A stretch of 64,000 nt of DNA from an uncultured Bacteroides sp. (lineage in GTDB: Bacteria; Bacteroidota; Bacteroidia; Bacteroidales; Bacteroidaceae): positions 21,451 through 85,450 of the forward strand of contig CALULL010000004.1 of the NCBI GenBank assembly GCA_944321465.1, in the 5' to 3' direction. The first letter of the stretch is position 1, and each line of letters opens with the position of its first letter. A model generated the notes under the pieces. The model made no database searches, was not told the DNA's origin, and worked only from the letters and a program-made list of their open reading frames with translations. Made by a program: the position numbers and the translations under genes. Positions 1-64,000 of this stretch are shown piece after piece.

Positions 1-306
1 GCACGCAAACCCGTTCAATTACTTCCGTCCGTCGAGGGCACATGTACGAGCACTCAGTTCTCACACTTGTTCTCGGGCGGATACGCCGCAGGCTACTACA
101 GCTACAAATGGGCCGAAGTGCTGGATGCCGACGCATTCGCCCTGTTCAAGGAAGAAGGCATCTTCAACCCGGAAGTGGCAGCTTCGTTCCGAAAGAACAT
201 CCTCTCGATGGGCGGCACCGAACACCCCATGACGCTCTACAGGCGTTTCCGGGGACAAGCACCCACCATCGACGCATTATTAACCAGAAACGGAATCAAG
301 CAATGA
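1..306 (+). CDS. M3 family metallopeptidase (peptidyl-dipeptidase Dcp / oligopeptidase A-like), C-terminal fragment; the 5' end lies outside the window
   Basis: Frame 1 is open from nt 1. The tail QFSHLFSGGYAAGYYSYKWAEVLDADAF...FRKNILSMGG...YRRFRG matches the conserved C-terminus of the Dcp/M3 family. Confidence 0.85.
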   Translation, partial: ARKPVQLLPSVEGTCTSTQFSHLFSGGYAAGYYSYKWAEVLDADAFALFKEEGIFNPEVAASFRKNILSMGGTEHPMTLYRRFRGQAPTIDALLTRNGIKQ

Positions 307-812
307 AACCAAGACTACTACACGCATCCATCCTGCTCCTTTTCCTGCCGTTCCTCCTGGTTGCCTGCAACACCGAAGACGACGTAATGGAAATCTTCAC
401 CGGTCGGACATGGAAGTTGGTACGCATCACCGACGAAAGTTCTCAGAACCAGTTCGATTTTTGGAACGGCGACGAGGCAGCACAGCAGAACAGCCTGGAA
501 GGGCTCAGACAGGAAAACAACTACACGCTCACGTTCGAGGCTGCCGACACTGGCAACACCACGCCCGGAGGTTCCTTCAACGGACGGGGCGTGCGGGCAA
601 CCGTAGAAGGCAGCTGGAGAGCCGATGGCAACAGCCGCTCCATGAGCATTTCCGTGTCGCGCATCATTGGTTCGGAGAGCGACATACTGGCCCGTTCGTT
701 CATCAACGGCCTGCGTAACGCCACACGCTACGAGGGCGACAACAACAACCTTTTCATTTACTACACCGACGGGCAGACGACCAAACGGCTGTGTCTGACC
801 GCCATCAACTGA
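303..812 (+). CDS. small secreted lipoprotein (DUF4847-like)
   Basis: The ATG at 303 overlaps the upstream stop (ATGA). Signal peptide plus lipobox MKPRLLHASILLLFLPFLLVAC. The family name comes from memory of Bacteroidales lipoproteins with an IFTGRTWKL-type motif and is less certain than the CDS call. Confidence 0.7.
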   Translation: MKPRLLHASILLLFLPFLLVACNTEDDVMEIFTGRTWKLVRITDESSQNQFDFWNGDEAAQQNSLEGLRQENNYTLTFEAADTGNTTPGGSFNGRGVRATVEGSWRADGNSRSMSISVSRIIGSESDILARSFINGLRNATRYEGDNNNLFIYYTDGQTTKRLCLTAIN

Positions 813-862
813 CTAACCAAACTCTAAAGAGAATATACATCTCCGCAAAACCGTACAAAACT

Positions 863-1306
863 ATGGAGAATACCACTCATTCCAAACAAGACAACCTGGA
901 CAAACGCTACATACGCATGGCAAGTATTTGGGCCGAAAACTCCTACTGCCAACGGCGGAAGGTAGGTGCCCTTATCGTCAAAGACAAAATGATAATCTCC
1001 GACGGGTACAACGGAACCCCCTCGGGATTTGAGAACATCTGCGAAGACGGCAACAATCTTACCAAGCCCTACGTCCTCCATGCCGAAGCCAATGCCATTA
1101 CCAAAATAGCACGTTCAAACAACAGTAGCGACGGCGCGACGATGTACGTCACAGCCTCGCCATGCATAGAATGCGCGAAGCTCATCATTCAGGCCGGCAT
1201 CAAGCGCGTGGTCTATTCCGAAAAATACCGCTTGGAGGACGGACTTGACCTCCTGCGCAGAGCCGGCATCGAAGTGGTCTACCTGGAGCACGACAGCGGC
1301 CAATGA
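863..1306 (+). CDS. deoxycytidylate (dCMP) deaminase
   Basis: Zinc-binding motifs HAEANAI and PCIECAKLIIQAGIKRVVY. The ATG at 863 (MENTTH...) was chosen inside the longer track ORF 791..1306. Confidence 0.9.
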   Translation: MENTTHSKQDNLDKRYIRMASIWAENSYCQRRKVGALIVKDKMIISDGYNGTPSGFENICEDGNNLTKPYVLHAEANAITKIARSNNSSDGATMYVTASPCIECAKLIIQAGIKRVVYSEKYRLEDGLDLLRRAGIEVVYLEHDSGQ

Positions 1307-1441
1307 AAACTTACCCGGCATAGCCGGGGCACGGTCCCGGGAAAGGTCGCCCCTCTGCCGGGACACCAGGGCGCTGCCCCATGCTGGCACCACCGGACGC
1401 AGAAGTCGCAACCTACATCACCTGAAATCAAAGCGAACGAC

Positions 1442-3100
1442 ATGAATACAAAGAAATCTTACCACTTTATTCCCCTACTCGTAGCCGTCAGCGTAGTGCT
1501 GGGCATACTCATAGGGACATTCTACGCCAAGCACTATGGCGGCAACAAGCTGGGCATCGTCAATGGCTCTACAAACAAGCTGAACGCCCTGCTTCAGGTC
1601 ATCGACGACCAGTATGTCGATACCGTCAACATGTACGACCTGGTGGAGAACGCCATGCCGCAAATACTGGCCGAACTCGACCCTCATTCCGTCTACATAC
1701 CGGCCAAGGACCTGGAGGAGGTCAACTCCGAACTGGAAGGCAGCTTTACAGGAATAGGCGTACAGTTCACCATCCAAGAGGACACCATACATGTCAACAG
1801 CGTCATTGCCGGAGGCCCGGCCGAGAAAGTAGGCATCATGGCCGGAGACCGCATTGTGGCCGTAGGCGACAGCACGGTTGCCGGAAAGGGACTGACCAAC
1901 GAGCAAGTGATGCGCAACCTCAAAGGCCCCAAAGGCTCAAAGGTAAAGTTGGGCATAAAACGCGCTACCGAGAAGAAGCTGCTCGACTTTGTGGTGACCC
2001 GGGACGACATTCCGCAAAACACCATCAACGCGGCCTACATGCTCAACGAAGACTATGGCTACATTGAAATCAGCAAATTCGGACGCACCACGCACGTAGA
2101 GCTTCTCAACGCCATAGCCAAGCTGAACCACCAAGGCTGCAAAGGGCTTGTCATCGACCTGCGGGAGAACACCGGCGGATACCTCGAAGCCGCCGTCAAC
2201 ATGCTCAACGAGTTCCTGCCGGCAGGCAAGCTTATCGTCTATGCCGAAGGGCGGTGCTACCCGCGCACTGAGCAATACGCCAACGGAGCGGGCAGCTGCC
2301 AGACCACCCCGCTGGTCGTATTGGTCGACGAGGGCTCGGCATCGGCCAGCGAGATATTCGCCGGTGCCATCCAGGACAACGACCGGGGCACCATCATCGG
2401 CCGCCGCTCCTTCGGCAAAGGGCTGGTGCAGCAACCCATAGAGTTCAACGACGGATCGGCCATACGGCTTACCATCGCACGCTACTACACCCCCTCGGGC
2501 CGATGCATACAACGGCCTTATGAGAATGGAAAAGCTTCACAATATGAAATGGACTGGCTCAACCGCTACGAACACGGCGAGTACTTCAACGAAGACAGCA
2601 TCAAGCTGGACAAAAGCCTCCGCTACTCCACCAGCCTGGGACGACCCGTCTACGGAGGAGGAGGCATCATGCCCGACATCTTCGTGCCACAAGACACCGT
2701 AGGCTTCACCTCCTACCTGATAGAGGTCAACAGCAAGGGACTCATACAGCAATACTGCTTCCGCTATAGCGACACCAACCGGGCCGTCCTGAGCAAAATC
2801 ACCAACGAAGCCGACATGGCCGACTACCTGCACCGAGAAGGCATCGTAGAGCAGTTCATACGGTTTGCCGAGACCAAGGGGGTGAAACGCCGCAACCTGC
2901 TCATCAACAAGTCGCGCAAACTTCTGGAACAATACTTATGCAACAACATAATATACAACATCCTGGGCATGGAAGCACACATCCGCTACCTTAACAAAGG
3001 AGACGAGACGGTGCAGAAGGCACTCGAAGTGCTGGAGAAAGGCGAAGCCTTCCCTAAGCCCGAAGCCCAGCTGTCAATCACACAAAACAATCCTGTCTGA
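1442..3100 (+). CDS. S41 family carboxy-terminal processing peptidase
   Basis: N-terminal TM anchor, a PDZ-like segment (GIGVQF...VIAGGPAEKVGIMAGDRIVAV) and the S41 catalytic region (VVLVDEGSASASEIFAGA...GRRSFGKG). Confidence 0.9.
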   Translation: MNTKKSYHFIPLLVAVSVVLGILIGTFYAKHYGGNKLGIVNGSTNKLNALLQVIDDQYVDTVNMYDLVENAMPQILAELDPHSVYIPAKDLEEVNSELEGSFTGIGVQFTIQEDTIHVNSVIAGGPAEKVGIMAGDRIVAVGDSTVAGKGLTNEQVMRNLKGPKGSKVKLGIKRATEKKLLDFVVTRDDIPQNTINAAYMLNEDYGYIEISKFGRTTHVELLNAIAKLNHQGCKGLVIDLRENTGGYLEAAVNMLNEFLPAGKLIVYAEGRCYPRTEQYANGAGSCQTTPLVVLVDEGSASASEIFAGAIQDNDRGTIIGRRSFGKGLVQQPIEFNDGSAIRLTIARYYTPSGRCIQRPYENGKASQYEMDWLNRYEHGEYFNEDSIKLDKSLRYSTSLGRPVYGGGGIMPDIFVPQDTVGFTSYLIEVNSKGLIQQYCFRYSDTNRAVLSKITNEADMADYLHREGIVEQFIRFAETKGVKRRNLLINKSRKLLEQYLCNNIIYNILGMEAHIRYLNKGDETVQKALEVLEKGEAFPKPEAQLSITQNNPV

Positions 3101-3642
3101 TGGAAACAAAGAAAGAACTGCGGCGACGCATGTCCGCCCTCAAGCGTGCGTTGCCCGAGGATGAAGCCCGCCGCCTTTCGGCACGTATCATGGATGCCGT
3201 AGAAGCGTGTCCTGCCTTCGAGAAAGCAGACACTGTGCTGCTCTACTACTCGCTGCCCGACGAGGTGCACACACACGATTTTGTAAGCCGCTGGGGAAAC
3301 CGGAAACGCATCCTGCTGCCCGTGGTGATAGGAGACGACCTCGAACTGCGCCTCTACACCGGCAAGGACAGTCTGGCTCCCGGCCCCTTTGGCATAGACG
3401 AACCGCAGGGCGAACCTTTTGACGACTACGCCGCCATCGGGTTTGTCGGCGTGCCAGGCGTGGCCTTCAGCCACTCGGGTGCCCGCTTGGGGCGCGGAAA
3501 AGGCTTCTACGACCGCCTGCTGCCCAAGCTGACCAACGCCTACAAGGCAGGCATCTGCTATCCGTTCCAACTAATCAACGAAGTCCCTACAGAGGCTTTC
3601 GACATCTGCATGGACGAAATCATCACCGCAAACGAACAATGA
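3100..3642 (+). CDS. 5-formyltetrahydrofolate cyclo-ligase
   Basis: YYSLPDEV...GVPGVAFSHSGARLGRGKGFYDRLL signature. The start overlaps the upstream stop by 1 nt (TGATG). Confidence 0.85.
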   Translation: METKKELRRRMSALKRALPEDEARRLSARIMDAVEACPAFEKADTVLLYYSLPDEVHTHDFVSRWGNRKRILLPVVIGDDLELRLYTGKDSLAPGPFGIDEPQGEPFDDYAAIGFVGVPGVAFSHSGARLGRGKGFYDRLLPKLTNAYKAGICYPFQLINEVPTEAFDICMDEIITANEQ

Positions 3643-4433
3643 AGACGAACTATCACACCCACACCACGCGTTGCCACCACGCCACCGGCAGCGACGAGGA
3701 CTACGTCAAGAGCGCCATCAAAGGCGGATTGCATACCTTGGGATTTTCGGACCACACGCCGTGGCACTACCGCACCGACTATGTGGCCCACATGCGCATG
3801 TTGCCGGCCGACCTGCCCGACTATGTGGAAAGCCTGAGAGATCTGCGCGGAAAATACAAGGACCAGATAGACATCAAGATAGGACTGGAGTGCGAGTACT
3901 TCCCCAACTACCTGCCCTGGCTCAAGGAGCAGGTTGCCGAGTACGGGCTGGACTACCTCATCTTTGGCAACCACTTCTACCACACGGACGAGACATTCCC
4001 CTACTTCGGCTCGCACACCGACAGCCGGGACATGCTCGACCTCTACGAGGAAAGTGCCATCGAGGGAATGGAGACGGGGCTTTTCTGCTGCTTGGCACAC
4101 CCCGACCTGTTCATGCGCTCCTATCCCCGGTTCGACCACCACTGCACCACCATCAGCCGCCACATCTGCCGGGCCGCCGCACGGCTCAACATCCCCTTGG
4201 AGTACAACCTCAACTACATGGCCTTCTGCGACCTGAAGGGGCTTGCCCCCTACCCTTGCCCCGAGTTCTGGCACATTGCCACCAACGAGGGTTGCACGGC
4301 CATCATCGGCTACGATGCCCACGACAATGCCGACTTTGAGACGGCCGTCTACTACAACCGGGCACTCGAAGAGCTGAAGCTGCTGGGCATCCGAACGACC
4401 GACACCTTGCCCATGCGCAACAACGCAAAATAA
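3639..4433 (+). CDS. histidinol-phosphatase-like PHP family hydrolase (HisJ family)
   Basis: N-terminal metal-binding motif NYHTHTTRCHHA...GFSDH. ATGA overlap with the upstream gene. Confidence 0.8.
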   Translation: MKTNYHTHTTRCHHATGSDEDYVKSAIKGGLHTLGFSDHTPWHYRTDYVAHMRMLPADLPDYVESLRDLRGKYKDQIDIKIGLECEYFPNYLPWLKEQVAEYGLDYLIFGNHFYHTDETFPYFGSHTDSRDMLDLYEESAIEGMETGLFCCLAHPDLFMRSYPRFDHHCTTISRHICRAAARLNIPLEYNLNYMAFCDLKGLAPYPCPEFWHIATNEGCTAIIGYDAHDNADFETAVYYNRALEELKLLGIRTTDTLPMRNNAK

Positions 4434-4440
4434 TCCCCCG

Positions 4441-4532
4441 CCGGGAGCATACCTCTGCCCGCCCGGGAGCACAGGCAAGCCCCCGGACAGGCAAAGGAGC
4501 ATTCCCGCGCGGGCAAAGGTATCCCCTCTGCC
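4441..4532. repeat. GC-rich intergenic array of ~22-23 nt degenerate units (GGGAGCAYACCTSTGCCCG / CGGGCAAAGGT-type)
   Basis: Read directly. Successive units begin near 4441, 4462, 4483 and 4506. The last unit, CGGGCAAAGGTATCCCCTCTGCC, resembles CGGGAAAGGTCGCCCCTCTGCC near 1350. Confidence 0.5.
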
Positions 4533-4644
4533 ACCCAGCGGACACCACCGGCACAGCCCGGAGGCAGGCTTCGGCCCAAAACAGGGACGATGCGACACAA
4601 GCAGCTGTATATCAACGAAAGCACAAACTATAAACCGACAAGAC

Positions 4645-5175
4645 ATGATAGAAAACGAACGGACAACCCGCCATGAGCACGTCCTGGCCGCAGCAAGGCA
4701 ACTGATGACCGCCGCCCGGACCGCCCCCAAGGGCAAAGGCATAGACGTGATAGAAATCGCAACAGTCGCAAGCGACGACCTGGAAAGACTCTCGCAGAAG
4801 ATGAGGGAAATAGGCCGGGAGAAACAGATGAACTTCTTCCTGCGCGATGCCGACAACATACAACAGGCCGAGTGTGCCATCATAGTAGGCACGCGCGAGC
4901 AGGCACAGGGACTGGACTGCGGCCATTGCGGCTTTCACGCCTGCGCCGCCCGCCTTGCCGGCGTGCCGTGCGCCCTCAACACGGTGGACGTAGGCATCGC
5001 AGTAGGCTCGCTGTGCGCAACGGCTGCCGACCTGCGCCTCGACACCCGTGTCATGTTCTCGGCCGGACTTGCCGCCCAGCAGCTGCAGTGGTTGCCCGGC
5101 TGCCACACCGTGCTGGCCATCGCCGTCAGCGCTTCGTCGAAAAACCCGTTCTTCGACCGCAAGCCCCGGCAATGA
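4645..5175 (+). CDS. DUF2148 domain protein (ferredoxin-like, CxxCG motif)
   Basis: 176-aa ORF with ...APKGKGIDVIEIATV... and a GLDCGHCGF cysteine motif, as I remember it for DUF2148 proteins. Confidence 0.65.
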   Translation: MIENERTTRHEHVLAAARQLMTAARTAPKGKGIDVIEIATVASDDLERLSQKMREIGREKQMNFFLRDADNIQQAECAIIVGTREQAQGLDCGHCGFHACAARLAGVPCALNTVDVGIAVGSLCATAADLRLDTRVMFSAGLAAQQLQWLPGCHTVLAIAVSASSKNPFFDRKPRQ

Positions 5176-5221
5176 CACCGTAGCCCACCCCATCGCACAA
5201 CGACACACAACACCGAACGAC

Positions 5222-6337
5222 ATGGAATACATCATAGGACATCCCCTGAAAGCAAACCAGAGAGAAGACACCTCCGTGAGCCTCGAACGAGGCTACTTCT
5301 GCCAGGAAGAGGTACGCAACGACCGCCTGCCTGCCGAGTGGGAACGCCAGAGCGGCATACAGCTCACGTGGCCACACCCGGCAACAGACTGGGCCTATAT
5401 GCTCGAAGAAGTGCAGCACTGCTTCGCCGAGATAGCCGCAGCCATCAGCCAGCGGGAGCTGCTGCTGGTCGTCACCCCCGACCCCGAGGACGTGAGGCGG
5501 CAGATAGCCCCAACGTCGCGAATGGAAAACATACGCTTCCTGCAATGCGACACCAACGACACCTGGGCACGCGACCACGGTGCCATTACGCTGCTCGGCA
5601 CGGAAGGTGCCACGCTGATGGACTTCACCTTCAACGGCTGGGGACTGAAGTTTGCCGCCGACAAAGACAACCTCATCACGCGGCACGCCTTCCGGGCCGG
5701 GATGCTGCAAGGCCGGTATGCCAACCGCCTTGGCTTCGTCCTAGAGGGCGGCTCCATCGAGAGCGACGGCAAGGGAACACTGCTCACCACATCGCAATGC
5801 CTGTTGTCGCCCAACCGGAACGGCCAGATGAATAAGGCCGAGATTGAGACATATCTGCGCTCGGCCTTCCATGCCAGGCAAGTGCTGTGGCTGGACCACG
5901 GCTATCTGGCCGGAGACGACACGGACAGCCACATCGACACCCTGGCCCGCCTCTGCCCGGCAGACACCATCGCATACGTGCAGTGCACCGACCCCAAGGA
6001 CGAGCACCACGATGCCCTGGCCCGCATGGAGGAGCAACTGCGGACCTTCCGCACGCTGACCGAAGAACCTTATCGGCTGCTGCCGCTCCCGCTGCCTGCC
6101 CCCATCGTGGAAGACGGCGAACGGCTCCCGGCCACCTATGCCAACTTCCTGGTAATGAACGACGCGCTGCTCTATCCCACCTACAACCAGCCCGACAACG
6201 ATGCCCGGGCCAGAGAAGTTCTGGCCCAAGCCTTCCCCAAACACGAGCTTGTAGGCATAGACTGCCGGGCACTCATCAGGCAACACGGCTCGCTGCACTG
6301 CGTCACCATGCAGTACCCGGCGGGGGTATTGAAGTAA
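5222..6337 (+). CDS. aguA: agmatine deiminase
   Basis: LPAEWERQSGIQLTWPH, NDTWARDHG, TDSHIDTLAR and a C-terminal GSLHCVTMQ catalytic Cys. The ATG at 5222 was chosen inside track ORF 5048..6337. Confidence 0.9.
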   Translation: MEYIIGHPLKANQREDTSVSLERGYFCQEEVRNDRLPAEWERQSGIQLTWPHPATDWAYMLEEVQHCFAEIAAAISQRELLLVVTPDPEDVRRQIAPTSRMENIRFLQCDTNDTWARDHGAITLLGTEGATLMDFTFNGWGLKFAADKDNLITRHAFRAGMLQGRYANRLGFVLEGGSIESDGKGTLLTTSQCLLSPNRNGQMNKAEIETYLRSAFHARQVLWLDHGYLAGDDTDSHIDTLARLCPADTIAYVQCTDPKDEHHDALARMEEQLRTFRTLTEEPYRLLPLPLPAPIVEDGERLPATYANFLVMNDALLYPTYNQPDNDARAREVLAQAFPKHELVGIDCRALIRQHGSLHCVTMQYPAGVLK

Positions 6338-6388
6338 ACGCCCAAACCCACAACCGACACATACACACAGAAACATGACATCCTGCTT

Positions 6389-7279
6389 ATGAAGAGACTG
6401 AAAGTAGGGCTTGTACAACAAGCCAACACACCCGACTTGCAGACCAACCTGCAACACCTCACCAACAGCATAGAAGCCTGTGCCGCCCACGGCGCACAAC
6501 TCGTAGTGCTGCAAGAACTGCACAACACGCTGTACTTCTGCCAAACCGAGGACACGCGGCTGTTCGACCTGGCCGAACCCATCCCCGGCCCTTCGACAAA
6601 CTATTACGCCCGGGTGGCTGCGGCCAACGGCATTGTGCTCGTCACCTCGCTGTTCGAGAGGCGCGCACCGGGCCTGTACCACAACACAGCCGTGGTCTTC
6701 GAGCGCGACGGAAGCATCGCCGGTTGCTACCGCAAGATGCACATCCCCGACGACCCGGCCTATTACGAGAAGTTCTACTTCACGCCGGGAGACTTGGGTT
6801 TCAAGCCAATAGAGACCTCCGTAGGCCGCCTCGGCGTACTGGTGTGCTGGGATCAGTGGTATCCCGAAGCAGCCCGCCTCATGGCATTGCGCGGAGCCGA
6901 AATCCTCATCTATCCCACAGCCATCGGCTGGGAAAGCAGCGACACAGAAGACGAGCAGCGCCGCCAGCTCAACGCCTGGACAATCGCCCAGCGTGCACAC
7001 GCCGTGTCCAACGGGCTTCCGGTAGTCTCCGTCAACCGCGTAGGCCACGAACCCGACCCCTCGGGACAAACCAACGGCATCCTGTTCTGGGGAAACAGCT
7101 TCGTGGCCGGCCCGCAAGGCGAACTGCTGGCACAGGCATCCAACGACCGCCCCGAAAACATCGTTGTCGAAATCGACATGGAACGTTCTGAAAACGTCAG
7201 ACGCTGGTGGCCTTTCTTGCGAGACCGCCGCATCGATGCCTACGACGGGCTGTCACAACGTTTTCTCGACAGAGAATAA
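6389..7279 (+). CDS. aguB: N-carbamoylputrescine amidase (carbon-nitrogen hydrolase family)
   Basis: Nitrilase-superfamily E-K-C triad context (VLQELHNT, YRKMHIPD, VLVCWDQWYPE). It lies directly downstream of aguA. Confidence 0.88.
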   Translation: MKRLKVGLVQQANTPDLQTNLQHLTNSIEACAAHGAQLVVLQELHNTLYFCQTEDTRLFDLAEPIPGPSTNYYARVAAANGIVLVTSLFERRAPGLYHNTAVVFERDGSIAGCYRKMHIPDDPAYYEKFYFTPGDLGFKPIETSVGRLGVLVCWDQWYPEAARLMALRGAEILIYPTAIGWESSDTEDEQRRQLNAWTIAQRAHAVSNGLPVVSVNRVGHEPDPSGQTNGILFWGNSFVAGPQGELLAQASNDRPENIVVEIDMERSENVRRWWPFLRDRRIDAYDGLSQRFLDRE

Positions 7280-7301
7280 GCGTCTATAAACCAAGAAGCA
7301 A

Positions 7302-7347
7302 CGGAAGGAGGTACATGGCATTCTGCAAAATGCGACACCTCCTTCCG
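7302..7347 (+). terminator. hairpin downstream of aguB (11-bp perfect stem, 24-nt loop)
   Basis: CGGAAGGAGGT (7302-7312) pairs with ACCTCCTTCCG (7337-7347). There is no U-tract, which is common for Bacteroidetes terminators. Confidence 0.45.
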
Positions 7348-7418
7348 GCACTTGGAACACGGTGGAAAAAACGTTAACATTTACGTGCGTCTCGCAAAAA
7401 AGTCCGATATTTGCAGGC

Positions 7419-8072
7419 ATGATTCAAATAGAGACCATACTAAACATACTATGGAAAGGCTTGCTGATAGGCATCGTAGTGTCGGCACCTTTGGGCCCGG
7501 TAGGCGTGCTGTGCATACAACGGACACTGAATAAAGGCCGGTGGTATGGTTTCGTGACTGGTATCGGGGCGGCACTGAGCGACATCATCTATGCGCTCAT
7601 CACAGGATACGGCATGAGCTTTGTCTTTGACTACGTGAACAAGAACCTGTTCTACCTGCAACTCTTCGGAAGCGTATTGCTCTTGGCCTTCGGCATATAC
7701 ACATTCCGCAGCAACCCCGTCCGCGCCCTGCGTCCGGTCTCGGCCAACAAGGGAACCTATCTCCACAACTTCTTGACGGCATTCTTCGTCACACTGTCCA
7801 ATCCCCTCATTATTTTCCTGTTCATCGGCTTGTTCGCACGGTTTGCTTTCGTAGGGCAAGGCGTACTGATGTTCGAAGCAGCTACAGGCTACATAGCCAT
7901 CCTGACCGGGGCTTTGGCATGGTGGTTCAGCATAACCTACTTTGTCAACAAGGTAAGAGCACGTTTCAACCTGCGGGGCATCTGGATGCTGAACCGCGTC
8001 ATCGGCAGCATTGTCGTCGTAGTTTCCCTAATCGGAATGGCATACACCCTTATGGGAGAATCCCTCTATTAA
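7419..8072 (+). CDS. LysE/RhtB family amino-acid efflux translocator
   Basis: Polytopic membrane protein with N-terminal LLIGIVVSAPLGPVGVLCIQRTL and SNPLIIFLFIGLF motifs. ATG at 7419. Confidence 0.8.
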   Translation: MIQIETILNILWKGLLIGIVVSAPLGPVGVLCIQRTLNKGRWYGFVTGIGAALSDIIYALITGYGMSFVFDYVNKNLFYLQLFGSVLLLAFGIYTFRSNPVRALRPVSANKGTYLHNFLTAFFVTLSNPLIIFLFIGLFARFAFVGQGVLMFEAATGYIAILTGALAWWFSITYFVNKVRARFNLRGIWMLNRVIGSIVVVVSLIGMAYTLMGESLY

Positions 8073-8085
8073 AACATAGAGCCTT

Positions 8086-8622
8086 ATGAACATAGCTAAG
8101 CAACTCAGGAATAAGAACATTGCGGAATACCTGCTATACATGTGGCAGACAGAAGACATCCTGCGGGCCAACCACTGCGACATCGACCAGCTACGGAAAA
8201 ACGTCATCGCACAGTTTCCCGCGTCCGAACAGCCGGAACTGGAACGGTGGTACGACGACTTGGCCAACATGATGCGTGCCGAAGGAACGACCGAACACGG
8301 GCACCTGCAAATAAACCGCAACGTAATCCTCGAACTGGACGAACTGCATGCCCGCCTATTGTCGTCCACCAAGTTTCCCTTCTACAATGCCGCCTACTTC
8401 AAAGCTCTTCCCTTCATCGTAGAGCTGCGGCACAAGAACGGCGGCAAGGAAGAGAACGAACTGGAGACCTGTTTTGAAGCTCTCTACGGGCTGTTGCTTC
8501 TACGGCTGCAAAAGAAAACGGTCAGCCCAGAGACAGCCACAGCCCTGAACTCTATAAGCAAGTTCATCGCTATGCTGGCCGCCTACTACGAACAGGACAG
8601 GCAGGGAGAACTCGAACTATGA
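8086..8622 (+). CDS. DUF4924 family protein
   Basis: The N-terminus NIAEYLLYMWQTEDILRA is the hallmark I recall for the Bacteroidales DUF4924 family. Confidence 0.6.
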   Translation: MNIAKQLRNKNIAEYLLYMWQTEDILRANHCDIDQLRKNVIAQFPASEQPELERWYDDLANMMRAEGTTEHGHLQINRNVILELDELHARLLSSTKFPFYNAAYFKALPFIVELRHKNGGKEENELETCFEALYGLLLLRLQKKTVSPETATALNSISKFIAMLAAYYEQDRQGELEL

Positions 8623-8659
8623 CTCAACAACAACAATCCCATACATACCTCTTAGTATT

Positions 8660-9514
8660 ATGAAGCTACTAATAACCGGAGCCAATGGACAACTTGGCAA
8701 TGAGATGCGGGTCCTGGCTGCCCAACATCCCCAACACACTTATATCTTCACCGATGTGCAGGAGCTTGACATCTGCGACCAACAGGGCGTAGACCACTTC
8801 GTTGCCCAGCACAGGCCCGATGTCATCGTGAACTGTGCAGCCTATACCGCTGTGGACAAAGCGGAAGACAACACCGAGTTGTGCGACCGCCTCAACCACC
8901 TGGCTCCCGCCTATCTGGCCGAAGCGGCACAAGCACACGGAGCCGCGCTCATACACATTTCCACAGACTATGTGTTCGACGGCACCGCCCACATCCCCTA
9001 CACCGAGGATACCCGCCCCTGCCCCAACTCGGTCTATGGCCGTACCAAGCTGGCAGGCGAGCAAGAAGTCTTGGCACATTGCACCCGCTCCATGATTATC
9101 CGCACGGCCTGGCTTTACTCCGAGTTCGGCAACAACTTCGTAAAGACCATGCTCCGCCTGGGACAGGAGCGCGAGACACTGGGCGTAGTCTTCGACCAGA
9201 TAGGCACACCTACCTACGCTGCCGACCTGGCCTCTGCCATCTATGCAGCCATAGAGCACGGCATTGTTCCGGGTGTCTACCACTTCAGCAACGAAGGTGT
9301 GTGCTCGTGGTACGACTTCACCATAGCCATCCACCGCCTTGCCCGCATCGACAGCTGCAAAGTAAGTCCACTGCACACGGACGAGTATCCGGCCAAGGCA
9401 CCACGCCCGCACTATTCTGTGCTCGACAAGACAAAGATAAAGCAGACCTACGGCATCGACATCCCCCACTGGGAAGCCAGCCTTGCCAAATGCCTGACAC
9501 GCATGGAAGCCTGA
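8660..9514 (+). CDS. rfbD: dTDP-4-dehydrorhamnose reductase
   Basis: Rossmann motif LITGANGQLG, then NCAAYTAVDKAE, STDYVFDG and YGRTKLAGE. Confidence 0.9.
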   Translation: MKLLITGANGQLGNEMRVLAAQHPQHTYIFTDVQELDICDQQGVDHFVAQHRPDVIVNCAAYTAVDKAEDNTELCDRLNHLAPAYLAEAAQAHGAALIHISTDYVFDGTAHIPYTEDTRPCPNSVYGRTKLAGEQEVLAHCTRSMIIRTAWLYSEFGNNFVKTMLRLGQERETLGVVFDQIGTPTYAADLASAIYAAIEHGIVPGVYHFSNEGVCSWYDFTIAIHRLARIDSCKVSPLHTDEYPAKAPRPHYSVLDKTKIKQTYGIDIPHWEASLAKCLTRMEA

Positions 9515-9624
9515 ATGCCGTTGCCGCATAAGGACATACTCCCGGGACAACGCACAGCAACGGTCCAAGCCGAAAGGCCGACCCTAAGAGTGCACCACAG
9601 CCTACTAACCCTTAAACCAGCACA

Positions 9625-11193
9625 ATGAACAACGAGATAGAAAGAAGACGAACTTTTGCCATCATCGCGCACCCCGATGCCGGTAAGACCTCACTTACCG
9701 AAAAACTGCTGCTCTTCGGAGGGCAGATACAAGTAGCGGGAGCCGTCAAAAGCAACAAAATAAAGAAAACGGCCACATCGGACTGGATGGAGATAGAGAA
9801 GCAACGTGGCATCTCGGTGACCACCTCCGTCATGGAGTTCGATTACAACGGCTACAAAATCAACATCCTCGATACGCCCGGACACCAGGACTTCGCCGAA
9901 GACACCTACCGCACCCTGACCGCCGTGGACAGCGTTATCATCGTTGTAGACGGAGCCAAGGGCGTAGAGACGCAGACAAGGAAACTGATGGAAGTCTGCC
10001 GCATGAGGAACACGCCCGTCATCATCTTCGTCAACAAGATGGACCGGGAGGCCAAAGACCCGTTCGACCTGTTGGACGAACTGGAGGAGGAGCTGGCCAT
10101 CAAGGTGCGCCCCTTGACATGGCCCATCGAGAGCGGTGTGCGCTTCAAGGGCGTGTACAACATTTACGAGCACAACCTGAACCTCTTCCAGCCCAGCAAA
10201 CAAGTTGTCACGGAGAAGGTTGCCGTAGACATCAACACCCCGGCCTTGGACGAACGCATCGGACAGCAACTGGCCGACAAACTGCGGGGGGAACTGGAAC
10301 TGATAGAGGGCGTTTACCCCGAATTTGACGTACAAGGGTACCTCAAGGGGCAGTTGGCTCCCGTGTTCTTCGGCTCGGCCCTGAACAACTTCGGAGTGGA
10401 AGAGCTGCTCAACTGCTTCGTAGAGATAGCTCCCAGCCCACGCCCTGTGCAGGCCGAAGAACGGGCTGTCATGCCCGACGAACCCCGCTTCACCGGTTTC
10501 ATCTTCAAAATTACGGCCAACATTGACCCCAATCACCGCTCGTGTGTGGCTTTCTGCAAAATATGCTCGGGCAAGTTCGTGCGCAACGCCCCCTACTACC
10601 ACGTGCGCCACGACAAGACCATGCGCTTCTCCTCGCCTACACAGTTCATGGCCCAGCGCAAGACGACCGTCGACGAAGCATGGGCGGGAGACATCATCGG
10701 CTTGCCCGACAACGGGACCTTCAAGATAGGCGACACACTTACCGAAGGCGAGCACCTGCACTTCAGGGGCCTGCCCAGCTTCTCGCCCGAAATGTTCAAG
10801 TACATTGAGAATGCCGACCCCATGAAGCAAAAGCAACTGGCCAAAGGCATCGATCAGCTCATGGACGAGGGCGTGGCACAGCTCTTCGTCAACCAGTTCA
10901 ACGGACGCAAAATCATCGGAACTGTGGGGCAGCTGCAATTCGAAGTAATACAGTACCGGCTGGAGAACGAATACAACGCCAAGTGCCGCTGGGAACCGCT
11001 CAGCCTCTACAAAGCTTGCTGGATAGAAAGCGATAACCCCGCCGAGCTGGAAGCCTTCAAGAAACGCAAGTATCAGTACATGGCCAAGGACCGCGAGGGA
11101 CGCGATGTCTTCCTGGCCGACTCCAACTACGTGCTACAGATGGCCCAGACGGACTTCAAGCACATCCGTTTCCACTTCAGCAGCGAGTTCTGA
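9625..11193 (+). CDS. prfC: peptide chain release factor 3
   Basis: GTPase motifs [26 protein letters not shown] and NKMD. 522 aa. Confidence 0.95.
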
Positions 11194-11271
11194 GCCTTCA
11201 TTTCCCCGCAGGCCGCCCTGACGGTTTCATCCCCGCCCGGCGGCTTGCGGAGAAAGGCACAGACCGCCCCT

Positions 11272-12276
11272 TCAATCTCCTTCGTAATAATCACCAAGAT
11301 AATAACGCGCCAGGAAGTCCCAGTTGTCGAGCAACAGCCGCTTCCCGTCAGAAACAGGTAGCTGCACGTCGGGCAACAACCCTTGGCTCATGCCATACTT
11401 CAGCAGGTCGAACGGACACGCCCCGGGACGGCACACCAGTTCGTATCCCTGCCGGACTGCCCGCGAAGCGTCGTAGGACTCGTTGCGCCCGCTGGCAAAG
11501 CAATAGCCCACACCGGGAGCAAGCAACATGCCCTTGGCATTGGCATAGACCACAAACGCACGCTCGTCCGCCAAGTCCTCCATCAGTCCGCCCGAAGCCG
11601 ATGCCTCCCATCCCAGCACCTCGGTAAAGAACGCACGCAGACGCGGATAATCGGCAAAATAGAGCAACGGCTCGCCACGGCTGTAGTCCAGGCACCGACG
11701 CGCGTCCCGGCTCAACCTCGTCTCCGGTCCCGCTTCGGGAAGCGGAGAGCGCGGACGTGACAAGGCCGATGCCGCCATCAGCCAGTCTGCTGAACGGCAA
11801 TCGTCTACGGGTGCCTTCTCAAAATCCTCGTCCATCAACGCGAAGACCGAACGTGCCAGACGCAGCAGCTCCCCTTCGAACGGGGAGCAACACGAGGGGA
11901 ACTCGCGTGGCGAACGTGCCCGCCTCGACTTCACCGTCCACAGCACGAAGGCCACATCTTCGGCGTTCACCTCGTCGGAAGCATACGAGTCCGCCACGCC
12001 ATAGAAAGGCAAGGTCCTGCCATAGCGTGCCCGATAGCCCTGAGCAAAGGTGTGCCAACCGCCCGACCGGGCTATGACATCGCGAAAGTAAAGAGCCAAC
12101 GCCACCGCACCCTGCCGCAGCTCGTCGCCCGCCAACAAAGGCGAAGCAGCCAGCACGGGCAACAGACGCGCGTTGGCAAAGTCCATGTACCAGCGGTTGC
12201 ACTCGGCATCCTTCAGCGAGCGGCCTCCGGCCTCCACCCAGTTACGGATGCGTATGTTGTTGCTGCTCTGTTCCAT
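11272..12276 (-). CDS. conserved hypothetical protein (possibly DUF3843-like)
   Basis: 334-aa ORF with coding-like codon usage, 6 nt downstream of the LRR gene. The family guess is weak. Confidence 0.6.
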   Translation of the reverse strand: MEQSSNNIRIRNWVEAGGRSLKDAECNRWYMDFANARLLPVLAASPLLAGDELRQGAVALALYFRDVIARSGGWHTFAQGYRARYGRTLPFYGVADSYASDEVNAEDVAFVLWTVKSRRARSPREFPSCCSPFEGELLRLARSVFALMDEDFEKAPVDDCRSADWLMAASALSRPRSPLPEAGPETRLSRDARRCLDYSRGEPLLYFADYPRLRAFFTEVLGWEASASGGLMEDLADERAFVVYANAKGMLLAPGVGYCFASGRNESYDASRAVRQGYELVCRPGACPFDLLKYGMSQGLLPDVQLPVSDGKRLLLDNWDFLARYYLGDYYEGD

Positions 12277-12282
12277 GTACGC

Positions 12283-13365
12283 TCAGTCTGAGTTACCCGT
12301 TCCGTCGTCTTCTCCCTCAGTTGCATATACCAGGCGCGACGGTTCTTCGCCAAACAAGTTTTCGCCCAGCGTCGTGGGTGCCGTCCCGGTCACCAGCACC
12401 TGTCTCAGGTGGTCGCACCCGATGAAGGCCCCATACTCTATGGCCACGACCCCGGGTGGCAACGTCAGTGTCCCCGCCAGCCGTCCGCACCCGCTGAAGG
12501 CGCGTTGCCCTATGCGTTTCAGGTCCGACGGCAGTTGCACGTGCAGGAGATAACGCTTCTGCGAGAAGGTATAGGGCGGGATCGACTCTGCATTGCAACG
12601 GGACAAGTCGATTTCCACCAACCGGGGCATGTAGTTGCGCACCGTCAGGAAATCGTCTTCGCTCATGCGCCCCGTCACGCTGAGGAAACATACCTCGCGA
12701 GGCTGCAAACCTGCACGCATCAACTCGCCTTCGAGCGTCCTGCCATTGCCCACGCGCACCCGTGCCCTCACGGCTTTGCCATCGACCACGGCAAACCTTT
12801 TCCATTCCTCCGACATCTGGTAGGCATCGCTGCACCCGTCAGGCACAAACACGGCTGTCAGCGTATCGGCCAGTGCTCCCGGCTCCAGCATGGGAGGCTC
12901 CGACTGCGACAACTTAAGCACGTACAGATTGCCGCAACCCTTGAAGGCATCCTGTCCGATGACCTTTATGTCCTTGGGCAAGACGACGGTCCGCAGCCTT
13001 CTTCCGCCCGTCTGCCGGGTACTGTCCACCCCGGGCGGGCAAAAGGCATAGGCCGGAATACTATTTGCCTTATAGACGGTAAATCCCTTCTCCGTGCCCT
13101 CGCGTCCGGTGTAGCGCACAATGGATGCGCCAGACAGGTTGAGCAGCCCCAGGTTCGGAAAACTGTCGCGCAAATAGCGGAAATCGACGGCATTGACTTT
13201 GCCTTGCAGCTCAAGGTTTCGAATGCCTGCGGCTTCGGACGGTGAAATCAGCTTGGAGAGTGTCCCGCCCTTGGGGACATAGCGGACATACCGTTTCTGC
13301 GCCCCGGCCCACACGGCCACCATCAGGATGGCGGCCAACATCAGTATCTTTTTTACATTCATCAT
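12283..13365 (-). CDS. secreted leucine-rich-repeat (BspA-like) protein
   Basis: Signal peptide MMNVKKILMLAAILMVAVWAGAQ. Repeated ...IGQDAFKGCGNL... / ...IGQRAFSGCGRL... / ...IEYGAFIGCDHL... LRR units. ATG at 13365. Confidence 0.8.
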   Translation of the reverse strand: MMNVKKILMLAAILMVAVWAGAQKRYVRYVPKGGTLSKLISPSEAAGIRNLELQGKVNAVDFRYLRDSFPNLGLLNLSGASIVRYTGREGTEKGFTVYKANSIPAYAFCPPGVDSTRQTGGRRLRTVVLPKDIKVIGQDAFKGCGNLYVLKLSQSEPPMLEPGALADTLTAVFVPDGCSDAYQMSEEWKRFAVVDGKAVRARVRVGNGRTLEGELMRAGLQPREVCFLSVTGRMSEDDFLTVRNYMPRLVEIDLSRCNAESIPPYTFSQKRYLLHVQLPSDLKRIGQRAFSGCGRLAGTLTLPPGVVAIEYGAFIGCDHLRQVLVTGTAPTTLGENLFGEEPSRLVYATEGEDDGTGNSD

Positions 13366-13392
13366 TGTTCCCTGAAGTTCTAACGGTGCTTT

Positions 13393-13589
13393 AACCTCCG
13401 ATCGGTCATTAGACCACCGATTTGAGGTTTGGTTGTCTTTCTTCGGTTTTCCAAGCCCTTTCGCCCTCTTGTCGGCATTTTGTCTGCCGATTTGTCCCGT
13501 CATAGCCCGCTACGCCTTCGACAAAAACGGCTGTCAACCAGTACGGCAACAGAACAAAGTCGCTTGGCCTCTAATGACCGATTTGGGTT
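13393..13589 (+). repeat. MITE-like element, copy A (197 bp, terminal inverted repeats)
   Basis: Left end AACCTCCGATCGGTCATTAGACC, right end CTCTAATGACCGATTTGGGTT. Conserved internal blocks (TCTTTCTTCGGTTTTCCAAGCC, GTCGGCATTTTGTCTGCCG, CCCGCTACGCCTTCGACAAA) are shared with the other copies. Confidence 0.7.
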
Positions 13590-13670
13590 CAAAGATAACG
13601 CATTTCGTGCTACCTGTTCCGTTTTTTGCGTATTTTTGCACCCGTTACGGCTTTGCCCAACATCCCTTAA

Positions 13671-13752
13671 CGGGCGCACCTGTGCTCTCCACGGGGCACA
13701 GGTACACCAGCCGGGAAGCACACCTGTGTCCGAGACCGGGCACACCTGTGGT
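13671..13752. repeat. GC-rich array with a 22-nt period (core GGGCRCACCTGTG)
   Basis: CACCTGTG at 13677, 13721 and 13743, and the inverted CACAGGT at 13697. Spacing is 22 nt. It sits immediately upstream of the CPBP start. Confidence 0.6.
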
Positions 13753-13788
13753 GGGAAAGCCGTGTACCAACCGCTAAAATCACCCCCT

Positions 13789-14658
13789 ATGAACATCGGA
13801 AACGACACACCCTCCCCTACGCCCTTCAACGCCCGACAAGCGGGCTGGCTTGTGGCCGAACTGGCCTTGCTCACAGTAGTTTTCATCGTGCTGCAGTCGC
13901 TGTTCTACGTCTGCTACCTGCCTTTCCGCGACAAGGCCGACGTGCTGCTGTCGCAGGTCGTCGACGTAGCTCTGTGGGCAACTGCGTCGTTGCTGGCGGC
14001 GTGGGCGGTGCTTTGGTTCAGGCGGTGTCCCCTGCGGCAGGTGGGTCTCGCCTGGCAAGGCTGGAACACGCTGACCCGGGGAGCCGCCGTCGCCCTTGCC
14101 ATCTATGCCGTGGGGTTCGGCTTGTCCGTCGCCGCCGGGTGGGTAGAGGTCGCGGCCCTGCACCTGTATCCCGGCGAACTGGCAGGCACACTCGCCTATT
14201 TCTTTTTCGTCGCCTTCAGCGAGGAGGTTCTGTTTCGCGGCATGGCACTGGGGCGGATGCTCGACAAAGGTTTGTCGCCAGCCGTCGCCCTGCTCCTGTC
14301 CTCGGCACTCTTCGCCCTGGCCCACGGAGCCAACCCGGGCATCGGCCTCCTATCGCTCGTCAACATTGCCCTGGCTGGCGCACTGATGGGCGCAGCCTAC
14401 CTGCGGCAACGCAACCTGTGGGAACCTATCGCGCTGCATTGGGCATGGAACTGGCTGCAAGGGCCGGTGCTGGGCTACGGCGTGAGCGGCATCACGATGG
14501 GCAGCCCCATGCTGGAACTGCACCTTGCGGGCAGTCCGCTGCTGACGGGCGGAGCCTTCGGCTTCGAGGCTTCGCTGCCCTGCACGGTGCTGCTGGCACT
14601 TGCCCTGGGCTTCTTGGCGTGGCGAAATGGTTCTATTTTCTGCAGCGACAAAGCCTGA
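13789..14658 (+). CDS. CPBP family intramembrane glutamic endopeptidase (CAAX protease / Abi family)
   Basis: Polytopic membrane protein with motif 1 FSEEVLFRG and motif 2 SSALFALAHGANP. The ATG at 13789 was chosen because the longer track ORF start would read through repeat copy A. Confidence 0.85.
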   Translation: MNIGNDTPSPTPFNARQAGWLVAELALLTVVFIVLQSLFYVCYLPFRDKADVLLSQVVDVALWATASLLAAWAVLWFRRCPLRQVGLAWQGWNTLTRGAAVALAIYAVGFGLSVAAGWVEVAALHLYPGELAGTLAYFFFVAFSEEVLFRGMALGRMLDKGLSPAVALLLSSALFALAHGANPGIGLLSLVNIALAGALMGAAYLRQRNLWEPIALHWAWNWLQGPVLGYGVSGITMGSPMLELHLAGSPLLTGGAFGFEASLPCTVLLALALGFLAWRNGSIFCSDKA

Positions 14659-14709
14659 ACGGGGGGCAACCCCGCACCCGTCGGGCACAACCGGCCCGTG
14701 CCCCGTTTC

Positions 14710-14906
14710 AACCCAAATCGGTCATTAGAGTCCAAAGCGATTTCGTTTTGCCGCCGTGCTTCTTGTCCGCCACCTTTGCCGAAAGCGTAGCGGGCTACGC
14801 CGAGACAAAGCGGCAGACAAAATGCCGACAGCGGGACGAAAGCGATTGGAAAGTCCGAGAAAGATAGCCCGATACCCATCGGGCGGTCTAATGACCGATT
14901 GGGGTT
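14710..14906 (-). repeat. MITE-like element, copy B (197 bp, inverted relative to copy A)
   Basis: AACCCAAATCGGTCATTAGAG ... GGTCTAATGACCGATTGGGGTT. The internal blocks are the reverse complement of those in copies A and C2. Confidence 0.7.
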
Positions 14907-15078
14907 CAACGACAAGAGGCATCGCAACGCTTGTCCGGGCAATCGCACAGGCACAAAAAAGCCCGCCGCAACGGGGCTATACCGACCCGTCCGACGGGAA
15001 ATGCAGAACATCACTGCAAAAGCCAAAGCCGCATCCGGGCTTCAGCGTCGCCCATACGGTCACAGGATGCCTCTGCCG

Positions 15079-15273
15079 TCATTTCTTGTGACGGTTGGCC
15101 CGCTTGCGCCGTATCTCGGCTTTCATTTTGGCAGCTCCCGAGTTGTGCTGCCCCGTGATGTAGGTCTTCTTCTTAGCTTTGGTCTTCACTTTTGCCGGTG
15201 TGGCAGGTTTCTTCTTCTGCCCACGGAAGACGATGCCCTCCGTCATGGCCTTTTCCAGTTCTTCAGCTGTCAT
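15079..15273 (-). CDS. small lysine/arginine-rich protein of unknown function (64 aa)
   Basis: MTAEELEKAMTEGIVFRGQKKKPATPAKVKTKAKKK...RRKRANRHKK. GC3-rich codon usage like neighbouring genes. It lies 27 nt downstream of the VOC gene on the same strand. The track ORF start at 15282 is TTG; the first ATG is at 15273. Confidence 0.55.
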   Translation of the reverse strand: MTAEELEKAMTEGIVFRGQKKKPATPAKVKTKAKKKTYITGQHNSGAAKMKAEIRRKRANRHKK

Positions 15274-15300
15274 ATCATACAAAATGTTTGGTTGAACGTA

Positions 15301-15681
15301 TCAGTAGTTGGCCGGAAGGATTTCTATCCAATAATCGTCCGGGTCGTGTATGAAATACAGCCCCATGCTATAGTTCTCGAAGCACACGCAACCCATTTGC
15401 CTGTGATACTCCCGTATGGCATCGTAGTCGCCTTCCACACGAAAGCACAGGTGGCTTTCGTTCTCGCCCAGCTCGTAGGGCTGAGGGTGCTCCTTCAGGC
15501 AGGTCAGTTCGAGCAGGAAGCACGTGGCGTTGTCAGTGAGGTAGACCAAGGTGAACGAGCCGTCTGGTGCCGTCTTGCGGTGGTGTTCCTTCAGGCCAAG
15601 GGCTTTCTCGTAGAACGCAATACTACGCTCCAGGTCGGTAACGTTGATGTTGAAGTGGTCGAATTTGCTTTTTATTTCCAT
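15301..15681 (-). CDS. VOC family protein (glyoxalase I / lactoylglutathione lyase-like)
   Basis: FDHFNINVTDLERSIAFYEKALGL N-terminal beta-alpha-beta-beta-beta module. 126 aa. Confidence 0.85.
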   Translation of the reverse strand: MEIKSKFDHFNINVTDLERSIAFYEKALGLKEHHRKTAPDGSFTLVYLTDNATCFLLELTCLKEHPQPYELGENESHLCFRVEGDYDAIREYHRQMGCVCFENYSMGLYFIHDPDDYWIEILPANY

Positions 15682-15757
15682 TGTATCGTAAGTTATGTGA
15701 TTGCTTAAACAAGGTGCAGCGGAAAGAAGTCCGCCAAAGGACGCAGGCCACCTGCCG

Positions 15758-16744
15758 TCAGCGCACGAAGGCTGTCAGAACTTCGCCTGCATAAAGACGT
15801 GGAAAGCCGTCGGGCAGAGCCTGCACGGGCAGCTTACGGCATTGCAGCACCACCGAAGGTTCGTTCTGCCCCACGGGATAGAAGCGCACGCCATATTCCT
15901 GCACCTGCTCCATAGCCTGACTGGGTTGGTCGGGGGAAAACAGGACAAAGACCACCCGCTTACCATCCTTTACGCCCAGCGAGCCGCCTACGTTGGCCGT
16001 CATCGTGGACATGTTGAACGGGTCGGAGCCTATCGTCACGACAATTGTGCCCGTACCTGCTTTCAGGGCATCGGCAGGCAAGTCGGTCGGCGCCACCTCC
16101 CTAAGCTCGCCCGCAGAGGCATCCGCCACAAAAGCGGACCTACCGTACTGCAAAGACACACCTGCCTCTGACACCCCGAGAACACGCCCGGCCTCTGCAA
16201 ACAGACTGTCGGCAAAGTCCACCGTTCTCCTACGCCACTTGGCCAGGCCACGCACCAGCCTCGTCCGCGACTTGTTGAGAGCATAGCGGTCTGTAATCCA
16301 TTCCTCGGCCTTATAGTGGTCCTCATCCTCGTAGTCGAAACTGATGCGGGAGAACTGCAGTTCGCACTTCCCCGGCTGGCAGTAGGCCGTCAGTTGGTAG
16401 TGCATCAGGGTACGGTCCAATGCCAAGGCTGAAGAGTGAAAGACAATCCATTCCTCTGCCCGCCCCACAACCTGACCTTTCTCAGGATTGGCGTAAACCA
16501 GACGGCTGGTGTTGGCATTGCGCTCCATGCGTTTTGCCATCCAGTCCGCCATGCAGTCAAACAGTTCCTGCCGGGTCTTCCCGGACAAAAGATAGGTATG
16601 TGAGAAAACAACCTCCCCGTCGACTTCAGGGACTGCCCCTGCCAGGTACTTGCTCTCGTCGTCTTCTTGCGCCGGCAAGGCCAAGGGCAGGCACAGTACA
16701 ACCCACAACAGGGCAAGGCTGCGCGAAAATACAGGTAGACTCAT
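15758..16744 (-). CDS. secreted DUF4468-domain protein
   Basis: Signal peptide MSLPVFSRSLALLWVVLCLPLALPAQ, then the YLAGAVPEVDGEVVFSH...ELFDCMADWMAKR pattern of DUF4468. The ATG at 16744 overlaps the MBL gene stop (ATGA). Confidence 0.65.
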   Translation of the reverse strand: MSLPVFSRSLALLWVVLCLPLALPAQEDDESKYLAGAVPEVDGEVVFSHTYLLSGKTRQELFDCMADWMAKRMERNANTSRLVYANPEKGQVVGRAEEWIVFHSSALALDRTLMHYQLTAYCQPGKCELQFSRISFDYEDEDHYKAEEWITDRYALNKSRTRLVRGLAKWRRRTVDFADSLFAEAGRVLGVSEAGVSLQYGRSAFVADASAGELREVAPTDLPADALKAGTGTIVVTIGSDPFNMSTMTANVGGSLGVKDGKRVVFVLFSPDQPSQAMEQVQEYGVRFYPVGQNEPSVVLQCRKLPVQALPDGFPRLYAGEVLTAFVR

Positions 16745-17502
16745 ATCGTTGAAACAGTTTTGGTCTGGCCCCCTACAGACAAGTCGAAACGCTCGCCACG
16801 GTGCCCTATGGCGCAGAAACGGCAACCCCGCTCCTCGGCGATTGGACGAAAGGCGTTGCCGCCCTCGTAGTCCTCTCCGAAGTGCATGGGGACGAACATC
16901 CCCGTGCGTATGGTTTCTATAAACTGACGGGGACCGCGCATGTAGTCCTCGCCCAAGCGGCGGTCCACGGGGAACAGCACCACGTCGGCAGCATCGTAAG
17001 AATGGCGTATGAAGTTCAGCTCGGCCCGAAAGTCTCCCTCGGCCTTGCGTACCTCGGCGGGAGTGGACTCGGCCTTCCAATGCCAGTTGTTCAAATCGCC
17101 CGCATGAAACAGGCGCATCCCTTGCAGACTTATCATAAAGGACACGCCCACGTCGGTAGAACCGAAAGCATCGACCCGCAGGCAGTCGTCGGCATACGTA
17201 TCCCCTTTAGACAGATAAAGCGCATCGTCAGCCGCTGCGCGGCGATGCTTCAGAATGTCCTTTGAGAAGAGGTAACAGATGTCAGGCCGCCTTTCCTTCC
17301 AAGCCAGCACACGCGGGTTGAAGTGGTCGGGGTGAAAATGCGACGCAAGCACATACATCCGCCCGGGGCGTTGCAGCAGGCTGTCCTGCACGAGACCATG
17401 AGAAGGGTCATCGGGCAGTGTGTCCTGATAGAAATCCAGAACAAGTGTCACCCCCTCGGCCTCCAGGGCAAACCCACTGTGATAAATATAGTCGAGCGTC
17501 AT
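16741..17502 (-). CDS. MBL-fold metallo-hydrolase
   Basis: YHSGFALE..., the SHFHPDHF metal-binding motif, and a later HAGD. Confidence 0.8.
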   Translation of the reverse strand: MTLDYIYHSGFALEAEGVTLVLDFYQDTLPDDPSHGLVQDSLLQRPGRMYVLASHFHPDHFNPRVLAWKERRPDICYLFSKDILKHRRAAADDALYLSKGDTYADDCLRVDAFGSTDVGVSFMISLQGMRLFHAGDLNNWHWKAESTPAEVRKAEGDFRAELNFIRHSYDAADVVLFPVDRRLGEDYMRGPRQFIETIRTGMFVPMHFGEDYEGGNAFRPIAEERGCRFCAIGHRGERFDLSVGGQTKTVSTI

Positions 17503-17655
17503 ATCGGATAATCTGTCTGTTGCACGTCAAAAGGAATGCAATATTACAACAAAGGGAAGAAAAAACCTTGTCTTTTCCACTTTTTAACCTAAACTCGCGT
17601 TCAACTCCTACAAAGTTTTTCTCTCCCCGAAACCGCGTTATTCCGTAAGAACTCG

Positions 17656-17663
17656 TATATTTG
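17656..17663 (+). promoter_or_regulatory. Bacteroidetes -7 promoter box TATATTTG
   Basis: Matches TAnnTTTG, 30 nt upstream of the ATG at 17693 in an AT-rich divergent intergenic region. Confidence 0.45.
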
Positions 17664-17692
17664 CCCACAGAACATATAAAGAAAAGGTGTAT

Positions 17693-18325
17693 ATGGACGA
17701 GAAATTTGTAATCAACATCGGTCGTCAGCTGGGCAGCGGCGGCCGGGAAATAGGCGAAAAGCTGGCAACCCGCTTGGGTATCTCCTTCTACGATAAGGAG
17801 CTTATCAATCTGGCATCCGAAGAAAGCGGACTGTGCAGAGAGTTCTTTGAGAAAGCCGACGAACGTGCCGCACAGGGCATCGTAGGCGGTCTGTTCGGGG
17901 CGCGTTTCCCCTTCATCGGAGACGGCGCAATACCCACCATGAATTGCCTGAGCAACGACGCGCTGTTCAAAGTACAGAGCGATGTCATACGCAAACTGGC
18001 CGAAGAAAAGTCGTGCCTCTTTGTGGGCAGGTGCGCAGACTACATCTTGCGCGACCATCCACGTTGCGCCAACGTGTTCATCTCGGCTTCGCGCGAGGAG
18101 CGCATTGCACGCCTCTGCCGCATCCACTCCATCTCGAAGAACGAGGCAGAGGACATGATGAACCGCGCCGACAAGAAACGCTCGGAGTACTACAACTACT
18201 ACAGCTACAAGACCTGGGGAGCGGCAGCCACCTACCACCTCTGCATCGACTCGTCGGCCTTGGGCATAGAGCGCACCATCGACTTTATCGAAGCATTCGT
18301 GAAGCAGAAGCTCCACCTGCAATAG
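17693..18325 (+). CDS. cytidylate kinase-like family protein (P-loop NTPase)
   Basis: INIGRQLGSGGREIGEKLATRLGISFYDKELI is typical of the cytidylate-kinase-like family in Bacteroidales. Confidence 0.75.
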   Translation: MDEKFVINIGRQLGSGGREIGEKLATRLGISFYDKELINLASEESGLCREFFEKADERAAQGIVGGLFGARFPFIGDGAIPTMNCLSNDALFKVQSDVIRKLAEEKSCLFVGRCADYILRDHPRCANVFISASREERIARLCRIHSISKNEAEDMMNRADKKRSEYYNYYSYKTWGAAATYHLCIDSSALGIERTIDFIEAFVKQKLHLQ

Positions 18326-18357
18326 CCTCGCTCCCAGCCCCACCGCCACGCACCGAC

Positions 18358-18855
18358 ATGGACCCCCACACACGCACGGCACACGAAGCCGCCCTATTGG
18401 CACAAATCCTGCACCACGGACAGACAGACAAGGCTGGAAAAGACTACTTTGAGGGACATCTGCGCACGGTAGGCGGACTCGGAGCGGACTGGAAGGAGCA
18501 AACCGTGGGCTACCTGCACGATGCCGCCGAGGACACCCCGCACACCGTAACAGACATCATCGGAATGCTGAAAGCCCGGTGCCCAGGACTCTCGCCTAAG
18601 GAATGGGACGAACTGACGGAAGCCCTCTGCCTGCTGAACTCGCACACGGCTTCCTCACGGACGGAGTACATAGAACGCTTCGGTGGCCACCGACTCGCCA
18701 TCCGCGTGAAGCTGAACGACCTATGCCACAACATGAACCCCGACCGCATTGCCCGCCCCACGGAAAAGGACCGGGCGCGGGCGGAGAGATACCGGAAGGA
18801 ATACGACCGACTGACAGAGATGCTCGACGCACTGGAACGAGGAGAGGAAAATTGA
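18358..18855 (+). CDS. HD-domain phosphohydrolase (RelA/SpoT hydrolase-like, small)
   Basis: HHGQTDKAGKDYFEGHL ... YLHDAAEDT HD motif. ATG at 18358 inside track ORF 17944..18855. Confidence 0.65.
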   Translation: MDPHTRTAHEAALLAQILHHGQTDKAGKDYFEGHLRTVGGLGADWKEQTVGYLHDAAEDTPHTVTDIIGMLKARCPGLSPKEWDELTEALCLLNSHTASSRTEYIERFGGHRLAIRVKLNDLCHNMNPDRIARPTEKDRARAERYRKEYDRLTEMLDALERGEEN

Positions 18856-18944
18856 CGAGGGACAAGGTACGAGTTGACAAGGGATTGGGTGGAAGACACC
18901 CTGTACCTACCCCCTTGCATCTCGTACCTTGTCCCTCGTCAATT
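18850..18944. repeat. 24-bp perfect inverted repeat (long hairpin) starting at the HD-gene stop codon
   Basis: AATTGACGAGGGACAAGGTACGAG (18850-18873) and its exact reverse complement (18921-18944), separated by a 47-nt spacer. Confidence 0.8.
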
Positions 18945-18951
18945 CGTCCTT

Positions 18952-19080
18952 AAGCCCCAATCGGCCTTTAGAGTCCAAAACTATTCCGTCCTGCTTCCGT
19001 GCAGGTTGGCTGGATGAAAGAACCAGGGAAACCGAAGAAAGACAGCGAGGCACACTTCGGCGGTCTGACCGATTGGGATT
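18952..19080 (-). repeat. MITE-like element, copy C1 (129 bp, internally deleted and degenerate)
   Basis: AAGCCCCAATCGGCCTTTAGAG ... GGAAACCGAAGAAAGACA ... CGGTCTGACCGATTGGGATT. It abuts copy C2 head-to-head. Confidence 0.55.
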
Positions 19081-19081
19081 T

Positions 19082-19279
19082 AACCCAAATCGGTCATTAG
19101 ACCGCCTTGCCGTGCGTTTGACGGTCTTTCTCCGGCTTTCCAAGCCCTTTCGTCCTGCCACCGGCATCTTGTCTGCCGCTTTGTCTCGACGTAACCCGCT
19201 ACGCCTTCGACAAAGACGACCGCCAATCTGCACGGTGGCAGAGCGAAATCGCTTTGGACTCTAATGACCGATTTGGGTT
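19082..19279 (+). repeat. MITE-like element, copy C2 (198 bp)
   Basis: AACCCAAATCGGTCATTAGACC ... GGACTCTAATGACCGATTTGGGTT, with all conserved internal blocks present. Confidence 0.7.
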
Positions 19280-19293
19280 AAAGCCTCGCCAAC

Positions 19294-19809
19294 CTACTTC
19301 TTCAGCACATGTTTTATGAACAGATAGCCGCCAAGCACCTGCAATGCCATACCCGGCAGACCGATGCGGAAGTCCTGCGCAGCCGTCAGGAAACTGCCAC
19401 ACATCAGCCACTCGCCCAGCGTGCCCACAACCTGATAGGCCAGCACCACGCCCAACAGCAAAGGCAGCGTGACGGCGCGGAAACGGCGGGCGGCATAACC
19501 GGCAGCGGCGGCCAGCAGTACCGACTTCAGCAGAATGGCAGGCACGACGGCGGGCGCGGGCATGCCGAAGAGCAACGAATTGACTACGGGAGAAGCCACC
19601 GCCGTGAGCAGCCCCACCTGCCAACCATACTTATAGGCACCCACCAAGGTGAAAAAATAGATGGGCAGCCACGTCACCCCGCCCTGAGGCACGAGGTGGA
19701 ACAACTGGGGCAAAGCGATGTTGCCCACCACAAAGAGCAAAGCTGCCACATAGGCCCTTGCCTCGGAATACCGATACGTGTAGAGTCTGACTGTTGTTGT
19801 TTCTTTCAT
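19294..19809 (-). CDS. ECF-transporter S-component-like membrane protein (substrate unknown)
   Basis: 171 aa with ~5 TM segments (ALLFVVGNIALPQLFHLVPQGGVTWLPIYFFTLVGAYKYGW...). ATG at 19809. The family call is from memory. Confidence 0.55.
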   Translation of the reverse strand: MKETTTVRLYTYRYSEARAYVAALLFVVGNIALPQLFHLVPQGGVTWLPIYFFTLVGAYKYGWQVGLLTAVASPVVNSLLFGMPAPAVVPAILLKSVLLAAAAGYAARRFRAVTLPLLLGVVLAYQVVGTLGEWLMCGSFLTAAQDFRIGLPGMALQVLGGYLFIKHVLKK

Positions 19810-19845
19810 AATCCTATCTGTGTTTTGATGTTCGTCTTCTTTACA

Positions 19846-19871
19846 GGCGGCAGACCGTTTCCTCTGCCGCC
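19846..19871 (-). terminator. 9-bp GC hairpin between the helicase and ECF-S-like genes
   Basis: GGCGGCAGA (19846-19854) pairs with TCTGCCGCC (19863-19871) around an 8-nt loop. Confidence 0.4.
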
Positions 19872-19872
19872 A

Positions 19873-19880
19873 CAAAGGTA
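19873..19880 (-). promoter_or_regulatory. Bacteroidetes -7 promoter box (TACCTTTG on the minus strand)
   Basis: The plus strand reads CAAAGGTA, 64 nt upstream of the ATG at 19809. Confidence 0.4.
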
Positions 19881-19977
19881 GTCCGTCCGGCGGTGTCGCC
19901 CGCAACCCGCATTACGGATTTCGTTACCAATATTACCGCCGCCGGGACAGCCGCCCACCTGCCGCTCCGCCGACGGC

Positions 19978-21222
19978 TCACGAACGCTTGCGGCCGCTCT
20001 TCCTGCGGCCTCCGCCCTTGCCGTGGCCGCCTCGTCCGCCACCTCCGCCTCCACGGCGGCTCGCTGCGGGGGCATACTCGGGGGCCTCGCCCAGCTCGGC
20101 GGGGACGGGTATCTTGTAGATGTCCTTGCCCAGGAAGCGTTCGATGCCCTGGAACTTGGTCTGCTCCTTCTCGCTGACAAACGTGATGGCCACGCCGTCG
20201 TTGTTGGCCCGCGCCGTGCGGCCTATGCGGTGCACGTAGTCCTCGTTGTCGTGGGGCACGTCGTAGTTTATCACCAGCCGGATGTCGTCGATGTCGATGC
20301 CGCGCGCCACAATGTCCGTGGCTACCAGTATGTTGACGTGTCCGGCCTTGAACTTGTACATCACCTCCTCGCGCTGCGCCTGCTCCAGGTCCGAGTGCAT
20401 CTCGCCCACGTTCATCTTCAGCTGCTTCAGGGCCTTGGCCACTTCCTTCACCTTCAGCTTCGACGAGGCGAAGATGATGGCCCGCTCAGGCGTCTGCTCG
20501 GCAAACAGGCTGCGGATGATGCCCAGCTTCTGATTCTCGTAGCAGACGTAGGCCGCCTGGATGATTTTGTCTGCCGGACGCGACACGGCCAGCTTCACCT
20601 CCGCCGGGTCGTGCAGGATGTTCTTGGCCAGCTGCTGTATCTTGGCCGGCATCGTGGCCGAGAACATCACCGTCTGCCTCTCGGCAGGCAGATGCTTCAC
20701 TATCTGCATGATGTCGTCGTAGAAGCCCATGTCGAGCATACGGTCGGCCTCGTCGAGGATGAAGAAAGACACCCGCGACAGGTCCACGTATCCCAGGCTG
20801 AGGTGGGCAATGAGCCGTCCCGGCGTGGCTATCACCACGTCGGCTCCCAGCGTCAGGCCTTTCTTCTGCTGCTCAAACTGTATGCCGTCGTTGCCGCCGT
20901 AGACGGCCACGCTGCTCACGGGCATGAAGTAGGAAAAGCCCTCCATCTGCTGATCTATCTGCTGGGCCAGTTCGCGCGTGGGGGCCATGATGACGCAGTT
21001 GATGGCCTCCTCGGGGTAGCCCCCCTCGGACAGCTTGTTGAGCACGGGCAGCAGGTAGGCTGCCGTCTTGCCCGTGCCGGTCTGCGCCACGGCGATGAGG
21101 TCTTTGCCCTCCAGCATCAGGGGGATTGCTTGTTCTTGTATCGGGGTACACTCTTCAAAGTGCATGGCATCCAGGGCGTCGAGCACCTGGTCGTTTAGTT
21201 CTTCAATATCCGAAAACTTCAT
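19978..21222 (-). CDS. DEAD-box ATP-dependent RNA helicase with a C-terminal RGG-rich tail
   Basis: Q-motif context, AQTGTGKT, DEAD, SAT and HRIGRTAR motifs, then a tail RRGGGGGGRGGHGKGGGRRK. ATG at 21222 (MKFSDIEEL...). Confidence 0.92.
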   Translation of the reverse strand: MKFSDIEELNDQVLDALDAMHFEECTPIQEQAIPLMLEGKDLIAVAQTGTGKTAAYLLPVLNKLSEGGYPEEAINCVIMAPTRELAQQIDQQMEGFSYFMPVSSVAVYGGNDGIQFEQQKKGLTLGADVVIATPGRLIAHLSLGYVDLSRVSFFILDEADRMLDMGFYDDIMQIVKHLPAERQTVMFSATMPAKIQQLAKNILHDPAEVKLAVSRPADKIIQAAYVCYENQKLGIIRSLFAEQTPERAIIFASSKLKVKEVAKALKQLKMNVGEMHSDLEQAQREEVMYKFKAGHVNILVATDIVARGIDIDDIRLVINYDVPHDNEDYVHRIGRTARANNDGVAITFVSEKEQTKFQGIERFLGKDIYKIPVPAELGEAPEYAPAASRRGGGGGGRGGHGKGGGRRKSGRKRS

Positions 21223-21242
21223 CTCTTTGTACAATTTGACGG

Positions 21243-21250
21243 CAAACTTA
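21243..21250 (-). promoter_or_regulatory. Bacteroidetes -7 promoter box (TAAGTTTG on the minus strand)
   Basis: The plus strand reads CAAACTTA, 21 nt upstream of the helicase ATG. Confidence 0.45.
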
Positions 21251-21381
21251 CGAAAAAATCCGCGAACCCGACGAATAAGAGCCTGTTTTGATTGCCCGGG
21301 CAGCCTTTTTTGCGGTCGGCCCGCGTGCGGTTTTCCGCCTTTCCCGTGCCCGGCGGCCACCTTTCCTTTGCCCGTCCGCTG

Positions 21382-21441
21382 GCGCAGGTGTGCTCCCTGC
21401 CGGGCTGTCTTGTGCCCGCAAGGGGGCGCACCTGTGGCCGG
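21382..21441. repeat. GC-rich imperfect palindromic unit (REP-like) downstream of the pilus island
   Basis: GCGCAGGTGTGCTCCCTGCCGGGC (21382-21405) faces TGTGCCCGCAAGGGGGCGCACCTGTGGCCGG (21411-21441). Homologous copies lie at 29178-29203 (inverted) and 37954-37990 (direct). Confidence 0.6.
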
Positions 21442-21656
21442 AAAAGAACACAAGCGCGGGCATCGCCATGCCTGCGCTTGCTCTGAAACGGCGTGCGGAC
21501 GATGTTCAGTTTTTGTTCAGAGGCACTACTTTCGCAAGCCATGCCTCCCACATAGGGTAGTATTCGTCCGCAGCCGCTTTTCCTTGCGTGCCCCTGCCGT
21601 CCTTGCTTCGTGCAAGCTCCGCGTCCGAAGGAAGCGGAAAGGCGCGGGCACGGCTG

Positions 21657-24600
21657 TCATTGCACCGCCACCTTGACCGCCGTCGTGCGCCCGTCGGCCA
21701 TCGTCGCGCGGACAACAGCCACGCCCGAGGGCAGTCCGTCGAAGCGGCACACCGAAGCATCGGCCGACGGCTCGGAGCCGTCAAGCAGCAACCCGCCCAC
21801 CGAGTAGACTTGCACGGTCCGCAAAGGCACGTCGGCCGACACAATGACTTCGCCGCGACGGACGGAGTAGGCCGTCAGCCGTGCCTCGTCCCCGCCCTGC
21901 TCGTCGCCGATGCCCGTAGCCGTCGAGCCGTCGGAGCGCAGGAAGTAGCGGCCGTGCGAGGCTCCTGCCAGCGTCAGCGTGTAGCCTTCGGCAAGGGGGG
22001 TCTCCGTGCCTGCGACGGCATCGTAGAGGCGCGGGTTGCGCAGAGCCGACACGCCGGTGAAGGTGAGCAGGGTCCGCGCCTCCTCGGCTGCAAACAGCCC
22101 AAAGGGCACTTGCCGCTGGCCGTGCAGGCGGTTGACGCTTGCCGCCACGTCGCCCGCCACGGTGTAGACCACGGGGGCGGCAGTGCCGTCGCCCGTCAGG
22201 TCGGCTATGAGCTGGGCGTCTTCCTCCGCACGATAGCCGTCGGTGGCTGCGTAGGCATAGGCCAAGGCCGCACGGCTGCGCCCGGAGGCGTTCTCGGCGG
22301 TGACGACGAGGCTGTTGGTGCCGGTCGTCCCGCCCGTGGCCGTGCCGAAGGTCTGCATGTCGGCGGTGAAGCTGACGGTGTTGCCGGTCGCGCCCTCCGC
22401 CTTCTCCACGAAGAAGGCACCGTAGGGCGGGATGGTGGCACCCTCTATGGTTTCTATCCAATGGCTTTCATCGTCAGCAGAGCCTACGGCAGGGCCGTCC
22501 TTGGTCTCTGTCCAGTACTTCGGCTGCAAATGCGTATTTCCATCAAAGAACTTCTGCAAGTCGAGCGGAGCCATGAAGGGGTTGCCCACGATGAGGTACT
22601 TGCCGTCCTGCGAGGGGGTAAGCTCGGCGGTGACGCTTTCCTTTGGGCTGTAGACAAGCGGATTGCTGCGGTCCAGCAGATCAGTCACCAGCAGTTTTCC
22701 GGCACCCTCTCGATTCAGCGTGCCCGTACTTACGTCGTACTTTGTATCGGCCTTCGGCAGGCGGAACTGCAAGGAGTTCCCGCTGCCTGCAGCTGCCGTC
22801 TTGATGGAGAAGCCGCCGCCGGGCACATAGGGCACACGGGCATCGTTGAAGACGGAGCTCCACGCGGCACTGAAGTGAGCGGGGGCTGTCTGTCCGCCCT
22901 GCTCTACGATTGTGGCCGACTGGTCCCAGCTGCGCTGGTAGACGGCGGGGTTGAGGCGGTCGTTCTCATCATTAAAGGTAATGTCCCTGAAGTAGGGCTC
23001 GTTGGCCTGCGTCCCCTTGGTGGTGGTGTACCAGTCGCCTGCCACCACGCCCTGCAGCGGGGTGCTTATCAACGTCCACTGCTTTGCCGGTACCGGCACG
23101 TCCGTCCACGCCCGGTTGTAAATCAGCTGCTCGGCGTGGAGCAACTGTGCGCCGGGCATGAAGTGGATGTCGCGGCAGATGTTCACGCGGTAGCGTTGGG
23201 TGGTGAGTTGGTTGTTCTGCTCGTAGACCATGAGGTCGTACTGTATGTTCTCCGTCGGGTCGCCCATACCCTCGGGACGGTTGTCCGAACCGGACCAGGC
23301 AGCACCGCCCTGGGCATATCCGCCGCCCTGGGCATATCCGGCCATGTAGAGTTGTGCACGGCTGTCGGCGGGCATCACGACGTTGGAGAACAGCATGGGC
23401 ACGAAGCCCTTCGTGTTGGCGTTGATGCCACCGTCGGTCACGTGGTCGCGCACCTCAGCGTCCGTCGGCGTATAGTGCAGCTCGCTGCCCGACAGGCGTT
23501 GCCAGTGGTCGTCGTTGTTCCAGTTGTCCTGCGCGGTGCCCGTCCACTTCAGGTACTCGGGGACGACCTTCATGCGGACGTTGAACGAGCCGTAGCACGA
23601 GTTGTACACCTCGTCCTCCGCCGCGCCCTTCTCCTCGAAGTGCACGGAGAACGTGTAGGTATAGCCCTCCTTGGGGGCAAACTGGAAGCCATTGGCCTGC
23701 TTGGAGAGGTCGAAGCGGAGCGTCATGTAGTCGTTATACGACGGCCCCTGCCCATACACCTCGGCACGAAGTTCCTCAATTTGTCCGATGGGCAAGCTGT
23801 ACTCGTTGAAGTCCGTGCCCGTGAAATAGTCCGAATAAGCCGGGTCGTCCGAGTCCACCAGATAGAGCATGTCCATGCCCTCCGAGGTTTCTATCTTGCC
23901 CAAATGAGTGGCTCCGTCGGTGATGATCACCGCTCCCCTTAAATCCATTCTTAGAGCAGTTCCGTTGCCGCCGACAGCAGTCTCCCGTATCTGCTTCAGG
24001 CCGATGCGGAGGGCGGGGTTGAAGTCGACTGCCGGATACGTCACCGTGTTGAAGCCCGGGTGGAGCTGCGGAGCATCGCCGCTGACGGAGAGCAGCACGG
24101 GGATGTAGTTCCAGCAGATTTGCGCCCACTGATCTTTGCTGATGCCCGAGCCTTCGGGCGGCACGAGCGTCTGAATGGGCTGGATGACGAGTTGCAGGCC
24201 GGTGTTGAGCAAGGTGATGTCCAGGTTCTCGCGATGGAGCACGAGGCGCCTGTGCATACCGCCCGTCACCACGGGCGAGGTGACATAACGCTCTATCAAG
24301 TTTAACTCCTCCTGGCTAAACACGACATCATCTTCTTCCTTCGGAAGCGTTGTCGCGTCCAGCTCGGTAGCATCGGGATAGAAGTGCCGGAAGTCGAGGA
24401 GCGCGGCCTGCAAGGATGTCTTGGCGGTCGGGTCGACGGCAAGAAACTCCTCCTTCGTGCCGAAGAACCAGTCGAAGTACACGCCTTCGTCCAGCACGTC
24501 GTAGGTGTCGTTGCCCTCGTCGTCCACACCCGTCGGCACCCGCAGCTGGGCCGAGAAGTTGAACACCTGCCCGGCACAGAAGGTCTGCGAGGGGTCTATC

Positions 24601-27600
24601 ACCTCGCCGTTCACCTTGATTACGGCCTCGGACTCCACGTAGAAGCGGGTCTGGATGCTACAGGCATCTCCCATCTGGGTGGCGAAGTAGTCAAGCAAGT
24701 CGGTATCTGACATGCCTCCATCTCCATCCTCCGGGGTGGCCGGGATAATGAGCATGATGTAAGGACGGTTGGGCGACAGCACCGAGTAGAAGTCCACAGT
24801 GAGCCGTCGGCCTGCGGCCTCGTCCTCCGAGCCTGTGCGGTAGAAGTAGGGCTTGCCGTCCTTCATGTGCTGGTAGGCAAAGAAGTAGTCGCCCTGGTCC
24901 ACGTCGTCTTCCTCATGCCCGGGGAACGTGCTGGTTCCTACGGGGTCGTTGTCCTCAAAGCGGTTCATGAAGTACATCGACATTATCCTTGTATTGATGA
25001 CCTCGCCGTCGCCAATCTCTACGATGGAATGGTCTATCGCCTCGGCTATGCTGCCCGGATGAGAGGCCAGATAGTTATTGTAGTCCGTCTCATCAATAAA
25101 GCAAAAGCTGAAACCGTTCTCCCCCGTGCCGCCTTCGCCGCCGAGACGCGACATAAGACGCTCCCAGTCCATCTCGATGTTCATGCGTGTACGCTCGTTG
25201 GTACAAGAGTATTCTTTCTGGGTGACGGCAGCACTGGGACGGCCTATGAAGACTTTGATGTCGTCCACGTAGATGTCACCACCCTTGGTAGAGGCCGAGT
25301 TGTTCTCTATCTGGAGCACATAGGAGGTGAAGTTGGCCGCCTCGTCGCTGTTGTTCATAAAAGAGAAGTACACCTGATACCACTGGTTGGTGTTTCTTCC
25401 CGTACCCGGGTCGCCAGCCTCAAGCTGGTCTGTGCGTCGTATCTGGCTGCTGGAGTGGCGGTAAAGGGGCGTATAGCTCCCGTCCTCATTCACGCCCATT
25501 ATGGTGAACAACACGGCAGCATCGTCGCCGGAACTCGAACTCTTAAGCCACGCCGTGACAAACAACTCAGACCCCCTACAGAGCTGTTCGTTGAAAGGAA
25601 GCCGGGCGATGATGCCCGGGCGGTCGGATGTATCTATGTAAAGGAAGTGCCCGTCGGGGTCCTTGCCAAGGCCCGAAGGAGGATCTGGAACTTCATTCAT
25701 ATACTCCGAATAACCGATGTAGGCATTCGCGATGGCGTAGTATCCCCACTCCACATACGTCGACACGCCTATTATGAAATCGCCGCTCTGCGAGCCATCG
25801 AAGAAAGCATAACTGCTGTGCTCCCACTCCATAGGGAACGGGAAATAAGCACGCTGGTAGCCTGCACCTCCGTATATGTCGGCCACCGTCGGGTCGTAGT
25901 TGAAGGTCAAGGCCGTGAGCGAGTCCAGGTTCTCGCGCATCCAAGCCGGAGAACGGTAGGTATAGTTCCAGTCGCGCCCCGTAGCCGCCGCAGTGCCCAG
26001 CTGTGCTACCTGGCTCTGCGTCAGCGGGACGGTGTTGTCCTCGAAGGTGAGGTTAAAGCGGGCTATGTTGTACGTCTTTTCCCTGTTATATTCATCACGC
26101 ACCTTCTTCGTTACCAGAATGGTGGCGGTGCTTCCGTCCTCTACCTCCCAAGATGTTTGTGCACCGCTCCGTTGCCGACGGAACTGAATGATGCGGTTCG
26201 CCCCACTAAGGTCGTTCGTCACGAGCGAGATGCCCGCGTTGTTGTCCGCCAGCGAGACAGTCAGCCCGCTGTTCTCATCCACGTCGGGAATGGCGTAGCT
26301 ATGCGCGTCCTTCGACAGTGCTACCAGTTCGTCGGTATAATTGGACAAGTGCTTGCTGGGGAAGGTGATGTCGTACTCTTCCAAGTACTTCCCGCTTGTG
26401 CCGCCTCCCTGATACTCTGATGTAGACAGCCGTCCGTGGCCGTTACGCCAATTCTCTGCCTTGTCCGGCGAGGAACTGTTGTCGCGGTCGTCCACACCCA
26501 CGATATAGAAGATGACGCGCACCGTCAGCGTAGGCTCGTAATAGCCGTTGTTGCGGAAACGAGCTACCCAATCGTCCCGATTAGTAATAGGATCACGCCC
26601 CGGATAGTCCGCCGTGAAGTCCGTGTAGCCGGACACGTCGCAGGCCACCACGTACCAATCGTTGTCCAGGTCGGGGTTGCCCGCCGCCTGCGGGAACCAT
26701 TCTTCGAACTCTGTGTCCGTGGGATAATAGAAGTTCATGGCCTGCACCACATCAGCGGACAGGGGTCGTCCTACATATCCGTTGGCAAACCTATAGGCAG
26801 TCCCGCTGATGGGAGTTAGCAAGTCCCACACGTTGTTTGCCCCCGTCTCGTTCGTGCGGAAAGTTCCGTCCGTTCGGTAGCTGTACCAACGCTGATAGGT
26901 CTGCACACTCGACGTTCCCCCGTTTCCCGACTGGCTTTTTGTAGGCAAAGCCAAGTCGATACTCTTCCCCTTGTGCATATAGATGGTGTCTATGTACGTG
27001 TGTGCCGCCTGTATGCCTTCGGTAGCCGAGGAGGAGATGGGGTCGAACCGGGGGCGGTCGTAGCTGAACGTGCCAAGGCTGCGTACAGGCAGGTTCAACT
27101 GCTCACGAAGGTCGAACCACTTGGGATCCTTATGCCGGATGACGGGGTCGTTACTTTCTGCCGCGAAGAAGTAGAGTTCGTTGATGAGAAGAGGACGATA
27201 ACCGAGGGCAGCTTTTCGAAAAGTAAGGCGCACATACGGAGCCGAAACTGGTTCGGAAAGTGTCACCGTGGCTACATTGTCATTATAAGTAAGGTCATAC
27301 TCGTCCCCTACTTGTTTAAATCCCGAGTTTTCATTATCACTTATCGATATTCTTATATGAGTCGGTCCACTTTGGGTAGACACAATCTGTATCCGTCCCA
27401 ACTCGGCATTGCTCAACGTATAAGTATCGTAAGGTAAACCTCGACTATTTTGCTCTGCATAGGTAGTCTCATTACCGTCTGTCATGCGGCTTGCATTATT
27501 AAATAAGCTCGAATGCCCCGGCCGCTCCAACTGGAGTGGAGTGTAGTTGGCACTGCCACTTTCCGTTGTATATCGGTTTCCCTCTACCCTATCCTGTCCC

Positions 27601-27695
27601 CACGCCCCCTGCACGGTGGCCACAGTCAGGGCCAGCAGGAGCAAGAGGGAGGAGGCGTGGCGGGCGAGGCGGTGGTGTATGCGTGTTGCTTTCAT
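21657..27695 (-). CDS. giant (2012 aa) secreted pilus-operon protein: Sec signal peptide, discoidin/CBM32-like N-terminal domain, ~1700 aa I could not assign by eye, T9SS type-A C-terminal sorting domain
   Basis: The ORF is intact. Signal peptide ...LLLLLALTVATVQGAWGQ with no lipobox. aa ~60-175 carry TDGNETTY...INELYFF, resembling F5/8 type C. The last ~75 aa, RLTAYSVRRGEVIVSADVPLRTVQVYSVGGLLL...LPSGVAVVRATMADGRTTAVKVAVQ, fit the T9SS CTD pattern. It starts 14 nt downstream of the preceding pilin gene. Confidence 0.85.
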   Translation of the reverse strand: MKATRIHHRLARHASSLLLLLALTVATVQGAWGQDRVEGNRYTTESGSANYTPLQLERPGHSSLFNNASRMTDGNETTYAEQNSRGLPYDTYTLSNAELGRIQIVSTQSGPTHIRISISDNENSGFKQVGDEYDLTYNDNVATVTLSEPVSAPYVRLTFRKAALGYRPLLINELYFFAAESNDPVIRHKDPKWFDLREQLNLPVRSLGTFSYDRPRFDPISSSATEGIQAAHTYIDTIYMHKGKSIDLALPTKSQSGNGGTSSVQTYQRWYSYRTDGTFRTNETGANNVWDLLTPISGTAYRFANGYVGRPLSADVVQAMNFYYPTDTEFEEWFPQAAGNPDLDNDWYVVACDVSGYTDFTADYPGRDPITNRDDWVARFRNNGYYEPTLTVRVIFYIVGVDDRDNSSSPDKAENWRNGHGRLSTSEYQGGGTSGKYLEEYDITFPSKHLSNYTDELVALSKDAHSYAIPDVDENSGLTVSLADNNAGISLVTNDLSGANRIIQFRRQRSGAQTSWEVEDGSTATILVTKKVRDEYNREKTYNIARFNLTFEDNTVPLTQSQVAQLGTAAATGRDWNYTYRSPAWMRENLDSLTALTFNYDPTVADIYGGAGYQRAYFPFPMEWEHSSYAFFDGSQSGDFIIGVSTYVEWGYYAIANAYIGYSEYMNEVPDPPSGLGKDPDGHFLYIDTSDRPGIIARLPFNEQLCRGSELFVTAWLKSSSSGDDAAVLFTIMGVNEDGSYTPLYRHSSSQIRRTDQLEAGDPGTGRNTNQWYQVYFSFMNNSDEAANFTSYVLQIENNSASTKGGDIYVDDIKVFIGRPSAAVTQKEYSCTNERTRMNIEMDWERLMSRLGGEGGTGENGFSFCFIDETDYNNYLASHPGSIAEAIDHSIVEIGDGEVINTRIMSMYFMNRFEDNDPVGTSTFPGHEEDDVDQGDYFFAYQHMKDGKPYFYRTGSEDEAAGRRLTVDFYSVLSPNRPYIMLIIPATPEDGDGGMSDTDLLDYFATQMGDACSIQTRFYVESEAVIKVNGEVIDPSQTFCAGQVFNFSAQLRVPTGVDDEGNDTYDVLDEGVYFDWFFGTKEEFLAVDPTAKTSLQAALLDFRHFYPDATELDATTLPKEEDDVVFSQEELNLIERYVTSPVVTGGMHRRLVLHRENLDITLLNTGLQLVIQPIQTLVPPEGSGISKDQWAQICWNYIPVLLSVSGDAPQLHPGFNTVTYPAVDFNPALRIGLKQIRETAVGGNGTALRMDLRGAVIITDGATHLGKIETSEGMDMLYLVDSDDPAYSDYFTGTDFNEYSLPIGQIEELRAEVYGQGPSYNDYMTLRFDLSKQANGFQFAPKEGYTYTFSVHFEEKGAAEDEVYNSCYGSFNVRMKVVPEYLKWTGTAQDNWNNDDHWQRLSGSELHYTPTDAEVRDHVTDGGINANTKGFVPMLFSNVVMPADSRAQLYMAGYAQGGGYAQGGAAWSGSDNRPEGMGDPTENIQYDLMVYEQNNQLTTQRYRVNICRDIHFMPGAQLLHAEQLIYNRAWTDVPVPAKQWTLISTPLQGVVAGDWYTTTKGTQANEPYFRDITFNDENDRLNPAVYQRSWDQSATIVEQGGQTAPAHFSAAWSSVFNDARVPYVPGGGFSIKTAAAGSGNSLQFRLPKADTKYDVSTGTLNREGAGKLLVTDLLDRSNPLVYSPKESVTAELTPSQDGKYLIVGNPFMAPLDLQKFFDGNTHLQPKYWTETKDGPAVGSADDESHWIETIEGATIPPYGAFFVEKAEGATGNTVSFTADMQTFGTATGGTTGTNSLVVTAENASGRSRAALAYAYAATDGYRAEEDAQLIADLTGDGTAAPVVYTVAGDVAASVNRLHGQRQVPFGLFAAEEARTLLTFTGVSALRNPRLYDAVAGTETPLAEGYTLTLAGASHGRYFLRSDGSTATGIGDEQGGDEARLTAYSVRRGEVIVSADVPLRTVQVYSVGGLLLDGSEPSADASVCRFDGLPSGVAVVRATMADGRTTAVKVAVQ
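23305..23340 (-). repeat. in-frame 18-bp tandem duplication inside the giant gene (encodes GGYAQG x2)
   Basis: CCGCCCTGGGCATATC occurs at 23305 and again at 23323. The protein reads ...YAQGGGYAQGGAAW... Confidence 0.8.
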
Positions 27696-27709
27696 TGTCT
27701 GTTTCCTCC

Positions 27710-29122
27710 TTATTTATATGAATACATGTTGAGCACTTCCACGTCGAGCCAACGGGAAGAGGCTGCGCGCGTGGTGACGGGGTCTTGGAACTCGACATCG
27801 GTGATGTCCGTGGTGACGACCCGCAGCGTGTAGGTGCGGTTGTAGGACTGGCCGTCGTCCGTCCACGTGGCCTGCGCCGTGAGGGGGATTTCCTGTCCGG
27901 CACTGGCGGTGACGTGGCCTGCGACGGTGGTGCTGCCGGGCGTGTAGCCGTCGAAGTCAAGGCCACGGACGGCAGACGGGTCGAAGCTCCAGGTGCAGGC
28001 CATGTCGGCGGGCTGCTCCGTGGCGGTCTCGCCGGTGTAAACGCCGTCGATGTCGAACTGGAACTGTGCACCCTCGGGCAGCTTCACTTCGTAGGTATTC
28101 GGGTCAAGGGTAGCCACTACCGGCACAGGGTAGGAGCCGATGGGGCTGACCCAGCACTGCACACGGATGTCCAGCCCGTAGTCGTCCAGCGTCAGCACCA
28201 GCGGGTAGATGCTGTTGCGGGGCAGGTCGTGTCGCGCGGTAGTGGCGGTGTAGGTGGTGCCGCCACGGTTGCTGGTCGTCACGCTGACGGCGAAAGGCGC
28301 TGCGTGGGCCACCGTCTCGTTGACGTAGAACTCCAGGCCGCCTGTGGCGGCAACCTCGGCTTGAGAGAACGTCCGCTCCCCGTCGCAGGTCACATCGGCG
28401 GGCGCGGCATTGGCAGAGAGCAACGCCACGCGGTCGGCCCAGCCACTGAAGGTCAAGCCGGTGGCCGACGAGGCACTTGCCCCCTGCAGCGAGATGCGCA
28501 CCTTGCTCACCAGCCTGTCCAGACCGATGGAGATGCCCGTGGTGGCGGGGGTGACGGTGACCGTCAGGGGGACGGCACTCATGGGGATGAAGTGGCGGCT
28601 GCCGTTGCCGTCGGCATCATTGAAGTCTATCTTCGCGGCGGGGTCGTCGAGGACGATGCTCGCCAGCGAAGGCAACGTCTCGTCCTTCTCTATACCTATT
28701 ACTATATTATATAGCTCCGTGCTATACGTCGCGTCGATGTTGGCGAAGGCGTAGAAGGTGTAGGTGCCGGGGGCGAGGGTGAGCGGCTGGCTGTAGGTGC
28801 GCAGGTTGCCCTCCTGGGCGGCGGCGTTCGTGCTGAGGTCGGGAGCAATCTTCTCGACCACGGTGCCTGCGTCGTCCACGATGAAGACGCAGAGCGAGTG
28901 CATGAACTCGTGCGTCGTGCCCGGCTCCTCGCCCACGGGGTCGGGGTCGTCGCCCGGTGCACGGGTGTTCAGGTCGCCGGCCTCGCGGGTGGTGATGCGC
29001 AGCTGCATCTCGGCGGGCTGTCCCGGCAGGGGCAGCCCCTCCAGCCCGTCGGAGGGCGAGCAGCCCCCGAGGCAACCCGCCAGCAGGGCGGTGCGTAATG
29101 CGTGTTTCAAGAATGTCTTCAT
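27710..29122 (-). CDS. fimbrillin-like lipoprotein (type V pilus accessory/tip subunit candidate)
   Basis: Lipobox LLAGC/LGGC. A prodomain ends in ...DLNTR|APGDD ~35 aa after the Cys. An FimA-superfamily-like N-terminus (LCVFIVDDAGTVV...GTYTFYAFANID). Confidence 0.6.
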   Translation of the reverse strand: MKTFLKHALRTALLAGCLGGCSPSDGLEGLPLPGQPAEMQLRITTREAGDLNTRAPGDDPDPVGEEPGTTHEFMHSLCVFIVDDAGTVVEKIAPDLSTNAAAQEGNLRTYSQPLTLAPGTYTFYAFANIDATYSTELYNIVIGIEKDETLPSLASIVLDDPAAKIDFNDADGNGSRHFIPMSAVPLTVTVTPATTGISIGLDRLVSKVRISLQGASASSATGLTFSGWADRVALLSANAAPADVTCDGERTFSQAEVAATGGLEFYVNETVAHAAPFAVSVTTSNRGGTTYTATTARHDLPRNSIYPLVLTLDDYGLDIRVQCWVSPIGSYPVPVVATLDPNTYEVKLPEGAQFQFDIDGVYTGETATEQPADMACTWSFDPSAVRGLDFDGYTPGSTTVAGHVTASAGQEIPLTAQATWTDDGQSYNRTYTLRVVTTDITDVEFQDPVTTRAASSRWLDVEVLNMYSYK

Positions 29123-29177
29123 ATCTTGTCTATGGTACTCTTAGCTATTATCGTTCCTCACGGCACTGCCTGCGGGG

Positions 29178-29262
29178 GCGCAGGTGTGCTCCCTTGCGGG
29201 CAGACCTGTACCCCGGCGGGGGCAGACCTGTGCGCCCACGGGGGCAGACCTGCGGTCCGCCC
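29178..29262. repeat. GC-rich array inside the pilus operon: one REP-like unit plus three GGGCAGACCTG units on a 22-nt period
   Basis: GCGCAGGTGTGCTCCCTTGCGGGCAG at 29178-29203. GGGCAGACCTG at 29198, 29220 and 29242. Confidence 0.65.
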
Positions 29263-29279
29263 GGCGGCACAGGCGCGGC

Positions 29280-30974
29280 CTACAGCGGTATCTCCTCCTG
29301 GGGCAGCAGCAGCCAGTCGTTGACGTAGACCAGGATGCTGAGGCTCTCGTCGCCCGGCACGTAGCCGCCCAGCGAGTAGACGCTCTGCACGGTGAGCTTG
29401 TATATGTTGTTGCGCACGATGGCATACTCCATCGGGCCGTTCGTTTCGTCGTTGCCGTCGTTGGCGTGGCGCACCCACCACGTGTAGTAGCACTGCGCGT
29501 CCTCGTAGGTGCGCACGCCGTGGGGTTGCAGGGCCCGGCGGGTGACTACGTCGCCTTGGTCGAGGGTGACGGCGTGGCCGTCGGCCTCGCTCATGGAGTA
29601 GCCGCACGCGCGGAGCATGTAGTCGCTCCACTTCACTGCGCCCGCATAGTCCGTCAGCCCCAGCAGGTAGTCGCGGTAGCCCGACGGCTCGCCCTCGGGC
29701 AACGTCATGGCAAAGTCGTGTACCTCATCCAAGCCGGTGCAGGCGGCAAGCAGCTCGCCGTAGCGGTCGAAGTCCGGGCCGCAGAACCAGCGCATCATGT
29801 CCTCCATCGTAGCAAAGAGCTGGTTGCCCAGGGCGAAGAAGGTCTCGCCCGTTGCCCAATAGTCGGGCATCCCCGTGGGGGTGAACCGGGCGCGGAACAC
29901 TACGCCCGTGTTGCGCTCCTCGGTGGTGGCCTTGGCGGGGGTGGTGTTCTCCTGCGTGTAGCCTATGCGGTACCAGCCGCCGCCCACCGACGTGCCCGGT
30001 TGTGTCCACCCGGCCCAGTCGTTCGGGTCGTCCGAGCGGTCGGTGTAGGGCAGGCCGTACGTTGCCACGTCGGGGTCGGTGGTGAAGGGGGTGAGGACGT
30101 AGTTGGTGGCCGCACCGGTAGCGGCATCGGCTGTCTCGTCGCCGAGGTAGACCGGCGTGGTGCTCCCGGGCTCATCGGCCACCCGCTTCAGGAGGTAGCT
30201 GCCCGAGGTGAGGTCGTTGACGATGGCCGCGCCCAGTATCTCCACCTTGCCGCCCTCGTACTGCGGGTCCTTGCACGTGTAGGTGCCCGTCGTCTTATAG
30301 TCTATGCGTGCGGCCAGCCGCTCGATGTCTATCGTGGCGGTGGCAGGCTCGGAGGCGGGGTTGGCTTCCAGCGTGATGGTAGCGTCGGCCTCGGAGGACA
30401 TCAGGAAGTCGGTGCCCGTGCCCGTCCACTGCCGGGTCTCCAGGTGGTCGCGCACCGTGCCGAGGGTAAGCTCTTCGGCCTGCTCCCACCAGCTGTCGCG
30501 CGGGTTGGCCACGGCCAGCAGGTGATAGGTGCCGTCGGCCAGCGGGACTTCTTGCGCGGCGGTGACGTAGGTTCTTTCTACCTCATGGCCGCTGCCGGCG
30601 GTGCCTTCCGTCCCTGCGGGGCCGACGGGAAACACCACGGCGGCACTGACGGGGGTCGTGGCCAGGGCGTTCACCCCGGCTTCGGCCTGGTAGAAGAACA
30701 CCACCACGCTACCGACGGCGTTCTCGTCCGCCGTGCCGTCCTCCTGCCCGTCGCCCAGTTCGCCTCCCGTGGGGTTGGCCCGCGTGCCGGGCGAGGCCGG
30801 GGTGGAGAGGGTGAGCGAGACGTAGGAGCGCACCTCCACCGCGCCCCCGCCGCCGACGTCGGGCGAGAGAGCCTGGTCGTCCGTGCAGGCGGCAAAGGCG
30901 AGGGCGAGGAGCAGCCCCACCCCGGCCCTCCCCCTAAGGGAGGGGGTTCTGTCCGCTGATATCTTGTGTCTCAT
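29280..30974 (-). CDS. Mfa1-family fimbrillin-like lipoprotein (second paralogue; accessory subunit candidate)
   Basis: Lipobox LAFAAC and prodomain ...SPGTR|ANPTG. The C-terminus VRNNIYKLTVQSVYSLGG...LSILVYVNDWLLLPQEEIPL parallels the Mfa1 C-terminal strands. ATG at 30974. Confidence 0.65.
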   Translation of the reverse strand: MRHKISADRTPSLRGRAGVGLLLALAFAACTDDQALSPDVGGGGAVEVRSYVSLTLSTPASPGTRANPTGGELGDGQEDGTADENAVGSVVVFFYQAEAGVNALATTPVSAAVVFPVGPAGTEGTAGSGHEVERTYVTAAQEVPLADGTYHLLAVANPRDSWWEQAEELTLGTVRDHLETRQWTGTGTDFLMSSEADATITLEANPASEPATATIDIERLAARIDYKTTGTYTCKDPQYEGGKVEILGAAIVNDLTSGSYLLKRVADEPGSTTPVYLGDETADAATGAATNYVLTPFTTDPDVATYGLPYTDRSDDPNDWAGWTQPGTSVGGGWYRIGYTQENTTPAKATTEERNTGVVFRARFTPTGMPDYWATGETFFALGNQLFATMEDMMRWFCGPDFDRYGELLAACTGLDEVHDFAMTLPEGEPSGYRDYLLGLTDYAGAVKWSDYMLRACGYSMSEADGHAVTLDQGDVVTRRALQPHGVRTYEDAQCYYTWWVRHANDGNDETNGPMEYAIVRNNIYKLTVQSVYSLGGYVPGDESLSILVYVNDWLLLPQEEIPL

Positions 30975-31239
30975 CTCTTCTTGTATCTTAATGTTTACAT
31001 CTATTCGTTTCCTTTGTTGTCTGCCTCCCCTCGGTCCTAACGGGGCTCCGGGGAGCGAGGCGGCGAAGCCGTCCAACTATGCTTAGCCCCGGGCGAACGG
31101 AGCGGACCCGGGGTCCTTATGCAACCCCTCCTCGCATCGGCCCCGTCCAAGAGGGCGGATGGCACAAGGCGGCGCAAGGGCCGTACCTAATACCTCGTCA
31201 ACTCATGCCTAACCACTCGTTAACTAACCCCCACGTCGG

Positions 31240-32355
31240 CTACAGATCGGCAAACTGCACCCTGACGCTCCACTCCAGCACACTGATGCGGATGTTGGCA
31301 TAGGCCAGGCGACCGCCCTTCAGGAAGAAGTCGAGCTGGTAGTCGTAACCACGGTCGAGGAACTCCTGCGGCGAGTAGCTGTAGGCCGACTCGCTGGTGC
31401 GCAGGCGGCTGAGCAGGTCGGGCAGGTTGATGCGTATGACCTCCTGCCCCGTCTCGCGGCTCGTCACCGAGAGAATGGCGTCGTCCGCCGGGTCGTCGTG
31501 GTAGATGATGCGCGAGGTCATAAAGTCGGCATGGGCTATGCGGCCCACTTGCACCTGCGTCTCCCCGTCGGCACGGCTGTCGGCGGTGCGGTCGGTCGTG
31601 TTCCAGGTGGCGTGGGGGGTGTAGACCACGGTGCCTGCCGACTCGTCCACCGTGTTGTCCCACAGCAGGTGGGCGTTGCGGTCGGTGATGCGCATGTCGA
31701 ACTGTGCCACGTCGGTAGTCCACGGCTCGTCGATGTCGCGCAGCGTGACGTTTATCTTCTTCGTGTCGCGCACCAGCGGGATGGTGGCGTAGGTGGGTTT
31801 CTCGGTGAAGACCTCCACCGGCTCTACGTGCAGGCCGTGCCACAGGGTGTCGAGCGGCTCGCCGCCGTGGGGCACAAGGAGGGTGCCGGTGCCGTCGTCG
31901 CGGGTGTCAAGACGTATGTCGAGCGTCTGCATGTCGTCGCCGGGGATGAGCTGCGAGCGCACGAAGTGGGCGCGCCGGGTGGACAGCTGGCTGTCGTAGT
32001 CGGTCTGCCCGGCCAGCACGACAAACTGGTAGCGACCGGGCTGCAGGTCCATGTGCATGGCGTAGCCGGGCTGCGCCAGCGGGCGGTCGTCGCCAACGTT
32101 GGCCTCGCTCTGGCAGGTGACGTAGCGTCCCTGTTCGTCGAAGACGTAGACATCGACCGCGCCCACGTGGTCGGCAAACATGTCGGCACGCTCCAGGTTG
32201 TAGTCGTACTCAAAGCTCAGGTAGAGGCCGAAGGGGCAGTCGCTACGGTCATCGTGCATCATGTCGCACGAGGCGAGCACTGCCGCAGCCGCCACAGTGG
32301 CTACTGCCCGGCCAAGGCGCGGGCATAGGCGGCCACGCGTGGCGTTGTGTTTCAT
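31240..32355 (-). CDS. FimB/Mfa2-family fimbrial anchor/terminator subunit
   Basis: Lipobox VLASC, then DDRSDCPFGLYLSFEYDYNLERADMFADHVGAVDVYVFDEQGRYV, the pattern I recall for Mfa2-family proteins. It sits directly after the Mfa1-like gene. ATG at 32355. Confidence 0.65.
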   Translation of the reverse strand: MKHNATRGRLCPRLGRAVATVAAAAVLASCDMMHDDRSDCPFGLYLSFEYDYNLERADMFADHVGAVDVYVFDEQGRYVTCQSEANVGDDRPLAQPGYAMHMDLQPGRYQFVVLAGQTDYDSQLSTRRAHFVRSQLIPGDDMQTLDIRLDTRDDGTGTLLVPHGGEPLDTLWHGLHVEPVEVFTEKPTYATIPLVRDTKKINVTLRDIDEPWTTDVAQFDMRITDRNAHLLWDNTVDESAGTVVYTPHATWNTTDRTADSRADGETQVQVGRIAHADFMTSRIIYHDDPADDAILSVTSRETGQEVIRINLPDLLSRLRTSESAYSYSPQEFLDRGYDYQLDFFLKGGRLAYANIRISVLEWSVRVQFADL

Positions 32356-32507
32356 CGTTGCCTGCATAGGTGTTCCCATATATAAGTTTACGTTATGTTC
32401 TGTCTCGTTCTCTATGTCGTTTGTCCGGCATCCCCGGACGGGGGGCAGGGTGCACGCCCTGCTATGGTGTTACCGACACGGATTGCGGCGCAAGTTTCTC
32501 CCCCTTG

Positions 32508-32650
32508 CTGCCGAAGCTCGCTCCAGCGGCTGGAGCAGACTTCGGCAGCTGGCTGGAGCGAGCTTCTCCAGCCGCTGGAGCGAGCTTCGGCAGCAGGCGG
32601 GAGAAAGCTTCGGCAGCAGGCGGGGGCGAAATGCGGCAGCAGGCGGTTGT
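32508..32650. repeat. palindrome and tandem-repeat cluster in the Mfa1-Mfa2 spacer
   Basis: The 20-bp CTGCCGAAGCTCGCTCCAGC (32508-32527) has its exact reverse complement at 32574-32593. An imperfect hairpin partner lies at 32529-48. Three direct copies of (CTT)CGGCAGCAGGCGG start near 32585, 32608 and 32632. Confidence 0.75.
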
Positions 32651-33032
32651 CCGCCCCTGTCCGTGGCCGTCCCCTGTGTGCCATTGGACCCCTTCGGGGC
32701 TGCCGGTCCGGCGAGGTTCATGCCTACGTCAGCGTGCGACTGTTGCCTGATGCATCGTCAACTCATCAACTGACGCCTGATGCCTGACGCCTCGTCAGCT
32801 AATGCCTAACAACCTCCGTGCGGTATCTGTTTCATCATGTCAAAGAGGGAACGGGGGAGGGAGGGGGCGGCAGCTTGCGCCGACGCGCCCCTGCCCTGTG
32901 CTGTTCCCGTGTGTTGGTTCCTCGCCCCTGTCTTTGCGCCGGGCGTGGCTGCGCTCCCGCTCTTGGTGTTGTCCCCCGGCGGGATTGGGGGAAAGTCCAA
33001 TGAAGATTTTAATTAATGCCTAAGCTGTCGCT

Positions 33033-33100
33033 GTAGGGGCGGGGCTGCGCCCGCCCTGTGGTTGGCAGGACGGGTGCCCGTGCCCTGGGGTCGCCCCTAC
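33033..33100 (-). terminator. long GC-rich hairpin 14 nt downstream of the Mfa1-like stop (candidate attenuator/terminator)
   Basis: GTAGGGGCG (33033-33041) pairs with CGCCCCTAC (33092-33100). The intervening 50 nt is itself GC-rich and self-complementary. Confidence 0.45.
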
Positions 33101-33113
33101 GCGGTACGTGCGG

Positions 33114-35000
33114 TTAGAGGTCTACGTCCTGCGTGCGAACTGCCCAAGAGAGGATGTTGATTTCGACAGATATCCAAGACTCAACAGGGTCGTCAGGACC
33201 GTACTCGGGTTCAACGTCGGCAGAGCCAATGCTGCTGATGGACTTGACGTTGACGGTGTACCAGTTGTTGCGCAGCACGCCGTAACGTCCCAGCCAGTTG
33301 TTAGCACCGCTGGAGTCGGGGTACGAGGATATATCGCTGGCATCGTCCGTGTCCCAAGGAGTAGCGTCGTCGCCGAAGTGCTTTATCATAACCGGATAGT
33401 AGGCCACGCCACCCTTGTAGTAGGAAATCTTGTAGGCAGCGTTGATGTCATTCGTAACAGTCTGGTTGTTCGAGGCCAAAGCAACAGGAATGGTAGAGTT
33501 CTCGAAGTTGTCGGCAGCATCTGCACTCACGTGGACAGTAGCCACCGTCACTGTACCACCCTCCAAGTTGCCAAGGTCTTCGTCTGCATCATCCGTGCCA
33601 TGCTTGTAGGTGACAACAAGGTCTTCTCCGCCGATGCTTCCAGTCGAAGTCAGACCACCCTCTCCGTGCAGAGCAGCCTGTACTACAGCGTTGTCCAAAT
33701 AGGCCTGCTTAACGACGTTCTCGATGTCCGCTTTCTTGTAGAAAGTGCTCTTGACGTTGTTCAGAACGTAGAAGTCGCCGTTGCCCTCACCAGCATAACC
33801 TACCGAGAGTTTTACAGCCACGATGACACGTGTGGTCTGGTCTTTCATCATGTTGGCGGTGTTGAAGGTGTTCTCAAGGCAGTACATGGGATTGGTCGCA
33901 CCGGTCTGAGTCAACGTCGTGGGGGCGGTACCAACTACCGAGAAGAACTCTGTGCTGGCATTTACATTACCAGTTGTGCCATCGGTGTAGCCCGTGCCGT
34001 CGTAGTTCGGGTCAATGCCCCAGTACGTGCGATACAAGCCGGGGTCTACGGCAGCCGCGCCTACAAAGCGGTAGTGGTCGCCTGTGGATGCCGTATTGTA
34101 GTAGGACCACCAGCCGGCACCATTCACGTTGCGCACGGGGAAGGTCTTCTGGTTCGTAATGTCGAGCGTCCAGCCAGCGATGTCGTTCACGGTTACGCCC
34201 GTTGGCATACCGCTGTCATCCAAGGAAGCATCCTCTGTCACCGTCACCTTGGCCACGGCACGTTCCACGTAGATGTCGGCAGCAGGGTTGTCCTCAGCCA
34301 TAGACTCCGAGTCGAAGATGTTGTTGGGGTCTATCACGGACAGTACCCGGGCCGTAGCAGTCGCAGCGGGCTGAGTCTGCCCACCGGGAGCGGTATAGAG
34401 GGGCGCGTTGAGCATCAGGAAGTTTCCGCTTCCGCTACGGGAAGCCATGCCAGCAATCTGCTCCTTTGTAAGAGTGAGTGCAGCGTTGAACTGGGCAAAG
34501 GTCGTCGTGCCGCTTGTCAGCGTGGTGTTGCCAATCTTCCAAGTCGTTGCGTTCCCGGCTGTTTCGGAAGTCAATATGCCGCTGCCGTTAATCACCGCCA
34601 AGGCGTAGATGTTCTGGCCTGCGGTCGTGGTGGGGCGCACGATGGGGGCCGTATAGCTGTACTTCGAAGTGATGTTGTCATCCTCGGGGTTGTAGTCCGC
34701 CTGCGTTCCGGCCAAGGCGTATGCACCGTTGAAGATTGAGTTCTGCTCGTTAGCACCCACGAAGATGAGCAACGTGGCTTCGTTCACCTTATATTCCACT
34801 GCGTCGCCGTCGTCGAAGTCGTCGTTGGCCGCACGCGTCGAAGGCTGTGTAGGCAGGTTGATGGCCAGGCTGACATAGCCGGTCTCGCCTGCGCCCACTC
34901 CGCCCTGGGGTTGTCCGTTGTTCACCCCGAGGTCGTCGGAACAAGCTCCCAGCACCAGTGCTGCCAGTGCGAGGGAGAAGAATTGTCTCTTTGTTTTCAT
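33114..35000 (-). CDS. mfa1: Mfa1-family fimbria major (stalk) subunit
   Basis: Lipobox LVLGAC and prodomain ending ...QPSTR|AANDD. The C-terminus VLRNNWYTVNVKSISSIG...WISVEINILSWAVRTQDVDL closely parallels P. gingivalis Mfa1 (VVRNNIYHIHIKSIKKLG...MSVEVTVLPWKVHSYEVDL). Confidence 0.85.
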   Translation of the reverse strand: MKTKRQFFSLALAALVLGACSDDLGVNNGQPQGGVGAGETGYVSLAINLPTQPSTRAANDDFDDGDAVEYKVNEATLLIFVGANEQNSIFNGAYALAGTQADYNPEDDNITSKYSYTAPIVRPTTTAGQNIYALAVINGSGILTSETAGNATTWKIGNTTLTSGTTTFAQFNAALTLTKEQIAGMASRSGSGNFLMLNAPLYTAPGGQTQPAATATARVLSVIDPNNIFDSESMAEDNPAADIYVERAVAKVTVTEDASLDDSGMPTGVTVNDIAGWTLDITNQKTFPVRNVNGAGWWSYYNTASTGDHYRFVGAAAVDPGLYRTYWGIDPNYDGTGYTDGTTGNVNASTEFFSVVGTAPTTLTQTGATNPMYCLENTFNTANMMKDQTTRVIVAVKLSVGYAGEGNGDFYVLNNVKSTFYKKADIENVVKQAYLDNAVVQAALHGEGGLTSTGSIGGEDLVVTYKHGTDDADEDLGNLEGGTVTVATVHVSADAADNFENSTIPVALASNNQTVTNDINAAYKISYYKGGVAYYPVMIKHFGDDATPWDTDDASDISSYPDSSGANNWLGRYGVLRNNWYTVNVKSISSIGSADVEPEYGPDDPVESWISVEINILSWAVRTQDVDL

Positions 35001-35044
35001 ACGTTCACTAAGTTTTTGTTATTGGTACATTATGTATAGATAGT

Positions 35045-36514
35045 TCAGTCTGTATCTGTCTCGCTGTGGCGGTCGTCGGCGGGGGCGGTGGTGGCGGGGC
35101 CTTCGATGAGGCGCAGGTTGTCGCCCGCCTCTCGGCAGCCGGCCTCCTGGGCCTGGCGCATGAGGCGGCAGCCGCCGTCGGTGTCGCCGCGCAGCACGAG
35201 CAGCACGCCCCGGGCGTGGTCGGCCTGGGGCGAACGGCCCGCACGGCGCAGGAAGTGCTCGGCACCCTCGTAGTCGCCCACCTCCATGCGGGCACAGGCG
35301 GCGTTGAGGTTGGCCGTGGGGTCGTCGGGGAACATGCGCACGGCCGTCTCCATCACCTCGTTGAAGCGGGGCGTGCCCGGCTCGTAGGTCTGCGCCAGGG
35401 CGTACATCTCTTCGAGGGAGAGCTGCTGGGGCTTGGTGCGGATTATCTCGCGGGCCTCGTCGACGGTGAAGGGACGCACGTAGTAGCGCACCACGTAGTC
35501 GGAGTGGCGCAGGGCGGGATACCACGTCTGCAGCATGAAGCGGTAGTCGTCGGGGTAGCGGTCGCGTATGCGGTGTTCCTTCACGTCGGGGTCGAGCGTG
35601 GCGTCGTCTATCAGGGCCAGTATGGCCTCGCGGTTGTCCAGGTTGCTGCCGTCCACGTAGCGGCGCAGTCCCTCCCAGTCCTCGGGGGTAGAGGAGACGC
35701 GGAAGGTGGTGTCGGGCAGGGCCACCATGCGGCGCACGTAGTCCGTCAGGGTGCGTGCGCGGTTCTCGGCCAGGTAGGTGTTGTGGCGGTAGGTGTCCTC
35801 GGGCGAGGCGTAGCCGTGTATCTCCACGCGGTAGATGGTGGCGTTGGTGTCGTTCTTCACCACGTTGATGGAGTTGACTATTTTTGCCAGCTCGGTGGGG
35901 TTGGCGCGGTAGTCGGGGTAGAGGGTTATCTTGTCCACGGGGAAGTCAATGAAGGCTTGCCCGTCGTAGTGGCGCTCCTTGGGTCCCTCGACCGCAGGGC
36001 GCACATAGGGCATACGGGGACGGCGCAGGCGGCGCAAGGGGGTGACGGCCTGATCCAGCACGTCGCCGCAGCCGCAGAGGTCTTCCTCGATGGCCACGTC
36101 GCAGTTCTTCATCCACGGCTCGTAGGGCAGCACGGCACTGTAGTGCACGGTCTGCCGCGTGCCGTTGCGGCGGTAGACGGCCAGTGCGTCGGGCCCGTAG
36201 TCGTTGTGGGCGAAGCGTTTGTAGGAGATGGACTGCTTGCGCCCGTTGAGCACGATGGGGGGCATCAGGCGGGTGTAGCCGTCGCCGCCCGAGACGGTGG
36301 GCGTGAACACCATGCGGCGGTTGGCCCGCAGGTGGAGGGAGTCGAGGCAGAGGTCCATGTCGAGCACCAGGGTGCGGTCGGTAGGCTCCACCTTGAGGTT
36401 GCGCACGGCGATGGTGCTGTCGGCCAGCATGGGCACCGCCGTCTGCGCGTCCAGCCCGGCGGGCAGCAGTGCTGCGGCGCAGAGAAGCAATATGGGTATT
36501 GTCGTCTTGGTCAT
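35045..36514 (-). CDS. DUF3868 domain protein with a TPR-like C-terminal region
   Basis: Signal peptide, then VRNLKVEPTDRTLVLDMDLCLDSLHLRANRRMVFTPTV.., typical of DUF3868. A central OmpA-like segment (VEIHGYASPEDTYRHNTYLAENRARTL). It holds the canonical position between DUF3575 and the pilin gene. Confidence 0.75.
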   Translation of the reverse strand: MTKTTIPILLLCAAALLPAGLDAQTAVPMLADSTIAVRNLKVEPTDRTLVLDMDLCLDSLHLRANRRMVFTPTVSGGDGYTRLMPPIVLNGRKQSISYKRFAHNDYGPDALAVYRRNGTRQTVHYSAVLPYEPWMKNCDVAIEEDLCGCGDVLDQAVTPLRRLRRPRMPYVRPAVEGPKERHYDGQAFIDFPVDKITLYPDYRANPTELAKIVNSINVVKNDTNATIYRVEIHGYASPEDTYRHNTYLAENRARTLTDYVRRMVALPDTTFRVSSTPEDWEGLRRYVDGSNLDNREAILALIDDATLDPDVKEHRIRDRYPDDYRFMLQTWYPALRHSDYVVRYYVRPFTVDEAREIIRTKPQQLSLEEMYALAQTYEPGTPRFNEVMETAVRMFPDDPTANLNAACARMEVGDYEGAEHFLRRAGRSPQADHARGVLLVLRGDTDGGCRLMRQAQEAGCREAGDNLRLIEGPATTAPADDRHSETDTD

Positions 36515-36563
36515 GGTTCTATGGGATTTGTGTATGTATCGCTTTTAGTGTGTCGGTGCGGAG

Positions 36564-37157
36564 CTAAAACACATAGATGAGGCTCAACGCAGCCTTGGTA
36601 GGCCCGAGGTAATTGCTGTGGTCGGACTTGAGCCGCTCGCCACAGTCGCCGCAGACGAACTTGTCGTACTTTATGTAGTCGTAGCCCAGGCCCAGCGAAG
36701 CCTCGAAGTTCCAGTGACGGGCCAGCATCCACTGGTAGCCCACGGTGATGCCGCCCCCGGCGTACCAGCCCTCGTAGCGGTGCTGCCGCAGGCCGTCGAG
36801 GATGCCCAGGGGGAGGTCCACCCCGGAGGCGTTGAACTCGCCCCCCATGAGGTGTGCGCCGAGAAACCAGCCGTTGAAACTCTCGCAGAACCAGTAGCGG
36901 TACTCGGGCTGCAAGGCCCAGTGGCGCAGGCTCTTGCCCGAGGGCGACCGCCAAGGGTTCAGCCCGTAGAACAGCTGCACGCTGTGCTTGCGGGCAAAGG
37001 AGACTTCCAGCCCCAGGTTGGGGGTGGTGGTGGCCCAGTAGAGCACGTTGGTCTTGAGCGCCACGTTTTGCGCCGAGGCCGTGGCACAGACACCCGCCAG
37101 GCCAAAGAGGGCAAGCAGCGCGACACGTCTTACCCGTCTGAAGTGTTCTGTCTTCAT
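36564..37157 (-). CDS. DUF3575 domain outer-membrane protein
   Basis: Signal peptide MKTEHFRRVRRVALLALFGLAGVCATASAQ, then NVALKTNVLYWATTTPNLGLEVSFARKHSVQLFYGLNPW. ATG at 37157 chosen inside track ORF 36564..37397. Confidence 0.8.
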   Translation of the reverse strand: MKTEHFRRVRRVALLALFGLAGVCATASAQNVALKTNVLYWATTTPNLGLEVSFARKHSVQLFYGLNPWRSPSGKSLRHWALQPEYRYWFCESFNGWFLGAHLMGGEFNASGVDLPLGILDGLRQHRYEGWYAGGGITVGYQWMLARHWNFEASLGLGYDYIKYDKFVCGDCGERLKSDHSNYLGPTKAALSLIYVF

Positions 37158-37544
37158 AAACGAATGCATTAGTGTATAGACTATTATAACCATCCTGACA
37201 TGCCCGACGCAAAAGGCCAACGCTGTTGGCACGGGACGCGGCAATGCTTCGCCTTCCATCGCCGCCCGTCCGCATCCTGCCTCGGACGCCATACAACGAA
37301 AACAGCCGCCCGCCGTCCGTCCCCGGAACGCCCGCCCGACACAAGCCACACAAGCCTCCAAGCCGCTGCCGCACGGCCTCTGTCTTCGTATTGCCACGAT
37401 TGCTCTATTGACTATCCTGCGTTTCTTCTTCCTTCATTGGCCGCCAAGGCTGCATCCTGCGCCCGGCAACCGGACCCTTATTCTGTTTCTTACTCACCAA
37501 AGAAACACCTGTCCTATAATAGCAATCTTTCATTTCCCGATAGC

Positions 37545-37746
37545 TCTCTTGGTAAGAGATGTATCAACACTGTAAGCACCAATATACCAACATGTTCTTT
37601 TTCTTTCTTTTCGATTTTGGTCAACAATGGCTTCATTTTCAACCCACCTTTTCTTGCCTCCACGCTCTTTTTTGTGTTAAAAGTTTGCAGGGAGACATCA
37701 CTTTTTGTTACCTTTGCGGCGTGTTGATACATCTCTTACCAAGAGA
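37545..37746. promoter_or_regulatory. candidate invertible DNA switch: 26-bp perfect inverted repeats flanking a 150-bp promoter-bearing segment
   Basis: TCTCTTGGTAAGAGATGTATCAACAC at 37545-37570. Its exact reverse complement GTGTTGATACATCTCTTACCAAGAGA at 37721-37746. The interior is AT-rich and non-coding. Confidence 0.6.
37684..37716 (+). promoter_or_regulatory. Bacteroidetes consensus promoter inside the switch (-33 TTTG, -7 TACCTTTG), currently reading rightwards
   Basis: TTTG at 37684-37687, a 21-nt spacer, then TACCTTTG at 37709-37716, ending 4 nt before the right inverted repeat. Confidence 0.55.
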
Positions 37747-37800
37747 AGTCATAGGGAAAAGGCACAATTGACAAGAGCCTAAGACTTTACCAAACCCCAC

Positions 37801-37821
37801 TACATCTCTTACCAAGAGAGC
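37801..37821. repeat. third, partial copy of the switch inverted repeat (same orientation as the right arm)
   Basis: TACATCTCTTACCAAGAGAGC matches the reverse complement of the left-arm region 37543-37563 over 21/21 nt. Confidence 0.7.
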
Positions 37822-37924
37822 CATTATTCCGACATTCCTCTCCCCTACTCTTCGAGACGGCATTTCCACCACTTCCACACTTCCAAAGCCACACGAGCAA
37901 CCTGGCGCACTTCTGCCCGCCTGG

Positions 37925-37990
37925 CAACGCACCTGCCCCCCCGCGGCAGCACACTTGTGCCCGCAAGGAGGCGAACCTATAGTGGACCGG
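37925..37990. repeat. GC-rich REP-like unit at the upstream edge of the pilus island
   Basis: CTTGTGCCCGCAAGGAGGCGAACCTATAGTGGACCGG (37954-37990) aligns with 21409-21441. The first 15 nt are identical, then a few substitutions and a 2-3 nt indel follow. Confidence 0.6.
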
Positions 37991-38180
37991 GCCGTCCTCT
38001 ACACCTTATTTATATAGTACCCCGCACGGCCTATACCCCCACCCTGCGCGGCAACCGCCGAGGACAGACAGACAAGCGGAGGCGTTATCCCATTGTCACC
38101 CGTTTGTCATAAGTCTGAAACCCTCCGATTGTTCCTTTGCGCCCGGAAAAATTGTTCAACAAACCCAAACCTCAAAACAA

Positions 38181-39614
38181 ATGAAAGGTAACGCATTAAT
38201 TTTAGGAATGCTGCTGTGCGGCTGCTGGCTGGAAGCTGCGGCACAAAGCACCGTGTTCGATTTTAGCGGACGAGTAACCGACAAGGCCGGAAAAGGCATC
38301 GCCAACGTGGTGGTGAACGACGGCTACGCCTTCACGAAGACCGACGGCAAGGGCGCATGGGCACTGACGTCGGACACCACGCGCAGCAAGTATGTCACCA
38401 TCTCGGTCCCCGCAGCCTACAACCTGCCGCAACAGGAAGGGCTGGCCGAGGGCTACTACGTGTCGGTAGGCCAGCTGGCCACGAAGGGTGGCAAACACGA
38501 CTTCGTGCTGGAGAAACGCCGCAAGCAGGAAGACTCCTTCCACTACATCGCCATCTCGGACCCGCAGGTAACCAATGCCGCCGAAATGAAACGCTGGCGG
38601 CAGGAAACGGTGCCCGACCTGAGGGAAGTCATCGACTCGCTGAAGCAGTCGCGCGAAGTAGTGATCATGACGCTGGGCGACCTGGTGCACGACAAGATGG
38701 GTCTGTACGACGAGTATAAAACGTCGGTGAAGAACACCGGGGCCGTATTCTTCCAGTGCCTCGGCAACCACGACCTCGACAAGCAGTATCAGGACCTGCA
38801 CAACATGGCCGTAGGCACACCCGTATACGCCGAAATGGTCTACAACCGCTACTTCGGCCCGACGGACTACTCGTTCAACATAGGACGGGCACACATCGTC
38901 ACCATGAAGAGCATGAACTACGTCGGCAACAGGAAGTATCAGGAAAGCATGACGGGCGACCAGATAGCCTGGCTGAAGAAGGACCTGAGCTACGTACCCA
39001 AGGGGAGCCTCGTCATCCTGAACATGCACACACCGGCCTGGAACCGCGTGACGACCGACGGCAACCTGCGCAATGCCGACGAGCTGGCCGAGGTGCTGAA
39101 GGGCTACAACGTGCACGTATTCAACGGCCATACGCACTACTTTGAGAACAGCGAGGTGACACCCACGCTCTACGAGCACAACATAGGCGCGGCCTGCGGC
39201 GCATGGTGGGCCGGATGGACCAACCGCTGCGGAGCACCCAACGGCTACATGGTGGTGGACGTGGACGGCGACCAGCTGAAGTGGCACTACAAGGGCACAC
39301 GCCGCGACTTTGCCTACCAGTTCAAACTCTACAACAAGGGAGAATTTGGAACACAAAGCAGCTTCGTGGTGGCCAACGTGTGGGACTGGGACAGCGCGTG
39401 CCGCGTGGTGTGGTATCAGGACGGCAAGCCTATGGGCGACATGGAGCAGTTTGTCGACATCGACGACACCCGCGTGAAGGAGCTTGGCCGCCGCTACCCG
39501 GGCGACCGCACCGCCCACCTGTTCCGCGCCATGCCTGCCGACGGAGCCAAGCAGATAAAGGTGGAGTTCACCAACCGCTTCGGCGAAGTCTACACGCAGA
39601 GCATAGACCTGTAA
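38181..39614 (+). CDS. secreted calcineurin-like metallophosphoesterase with an N-terminal carboxypeptidase-regulatory-like domain
   Basis: Signal peptide, GRVTDKAGKGIANVVVND (CarboxypepD_reg-like), then metallophosphatase motifs ISDPQ, GDLVHD, GNHD, NMHTP and GHTH. Confidence 0.85.
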   Translation: MKGNALILGMLLCGCWLEAAAQSTVFDFSGRVTDKAGKGIANVVVNDGYAFTKTDGKGAWALTSDTTRSKYVTISVPAAYNLPQQEGLAEGYYVSVGQLATKGGKHDFVLEKRRKQEDSFHYIAISDPQVTNAAEMKRWRQETVPDLREVIDSLKQSREVVIMTLGDLVHDKMGLYDEYKTSVKNTGAVFFQCLGNHDLDKQYQDLHNMAVGTPVYAEMVYNRYFGPTDYSFNIGRAHIVTMKSMNYVGNRKYQESMTGDQIAWLKKDLSYVPKGSLVILNMHTPAWNRVTTDGNLRNADELAEVLKGYNVHVFNGHTHYFENSEVTPTLYEHNIGAACGAWWAGWTNRCGAPNGYMVVDVDGDQLKWHYKGTRRDFAYQFKLYNKGEFGTQSSFVVANVWDWDSACRVVWYQDGKPMGDMEQFVDIDDTRVKELGRRYPGDRTAHLFRAMPADGAKQIKVEFTNRFGEVYTQSIDL

Positions 39615-39805
39615 ACGAGCCACTCCCCCGAGGACAACGGTACATCGCAAGGGCTGCTGCATCAAAATTGGCATCCTGACACAACAGCCCCCGACCAAGC
39701 CGGACACGAGCCACTCCACGCCCTTCCTCCCCACCCGACGGACGGACACCACCGCCGCCACCGCGAGGATGAGGCCGACGGAGGCGCGTGCCCGGCTTCG
39801 TCCTA

Positions 39806-39909
39806 AACCCAAATCGGTCATTAGACCACCGACTTGGGGTTTGGTTGTCTTTCTTCGGTTTTCCAAGCCTGTCATGTGCTTGATTCGGACTCTAATGACC
39901 GATTGGGGG
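39806..39909 (+). repeat. MITE-like element, copy D (104 bp, internal deletion derivative)
   Basis: The left ~65 nt are nearly identical to copy A (ATCGGTCATTAGACCACCGA.TTG.GGTTTGGTTGTCTTTCTTCGGTTTTCCAAGCC), joined directly to the right end GGACTCTAATGACCGATTGGGGG. Confidence 0.65.
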
Positions 39910-40117
39910 CAAGGGGAGGGAGGCAGGCATACCTACGAGAGAACGAGGCATGGTTTCCCGCCTGTCCTCTGGCAGAGACGGACGAGGCGCGTCCAAACAG
40001 CCGCCCGGCAGCCGCGAACATGGCCAAAGAGGGCACACGGGGACGGGTTCCGGGGACATTTCGGGAACAAGCACTGTTTTTTTCGGCATAAAATGCTGCA
40101 ATATTCATTTTTTGCCG

Positions 40118-40125
40118 TACATTTG
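40118..40125 (+). promoter_or_regulatory. Bacteroidetes -7 promoter box TACATTTG
   Basis: Matches TAnnTTTG, 53 nt upstream of the glyA ATG. Confidence 0.45.
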
Positions 40126-40177
40126 TGGCAATCTAATTACTGACAAAAACATACTTAACTCTATCCGACTACGAACA

Positions 40178-41458
40178 ATGAAAAGAGATGATTTGATTTT
40201 CGACATCATCGAAAAAGAACACCAACGTCAGCTGAAAGGTATCGAGCTGATTGCTTCCGAGAACTTTGTGAGCGACGAAGTAATGAAGGCTATGGGCTCA
40301 TGGCTCACCAATAAGTACGCCGAGGGCTATCCCGGCAAACGCTACTACGGCGGTTGCGAGGTGGTGGACCAGAGCGAACTGCTCGCCATCGAGCGCATCA
40401 AGAAGATATTCGGTGCCGAATGGGCCAACGTGCAACCCCACTCGGGTGCGCAGGCCAACGCAGCCGTATTCCTCGCAGTGCTCAACCCCGGTGACAAGTT
40501 CATGGGACTGAACCTCGCCCACGGCGGCCACCTGTCGCACGGGTCCCCCGTAAACACGTCGGGCATCATCTACACGCCTTGCGAATATAACGTGAACAAG
40601 GAGACAGGCCGCGTGGACTACGACGAGATGGAGGCAATCGCCCTGCGCGAGCGTCCGAAACTCATCATCGGCGGCGGCTCGGCCTACTCCCGCGAATGGG
40701 ACTACAAACGCATGAGAGAAATAGCCGACAAGGTGGGTGCCATCTTCATGGTGGACATGGCCCATCCGGCCGGACTGATTGCCGCCGGGCTGCTGGACAA
40801 CCCGGTGAAGTACGCCCACATCGTCACCTCGACCACGCACAAGACGCTGCGCGGCCCGCGTGGCGGCATCATCCTGATGGGCAAGGACTTCCCCAATCCC
40901 TGGGGCAAGAAGACCCCGAAGGGCGAAATCAAAATGATGTCGCAGCTGCTCGACTCGGCTGTGTTCCCCGGCATACAGGGCGGCCCGCTGGAGCACGTCA
41001 TCGCCGCCAAGGCCGTTGCCTTCAACGAAATCCTGCAACCGGAGTGGAAGGAGTACGCACTGCAGGTGAAGAAGAATGCCGCCGTGCTGGCCGAGGAGCT
41101 GCTGAAGCGTGGCTTTGACATCGTATCGGGCGGAACGGACAACCACTCTATGCTGGTAGACCTGCGCACGAAGTATCCCGACCTGACAGGCAAGGTGGCC
41201 GAAAAGGCTCTTGTATCGGCCGACATCACGGTGAACAAGAACATGGTGCCCTTTGACAGCCGCTCGGCATTCCAGACCTCGGGCATCCGCCTGGGCACGC
41301 CTGCCATCACGACACGCGGAGCTAAGGAAGACCTGATGGTAGAGATTGCCGAAATGATTGAGACGGTGCTCTCGAACATCGGCAACGAAGAGGTAATAGC
41401 CAACGTACGTGCCCGTGTCAACGAGACGATGAAGAACTACCCGCTCTTCGCCTATTAA
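40178..41458 (+). CDS. glyA: serine hydroxymethyltransferase
   Basis: [23 protein letters not shown] and the PLP-lysine region [15 protein letters not shown]. 426 aa from the ATG at 40178. Confidence 0.95.
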
Positions 41459-41490
41459 GCAAACGCACAAGACGACAGAAGCGAACGACA

Positions 41491-41520
41491 AAAGGCCGGA
41501 GCCTCCAAGGCTCTGGCCTT
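41491..41520. terminator. bidirectional hairpin terminator between convergent glyA and lptG-like genes
   Basis: AAGGCCGGAGCC / GGCTCTGGCCTT forms a 12-bp stem (one G-U) with a 5-nt loop. It is flanked by A-run/T-rich sequence (ACAAAA ... ATTCGTAT). Confidence 0.6.
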
Positions 41521-41549
41521 ATTCGTATACTGCCACAGCAGCCCCGGTC

Positions 41550-42686
41550 TCAACGGGGGGCTTTCCTGTAGAGGTAGAAAGCCACGAAAGCATACAGGAT
41601 GTTGGGTATCCAGACGGCCACGACCGGCGGCACATTGCCGTTGACGGCAAAAGTCGAAGCAATGGTCTGGAACAAGATGTAGGAGAAGCTCAAGGCCAGC
41701 CCGATGCCGAGGTACAGCCCCATTCCGCCCTTGCGCTTGCGGGAGGAGAGCGATGCCCCGATGAGCGTCAGGATGAACGAGGCGAACGACATGGCAATGC
41801 GCTTGTGATACTCTATCTCAAACTCCTTGATATTGGCAAAGCCGCGCTGGCGTTGACGGGCAATGTACTCGCGCAGTTCGGGGTTGGTCATCATCTCCTG
41901 CTGCTTCTTCATTATGAGGAAGTCGGCCGGTTCCATGAGAAGCATAGTGTCGAGACGGTCGCCGTGGACAATGGTCTCGCGCATACCATCCATCTGGCGT
42001 ATCATGTAGTTCTTGATGGTCCAACGATGCGTAGAAGTCGTATCGTAAGTAATGGAACGTGCCGTCAGGTGAGAAACGAGCTGCTTGCCGTCAAACTTGT
42101 CGAGCGAAAAGCGGTAACCCGTCTTGCTATAGTTCTCGAAACGGTCAATGTAGGCAATGACACCTGTGTCCACCTCCAGCTGGACATTGTGCGCCGAATT
42201 GGCCTTACGCGGCTTGTAGTACTTGTCCTCAAAGTTGATGCGCGCCACACTCCCCTTGGGAATGACGTAGGCACCCAGGCAAAACGTGACGCAGGCAATG
42301 ACGGCAGCCGAAATCATATAAGGGCGCAACAGACGCTTAAAGCTCATCCCGGCAGAGAACATGGCTATGATTTCCGAGTTCTCGGCCAACTTGGAAGTGA
42401 AGAATATTACGGCAATAAATACGAAAAGCGGACTGAACAGATTGGCAAAGTAAGGAATGAAGTTCAAGTAGTAGTCGAAGATTATGGCACTCCAAGGAGC
42501 GTCATGCGACATGAAGCGGTCCATCTTCTCGTTGAAGTCGAACACGACGGCTATGGAGATAATAAGAACTATGGCAAAGACATACGTTCCCAGAAACTTC
42601 TTGATGATGTACCAGTCCAGCAGCTTCAGAAAGCCAAACGAAGGCAACTTCACCTTCAGCCCGATGTTCCAACGCGGTTTCCTCAT
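41550..42686 (-). CDS. LptF/LptG family LPS export permease
   Basis: KLLDWYIIKKFLGTYVFAIVLIISIAVVFDFNEKMDRF N-terminus, YjgP/YjgQ topology. The ATG overlaps the tgt stop (ATGA). Confidence 0.85.
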   Translation of the reverse strand: MRKPRWNIGLKVKLPSFGFLKLLDWYIIKKFLGTYVFAIVLIISIAVVFDFNEKMDRFMSHDAPWSAIIFDYYLNFIPYFANLFSPLFVFIAVIFFTSKLAENSEIIAMFSAGMSFKRLLRPYMISAAVIACVTFCLGAYVIPKGSVARINFEDKYYKPRKANSAHNVQLEVDTGVIAYIDRFENYSKTGYRFSLDKFDGKQLVSHLTARSITYDTTSTHRWTIKNYMIRQMDGMRETIVHGDRLDTMLLMEPADFLIMKKQQEMMTNPELREYIARQRQRGFANIKEFEIEYHKRIAMSFASFILTLIGASLSSRKRKGGMGLYLGIGLALSFSYILFQTIASTFAVNGNVPPVVAVWIPNILYAFVAFYLYRKAPR

Positions 42687-43813
42687 AATCTGTTCGATAG
42701 GCGTTTAACCATGACAGACTTCCACGCAGAGAAGTCTCCTGCCAGGATGTGCTTCCGGGCTTCGCCCACCAGCCACAAGTAGAAAGCCAGGTTGTGAACG
42801 GAGGCAATCTGCATACCCAGCATCTCTTGTGCATGAAACAGGTGCCTCAGATAAGCCTTGGTGTAGAGCCGGTCGACGTAAGAGGCACCATCAGGCTCAA
42901 TGAGCGAAAAGTCGTTCTCCCACTTCTTGTTACGCATGTTCATAATGCCGTCTTTAGTAAACAGCATACCGTTGCGCCCGTTGCGGGTAGGCATCACGCA
43001 GTCGAACATGTCCACGCCGCGTTCTATGCCTTCGAGAATGTTCACCGGAGTCCCGACTCCCATCAAGTAGCGGGGTTTGTCGGTGGGCAATATGCCGTTG
43101 ACCAGTTCTATCATCTCGTACATCTTTTCGGTAGGTTCGCCCACAGCCAGACCTCCGATGGCGTTTCCGTCGGCCTCCTTCGAGGCGACGAACTCGGCGG
43201 ACTGCGTGCGCAGGTCGCGATAGACACAGCCTTGCACGATGGGGAACAGAGACTGGCGGTAGCCATATAGCGGCTCCGTCTCGTTGAAACGCCTGATGCA
43301 GCGATCCAGCCACCGATGCGTCAAGCCCAAAGACTGCTTGGCGTATTCGTAAGTAGAATCACCGGGCGGGCACTCGTCGAACGCCATCATAATGTCCGCG
43401 CCGATGATGCGCTCAATGTCCATCACCTTCTCCGGAGTAAAGATATGCTTGCTGCCATCGATATGTGAGCGAAACTCGGCCCCTTCCTCGCGCAACTTGC
43501 GGATGCCGGAAAGCGAAAACACCTGGAAACCTCCGCTGTCGGTCAACATAGGGCGGTCGAAGCCGTTGAACTTGTGCAATCCTCCTGCCTGCCTCAGGAT
43601 GTCCAGTCCCGGGCGCAGGTACAAATGGTAGGTATTGCCTAGGATAATCTGCGCCTTGATGTCGTCCTTCAGTTCGCTCAGATGCACTCCCTTGACTGTC
43701 CCTACAGTGCCCACAGGCATGAAGATGGGAGTTTCTATCTGCCCGTGGTCCGTAGTAATCAGACCGGCTCTTGCGTTGGTCTTATCGTCGGTATGTTGCA
43801 GCAAGAAAGTCAT
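42683..43813 (-). CDS. tgt: tRNA-guanine transglycosylase (queuine insertion)
   Basis: ARAGLITTDHGQIETPIFMPVGT, LTDSGGFQVFSL and the zinc-site region. The ATG at 43813 overlaps the lon stop (ATGA). Confidence 0.93.
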   Translation of the reverse strand: MTFLLQHTDDKTNARAGLITTDHGQIETPIFMPVGTVGTVKGVHLSELKDDIKAQIILGNTYHLYLRPGLDILRQAGGLHKFNGFDRPMLTDSGGFQVFSLSGIRKLREEGAEFRSHIDGSKHIFTPEKVMDIERIIGADIMMAFDECPPGDSTYEYAKQSLGLTHRWLDRCIRRFNETEPLYGYRQSLFPIVQGCVYRDLRTQSAEFVASKEADGNAIGGLAVGEPTEKMYEMIELVNGILPTDKPRYLMGVGTPVNILEGIERGVDMFDCVMPTRNGRNGMLFTKDGIMNMRNKKWENDFSLIEPDGASYVDRLYTKAYLRHLFHAQEMLGMQIASVHNLAFYLWLVGEARKHILAGDFSAWKSVMVKRLSNRL

Positions 43814-46329
43814 TTCGCCGTCTCCTCCTTGTCGTTTTCCTTCGCACACGGTGCAGACAAGTCTATGGCATCGGCCACTTTCTCGTCGGTCAGAGCGATG
43901 GCCAGGACTTCCTTCACGTCCTTGACGTAGTGGAACGTAAGCCCCTTCAAGTAGATTTCCTGTATCTCCTCGATATTCTTGCGGTTCTCCTCGCTCAGGA
44001 TAATCTCTTTGATGCCGGCTCGCTTGGCAGCCAATATCTTTTCTTTGATACCCCCAACGGGCAGCACCCGTCCGCGCAGGGTTATCTCGCCCGTCATGGC
44101 CAGGTCCTTCTTGACCTTGCGCTGCGTCAGAGCCGAAGCCAGCGAAGTGGCCATCGTGATGCCCGCCGAGGGTCCATCCTTGGGTATGGCACCTTCGGGC
44201 ACATGCACGTGGATGTTCCAGTTGTCAAAGATGTCCGGGTCAATGCGCAACAGCTCGGCGTGTGCCTTGATGTACTCCAAGGCAAGCATGGCCGACTCCT
44301 TCATAACGTCGCCCAGGTTCCCGGTCAACGTCAGCTTGCCGCCCTTACCCCGGCTGAGGCTTGTCTCGACAAACAATATCTCGCCCCCGACGGCTGTCCA
44401 TGCCAGGCCGGTGACCACGCCCGCATAGTCGTTGCCCTGATACTTGTCCCGGGTGTACTCGGGGGTTCCCAGGTACTTCTGCAAGTCCTCGGGCTTTATC
44501 TCGTGTGTGGGCAACACGTCGTCGGTAGCATAGGCACGTGCCAGCTTGCGCAGTATCTTGCCTATCTTCTTCTCCAGCTCGCGCACGCCGCTTTCGCGGG
44601 TATAGGACTCTACTATCAGCTCCAGCGTACTCTTGGGAAACTTAACGTCGTTCTTCTTCATGCCGTTGGCTTCCAGTTCCTTCGGGACAAGGTGGCGGCG
44701 GGCTATCTCGATTTTCTCCTCGGTGATGTAGCCGCTCACCTCGATAAGTTCCATGCGGTCGAGCAACGGGGCGGGTATCGTGTTCAGGTTGTTGGCCGTG
44801 GCTATGAACATCACTTTGGACAGGTCGTAGTCCACGTCAAGGAAGTTGTCATGAAACGTAGAGTTCTGCTCGGGGTCGAGCACTTCGAGCAAGGCCGACG
44901 AGGGGTCTCCCTGGCGGTCCATGCTTATCTTGTCTATCTCGTCAAGAATAAATACCGGATTGGAAGAGCCAGCCTTGATGAGGTTCTTGATGATGCGCCC
45001 CGGCATGGCTCCGATGTACGTCCGCCGATGTCCGCGTATTTCAGCCTCGTCGTGCACCCCTCCCAAGGACATACGCACGTATTTGCGCTTCAGCGCGGCA
45101 GCTATGGAACGCCCCAACGATGTCTTGCCCACGCCGGGAGGGCCATACAGGCAGATGATGGGCGACTTCATGTCGCTCTTCGCGTTGTTCTTCAGCTTCA
45201 AGACTGCCAGGTGCTCCAGGATGCGTTCCTTCACCTTCTCCAGGCCGTAATGGTCCTTGTTGAGCGTCCGCTCGGCATTCTTCATGTTGAGGTTGTCCGT
45301 GGTATAGATGCCCCAAGGCAAGCTCAGCATCGTCTGGAGGTAGTTCAGCTGCACGCTGTAGTCGGGCGACTGTGGATGCATCCGCTCCAGCTTGTCAACT
45401 TCTTTCAAAAAGGATGCCTTCACCTCACTGTTCCATTTCACCTTCTCGGCCTTGCGCCTCATTTCCTCGATTTCCTGCTCCTGCCCGTTGCCGCCCAGTT
45501 CGTCCTGGATGGTCTTTATCTGCTGTTGCAGGAAATATTCGCGCTGCTGCTGGTCGATGTCCTCGCGGGCACGCATTTGTATGGATTCCTTTATCTCGGC
45601 CAACTGCACCTCGCGGTTCAGGATTTCCAACAGACGGTAGGTGCGGGCACTCAGCGAGCCCATCTGTAAAAGTTCTATCTTCTCGTCTTTTTTGAGCGGG
45701 AAGTTGGTACAGATGAAATTGATGAGGAACATCGGGTTACTGATGTTCTTGATAGCGAAAGCCGAGTCCTGAGGAAACATGTCGGAGCTTTTTACGTAGC
45801 GCACCGTCAAGTCCTTGACAGCCTCTACCAGGGCCTGAAACTCCTTGTCGTCCTTGGCCGGAAGCTCGTCGCTCAGGGCCTCGACCTTGCCCGTCAGATA
45901 GGGTTCGAGCTTCACAAGCTCCTGCAAGTTCACACGCCGCAGCCCCTGTAGGATGACCGTAGTGGACTGGTCGGGCATCTCAAGCGTGCGTATGATTTTG
46001 GCTATCGTACCCACAGAATGCAGGTCGTCCAGCAAAGGGGTCTCGGTTTCGGCGTTCTTCTGGCAGACCACGCCTATATAGGTGTCGCGACGCTCGGCAT
46101 CGCGTATCAGTTTGAGAGACGATTTCCGGCCAATGGACACCGGCATGAAGATGCCGGGAAACAACACCATGTTCCGCAGCGGAAGTATCGGCAATTCATC
46201 GTCTACCTTCACGTTCATCAACTGCTCCTCGCTCCCTTCGAAGTCGGCGATTACCGAGAAACTCTTTTTCTCGTGCACTCCCTCTTCTGCTATCAAATAA
46301 TTTCTTACTTTCATCTCCTTCTGTAACAT
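43810..46329 (-). CDS. lon: endopeptidase La (Lon protease)
   Basis: [15 protein letters not shown]-domain, Walker [10 protein letters not shown] and the protease-domain [13 protein letters not shown] catalytic Ser. Confidence 0.95.
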
Positions 46330-46358
46330 TTTGTCGGTGGTAGATTTTAAAGTGTTTG

Positions 46359-46366
46359 CAAAGGTA
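46359..46366 (-). promoter_or_regulatory. Bacteroidetes -7 promoter box (TACCTTTG on the minus strand)
   Basis: The plus strand reads CAAAGGTA, 30 nt upstream of the lon ATG. Confidence 0.45.
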
Positions 46367-46452
46367 GCAGATTTCTTCTGTAGGTCTGCTATCTCGCTTC
46401 TTTAAAAAACAAAAAGAGCACCATTTTTGCTCTCCAGTCTGTCCGGTTTGCC

Positions 46453-46460
46453 TATTTTTG
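46453..46460 (+). promoter_or_regulatory. Bacteroidetes -7 promoter box TATTTTTG
   Basis: Matches TAnnTTTG, 22 nt upstream of the ATG at 46482. Confidence 0.4.
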
Positions 46461-46481
46461 CCGCACTTATTCTTTACCCTT

Positions 46482-47198
46482 ATGTCAAACGTCTATTTCA
46501 AGTTCAGAAAATTTACCATACAGCAGAACCTGTGCGCCATGAAGGTGGGCACCGACGGCGTGCTGCTCGGGGCATGGGCCTCGGCAGACAGCCCCCGGCA
46601 CATACTGGACGTGGGAACCGGCACCGGATTAATAGCCTTGCAATTGGCCCAACGCTATCCGCAGGCACGGGTTACAGCCGTCGAGATCGACACGGCAGCC
46701 GCCGGGCAGGCAGCAGAAAACTTCGCCGCCTCTCCCTGGAACGAACGACTGTCCGTCGAGTGTAACGATTTCAGACAATATGTCCCCGACACGTATTTCG
46801 ACCTGATTGTCTCCAACCCGCCCTATTTCGTGGATGCGCTGAAGTGCCCCGACCGCCAACGCAACCAAGCACGCCATGCCGGAAGCCTCAGTTACGAGCT
46901 GCTGTTCGGTCGCTCGGCACAGCTGCTTGCCCCTCAAGGCGCAGTCTGCATCATCCTGCCCACCGACCTGGAACGCCACGCCGCCGACGTGGCCTGGCAC
47001 TACAGGCTCTACCCCGAAACCCGCCTGCGCGTGTTCACCAAGCCCGGGAAGCCCTGCCGCCGGACACTGCTACGCTTCACCGCCGAAACGGCCCGGCTGC
47101 ACGAACAGGAGCTGTGCATCATGACCGCCAGCGGAGAATATTCTCCAGAATACATCGCGCTCACCAAGGACTTCTACCTCTTCGGCAAGTCCCTCTGA
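46482..47198 (+). CDS. tRNA1(Val) (adenine37-N6)-methyltransferase-like SAM methyltransferase
   Basis: FKFRKFTIQQNLCAMKVGTDGVLLGAW, the SAM motif LDVGTGTGLIAL and the catalytic DLIVSNPPYF. Confidence 0.8.
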   Translation: MSNVYFKFRKFTIQQNLCAMKVGTDGVLLGAWASADSPRHILDVGTGTGLIALQLAQRYPQARVTAVEIDTAAAGQAAENFAASPWNERLSVECNDFRQYVPDTYFDLIVSNPPYFVDALKCPDRQRNQARHAGSLSYELLFGRSAQLLAPQGAVCIILPTDLERHAADVAWHYRLYPETRLRVFTKPGKPCRRTLLRFTAETARLHEQELCIMTASGEYSPEYIALTKDFYLFGKSL

Positions 47199-47435
47199 CC
47201 GTGCCTCTCCTCCCCTTCCCCCGCCGGAAGGGAGCGAGGCGACCGAACCTGGGAAGCCGCCGAGGGAAACCGCCCCGGCGGGCAAAGAAGAGCCTGCCCG
47301 GTGGCAAAGGAACACCCGCACGGAAGCAGAGGCGCGCCAGCCGACGGGCACACCTTAGCCCGCCAAAGGGCGGAAAAAGACCGACACCGGGCGGAAAAAA
47401 CCGCGCAAAGCCATACGTTTGTCAGGCAAAACGCC

Positions 47436-47443
47436 TATCTTTG
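47436..47443 (+). promoter_or_regulatory. Bacteroidetes -7 promoter box TATCTTTG preceding the TPP riboswitch
   Basis: Matches TAnnTTTG immediately 5' of the riboswitch. Confidence 0.5.
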
Positions 47444-47448
47444 CCCCT

Positions 47449-47535
47449 CGCAACGACAAAGGGGTGCCCGTACCAGAAGGGCTGAGATCATACCCTCGAA
47501 CCTGATGCAGATAATGCTGCCGTAGGAATTGGATG
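47449..47535 (+). promoter_or_regulatory. TPP (THI-box) riboswitch
   Basis: AGGGGTGCCC...GGCTGAGATCATACCCTCGAACCTGATGCAGATAATGCTGCCGTAGGAA carries the conserved GGGGUGC / CUGAGA / ACCC / AACCUGAU..GAUAAUGC..CGUAGGAA blocks. It sits upstream of thiS. Confidence 0.85.
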
Positions 47536-47607
47536 ACATGCTTCCACACGCCCGCCACTGCGGGACACTTCTTTGCCCGTGCCGACATTAACCAACACAC
47601 ACAAGAC

Positions 47608-47805
47608 ATGAGACTAACCGTAAACGGCAAAGAAGTAGAGACACAAGCCTCTACCTTGCAACAACTGGCCGACGAACTGGCACTGCCCCCACAGGGAGTG
47701 GCTATAGCCATAGACAACCGCATGGTGCCGCGCACCGCGTGGGGAGAGCAGCCCTTGGCCGAAGGAGACAGCTTAGTAGTAATCAAAGCAGCATGTGGAG
47801 GATAG
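47608..47805 (+). CDS. thiS: sulfur carrier protein ThiS
   Basis: 65-aa [11 protein letters not shown]...[13 protein letters not shown] with a C-terminal GG. Confidence 0.88.
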
Positions 47806-47810
47806 CAGGC

Positions 47811-48425
47811 ATGATACCCGTACAATTCATCACCCACTACACCGACCGCTACACCTATCTGGACAGTGCCCGCATGGCCCTGGAGGGCGGCTGCCGGTGG
47901 ATACAACTGCGAATGAAGGATGCCACGACGGACGACATACGCCCCGTGGCACTCCAGGTACAGGCGTTGTGCAAGCAGCACGAGGCCCTGTTCGTCATCG
48001 ACGACCACGTGGAACTGGCCAAAGAGCTGGAAGCCGACGGCGTGCATCTGGGCAAGAACGACATGCCCGTGGACGAGGCCCGGCGCGTGCTGGGCGAAGG
48101 CTGCATCATAGGCGGCACAGCCAACACGTTCGACGACATCTGCCGCCTGCACCGTACCGGAGCCGACTACATAGGCTGCGGCCCCTTCCGCTTCACCACC
48201 ACCAAGAAAAACCTAAGCCCCGTGCTCGGCCTCGAAGGGTATGCCGCCCTGACGAGACAAATGCGCGAGGCCGACATACGCCTGCCCCTGGTGGCCATTG
48301 GCGGCATCACACACGAGGACATCCCCGCCCTGATGCAGACGGGAGTGAACGGCATCGCCGTATCGGGGAGCATACTGAGGGCAGACGACCCCGTGGCCGA
48401 GATGAGGCGGATACTGGACTTATGA
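47811..48425 (+). CDS. thiE: thiamine-phosphate synthase
   Basis: [41 protein letters not shown] and [11 protein letters not shown]. An alternative ATG lies at 47793. Confidence 0.88.
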
Positions 48426-48466
48426 CACGAAAGAAAACGACTAACAGACATATACCTATATATACA

Positions 48467-49243
48467 ATGGAGAAACTGATTATCGCGGGACGCGAGTTCG
48501 ACTCCCGCTTGTTCTTGGGAACTGGCAAGTTCAGTTCCAACGAGGTGATGGAGCAAGCCATCCTGGCCTCGGGCACACAGATGGTAACCGTCGCCATGAA
48601 GCGCATAGAGCTGGGCGACAAAGAAGACGACATGCTGCGCCACGTGCGCCATCCCCACATACAGCTGCTGCCCAACACCAGCGGCGTGCGCACGGCCGAG
48701 GAAGCCGTGTTTGCGGCACAGATGGCCCGCGAAGCCTTCGGAACCAACTGGCTGAAGCTGGAAATACACCCCGACCCGCGCTACCTGCTGCCCGACTCGG
48801 TAGAAACGCTCAAGGCCACGGAGCAGCTGGTGAAGCTGGGCTTCGTGGTGCTGCCCTACTGCCAGGCCGACCCCACCCTGTGCAAGCACCTGGAGGAGGC
48901 AGGAGCAGCCACCGTCATGCCCCTGGGCGCACCCATCGGAACCAACAAGGGGCTGCAGACGCGCGACTTCCTGCGCATCATCATCGAGCAGGCCAACGTG
49001 CCCGTCGTCGTCGATGCCGGCATAGGCGCACCCAGCCACGCCGCCGAGGCTATGGAGATGGGCGCCTCGGCCTGCCTTGTCAACACCGCCATTGCCGTAG
49101 CCGGAAATCCCGTGCTGATGGCAACCGCTTTCAAGGAAGCCGTAGAAGCCGGCCGCCGCGCCTACGAGGCCGGACTGGGCATACAGGCCGCCACGATGGA
49201 AGCCGAAGCCAGCTCGCCGCTCACCAGCTTCCTGAACGAATGA
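48467..49243 (+). CDS. thiG: thiazole synthase
   Basis: [39 protein letters not shown] and [18 protein letters not shown]. Confidence 0.93.
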
Positions 49244-49287
49244 CACGCCAGTCTATACCTATTTTTCTATATATTAACACACACTAA

Positions 49288-50988
<1,701 letters not shown>

Positions 50989-51110
50989 ATAATGTAAAAT
51001 GAATAATGAAAAACGGTGGGGAGCACGGAGGGCGATGGTGTTATAAGCCGGAAGGTAGCCCCGCCCCCCCCCGTTTTCATTACTAATTATCAACTTATCA
51101 TTAAAACAAC

Positions 51111-52238
51111 ATGTTTTCAGACGAATTAGCCCAAATATCGTGGGACGACACCACCGCCCGCATCCTCGCCAAGACCGATGCCGACGTGCGCCGCGCCCTC
51201 TGCAAAGAACGCTGCGACATAGACGACTTCATGGCCCTCATATCGCCAGCAGCCGAGCCCTACCTCGAAACAATGGCGCGCCTCAGCCGACGCTACACCG
51301 AAGAACGCTTCGGGCGCACCATCTCCATGTTCATCCCCTTGTACCTCACCAACTCGTGCACCAACTCCTGCGTCTACTGCGGCTTCCACATAGCCAACCC
51401 CATGAAGCGCACCATACTGACGGAGGAGGAAATCGTCAACGAATACCGGGCCATCAAGCGGCTTGCCCCCTTCGAAAATCTGCTGCTCGTCACCGGCGAA
51501 AACCCTGCCAAGGCAGGTGTGGCCTACATAGCCCGCGCTCTCGACCTGGCCAAGCCCTACTTCTCCAACCTCAAGATTGAAGTCATGCCCCTCAAGGCCG
51601 AAGAATACAAGGAACTGACGCGCCACGGCATGAACGGTGTCATCTGCTTCCAAGAGACCTACAACCGGGCACACTACAACATCTACCACCCACGGGGCAT
51701 GAAGTCCAAGTTTGAGTGGCGCGTCAACGGCTTCGACCGCATGGGGCAGGCCGGCGTGCATAGCATAGGCATGGGCGTACTGATAGGGCTGGAGAAGGAA
51801 TGGCGGACGGACATCACCATGATGGCCCATCACCTGCGCTACCTGCAACGCCACTATTGGCGCACAAAGTACAGCGTCAACTTCCCCCGTATGCGCCCCT
51901 CGGAAAACGGAGGTTTCCAGCCCAACGTCGTGATGACAGACCGCCAGTTGGCGCAAGCCACCTTCGCTATGCGCATCTTCGACCACGACGTAGACATCTC
52001 CTACTCCACCCGCGAGCCTGCCGCCATACGCGACCACATGGCCACACTGGGTGTCACCACCATGAGCGCCGAGAGCAAGACCGAGCCGGGCGGCTACTAC
52101 AGCTACCCGCAGACGCTGGAGCAGTTCCACGTCAGCGACGAGCGCACCGCCGCCGAGGTGGAACGCGCCCTGCGGGCTGCCGGACGCGAACCGGTGTGGA
52201 AGGACTGGGATGCTTCCTTCGACGGCGTAAGGGCCTGA
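51111..52238 (+). CDS. thiH: 2-iminoacetate synthase (radical SAM)
   Basis: Radical-SAM cluster motif CTNSCVYCGF. Its position in the thi operon supports the call. Confidence 0.9.
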   Translation: MFSDELAQISWDDTTARILAKTDADVRRALCKERCDIDDFMALISPAAEPYLETMARLSRRYTEERFGRTISMFIPLYLTNSCTNSCVYCGFHIANPMKRTILTEEEIVNEYRAIKRLAPFENLLLVTGENPAKAGVAYIARALDLAKPYFSNLKIEVMPLKAEEYKELTRHGMNGVICFQETYNRAHYNIYHPRGMKSKFEWRVNGFDRMGQAGVHSIGMGVLIGLEKEWRTDITMMAHHLRYLQRHYWRTKYSVNFPRMRPSENGGFQPNVVMTDRQLAQATFAMRIFDHDVDISYSTREPAAIRDHMATLGVTTMSAESKTEPGGYYSYPQTLEQFHVSDERTAAEVERALRAAGREPVWKDWDASFDGVRA

Positions 52239-52267
52239 TAAACCGAAACCATCTTCAGCTCGCGCCT

Positions 52268-52969
52268 ATGGACAACAACCAACGATACCAGCGCCAAACC
52301 GCCCTGCCACAGCTGGGCACGGAGGGACAGCAACGACTTGCCCGGACCCGCGTGCTCGTCGTCGGCGTGGGCGGACTGGGGTGCCCCGCAGCCCTCTATC
52401 TGGCAGCGGCAGGCATCGGCACCTTGGGACTGGCCGACGACGACCGTGTGTCACTGAGCAACCTGCAACGCCAGGTACTCTACACCGAGGCCGAAGTGGG
52501 CCAGCCCAAAGCCGCCTGTGCCGCCCGCCGCCTGCGCCAGCTCAACAGTAGTCTCAACGTAGAGGTGCACCCCCTGCGGCTCACTGCCGCCAATGCCGCC
52601 GATATTGTGTCGCGCTACGACCTGGTGATGGACGGCTGCGACAACTACACCACCCGCTACCTGCTGAGCGACTGCTGCTCGTCGCTGCATATACCTTATA
52701 TATATGGAGCCATACGCGGCTTTGAAGGGCAGGTGTCCGTCTTGTGCCACGGACAACCCGAGCGCACCTACCGCGACCTCTACCCCGATGAAGCTGCCAT
52801 GTGCCTCCTGCCGCCCGACAGGGCCGTGATGGGCATCACCCCCGCCGTGGTGGGCAGCGTGCAGGCCAGCGAGGCCCTGAAAGTGGCGGCCGGCTACGGC
52901 GAACCGCTCTGCGGACGGCTCTGGACGATAGACCTGCTCACCATGCAGACGCACTTGCTGTCTTTTTAG
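52268..52969 (+). CDS. thiF: ThiF/MoeB family adenylyltransferase
   Basis: RYQRQTALPQLG...VLVVGVGGLGCPAALYLAAAGIG...DDDRVSLSNLQRQ. Confidence 0.85.
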   Translation: MDNNQRYQRQTALPQLGTEGQQRLARTRVLVVGVGGLGCPAALYLAAAGIGTLGLADDDRVSLSNLQRQVLYTEAEVGQPKAACAARRLRQLNSSLNVEVHPLRLTAANAADIVSRYDLVMDGCDNYTTRYLLSDCCSSLHIPYIYGAIRGFEGQVSVLCHGQPERTYRDLYPDEAAMCLLPPDRAVMGITPAVVGSVQASEALKVAAGYGEPLCGRLWTIDLLTMQTHLLSF

Positions 52970-53372
52970 GGGACGAGGGGATGACGAACACCCCCATGCA
53001 GGGGCGGTTCTTGCGGTCGCCCGACCCCAGGGCGGTGACAAGCCCCGTCCCTACAGCGAGTGGGCATTTGATGGTCGCCAAGCACCGGGCATTTGAATAA
53101 AGGGACAAGGAGTTAGACACGAGATACAAGGGGAAGGCAGTCACCACGTAGGGGCGACTGCAAGGGTCGCCCTCGCCGTATGGCAGCCCCTTCGGGGCCG
53201 TCCTGTCCTATGGGACGTGAGGGAATAGCGGCGTATCCCACGCAAACGTAATTGGGGGCACCCACGGTGAGCGAATGTTAAAAGCCCGCATTTCCCGTGG
53301 CAGAAGCATCCCAAGTGGAGGGGATACAGGAGCAAGACGTTGAAGTACAACAACATACAAGAGACAAGAGAA

Positions 53373-54797
53373 ATGAAACTTATCGTTATCACCCGCCCCG
53401 ACTTCTTCGAGGGCGAAGCCGATGCCATCGGCAACCTGTTTCGCGCCGGACTGCAAACACTGCATCTGCGCAAACCTGGGGCGACAACTGCCGATGTGGA
53501 GCATCTGCTGCAACGGATAGACCACACATACCACGACCGCATTGTCCTGCACGAGCACTTCGACCTCGTACCCCGCTACGGCCTGAAAGGCATACACCTG
53601 AATGCCCGCAACCCCGAACCGCCTCAAGGCTATACGGCGAGGCACATCAGCCGGTCATGTCACACGCTGGAGGAAGTCGTACGCCACAAGGCGGCCTGCA
53701 CCTACGTGTTCCTCAGCCCCATCTTCGACAGCATCTCCAAGCAAGGTTACGCCTCGAGCTTCGACCACGATACCCTGCAGCGGGCACAGCGCGAAGGCAT
53801 CATCGACGAACATGTCGTGGCCTTGGGCGGCATCGACGCGGCACGCCTGCCGCAGGTCGAGGCACTGGGCTTCGGCGGTGCCGCTGTGCTGGGCGACGTG
53901 TGGAGACGGGCCGACGGGCCTGACTTCGTGCCCCACTTCGCCCGCCTGCGCCGTGCTGCCACAGGCGAACCGCCTACGATACTTACCATAGCCGGTTCGG
54001 ACTGCTCGGGAGGAGCAGGCATACAAGCCGACATCAAGACCATCTCGGCATTGGGCGGTTATGCCGCCTCGGTCGTCACTGCCGTCACGGCACAAAACAC
54101 CCGAGGCGTGCAAGGGGTCTACCCCATGACAGCACAGGCCGTGGAACAGCAAATCGTCTCGATAGCCGACGACCTCGACGTGCAGGCCATCAAAGTGGGC
54201 ATGGCCTGCGATGCCGACATAGCCCATGCCATAGCCCGAGGGCTGGAAGGCTGGAGGGGGCGACCCGCCGTGTGCGACCCCGTGATGCTCTCCACCAGTG
54301 GCCGCAGGCTGCTGTCGCCCCAGGCCGTGGGAGTGCTCGAAGCCGAAGTCTTTCCCCATTGCGCCCTCATCACCCCCAACCTGCCCGAAACGTCCTGTCT
54401 GCTGGGCCGCCCCGTAGCCTCGGTGGACGAGATGGACGAAGCCGCACGGCTGCTTGCCCGGCGATATGGCACGGCAGTACTCGTCAAAGGCGGACATCTG
54501 GACGGGGACGAGACGTGCGACGTGCTCTGCCACAGCGGAGACCGCCTTATTCACTATCCCGCCCCCCGACTGCAAAGCCCCAACACCCACGGCACGGGCT
54601 GCACCCTGTCCTCGGCCATCGCCACCCTGCTGGGACGCGGACAGGAACTTCCCCAAGCCGTCGGGGAGGCCAAACTATACTTGTCGGCCGCCATTGCAGA
54701 AAGCGCACAATGGCGCATAGGAGATGGGAACGGTCCTCTCAGCCACTTCAACCACTCCCGAGAAACGCTCACAAAGAACCTTATCACAAAGACATAG
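53373..54797 (+). CDS. thiD: bifunctional thiamine-phosphate synthase-like (TenI/ThiE-type) / hydroxymethylpyrimidine-phosphomethylpyrimidine kinase
   Basis: The N-terminal ~200 aa are ThiE/TenI-like (LHLRKPGA...SCHTLEEV...VFLSPIFDSISK). The C-terminal half is ThiD (ILTIAGSDCSGGAGIQADIKT...VCDPVM...VKGGH...GTGCTLSSAIA). Confidence 0.88.
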   Translation: MKLIVITRPDFFEGEADAIGNLFRAGLQTLHLRKPGATTADVEHLLQRIDHTYHDRIVLHEHFDLVPRYGLKGIHLNARNPEPPQGYTARHISRSCHTLEEVVRHKAACTYVFLSPIFDSISKQGYASSFDHDTLQRAQREGIIDEHVVALGGIDAARLPQVEALGFGGAAVLGDVWRRADGPDFVPHFARLRRAATGEPPTILTIAGSDCSGGAGIQADIKTISALGGYAASVVTAVTAQNTRGVQGVYPMTAQAVEQQIVSIADDLDVQAIKVGMACDADIAHAIARGLEGWRGRPAVCDPVMLSTSGRRLLSPQAVGVLEAEVFPHCALITPNLPETSCLLGRPVASVDEMDEAARLLARRYGTAVLVKGGHLDGDETCDVLCHSGDRLIHYPAPRLQSPNTHGTGCTLSSAIATLLGRGQELPQAVGEAKLYLSAAIAESAQWRIGDGNGPLSHFNHSRETLTKNLITKT

Positions 54798-54905
54798 ATA
54801 GCACACCCCCCGATACGTCCGTGTCCCTCCCCGCAGGAACATTTATAGAGCAAAAGCCGACAACACAATCGCTGCACAACATTTCGGCTTACCGAAAAAA
54901 TTGCG

Positions 54906-54913
54906 TAAGTTTG
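54906..54913 (+). promoter_or_regulatory. Bacteroidetes -7 promoter box TAAGTTTG
   Basis: Matches TAnnTTTG, 39 nt upstream of the patatin-like gene ATG. Confidence 0.45.
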
Positions 54914-54951
54914 TCGCCCCAAGAGACAGCCACAAACGACAACGACCCATT

Positions 54952-55812
54952 ATGGAAACAACGACCGACAACAATCTGTGGAGAAAATATGCCATAGGAT
55001 TCGCTCTTAGCGGAGGTTTCATCAAGGGCTTTGCCCACTTGGGTGTCATACAAGCCTTGCTGGAACACGACATCCATCCCGACATTCTGTCCGGGGTGAG
55101 TGCCGGTGCATTGGCCGGTGCATTCTATGCTGACGGCAACGAACCACACAAGGTACTTGAATACTTTGCGGGGCACAAGTTTCAGGACCTGACGAAGCTG
55201 GTGCTACCGCGTGTGGGGCTGTTCAACCTTGACGAATTCATCGATTTCCTGCGCACCAACCTCAAAGCCCGCCGACTAGAAGAACTGCGCATACCGCTCA
55301 TCGTCACCGCCACCGATCTGGACCACGGTCGACTGATACACTTCCACAAGGGCGACATAGCCGAACGGATAGCGGCCTCATGCTGCATGCCGGTGCTGTT
55401 TGCCCCCGTCAAAATAGACGGCACCAACTACGTGGACGGCGGCGTGATGCAGAACCTGCCAGTATCGGTCATCCGACGCATCTGCAAACGGGTAGTGGCA
55501 ATCAACGTCAGCCCGCTCATAGCCCCCAAGTACAAGCTGAACATCGTGAACATTGCCCTGCGCTCCTACAACTTCATGTTCCGCTCGAACACGTTCCCCG
55601 AACGCGAGAAGGCCGACCTGCTCATCGAACCTTACAACCTGAACGGATATGGCAACACCGAACTGGAGAAGGCCGAAGAAATCTTTATGCGGGGCTACAA
55701 TACAGCCAACGAAACCCTCGAATGCCTTATGCATGAGAAAAGCGGCCTGTGGGGCAAGCACAAAGCCCAAAAACTGAAGGAACAGACAGACAACGAACCA
55801 AATACGAAATGA
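54952..55812 (+). CDS. patatin-like phospholipase
   Basis: Oxyanion GGGFIKGFAHLGV, nucleophile elbow GVSAGA and a later DGG motif. Confidence 0.88.
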   Translation: METTTDNNLWRKYAIGFALSGGFIKGFAHLGVIQALLEHDIHPDILSGVSAGALAGAFYADGNEPHKVLEYFAGHKFQDLTKLVLPRVGLFNLDEFIDFLRTNLKARRLEELRIPLIVTATDLDHGRLIHFHKGDIAERIAASCCMPVLFAPVKIDGTNYVDGGVMQNLPVSVIRRICKRVVAINVSPLIAPKYKLNIVNIALRSYNFMFRSNTFPEREKADLLIEPYNLNGYGNTELEKAEEIFMRGYNTANETLECLMHEKSGLWGKHKAQKLKEQTDNEPNTK

Positions 55813-55828
55813 ACGATATAAGGAGACT

Positions 55829-57532
55829 ATGACAATGGACAGCGAAAAGAAAATCATCATCTACCAAGTCATGACCCGCCTCTTCGGCAACAGTAACTCC
55901 CACTGCGTGCGCAACGGCAGTCTGGCCGAGAACGGATGTGGCAAGATGGCCGACTTCGACCTCAAAGCCCTCAATGCTATACGCTCGTTAGGAGCCACAC
56001 ACATCTGGTACACGGGCATCATCGAACACGCCACACAAACCGACTACCGCCGTTACAACATCCGTCCCGACCATCCAGCCATCGTCAAAGGCAAGGCTGG
56101 CTCGCCCTACGCCATCAAGGATTACTACGACGTAGATCCCGACTTGGCCCGCGACGTGCCAGGGCGTATGAGGGAATTTGAGAGTCTGGTGGCACGTACC
56201 CACGAAGCAGGACTGAAGGCCATCATCGACTTTGTACCCAACCACGTGGCGCGCCAATACCAGTCAGACCAGCAACCCGAAGGCATCGCGCAGCTGGGAG
56301 CCAACGACGACAGCAACCTTGCCTTCAGCCCGGGCAATAACTTCTACTACATCCCCGGAGAGGAACTGCACGGCCACTTCGACATGAAAGCCGGTGCCCC
56401 AGACTACTACCGGGAATGCCCGGCCAAAGCCACTGGCAACGACCGCTTTGATGCCCACCCGAATATAGACGACTGGTACGAAACCGTGAAGCTGAACTAC
56501 GGCGTAGACTACCTCGGCGGACATGCCTGCCACTTCGACCCCATCCCCGACACGTGGCACAAGATGCTCCACATACTGCTGTTTTGGGCAAGCAAGGGCA
56601 TCGACGGCTTCCGCTGCGATATGGCCGAAATGGTTCCCGTGGAGTTCTGGCAATGGGCCATTGCACAAGTAAAAACACAATATCCCGGACTCATCTTCAT
56701 CGCCGAAGTCTACAACCCCGCACTGTACCACGACTACATAAATCGCGGCGGGTTCGACTACTTGTACGACAAAGTAGGACTGTATGACACGCTGCGCGAC
56801 ATCGTGTGCGGCCGTCAGCCGGCAGCTGCCATATCGCACACATGGCAGAGGTTAGGGGGCATTGAGAAGCACATGCTCAACTTCTTGGAAAACCACGACG
56901 AGCAACGCATTGCCTCCGACTTCTTCGCCGCCGACCCATGGAAAGCCATCCCGGCACTCATCGTATCGGCCTGCATGAACACCAACCCCATGATGGTTTA
57001 CTTCGGGCAAGAGCTCGGCGAACGTGGCATGGACGAAGAAGGCTTCAGCGGACGCGACGGCTGTACCACCCGCTTCGACTACTGGAGTGTAGGTACCATA
57101 CGCCGCTGGCGCAACAAGGGCACCTTCGATGGCGTGCAACTGTCCGACAGCCAACGCCGCCTGCAAGCCGTCTACCGAAACATCCTGACGCTATGCAACT
57201 CGGAAGCAGCCATCGCCCGCGGCCAGTTCTTCGACCTGATGTATGCCAATATCGGTGGCTGGCGCTTCAACGAGCAGAAATGCTTCACCTTCCTGCGCAA
57301 GTGGGAAAACGAACTGCTGCTCGTGGCCGTGAACTTCGGCTCTTCTCCGGCAGACGTAGCCATCAACATCCCGCCACATGCCTTCAACTTCCTACAGATG
57401 CCAACCAAGGAGCACTATGCAGCCATAGACCTGCTAAGCGGACATAGCGAGAACATCTGCCTGCTGCCCCACCGGGCCACCGACCTGCTCTTACCCGCCT
57501 ATGGAGGAAAGATACTGAAAATCGTCCTCTGA
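55829..57532 (+). CDS. GH13 alpha-amylase family glycoside hydrolase
   Basis: IIDFVPNHVA (region I), GIDGFRCDMAEMV (region II), FIAEVY (region III) and FLENHDEQR (region IV). Confidence 0.9.
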   Translation: MTMDSEKKIIIYQVMTRLFGNSNSHCVRNGSLAENGCGKMADFDLKALNAIRSLGATHIWYTGIIEHATQTDYRRYNIRPDHPAIVKGKAGSPYAIKDYYDVDPDLARDVPGRMREFESLVARTHEAGLKAIIDFVPNHVARQYQSDQQPEGIAQLGANDDSNLAFSPGNNFYYIPGEELHGHFDMKAGAPDYYRECPAKATGNDRFDAHPNIDDWYETVKLNYGVDYLGGHACHFDPIPDTWHKMLHILLFWASKGIDGFRCDMAEMVPVEFWQWAIAQVKTQYPGLIFIAEVYNPALYHDYINRGGFDYLYDKVGLYDTLRDIVCGRQPAAAISHTWQRLGGIEKHMLNFLENHDEQRIASDFFAADPWKAIPALIVSACMNTNPMMVYFGQELGERGMDEEGFSGRDGCTTRFDYWSVGTIRRWRNKGTFDGVQLSDSQRRLQAVYRNILTLCNSEAAIARGQFFDLMYANIGGWRFNEQKCFTFLRKWENELLLVAVNFGSSPADVAINIPPHAFNFLQMPTKEHYAAIDLLSGHSENICLLPHRATDLLLPAYGGKILKIVL

Positions 57533-57557
57533 GACAAGTCCGAGTACCCCGTACAAC

Positions 57558-57627
57558 AACATCGGCGAGGCATCGGTCCGCCCCTCTCTCTTGCGGGAGG
57601 GAAGCAGGCCGGTACCTCGCCGATGTT
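57558..57627. terminator. long hairpin between the convergent amylase and AraC genes
   Basis: AACATCGGCGAGG (57558-57570) pairs with CCTCGCCGATGTT (57615-57627). There is an inner CCCTC/GAGGG sub-stem. Confidence 0.5.
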
Positions 57628-57655
57628 TGTATATGCCGCCCTTATACGACCACGC

Positions 57656-58525
57656 TTATTTTCCCTGCTGCATACGATATTCCCGGGGCGACATGCCCAA
57701 CCAGCGCCGGACGTATTTGCCGAAGAAAGACAGATTATCGAAACCGGCCTCGAAGGCTATTTCCTTTACACTCTTGTCCGTAGTGCGCAACATGCGTTTC
57801 AGGTGGCTCACGGCACAACCGTTAATGACCTCAGAAGCCGGTTTATTCACATACTTGTGGCAGACAGCCGACAAATATTTGGATGTGATACAGAGTCTGT
57901 CGGCGTAGAACTTCACGTCCCTGTGTAGCGGGGTATTGTCGTTCACCAGTTCCATGAAGCGTCTGAACAACTGTTTGGAGGAGGAATAGGAATAGTCGTG
58001 CAGTTGCAACTTGGGCTTTATGCAATCAAGAAACTCGTACACCATCAGTTGCAGCAGCAGGTTGATGATCTCCTTGCGGTGGGCTGTCTTAGGCAAAGAC
58101 AACTTGCTCCGCAGGAACTCGAAGTTCTGCAACAACTGCCTGGCCTCCTTCTCGTCCAGCCCAACAATCGGATTTTCTATAAGGAAGAAGCCTGCATCCA
58201 GAACGTTGTCGTTTACCAGCAGGATGCTCTCAAAGAGCGCGGGCGACATCAGAAAGATGCGACGCTCAAAGTCGATGCTCGCCATTGCATTCTCCACAAA
58301 GGTATTGGGCTTGCAGAAGAACACGTCCCACTGTTTCATCTCAAACACCTTGTCCTCCAACCTGAACCATGCCTTCCCGTTGATGCACAGCACCACGAGA
58401 AACACATCGCACAAGGCACCTTCCAGCGGCAAGGCACCAGCATGGTCCAGAAGTTTCACGTCGTTCTCCGACAAGGCAAACATCTTCTTCACCAAATCGG
58501 TATTCTCAATATACTCCATATTCAT
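57656..58525 (-). CDS. AraC family transcriptional regulator
   Basis: The C-terminal HTH region FYADRLCITSKYLSAVCHKY...IAFEAGFDNLSFFGKYVRRWLGMSPREYR. It is divergent from the RND operon. Confidence 0.88.
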   Translation of the reverse strand: MNMEYIENTDLVKKMFALSENDVKLLDHAGALPLEGALCDVFLVVLCINGKAWFRLEDKVFEMKQWDVFFCKPNTFVENAMASIDFERRIFLMSPALFESILLVNDNVLDAGFFLIENPIVGLDEKEARQLLQNFEFLRSKLSLPKTAHRKEIINLLLQLMVYEFLDCIKPKLQLHDYSYSSSKQLFRRFMELVNDNTPLHRDVKFYADRLCITSKYLSAVCHKYVNKPASEVINGCAVSHLKRMLRTTDKSVKEIAFEAGFDNLSFFGKYVRRWLGMSPREYRMQQGK

Positions 58526-58539
58526 TCCGTTTTGTGGCG

Positions 58540-58547
58540 CAAAGATA
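58540..58547 (-). promoter_or_regulatory. Bacteroidetes -7 promoter box (TATCTTTG on the minus strand)
   Basis: The plus strand reads CAAAGATA, 15 nt upstream of the AraC ATG at 58525. Confidence 0.4.
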
Positions 58548-58586
58548 CGGCAGAATGAGACACATCTGTGTGTCATTTACTCCTCC

Positions 58587-58641
58587 GTTAGTGTCCGATA
58601 GTACACAACGGAGAACACACAAGGTAATATCGGACACTAAC
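58587..58641. promoter_or_regulatory. 14-bp perfect inverted repeat in the AraC/RND divergent intergenic region (candidate operator or leader hairpin)
   Basis: GTTAGTGTCCGATA (58587-58600) and TATCGGACACTAAC (58628-58641), separated by a 27-nt spacer. Confidence 0.5.
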
Positions 58642-58714
58642 CAGGTAGTCCGAATGTCCTAAACTCCCTTCAACTACCGTTTCTTTGCCAAAGATTTTAG
58701 AAAAACAGAAAACT

Positions 58715-59752
58715 ATGAGTACATTCAAGACCGCAAACGGAGCCTGTTTCTTCCTGATAGCATTATGCCTCTCGGGATGCAAGGAAGAGACCAACGAAAC
58801 GACAGAAACCCCCATCCCCATCAAAGAGATGGTCGTAATGCCCACCACAGCCCCGACGGGAAACCGCTACTCGGGCACCGTAGAAAGCGAGAACGAAACC
58901 GCACTGAGTTTCTCCTCGCCCGGAACCATCGGCCAACTGAACGTAAAAGTCGGCGACCGTGTGCGCAAGGGACAACCTTTGGCCACCATCGACCCCGCAA
59001 CCAGCCGCAACGCCTACGACATGGCCCACGCGACCAGAGTGCAGGCCGAAGACGCTTACCGTAGGATGAAGCAACTGCACGACAAGGGCAGCCTGTCCGA
59101 AATAAAATGGGTAGAGGCCCAAAGCCAGTTGCAACAGGCCGTGGCTGCCGAGAACATCGCCCGGAAGAACCTTGACGACTGCACCCTGACGGCACCTTGC
59201 GACGGGATTGTGTCAGAGACCAACGGTGAGCCCGGACAAAACGTCGTGCCCGGACCGCCTGTCGTAAAGCTCGTCAGCACCACCCTGCTCAACGTGGTAG
59301 TCTCCGTGCCCGAGAACGAGATTGCCCGGATGCGAATAGGCCAACCGGCCTCCATCAGGCTCACGGCACTGCCTGCGGGCTACTACCGGGGACGCGTCGT
59401 TGAGAAAGGAGTCATTGCCAACCCCCTGTCGCGTTCGTACAGCGTAAAGATACGGGTGGAGGACAACGACAACCGGCTTCTGCCCGGCATGGTGGCCAAC
59501 GTGACGATGCACCGCGACACGACGGAGACGGCCATCGTCGTCCCCGCCTCGCTGATACAGATGGCCGACGACAACACCACCTTCGTGTGGACAAACGAGG
59601 GCGGGAAGGCCGTGCGCCGACCCGTGACGTGTGGCACCTATCTGCCAGGCGGCGTAAGCATCGTCAGCGGCCTGAAGGAGGGCGACAGGGTGATTTGCGA
59701 AGGACAACAGAAAGTCTGCACGGGCACTCCCGTAACCGTAAAACAGGACTGA
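58715..59752 (+). CDS. efflux RND transporter periplasmic adaptor subunit
   Basis: Lipobox LCLSGC, biotinyl/lipoyl-like hairpin (VKVGDRVRKGQPLATID...APCDGIVSE) and a coiled-coil segment. Confidence 0.9.
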   Translation: MSTFKTANGACFFLIALCLSGCKEETNETTETPIPIKEMVVMPTTAPTGNRYSGTVESENETALSFSSPGTIGQLNVKVGDRVRKGQPLATIDPATSRNAYDMAHATRVQAEDAYRRMKQLHDKGSLSEIKWVEAQSQLQQAVAAENIARKNLDDCTLTAPCDGIVSETNGEPGQNVVPGPPVVKLVSTTLLNVVVSVPENEIARMRIGQPASIRLTALPAGYYRGRVVEKGVIANPLSRSYSVKIRVEDNDNRLLPGMVANVTMHRDTTETAIVVPASLIQMADDNTTFVWTNEGGKAVRRPVTCGTYLPGGVSIVSGLKEGDRVICEGQQKVCTGTPVTVKQD

Positions 59753-59753
59753 C

Positions 59754-62700
59754 ATGGAAAAGAATAAGAAACGCAACTTTGTGGAATGGGCCATGCACTA
59801 CCGCCAGATAGTCATCCTGGTGGTGACCTGCCTCGTGGCCTTCGGCATCTACAGCCTGCCGCAGATGAACAAGAACGAGTTCCCCGACTTCACCGTGCGG
59901 CAGGGCATCGTAGTGGCAGTGGCACCCGGCAACACCGCGCAGGAGATGGTGGAACAGGTGACCAAGCCACTGGAAGAATACATCTTTACTTATAAGGAAG
60001 TGAAGAAGGAGAAGACCTCCTCGAAGAGCCGCGACGGCATAGTCTACATACAGGTGGAGCTGAACGACGACCTGACGAACAAGGACGAGTTCTGGAGCAA
60101 GTTCAAGCACGGCGTGTCGCAGTTCAAGGCACAGCTGCCCAGCAACGTGCTGGCACTGGTGGTGCAGGACGACTTCGGCGACACCTCCGCCCTCCTTATC
60201 ACCATGGAGAGTGAGGACAAGACCTACCGCGAACTGGACGACTACATGGACCTGCTGCAAGGCCGCCTTCGCCGCATCAACTCCGTAGGGCGCATGACGG
60301 TGAGCGGCATGCAGAACGAGCAGATATCGGTCTACTTGGACCACGACCGCCTCAGCAAGTATGGACTGACCGAGCAGACACTCGCCCTCAGCCTGATGCA
60401 GAAGGGCTTCACCACCAGTGGCGGGCGTGTGAAGGACGGCACGCTGGTAGAACCCATCTACGTCAGCCGCTCGCTGAACACCGTGTACGACGTGCAGGAG
60501 CAGATTGTCTACACCGACCTGCAGGGCAACGTCGTCCGTCTGAAGGACGTGGCACGCGTGGTGCGCGAGTATCCCGACCCGGACAGCTACATCACCAACA
60601 ACGGGCGCAAGTGCCTCCTGCTCTCCGTCGAGATGAAGAAGGGCAAGAACATCGTGGCCATGGGCGATGAAATCAACAAGGTGCTGGACGAGTTCCAGAA
60701 GGAACTGCCCAGTGACGTGACCCTGTTCCGCATCACCGACCAACCGAAGGTGGTGGACGACAGCGTGATGAACTTCCTGCACGAACTGGTTATCGCCATC
60801 GTGGCGGTGGTCATCGTGGTGGTGCTGCTGTTACCTTTGCGCGTGGCGTTGGTGGCTGCATCGACTATACCTATTACCATATTTATATCATTAGGACTGT
60901 TCTACGCCTTCGGCATCGAGCTGAATACCGTGACCTTGGCCGCCTTGATAGTGACGTTGGGTATGATTGTGGACAACTCCATTGTCATCATCGACAGCTA
61001 TCTGGAGATGTTGGGCGAAGGCATGTCGCGCTGGCACGCCTCCATCCAGAGCACCACGCACTTCCTGAAGTCCATCTTTTCGGCCACGCTGGCCATCAGT
61101 ATCACGTTCTTCCCGTTCCTGTTCACACTGACGGGGATGCTAAACGAGTTCGTGCTGAGCTTCCCGTGGGCCATCAGCATTGTGCTGGGCGTGTCGTTGC
61201 TTGTGGCTACGCTGCTCGTGCCCTTCATGCAGTTCTGGTTCATACGCAAGCCCATGGAGGCAAAAGTGAATAAGGAGGGCAAGAAGCCGTTCAACTTCCT
61301 CGACCTCTTGCAGAAACATTACAACTGGCTGTTCGGCAAATGCTTCGCCCATCCCAAGATAACGGTGACAGTCGGCGCGGCCTCCATCGTGGTGGGCGCG
61401 GTGATGCTCTCCCGTTTGCCCCAGCGCATCCTGCCCGTGGCCGACCGCAACCAGTTTGCCGTGGAGATATACCTTCCTACAGGCACCGATGTGGACGTGA
61501 CGGCACAGGTGGCCGACAGCATGGAACACATCCTGCGCCAAGACCCGCGCGTGGTGAGCGTGGCTTCCTTCAAGGGATGCGCCTCGCCCCGCTTCCAGAA
61601 CTCGTATGCGCCACAGATTGCCGGCACCAACTACGCGCAGTTCATCGTGAACACAACGGGCATTGAGGATACCGAGGCATTGCTGGAGGAATACACCCCG
61701 AAGTACACGGAGTATTTCCCACAAGCCCGCGTGCGCTTCAAGCAGCTGTGTTACAGCGAGGCTGCCTACCCCATCGAGGTGCGCCTGTCGGGCGAGGATT
61801 TGGAGGCAATCAAGCATGACGCACAGGCAGTGCTGGAGGAGCTGAAGCAGATGCCGGGACTCCTCCTCGTGCAGACCGACTTCAACGAGCCGCTGCCCGC
61901 CATTGACATTCAGTTGAAAGAAGACGAGGCTACCCGCTTGGGCGTGACCAACCTCGGGCTGGAATCGGCCCTCGCCATGCGCTATGGCGACGGCTTGACG
62001 ATAGCCAGCGTATGGGAGGGCGACTACGGCATCCCAGTCAAGCTGAAGAGCGAGAAGGCCGACCGTGCCCTGCCCACGGATGTGAAGGACGAACTGATAC
62101 CCGTGGCCGCCGGACTGGCCGATGTGCCCCTGCGGCAAGTGGCTGACGTCGTGCCCGCGTGGAAGGAAGGACAGATAGTGCGCCGCAACGGCATCTACAC
62201 CGCCACCGTGCTGGCAGACGTGGCCATGGGAGAGAATGCCTCGAAAATGACCGCCCGGGTGCAGGAGATGATGAAAGGCATCCGGCTGTCCGACGGCGTG
62301 ACGCTTTCCTATGGCGGCGAAATGGAGAAGACCGGCGAGATGATGCCGCAGATCATGGGCGGACTGATGGTAGCCATCGCCATCATCTTCTTCATCCTGC
62401 TGTCCCACTTCCGCAAGATAAGCATCGCCCTGCTCATCTTCGGCAGCATGACGCTCTGCGTGTTCGGCACCGCCTTCGGTGTATGGATTCAAGGTGTGGA
62501 CTTCAGCGTGACGGCTATCTTGGGTGTGGTTAGTCTGATGGGCATCATCGTGCGCAACGGCATCATCATGATAGACTATGCCGAGGAGCTGCGCACCACG
62601 GAGCACATGACCGCCAGCGAAGCCATCTACCACTCCGCCCAGCGGCGTATGCGCCCCATCTTCCTCACGTCGGCGGCAGCCTCGATGGGCGTTATCCCGA

Positions 62701-62867
62701 TGATACTGGGCAAGTCGAGCCTGTGGATGCCGATGGGCACCGTCATCTGCTACGGCACGCTCATCACGATGCTGTTCATCCTCACCGTCCTGCCGTGCCT
62801 CTACCTGCTCACCTTCCGGGGCACTACGGAGCGGCGCGCCAAGTGGGACGCACTGGAACAACAATGA
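59754..62867 (+). CDS. efflux RND transporter permease subunit (AcrB/HAE1-like)
   Basis: 1037 aa with 12-TM/2-loop architecture and conserved GMIVDNSIVIID and GIIVRNGIIMIDY motifs. The start is 1 nt after the adaptor stop. Confidence 0.93.
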   Translation: MEKNKKRNFVEWAMHYRQIVILVVTCLVAFGIYSLPQMNKNEFPDFTVRQGIVVAVAPGNTAQEMVEQVTKPLEEYIFTYKEVKKEKTSSKSRDGIVYIQVELNDDLTNKDEFWSKFKHGVSQFKAQLPSNVLALVVQDDFGDTSALLITMESEDKTYRELDDYMDLLQGRLRRINSVGRMTVSGMQNEQISVYLDHDRLSKYGLTEQTLALSLMQKGFTTSGGRVKDGTLVEPIYVSRSLNTVYDVQEQIVYTDLQGNVVRLKDVARVVREYPDPDSYITNNGRKCLLLSVEMKKGKNIVAMGDEINKVLDEFQKELPSDVTLFRITDQPKVVDDSVMNFLHELVIAIVAVVIVVVLLLPLRVALVAASTIPITIFISLGLFYAFGIELNTVTLAALIVTLGMIVDNSIVIIDSYLEMLGEGMSRWHASIQSTTHFLKSIFSATLAISITFFPFLFTLTGMLNEFVLSFPWAISIVLGVSLLVATLLVPFMQFWFIRKPMEAKVNKEGKKPFNFLDLLQKHYNWLFGKCFAHPKITVTVGAASIVVGAVMLSRLPQRILPVADRNQFAVEIYLPTGTDVDVTAQVADSMEHILRQDPRVVSVASFKGCASPRFQNSYAPQIAGTNYAQFIVNTTGIEDTEALLEEYTPKYTEYFPQARVRFKQLCYSEAAYPIEVRLSGEDLEAIKHDAQAVLEELKQMPGLLLVQTDFNEPLPAIDIQLKEDEATRLGVTNLGLESALAMRYGDGLTIASVWEGDYGIPVKLKSEKADRALPTDVKDELIPVAAGLADVPLRQVADVVPAWKEGQIVRRNGIYTATVLADVAMGENASKMTARVQEMMKGIRLSDGVTLSYGGEMEKTGEMMPQIMGGLMVAIAIIFFILLSHFRKISIALLIFGSMTLCVFGTAFGVWIQGVDFSVTAILGVVSLMGIIVRNGIIMIDYAEELRTTEHMTASEAIYHSAQRRMRPIFLTSAAASMGVIPMILGKSSLWMPMGTVICYGTLITMLFILTVLPCLYLLTFRGTTERRAKWDALEQQ

Positions 62868-62910
62868 TAATAATAGCTGACAAACAAATACCCCGTATGG
62901 AGACCGATAA

Positions 62911-63043
62911 AGACATACGTATGTCTGCGATGAAGAGATACGTATCTCCTCACTCAAGAGATACGTATGTCTTAATGCAAGAGATACACGTATGTCCCCA
63001 CTTAAGAGATACGTATGTCTCAACGCGAGAGATACGTATCTCT
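62911..63043. repeat. array of six 16-bp palindromes (AGAGATACGTATCTCT-type) on a 23-bp period
   Basis: Copies start at 62911, 62934, 62957, 62980, 63005 and 63028. The first and last are perfect palindromes. The 7-nt linkers are all different. Confidence 0.85.
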
Positions 63044-63080
63044 TGAGCGGCCTCCTACGGCTCACCATAACATACTGACT

Positions 63081-64000
63081 ATGAATAGAATGCAAAATAC
63101 CCTGCGTCGCGTCCGGACGCTGATAGTCGCCTCCCTGGCACTCCCGACGCTCTCTGCACAGTCCGTCTACACGCTGGACGCGTGCATTGATAAAGCTTTA
63201 CAAAACAACGCCCGCACGCAGAACGCGGGCAACGACCTCGCCGCCGCGCAGCACCAGCGCAAGGAGGCCTTCACCAAGTACTTCCCCAACATCAGCGCCA
63301 CGGGCGTAGGCTTCCTGTCGGACACCCATCTGCTTGGCCTCGACCTGGCTCCCGGCATGAGCATGGGACTGATGAAGGACGGTCTGGCCGGAGGCATCAC
63401 GGCCTCGATGCCCCTCTTCACCGGAGGGCAGATTGTGCAAGGCAACAAACTGTCCGAGGTCAACGTCGAGAAGTACCGCCACCTCAGCAGGCAGGCCGAA
63501 AACGAAGTGAAGCTCACCGCCGAACAATACTTCTGGCAAGTGGCCATGCTGAAGGAGAAGCTCCGCACGCTCAGCGTGGTAGAGGCTCAGCTGGCCGAAA
63601 TCCATAAGGACGTAGACGCCGCCGTGCAGGCGGGCGTGACCAACCGCAACGACCTGCTGCAGGTGAGCCTGAAGCAGAACGACACGCGCAGCATGCGCAT
63701 CAACGTGGAGAACGCCCTCGCCCTGTCGCGCCGGCTGCTGGCGCAGTACATCGGCCTGCCCGGCGACAGTGTGGACGTGGCCTTCCAGGTGGCCGACTCC
63801 CTGCCCCCTTCGCCCGAACTGCTCTACCGTTCGCCCGAGTCGTCGCTCGCCCTCACCCCTGAGTACAATCTGTTGCAGGCACAGCTCAAGGCCAGCCGGA
63901 TAGAACGGAAGATTGCCCTGGGCAAGCAACTGCCCACCGTGGCCATCGGCGGCGGCTTCATGTACGACAACCTGCTGGACCGCGACCGCACCTACTGGCT
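63081..64000 (+). CDS. TolC family outer-membrane efflux protein, N-terminal part; continues beyond the window
   Basis: My own translation from the ATG at 63081: MNRMQNTLRRVRTLIVASLALPTLSAQSVYTLDACIDKALQNNARTQNAGNDLAAAQHQRKEAFTKYFPNISATG... It stays open to nt 64000 and has typical TolC repeat helices. Confidence 0.85.
   Translation, partial: MNRMQNTLRRVRTLIVASLALPTLSAQSVYTLDACIDKALQNNARTQNAGNDLAAAQHQRKEAFTKYFPNISATGVGFLSDTHLLGLDLAPGMSMGLMKDGLAGGITASMPLFTGGQIVQGNKLSEVNVEKYRHLSRQAENEVKLTAEQYFWQVAMLKEKLRTLSVVEAQLAEIHKDVDAAVQAGVTNRNDLLQVSLKQNDTRSMRINVENALALSRRLLAQYIGLPGDSVDVAFQVADSLPPSPELLYRSPESSLALTPEYNLLQAQLKASRIERKIALGKQLPTVAIGGGFMYDNLLDRDRTYW

Follow-up and report, generated by a model that had tools for sequence, protein, structure and literature searches.

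How a T9SS-secreted protein enters a type V pilus built from lipoproteins is a question that has so far been studied in P. gingivalis. It is raised anew by a locus in the window analysed here (the whole stretch of 64,000 nucleotides from an uncultured Bacteroides sp.), in which a row of pilin genes ends in a gene for a giant protein. The locus is a seven-gene, phase-variable Bacteroidales type V pilus operon and represents an uncharacterised variant of a known system; it extends known machinery and is no new machine type. Taken as a whole, it is best explained as the phase-variable operon for an Mfa-type (type V) pilus in a Prevotella-like, uncultured gut Bacteroidales, a reading that we consider probable. 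New here are the very large family to which the giant protein belongs, its swappable heads and an invertible promoter found in both orientations.

A first-pass annotation had proposed that two leader genes, four pilin-type genes and a gene for a T9SS cargo protein follow each other on one strand, and this outline held. All seven ORFs (g1 to g7) are present on the minus strand where it had placed them (Table 1), and the mfa1-to-mfa5 layout of the operon is supported. Unrelated genes bound the locus: one for a DEAD-box helicase lies downstream, and those for a metallophosphatase and SHMT lie on the upstream side.

Table 1. Features of the pilus locus and of its upstream region, with positions in the window.
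Feature	Position	Strand	Evidence or remark
Invertible promoter region (inverton)	37540..37824	.	inverted repeats; both orientations in assemblies
Inverton repeat copies (~19-26 nt), n=3	37540-37570, 37721-37746, 37801-37824		
Bacteroidetes-type promoter consensus TTTG-N21-TACCTTTG	37684..37716	+	inside invertible segment
g1, DUF3575 protein, 197 aa	36564..37157	-	PF12099, E 2.9e-75
g2, DUF3868 protein, 489 aa	35045..36514	-	PF12984, 31.7 bits (cut-off 27)
g3, Mfa1-family stalk pilin, 628 aa	33114..35000	-	NF038041, 213 bits (cut-off 130)
Structured intergenic region after g3	32380..33113	-	fold energies
g4, Mfa2-family anchor / elongation terminator, 371 aa from third Met	31240..32355	-	PF08842, E 2.7e-52
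g5, second Mfa1-family pilin, 564 aa	29280..30974	-	NF038041, 178.7 bits
g6, fimbrillin-like lipoprotein, 470 aa	27710..29122	-	PF08842 (Mfa2), 26.8 bits (cut-off 21.2)
g7, Mfa5-family protein, 2012 aa	21657..27695	-	ORF; homologues; synteny
g7 CBM32 / F5-8 type C lectin domain, residues ~60-180	27156..27518	-	hypervariable head
g7 region homologous to Mfa5 common C-terminal region, residues ~1373-1935	21891..23579	-	
g7 T9SS type A C-terminal sorting domain (CTD), residues ~1940-2012 (~73 residues)	21660..21878	-	

The first gene, g1, encodes a protein with a signal peptide and a weak match to the autotransporter beta-domain, which is probably a small outer-membrane beta-barrel, and the DUF3575 gene is kept as the first operon gene in 10 related loci. 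The g2 product shows sub-threshold similarity to OmpA (E 9e-4) and TPR proteins (E 2e-3), and its gene is syntenic across related loci. Both leader proteins may have a role of some kind in pilus assembly.

Among the pilins, g3 contains Fimbrillin_C (E 3e-30) and matches the type V pilin 4jrf and the Mfa1 C-terminal domain protein 9y6o among PDB sequences, and the PF08842 match of g4 spans profile positions 2-276 of 277. Fimbrillin_C was also identified in g5 (E 1e-13), together with a weak match to the tip adhesin FimD, while g6 shows weak matches to FimA and Mfa1. The previously suggested lipoprotein route of these proteins is borne out by lipobox cysteines, read straight from the translations without a predictor, in g3 (VLGAC), g4 (VLASC), g5 (AFAAC) and g6 (LLAGC/LGGC). 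Furthermore, candidate Arg maturation sites follow the first predicted strand in g3 (PSTR/A), g5 (GTR/A) and g6 (NTR/A). Judged from their place in the operon, g5, which takes the Mfa3 position, would be an accessory or adaptor pilin, and g6, which takes the Mfa4 position, an accessory pilin; as g5 does not match the solved Mfa3 or Mfa4 at the sequence level and g6 has no match among PDB sequences, including solved Mfa3/Mfa4, position alone assigns them these putative tip roles.

An identical gene order was seen in 12 loci of Prevotella, Parabacteroides and further Bacteroidales. In four more partial loci, pilin genes lie directly upstream of the giant (g7-type) gene, and one additional locus with a giant gene was reached via a Parabacteroides-derived search. 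The synteny comparison that had been recommended with the original annotation came out in its favour: g7 homologues lie directly behind pilin genes, and not away from pilin operons, in 16 of 17 informative loci, and homologues from different genera, with 33-54% identity, strictly keep this place behind the accessory pilins. Like the mfa1-mfa5 operon of P. gingivalis, the locus encodes, in the same order, a stalk, an Mfa2 anchor, two accessory lipoprotein pilins and a Sec-exported protein with a T9SS CTD, the pilins share the lipoprotein route and the (here candidate) Arg maturation sites, and the last protein carries the ~600-residue Mfa5 common region followed by the CTD. Unlike that operon, it contains two extra conserved leader genes (DUF3575 and DUF3868) before the pilins, accessory proteins g5 and g6 without detectable sequence similarity to Mfa3/Mfa4 and an invertible promoter upstream, and its host is a high-GC gut Bacteroidales. 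The last proteins also differ in length (2012 aa in g7, ~1227 aa in Mfa5) and in their heads, which consist of CBM32 and a large unknown core in g7 and of vWA and isopeptide IgG domains in Mfa5.

The g7 gene starts 14 nt past the g6 stop codon on the same strand. Several properties that the first-pass annotation had attributed to its product were upheld, namely the occupation of the Mfa5 slot directly downstream of the accessory pilin genes, a classical signal peptide, the absence of vWA and a lectin-like N-terminus. The signal peptide is of Sec type and ends in AWG/Q, and g7 has no lipobox. No VWA family of Pfam or NCBIfam matched g7 at E<=0.01, and no vWA structure was present among its Foldseek matches. 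The F5/8 type C (CBM32) domain is real, with a Pfam score of 28.8 bits for the fragment against a cut-off of 28.2, a sequence match to PDB 4a42 (E 4e-4) and Foldseek matches to 4a42 (TM 0.72) and 7blg (TM 0.68). In addition to CBM32, structure matches indicate a MAM-like jelly roll in the head; confidence in the AF2 models is medium (pLDDT 74 and 78). No PDB sequence match was found outside CBM32, and no pilin-like domain was recognised in family searches or by Foldseek on the models. In relatives with 92-100% identity across residues 1000-2012, identity in the CBM32 stretch is 33-49%; other relatives have this stretch deleted, and longer family members carry CBM26 heads. The N-terminal heads of the family are swappable, being CBM32, CBM26 or none. 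As close relatives differ by exchange or loss of head CBMs, the g7 head is likely to bind glycans, from host mucin or dietary polysaccharide.

The presence of a T9SS CTD, as annotated, stood in part. A T9SS-type CTD is supported through orthologues, the family profile and the AlphaFold model only; the tail itself yielded no CTD HMM hit, which by the annotation's own yardstick formally counts against it, because the available models are silent for this copy: neither PF18962/TIGR04183 nor any other NCBIfam model matched the isolated g7 tail even at E<=10. Tails of g7 orthologues give sub-threshold matches to PF18962 (E 8e-4 to 0.09), and distant family members, which end in canonical GxYxV...KxxVK tails, reach E 3e-5 and 24.6 bits (cut-off 27). 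The top four PDB sequence matches of the g7 tail profile are all T9SS cargo CTDs at extreme C-termini, belonging to RemZ (4e-4), RemA (3.5e-3), Endo-HS (4e-3) and 8glk_D (0.013), a 75-residue Endonuclease I chain of a T9SS entry. In the AF2 model, residues 1940-2011 form a seven-strand beta-sandwich, for which Foldseek retrieved 8gl8_D (prob 1.0, TM 0.78, rmsd 2.2 A) and 8gl6_D (TM 0.79), the structural matches being RemZ/RemA CTDs. The Flavobacterium johnsoniae proteins RemA and RemZ and the Aureispira protein GhpA resemble g7 as long beta-sandwich chains ending in a type A CTD; the RemA and RemZ CTDs are the best structural matches of the g7 tail, and GhpA fragments are the top matches of the g7 stalk, with low TM. 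These proteins have no homology to g7 outside the CTD, and we know of none that has been reported with a type V pilus operon. Among the ORFs of the 64 kb window that were screened, none matched a T9SS component. The genera carrying g7 homologues include Prevotella and Parabacteroides, and experiments on Prevotella intermedia and Parabacteroides distasonis have shown T9SS CTD processing (PMC4560394). From its tail, g7 is predicted to depend on T9SS.

Profile comparison further shows that residues ~1373-2012 of g7 (~640 residues) share homology with the common region that is conserved at the C-terminal end of Mfa5 in P. gingivalis. This part of g7 contains W-G..NWNND..NW, VYQRSW and LVGNPFMA motifs and a beta-sandwich before the CTD. 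Alignment of the C-terminal profile of the giant family with an Mfa5 profile of 79 sequences by hhalign gave 99.4% and E 3e-21 over 585 columns, and the giant-family HMM scored 44.9 and 41.9 bits on P. gingivalis Mfa5-1 and Mfa5-2, compared with <=4.6 bits for 200 shuffles. The sequences used were the genuine mfa5-1 and mfa5-2, whose C-termini equal the published CTD strings exactly (PMC8313007). Pairwise BLASTP of g7 against Mfa5 found nothing, and the homology appears with profiles only. More than 1600 full-length homologues of g7 were found, relatives of its C-terminal 1012 residues form at least 1165 clusters at 50% identity, and 110 homologues were detected for the Mfa5 common region. The earlier proposal of a distinct adhesin class therefore holds in part only, given that the ~640 C-terminal residues are homologous to Mfa5.

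P. gingivalis Mfa5 joins one conserved C-terminal half to unrelated heads, and in mfa5 genotypes D and E, vWA is absent; genotype E (6615 bp, 2204 aa) stands in tandem behind a vWA-type mfa5 (PMC8313007). Since genotypes D/E have been published without vWA, a precedent exists for a large T9SS protein that fills the Mfa5 slot and does without this domain, although to our knowledge it is uncharacterised. [quoted passage not shown] The tandem second copy of genotype E is also reminiscent of tandem copies in the related loci L015 and L018. The genotype E head is matched neither by the giant-family HMM nor by BLASTP, and whereas genotype E is known from genome comparison alone, the g7 family is far larger and has recognisable CBMs.

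Two other readings of g7 turn on its C-terminal end. Its tail could be a mere Ig-like domain and g7 no T9SS substrate, reaching the surface by another route or remaining periplasmic, as the below-threshold scores of the curated CTD HMMs on this copy would allow; the exclusive T9SS cargo tails among the four best matches of the tail profile, all at extreme C-termini, the structural matches (TM 0.78-0.79) and the GxYxV...KxxVK tails and near-threshold PF18962 matches of distant members make this extremely improbable. It is very unlikely, too, that g7 is, in line with the first-pass reading, a separate adhesin class that replaced Mfa5 and shares with it a generic T9SS tail only. The absence of vWA, of BLASTP similarity to Mfa5 and of any PDB sequence match except CBM32 would agree with such a class, as would the mismatch between the heads of g7 and genotype E, but the profile homology persists without the CTD (E 1.7e-12) and without the last 175 residues, comprising the CTD and the preceding domain (E 6.2e-6), and the joining of unrelated heads to one conserved C-terminal half is already seen in P. 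gingivalis Mfa5 (PMC8313007). A separate class with a generic T9SS tail alone is largely refuted by hhalign without the CTD.

Alternatively, g7 could be a surface adhesin secreted by T9SS, co-transcribed with the pilus genes but working beside the pilus, outside the filament and attached to anionic LPS (A-LPS) after CTD removal. In fold and motifs, the type A CTD resembles that of cargo for which A-LPS is the normal anchor (PMC4560394), g7 showed no recognisable pilin-like domain, and the mode in which Mfa5 joins the pilus is still unknown (PMC8512630). We nevertheless regard this as unlikely, given the strict synteny of g7 behind the accessory pilins across genera at 33-54% identity, its homology to the Mfa5 region kept by all genotypes, and the finding that immunogold labelling places Mfa5 at the tip of the fimbriae, with which it also co-purifies (PMC7835359, PMC8512630).

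With g7 as a component of the pilus, assembly can be envisaged by analogy with P. gingivalis. In the ON state, the four lipoproteins would be exported via the Sec and lipoprotein routes; g3 would polymerise into the stalk once its N-terminal strand is cut off at the conserved Arg, g4 would remain lipidated as anchor and terminator, and g5 and g6 would serve as accessory or tip pilins. A different route, via Sec to the periplasm, would be taken by g7. For Mfa5, CTD- and PorU-dependent export, location at the tip and a requirement for accessory pilin incorporation have been described (PMC8512630, PMC7835359), and a tip location is suggested for g7 by this analogy. The ~560-residue region before the CTD, which is common to Mfa5, would be the likeliest coupler of g7 to the accessory pilins at the tip, and the N-terminal ~1370 residues would project outward as an adhesive head made of CBM32, a large conserved core of unknown fold, the MAM-like jelly roll and Ig-like sandwiches.

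Upstream of g1, at a distance of about 400-650 bp, lies an invertible segment of ~240 bp, with the outer repeat pair bracketing the flipping segment. The repeats comprise a perfect 26-nt inverted repeat and a 24-nt inverted repeat (96%); their sequence, TCTCTTGGTAAGAGATGTA, is specific to this locus and occurs in three copies, compared with 0.01 expected by chance, so that two alternative inversions are possible. The promoter consensus TTTG-N21-TACCTTTG occurs just twice when both strands of the window are counted (0.3 expected). In this window the motif is directed away from the operon, which corresponds to the OFF orientation, and in loci L027, L029 and L032 it is directed toward the DUF3575 gene. 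Eight assemblies of the same locus were compared, and the segment is inverted relative to the window in three (ON) and matches it in four (OFF), metagenome assemblies catching both orientations. The flanks are ~99% identical in direct orientation and a 275-nt block is identical (273/275) only as the reverse complement, and L027 and L028 differ by a clean inversion of the segment. The invertible segment would carry the operon promoter, OFF in this assembly and ON in others of the same species. No recombinase gene adjoins the inverton, whose neighbours encode the metallophosphatase and the DUF3575 protein, and none was identified among the screened window ORFs; the switch may be served in trans. 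Invertons of capsule and fimbrial operons in gut Bacteroidales likewise have short inverted repeats around a segment of ~150-240 bp with a TTTG / TAnnTTTG promoter inside, and both orientations coexist in natural populations. The inverton described here differs from them in its locus-specific repeat, its three repeat copies and the absence of an adjacent recombinase gene from the window.

The locus puts Mfa5 into a very large and diverse family. As one conserved C-terminal module is combined with unrelated heads, the shared ~600 residues are a candidate coupling module, and the g7 family offers many natural variants for testing this idea. It is possible, if doubtful, that the Mfa5 common region is a general coupler of T9SS cargo to pili, with interchangeable glycan-binding heads at the tips and DUF3575/DUF3868 as the assembly platform. 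If so, Prevotella, Parabacteroides and relatives would mount CBM32, CBM26 and other heads on pilus tips, forming a large phase-variable and recombining pilus-lectin repertoire for attachment to mucus or dietary particles, and the always-linked DUF3575 barrel and DUF3868 (OmpA-like/TPR) would constitute the outer-membrane platform that is missing from type V pilus models. The carbohydrate-binding heads suggest a glycan-adhesin role for pili of abundant gut Bacteroidales, and head swapping and ON/OFF inversion suggest strain-level and cell-level variation in adhesion targets, which is relevant to colonisation and to the choice of niches in Prevotella-rich microbiomes.

The operon also contains a long structured intergenic region after g3, with a hairpin directly past the stop codon and, at a greater distance, a stem of ~45 bp; the fold energies are -49.8 kcal/mol (z -3.0) and -139 kcal/mol (z -8.5). 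An Rfam search of this region matched no family, and the region may act as an attenuator or stabilise the mRNA. Related loci likewise have a gap of several hundred nt after the stalk-pilin gene.

All seven minus-strand genes of the type V (Mfa-type) pilus locus proposed in the first-pass annotation (g1 to g7) were present at their positions by ORF reading and curated HMMs, as listed in the table. Direct reading of the pilin translations shows lipobox cysteines and candidate Arg maturation sites, and the giant last product, g7, which occupies the Mfa5 position, carries an N-terminal Sec-type signal peptide that ends in AWG, before Q. The locus lies between a DEAD-box helicase gene and, at its other end, the genes for a metallophosphatase and SHMT, and no Rfam family was identified within it.

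Features of the pilus locus, its surroundings and selected loci from other genomes (L-numbers)
Feature	Sequence	Position	Strand	Remarks
g1	window	36564-37157	-	DUF3575, E 2.9e-75
g2	window	35045-36514	-	DUF3868, 31.7 bits; OmpA-like and TPR stretches sub-threshold
g3	window	33114-35000	-	Mfa1-family major pilin; NCBIfam 213 bits against a cut-off of 130; Fimbrillin_C
g4	window	31240-32355	-	Mfa2, E 2.7e-52
g5	window	29280-30974	-	second Mfa1-family pilin, 178.7 bits
g6	window	27710-29122	-	divergent fimbrillin; PF08842, 26.8 bits
g7	window	21657-27695	-	2012 aa; start 14 nt past g6
g7 residues 1-200	window	27095-27695		
g3-g4 gap	window	32380-33113		734 nt, non-coding
Invertible promoter region	window	37540-37824		three 19-26 nt repeat copies
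Promoter consensus	window	37684-37716	+	directed away from the operon in the window
Deiminase family gene	window	5048-6337	+	
BspA-type protein gene	window	12283-13503	-	
Thiamine biosynthesis cluster	window	47795-54797	+	
HU-HIG and AraC-family regulator genes	L022	4411-4824 and 1237-2145		
Inverted repeat	L009	3116-3343		
Four-repeat arrangement	L033	2014-2443		
Tandem giant genes	L015	534-9020 and 9424-13056		
Tandem giant genes	L018	2790-10723		

The mfa5 gene of P. gingivalis occurs as genotypes A to E, to all of which a homologous C-terminal half and a T9SS C-terminal sorting domain (CTD) are common (PMC8313007, PMC8512630). A vWA head is restricted to genotypes A to C, and genotypes D (4020 bp) and E (6615 bp, 2204 aa; in W83, the second of two tandem mfa5 copies) lack vWA and have N-terminal halves that cannot be annotated (PMC8313007, PMC8512630). 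BLASTP detected no similarity between g7 and either Mfa5-1 or Mfa5-2 of P. gingivalis, and a full-length profile of the giant family (g7 and its homologues) searched against PDB sequences retrieved CBM32 alone and no Mfa5, the solved Mfa5 fragment comprising the vWA half only. The mfa5-2 sequence and the C-terminal 840 residues of mfa5-1 were taken from a metagenome contig via the back-translated CTD motif, and their C-termini were identical to both published CTD strings. An HMM of 380 giant-family C-termini scored 44.9 and 41.9 bits on these two Mfa5 proteins, with 200 shuffles reaching at most 4.6 bits. The two-sequence Mfa5 template gave a signal in the CTD and the preceding domain only and no significant match farther upstream; because of this limit, a set of 110 sequences homologous to the Mfa5 common region (the C-terminal part kept by all genotypes) was assembled; the source annotation of several reads 'minor fimbrial subunit Mfa5' or 'T9SS type A sorting domain-containing protein'. 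Profile-profile comparison of the giant family with a 79-sequence Mfa5 profile yielded 99.4% probability and an E-value of 3e-21 over 585 columns, which changed to 1.7e-12 when the CTD was taken off both sides and to 6.2e-6 without the last 175 residues, the upstream part being significant with the 79-sequence profile only. The E-values with and without the CTD show that g7 residues ~1373-2012 are homologous to the Mfa5 common region. Collinear shared motifs include W-G..NW..NW, VYQRSW in g7 and MYRRSW in Mfa5, LVGNPFMA and LIGNSYTG, a pre-CTD sandwich and the CTD itself. From its sequence, g7 belongs to the Mfa5 family as a divergent member whose head differs; the full-length giant-family HMM did not match the head of genotype E, and the two heads are not detectably related.

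The T9SS CTD previously claimed for g7 is accepted as a type A CTD from four independent lines of evidence, although the curated CTD models were silent: PF18962 and the NCBIfam models did not match the isolated g7 tail even at E<=10, which formally triggers the refuting condition set in the first-pass annotation, and standard HMMs run on the tail and five other g7 segments returned no CTD, no VWA and CBM32 alone. Orthologue tails from related loci show sub-threshold PF18962 matches (E 8e-4 to 0.09) that lie at the extreme C-terminus and cover nearly the whole model, and more distant family members reach 22-25 bits. The best four matches of a 14-tail profile among all PDB sequences are all T9SS cargo tails (RemZ, RemA, an endo-beta-N-acetylglucosaminidase and the 75-residue Endonuclease I chain of a T9SS entry, 8glk_D), each aligned at the protein's own C-terminus. 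An AlphaFold2 model of g7 residues 1001-2012 (61-sequence alignment, pLDDT 74) ends in seven strands, and this modelled tail superposes on the RemZ and RemA CTDs of T9SS translocon complexes with a probability of 1.0, TM of 0.78-0.79 and rmsd of ~2 A. Furthermore, the usual GxYxV...KxxVK/R pattern is found in the C-termini of 140 cluster representatives. We infer that g7 depends on T9SS. CTD processing by this system has been shown in Prevotella intermedia and Parabacteroides distasonis (PMC4560394). No T9SS component was identified among the ORFs screened in the 64-kb window, of which the remainder have housekeeping functions, and neither the BspA-like LRR protein nor the DUF4468 protein of the window, inspected visually for a CTD that would hint indirectly at T9SS, has one.

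The lectin-like N-terminus and the absence of vWA noted in the first-pass annotation both held: an F5/8 type C (CBM32) domain is the sole direct family match, and no VWA was detected by HMM and no vWA fold in the model of the N-terminal half (pLDDT 78). In Foldseek searches this model gave compact matches to CBM32 modules (TM 0.65-0.72) and to MAM-type jelly rolls (meprin, PTP-mu), the latter attributed to a predicted second jelly-roll domain deeper in the head, and the C-terminal half was modelled as a chain of beta-sandwiches. The two half-length models otherwise matched mostly chains of Ig-like domains (GhpA, alpha-2-macroglobulin, complement) at low TM, which would mean no more than a 'string of beta-sandwiches'. 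Residues 1001-2012 matched at least 1165 clusters among 1.84 billion cluster representatives, 583 of them at E<=1e-30; total length ranges from ~630 to 3203 aa among the 150 clusters listed, the shortest being clear fragments, and in the apparently complete listed proteins the match sits at the C-terminal end. Close relatives of g7 (P0002, P0007, P0009, P0003-P0008) form an identity mosaic, with 92-100% identity over residues 1000-2012, mostly ~60-90% over residues 200-900, and residues 1-200 either 33-49% identical or deleted; in several, the CBM32 domain is wholly missing. This mosaic points to recombinational swapping of a putative lectin head. CBM26 starch-binding modules (E 6e-37) were identified in three of 19 long members (2300-3200 aa; P0265-P0379, alignment A5), F5/8 type C and DUF5013 in one each, and VWA in none of these or of seven mid-length members. 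The CBM26 modules suggest that in some lineages the heads are directed at dietary polysaccharide. Such variability would be expected if the head is distal, binds ligands and is under diversifying selection; glycans are its likely ligands.

More than 1600 full-length homologues of g7 were found, none with a name for the family in any source, and literature searches returned no papers that deal with it or that treat the DUF3575/DUF3868 pair as part of a pilus. Synteny was examined with tblastn, using the seven window proteins as queries, in 21 loci from GTDB species genomes of Prevotella, Parabacteroides, Muribaculaceae and other Bacteroidales. Within contig reach, the full seven-gene order is present in L003-L007, L014 and L020; L010 and L017 keep it, the stalk and anchor genes being ~2 kb further apart, and the Parabacteroides loci L009, L013 and L016 keep it with one pilin gene fewer. 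The partial loci L002, L012, L018 and L019 have g5/g6 homologues immediately upstream of the giant gene. Among loci with upstream sequence, a pilin match is absent only in L015, where that upstream sequence is part of a 2828-aa giant gene which a second copy follows. P0151, a homologue obtained via a Parabacteroides-derived search and also present on megabase-scale contigs, lies in the context AraC regulator, DUF3575, DUF3868, HU-like protein, Mfa1, Mfa2, pilin and giant gene. The linkage of g7 to pilins first read from a single locus is thus conserved across genera, at 33-54% identity. Tandem giant genes occur in L015 and L018, like the mfa5-1/mfa5-2 pair of P. gingivalis, and the 2828-aa copy has an extra N-terminal extension of ~1000 residues. 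In the P0151 operon (L022) the HU-like gene between the DUF3868 and stalk pilin genes is of the HU-HIG (DNA-binding) type, and AraC-family regulator genes lie on the flanks, which hints at additional lineage-specific regulation.

Upstream of g1, at a distance of ~400-650 bp, three copies of TCTCTTGGTAAGAGATGTA were identified, compared with 0.01 expected by chance. Two inverted repeats result, a perfect one of 26 nt whose arms are 150 nt apart and one of 24 nt whose arms are 237 nt apart. The Bacteroidetes promoter consensus TTTG-N18-22-TAnnTTTG has two matches in the whole window, one of which lies inside this segment; scans for sigma-70 promoters and intrinsic terminators are uninformative for this phylum. 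The exact g1 protein is encoded on at least 23 contigs from other metagenome assemblies. Of eight such loci fetched, four are arranged like the window. In three others the stretch bounded by the outer repeats is flipped, which turns the promoter towards g1, and the remaining one has a more complex layout with four repeats. When L027 is compared with L028, the flanks agree at ~99% identity in direct orientation, and a 275-nt block is identical at 273 of 275 positions only as the reverse complement. The two orientations provide direct evidence, at the population level, that the promoter is invertible, and the operon is OFF in the window. No recombinase gene adjoins the invertible segment. The four repeat copies of L033, from the same species, come with a spacing difference of ~170 bp upstream of DUF3575 and may represent a second state produced by inversion or duplication, or an assembly in which mixed orientations were joined into a chimera. 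In Parabacteroides, the DUF3575 gene of L009 is preceded, at a distance of 46 nt, by a 24-nt perfect inverted repeat with a 157-nt spacer and a partial third copy, which is alike in layout to that of the window but unrelated in sequence; the exact promoter consensus was not found inside it.

By analogy with P. gingivalis Mfa5, the best-supported reading is an Mfa-type pilus whose putative tip protein, g7, would be delivered by T9SS. Mfa5 of P. gingivalis is retained inside the cell when its CTD is deleted or porU is mutated, and the pili then lack accessory proteins (PMC8512630). The main rival, that g7 is a free-standing surface adhesin co-expressed with the pilus, appears rather improbable to us. 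The first-pass annotation had instead regarded g7 as a separate adhesin class, which is unlikely given the profile-profile homology to the Mfa5 common region that persists without the CTD. It is likewise unlikely that g7 is not a T9SS substrate, as its tail profile matches T9SS cargo tails in the PDB and its model superposes on the RemZ and RemA CTDs.

Operons of this type, the paradigm of a T9SS-dependent Mfa5, giant Mfa5 genotypes without vWA and invertons of Bacteroidales have all been described before. What is new is the placement, via a ~600-residue module, of a very large, nameless family of ~2000-aa gut Bacteroidales proteins in the Mfa5 family, together with its CBM-bearing, recombining heads and the ON/OFF switch documented at the g1-g7 locus.

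The gap between the stalk (g3) and anchor (g4) genes contains unusually stable hairpins (fold z-scores -3.0 and -8.5), including a strong hairpin directly past the stop codon and a ~45-bp perfect-stem palindrome, as well as short direct repeats CCGCCTGCTGCCGAAGC. By attenuating read-through, these hairpins may determine how much stalk is made relative to the minor subunits, and the gap may represent a candidate attenuator, RNA stabiliser or REP-like element. Elsewhere, the window encodes a BspA-type leucine-rich-repeat surface protein without a recognisable CTD and a member of the Porphyromonas-type peptidyl-arginine/agmatine deiminase family, both of which have no relation to the pilus locus, and a thiamine biosynthesis cluster comprising ThiG, ThiC, a radical-SAM/BATS protein (ThiH-like) and a ThiD-TMP synthase fusion.

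Follow-up and report, generated by a model that had tools for sequence, protein, structure and literature searches.

A three-armed invertible promoter that very probably switches the type V pilus genes of an uncultured, GC-rich member of the Prevotellaceae

The window, a 64-kb stretch of DNA analyzed here at its full length, carries a type V pilus operon on its minus strand, with the gene order DUF3575-DUF3868-Mfa1-Mfa2-fimbrillin-Mfa2-like-2012 aa. The first gene (36564-37157, ATG at 37157) encodes a DUF3575 outer-membrane beta-barrel-like protein (PF12099, 2.9e-75) and is followed by genes for a DUF3868 protein (35045-36514) and a 628-aa Mfa1-family major fimbrial subunit (33114-35000) that has a Fimbrillin_C domain and scores 213 bits against NF038041 (cutoff 130). 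Further along the same strand lie an Mfa2 anchor-like protein (31240-32379), a second fimbrillin (29280-31076), an Mfa2-like protein (27710-29122) and a 2012-aa protein (21657-27695) whose match to the F5/8 type C domain falls just below the Pfam threshold. Divergent from the operon, on the plus strand, is a metallophosphoesterase gene (38181-39614), followed by SHMT; a -7-like box, TTCCTTTG, is located at 38132-38139, 42 nt upstream of its start. The remainder of the window is ordinary chromosomal housekeeping DNA. The nearest relatives of the DUF3575 protein are found in Candidatus Prevotella intestinigallinarum (77% identical), Prevotella sp. CAG:617 and Paraprevotella MAGs, and the host is an uncultured, GC-rich gut bacterium of the Prevotellaceae that is Prevotella-like. 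Since the best GTDB relative of DUF3575 is only 77% identical, the species, or the locus, is unrepresented among the GTDB representatives; the exact 26-mer of the repeats described below was absent from 185,579 GTDB species representatives.

The DNA between the two divergent genes contains three copies of one repeat. The left arm (IR-L, plus strand) spans 37545-37570 and the middle arm (IR-M, minus strand) 37721-37746. IR-M is the exact reverse complement of IR-L at 26 of 26 positions, as had been reported in a preliminary description of this DNA, and the two arms enclose an AT-rich segment of 150 nt (37571-37720) with a GC content of about 36-41%, compared to 58.8% for the window. The 26-mer is present at these two sites only in the 64 kb, with 0 occurrences expected from 100 shuffles. 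The third arm (IR-R, minus strand, 37801-37824) has the orientation of IR-M, and its 19-nt core (37801-37819) is identical to that of the other two arms (TCTCTTGGTAAGAGATGTA, 37545-37563 in IR-L). This copy had been described as 21 nt long (37801-37821) and oriented as the right arm, which is correct relative to the left arm, and its pairing with IR-L spans 24 nt with one mismatch (96%; 37540-37563 with 37801-37824), compared to the 26 nt of 100% complementarity, 150 nt apart, in the IR-L/IR-M pair. Every arm contains, within the 19-bp core, the near-palindrome TCTCTT-GGT-AAGAGA. The geometry is that of an inverton, in which inverted repeats of about 15-30 nt enclose a short non-coding segment.

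A 54-nt spacer, S (37747-37800), for which we found no function, separates the core of IR-M from that of IR-R. A search of 36900-38400 returned no Rfam matches at E <= 1, and since S (z = -1.7) and the leader of the pilus operon (z = -1.95) fold only marginally better than shuffled sequences, no terminator or riboswitch role can be claimed for either. A 175-aa open reading frame at 37200-37727 was taken as spurious; it has no Pfam match, crosses IR-L and is given by gene callers only for the arrangement found in the window (state A, below).

The 150-nt segment contains a full match to the Bacteroidetes promoter consensus, which consists of TTTG at -33 and TANNTTTGY at -7 (PMC8748976). The -33 TTTG is at 37684-37687 and, after a 21-nt spacer, the -7 element TACCTTTG occupies 37709-37716, ending 4 nt before IR-M. 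Read as TTTG-N21-TACCTTTGC, that is, TACCTTTG plus C, the promoter spans 37684-37717. It reads rightwards, away from the minus-strand pilus operon, and its position and direction agree with the preliminary description. The window holds two occurrences of TTTG-N18-22-TAnnTTTG versus 0.30 expected. TAnnTTTG boxes are enriched in non-coding DNA, which makes up about 15% of the window sequence and holds 11 of the 25 boxes; several precede a gene start, such as that of SHMT or Lon, by 24-53 nt, and one stands directly before the TPP riboswitch that heads the thiamine operon. This enrichment and these positions before genes argue that the organism appears to use the Bacteroidetes type of promoter. 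A sigma-70 promoter scan was set aside as not relevant to Bacteroidetes promoters. The fixed leader of the pilus operon, from IR-L to the DUF3575 start codon (37158-37544, minus strand), is 387 nt long and G-rich on the transcribed strand. It was said to lack a minus-strand TAnnTTTG box, and no exact box was found there; a 7/8 match, TTTCTTTG, near 37491-37498, could serve as a weak fixed promoter. At 387 nt or more, the leader is unusually long for this genome when compared to the 24-53 nt that follow other boxes.

Flipping of the segment should leave products in related genomes, and public metagenome assemblies contain them. We collected contigs that encode an identical DUF3575 or phosphoesterase protein, which yielded at least 15 distinct contigs; they come from the BRZ_ and ONAT22-1_ sample series. 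The window itself corresponds to scaffold_93 of the ENA assembly ONAT22-1_SAMEA6814431 (ERZ28614048); the coordinates are consistent, and there is no difference in the intergenic region or in 3.8 kb of flanks. Intergenic regions were then aligned to the in-silico products of recombination within the 19-nt core. The arrangement in the window (state A: L> P> <M S <R, where P is the promoter segment) was found in at least 6 contigs (L002/L107, L004, L005, L008, L110 and L112), with 0-7 differences in 1023 nt. The product of the outer flip between IR-L and IR-R (state B: L> S M> <P <R) was found in at least 5 (L001/L106, L003, L006, L109 and L113), with 5-8 differences from the predicted product and 137-141 from unflipped state A. 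Among the matches listed, one contig each had the inner flip between IR-L and IR-M (state C: L> <P <M S <R; L111, 5 differences in 1024 nt) and both flips (state D: L> S M> P> <R; L007, 6 differences in 672 nt). Finally, one contig carried a two-armed allele without S (L> <P <R; L108, 7 differences in 950 nt). In states B and D, S lies on the other side of the promoter segment. The promoter faces the pilus operon in states B and C and in the two-armed allele, which are predicted to be ON, and away from it in states A and D, predicted to be OFF.

These contigs bear on several proposals of the preliminary description. Inversion of 37571-37720 was expected to turn the promoter toward the pilus genes, and L111 has exactly this configuration. 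The third arm was thought to permit two alternative inversions; the outer flip was recovered repeatedly, and L007 represents the double product. The suggestion that the window was captured in an OFF state also fits, in that the promoter of state A faces away and the flipped states would read into the pilus operon. The arm-flanking sequences were swapped exactly as a crossover inside the 19-nt core predicts. Thus, both orientations exist in natural DNA of the same species, and every predicted recombination product was recovered from public assemblies alone, without reads. Each contig gives one consensus state. The fifteenth contig (L114) starts exactly at the 26-mer arm, leaving 14 of 15 classified, and the scaffold of L007 is interrupted by a gap at IR-L, where the flank is present twice. 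Breaks at arms are how an assembler behaves when reads support more than one continuation, and they suggest that orientations are mixed within a single sample or clone.

The same contigs could in principle reflect old, fixed strain polymorphisms that arose from a few inversions by homologous recombination between the repeats, with no active switch. Each assembly shows one consensus state, and state partly follows lineage: every zero-difference relative of the window has state A, and state B is the one seen in the L001/L003 lineage. However, L109 (state B) and L111 (state C) are two recombination steps apart and have 0 mismatches over 2546 + 1300 nt of flanks, and L001 (state B) and L007 (state D) have in common a fimbrillin allele (652 aa) and an arm-flank SNP (ccgatagt / ACTATCGG). 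A fixed polymorphism is also hard to reconcile with four states plus a deletion allele among only 15 contigs listed, with contigs that break at the arms, and with the association of the same core with a recombinase clade at other loci, where both orientations are again seen. Furthermore, repeats of 19-26 nt are poor substrates for homologous recombination. We consider this explanation highly improbable. L006 (state B) differs from the window lineage (state A) by 10 SNPs in about 4 kb. Contigs with the same flanks in different states, together with the shared alleles, favor recurrent site-specific recombination as the origin of the arrangements, with a state that is not fixed by lineage. The two-armed contig is only 0.1-0.6% from three-armed contigs, and three-armed alleles are present in lineages whose flanks differ by about 3.5% or more; for these reasons the loss of S looks derived and the third arm conserved.

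A second alternative is that the unit is a MITE or an assembly artefact and has no regulatory role. It does resemble a MITE in that a short, AT-rich, non-coding unit ends in inverted repeats, S lies between direct repeats of 19 nt, and other organisms have the same core at other loci. The preliminary description had noted that a 202-bp unit repeated at many unrelated loci, with target-site duplications, would point to a MITE. Within the 64 kb and the 15 contigs, we found nothing of this kind: all 15 contigs listed have the unit between the same two genes, at a single locus whose flanks are identical, and it is only rearranged in place. Moreover, other elements with the same core differ in their interior and occupy promoter positions of capsule or peptidase loci, and the same states recur in both sample series. 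The chance that the unit is a mobile element or an artefact therefore appears close to nil.

Recurrent recombination leaves the question of which neighbor the promoter serves. In states A and D it faces the phosphoesterase gene at 38181, and we found no terminator-like site on the plus strand between the promoter and this gene. The switch might accordingly serve mainly the metallophosphoesterase, or toggle between phosphoesterase and pilus such that pilus OFF is phosphoesterase ON. Against this idea, the promoter of state A is 465 nt from the phosphoesterase start codon and the gene has a -7-like box of its own 42 nt upstream. The closest related species (L009), whose DUF3575 protein is 77% identical, is informative in this respect. 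It has a homologous switch in which arms with the sequence CTCTTGGCAAGAGACG enclose 318 AT-rich nt and a TTTG-N19-TATCTTTG promoter reads into the DUF3575-DUF3868 operon. Its other neighbor is not a phosphoesterase but a co-directional YggS-like gene. Because the switch of L009 keeps the pilus operon and the other neighbor differs, the conserved partner of the switch is the pilus operon. Metallophosphoesterases are also not among the surface-structure loci that reviews list as controlled by inversion (PMC12632263). Collectively, these comparisons indicate that the metallophosphoesterase is probably not the conserved target, and a switch devoted to it, wholly or in alternation, seems unlikely; read-through into this gene from the OFF states is possible as a secondary effect.

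If the promoter segment is flipped by a site-specific recombinase, the enzyme should be encoded elsewhere in the genome. As previously reported, the window has no recombinase gene: Pfam scans of its approximately 48 likely genes returned none, and a tblastn search with a 416-aa tyrosine recombinase from a locus with the same core (L093) gave nothing below E = 4.9. None was found within about 10 kb beyond each window end. Nor was an invertase recovered from the BRZ_ and ONAT22-1 samples by a homologue search and inspection of contigs carrying homologues, some of them selected for an amino-acid composition typical of GC-rich genomes; the contigs with recombinase homologues belonged to other organisms and held invertons of the same class, as well as two orphan recombinases (L126-128 and L130-135). 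The earlier conclusion that a distal invertase would be required holds as far as can be judged from the DNA at hand. A scan of JGI metagenomes with the 19-mer matched other loci and not that of the window, and there other promoter segments, AT-rich and about 165-190 nt long, are flanked by the same core. One group comprises L092, L093, L096/L102, L100, L101 and L103; its inverton begins 39 nt after the gene for the 416-aa recombinase, which has Arm-DNA-bind_5, Phage_int_SAM_5 and Phage_integrase domains. In the L092/L093 group the inverton is followed by a gene of the UpxY antiterminator family (93 bits, just below the NCBIfam cutoff of 100 bits). The order recombinase, inverton, UpxY is the classic layout of a capsule locus. 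A second group with the same core precedes a WecA/Wza polysaccharide locus and a third precedes a C11 peptidase, neither with a recombinase in the fetched flanks; same-core invertons that lack a local recombinase include L097 and L098, the latter with related contigs L094, L095 and L104.

Homologues of the recombinase that are 71% (L119), 66% (L120/121) and 59% (L122-125) identical, from Prevotella, Alloprevotella and GC-rich contigs, are likewise each followed by an inverton. The core of these invertons is TCTCTTGGCAAGAGA, and 17 nt separate one arm from a TACCTTTGC box. L122 and L123 represent the same locus type in opposite orientations, and the L119 contig ends inside an arm. The TACCTTTGC box of the window is 16 nt from IR-M, and the corresponding distance in other same-core invertons is 16-17 nt. 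All three arms of the window have the core TCTCTTGG(T/C)AAGAGA, as do L092/093/097/098/101/103 and L119-L125; by contrast, the gene immediately upstream of the L093-clade invertons encodes a recombinase, and that of the window does not. In at least 7 independent locus types, at 59-100% protein identity, the same core directly follows a tyrosine recombinase. This covariation of enzyme clade and site points to a distal tyrosine recombinase of the L093 clade as the enzyme that acts on the window, and assignment of the invertase to the tyrosine recombinases is likely. By analogy with IntDOT-type enzymes, the site may consist of 6-bp binding elements around a 7-bp asymmetric overlap (TTGGTAA).

Inversion could instead be real and be catalyzed by a serine invertase of the Mpi/Hin type. 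The repeat consensus of Mpi is reportedly ARACGTWCGT, and no such sequence is present in the arms of the window (TCTCTTGGTAAGAGATGTATCAACAC). The near-palindrome, with its 6+7+6 organization, fits the core site of a tyrosine recombinase, and the seven or more locus types in which this core directly follows such an enzyme similarly argue against a serine invertase. On the other hand, none of our recombinase searches tied an enzyme to this species, and the Mpi invertase of B. fragilis acts in trans on many distant promoters (PMC12632263). On balance, a serine enzyme is very unlikely to be responsible, and a tyrosine recombinase of the L093 clade is the better candidate.

Taken together, the arrangements at this locus make it very probable that the segment is a functioning recombinational on/off switch, or inverton, for the type V (Mfa1-type) pilus operon. 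In the model that we propose, the 150-nt segment would carry the only consensus promoter of the operon between the perfect 26-nt inverted arms. A distal tyrosine recombinase (Phage_int_SAM_5 plus Phage_integrase) of the L093 clade would use the near-palindrome and its asymmetric center as the core site, and a crossover in the 19-nt core of any pair of inverted arms would flip the DNA that they enclose. If the crossover instead joined two arms in direct orientation, S would be deleted and a simple switch with two arms would remain. The ON transcript would begin at the arm edge, a few bases past TACCTTTG, and reach DUF3575-DUF3868-mfa1 after a leader of about 390-465 nt; the promoter of states A and D would point at the phosphoesterase, with the pilus OFF. 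We infer from sequence that the promoter is active, that its orientation controls pilus expression, that switching occurs within clonal populations and that the enzyme is of this clade.

Even though the third arm is retained in lineages with flanks at least 3.5% apart and all four arrangements occur, it is rather doubtful that this arm is more than a by-product and that the locus is a true four-state device. If it is, the 5' leader would differ between the two ON states according to the presence of arm M and S, and the two arm pairs (26 nt and perfect versus 24 nt, one mismatch) could switch at different rates, possibly layering a slower 'lock' on a fast switch. On this reading, since the arms share their core with invertons of capsule loci, a single trans-acting recombinase could also couple the phases of pilus and capsule. 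Irrespective of this, the three-armed layout shows that promoter invertons can exceed two states and can lose an arm by deletion. The TCTCTTGG(T/C)AAGAGA core and its recombinase clade form a recognizable pair of site and enzyme, shared by promoters of capsule, peptidase and pilus loci in Prevotella, Alloprevotella and Parabacteroides, that could be used to predict invertase regulons from sequence. Public assemblies without reads, in turn, offer a cheap route for validating candidate invertons. With this locus, pilus phase variation gains a well-documented case among the GC-rich Prevotellaceae, a poorly studied group that is largely uncultured, and the current picture of phase variation in the Bacteroidales is unchanged by these findings.

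Invertible promoters of Mfa1/type V pili, including those flipped by distal tyrosine recombinases, have already been described in the Bacteroidales (PMC12940148; PMC12632263). Specifically, invertible promoters before Mfa1 fimbriae have been published for Phocaeicola vulgatus, and a single distal Tsr flips their homologues in B. fragilis (PMC12940148). In the same work, BVU2684 was reconstituted in E. coli. B. fragilis has long been known to have phase-variable fimbriae and invertases that act both locally and at a distance (PMC12632263). The switch of the window thus belongs to a known family of Bacteroidales invertible promoters, in which it stands out modestly by the orphan site, the three arms, the four observed states and the capsule-type site class. 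We found no description in the searchable literature of three-armed promoter invertons, in which one segment is shared by three arms, and the core sequence, in either variant, appeared in no relevant paper there; both absences are weak evidence.

One close counterpart is the BF2766/BVU2684-type Mfa1/EPS switch. As in that system, an invertible promoter with ON/OFF logic precedes a type V pilus operon, and the regulated locus encodes Mfa1/Mfa2 pilins. Tyrosine recombinases of that system can act on distant promoters, and a distal enzyme would likewise serve the window. The window differs in having no local recombinase, three arms and another class of site: the BF2766/BVU2684-type repeats are TACTTNNNANGTAANNGAA (PMC12940148), with which the window arms share, by eye, only GTAA..GA. 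The repeat TTACTTTGCAGGTAACGGAT of L013, a related Prevotellaceae pilus locus, does fit TACTTNNNANGTAANNGAA; this locus has a recombinase next to it, and that protein and the L093 enzyme are only 35% identical. Since the arms of the window do not fit TACTTNNNANGTAANNGAA and the core matches that of capsule loci, the window contains a pilus inverton of a different site class. Capsular-polysaccharide (CPS) invertible promoters in gut Bacteroidales with a neighboring tyrosine recombinase and UpxY (B. thetaiotaomicron-type; PMC12632263, PMC8748976) have the same 15-19-nt core, TCTCTTGG(T/C)AAGAGA(TGTA), and similarly place the TACCTTTGC -7 box 16-17 nt inside one arm of a 150-190-nt segment. However, CPS invertons directly follow their recombinase and drive capsule genes, whereas the window has an orphan site, a pilus operon and an extra arm.

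Other known systems resemble the window in part. The global serine invertase Mpi (Coyne et al. 2003, as cited in PMC12632263) serves several dispersed promoter invertons, and one enzyme for dispersed sites must also hold here, but Mpi is a serine recombinase with another site consensus. In E. coli fimS, as in the window, a short invertible promoter segment sets fimbrial phase, and it is flipped by tyrosine recombinases (FimB/FimE), the enzyme class proposed here; fimS differs in its unrelated pilus and promoter type, its 9-bp arms, its local recombinases and its having two arms only. In IP-ARG-2, two invertible regions lie side by side downstream of a single invertase and have similar repeats (PMC8748976); like the window, it clusters more than two similar recombination sites at one regulatory locus. 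Each IP-ARG-2 region has its own promoter and repeat pair, whereas the three arms of the window share one promoter and allow nested inversions. Finally, the three arms and four observed arrangements recall a shufflon, a likeness of topology only, as the window shuffles no coding segments and instead reorients a single promoter.

An internal control for the promoter consensus came from the thiamine locus in the window. Here, a -7 box TATCTTTG (47436-47443, plus strand) lies immediately 5' of a TPP riboswitch (47450-47545, plus strand; RF00059, 60.6 bits) that is followed by thiamine biosynthesis genes (TMP-TENI, ThiC, ThiH-like, ThiF and ThiD/E). The placement of this box directly before the riboswitch indicates that the consensus is in use in this organism.

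At 387 nt, the leader of the pilus operon is unusually long, the counterpart in the closest related species (L009) measuring only ~115 nt. The transcribed strand is G-rich between 37200 and 37400, with 65-71% GC and a strong skew. The leader has no match in Rfam and contains a single, weak terminator-like hairpin (GCCAACAGCGTTGGC + CTTTTGCGTC; 37216-37230, minus strand) ~60 nt upstream of the start codon. In contigs with the switch arranged as in the window (state A), and only in these, gene callers predict a 175-aa ORF (37200-37727, plus strand) that runs from the leader across the left arm, IR-L, and into the invertible segment. The ORF has no match in Pfam and is probably spurious. Whether or not it is called is a convenient marker of switch state.

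One product of the operon varies in length within the species. The Mfa1-family major subunit (33114-35000, minus strand) is 628, 652 or 627 aa long across strains (the window and metagenome contigs L001, L003, L006 and L007), while the DUF3575 protein encoded upstream is 100% identical in the same strains. Length differences next to an invariant neighbor suggest that the stalk pilin has diversified antigenically or undergone allelic replacement. The operon ends with a gene (21657-27695, minus strand) for a 2012-aa protein. In Pfam this protein matches only the F5/8 type C (discoidin) domain, at its N terminus and slightly under threshold, and it is a candidate giant tip adhesin.

In other organisms, one polysaccharide locus with the same arm core varies in the copy number of one arm: three contigs (L095, 4552-4593; L098, 1961-2002; L104, 174-215) carry it as a tandem duplicate whose copies begin 23 nt from each other, and a fourth has a single copy (L094, 188-206). 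Thus, extra arms recur in this site class. Recombinases of the clade adjoining same-core capsule-locus invertons were found in L126-L128 (57% identity; contigs of 58-59% GC; 2557-3813 in L126) and in the GC-rich contigs L130-L135 (50% identity). No same-core arm was found in the fetched contigs, nor any tie to the window's species; these recombinases could be orphan, trans-acting invertases. Most contigs bearing clade recombinases in the homologue search table are just 1.3-3 kb. Assemblies seem to break routinely next to these genes, as expected if adjacent invertons were mixed in the sampled populations.

Finally, a DUF3575 pilus locus (74% identical) in another Prevotellaceae MAG (L013; features at 2106-3080, gene at 4001) has a tyrosine recombinase of its own alongside. 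Its 26-nt repeats, TTACTTTGCAGGTAACGGATGGAAGA (3131-3156 and 3800-3825), are separated by 643 nt and fit the published BF2766/BVU2684 motif (PMC12940148), indicating that related pilus operons have at least two different switch classes.
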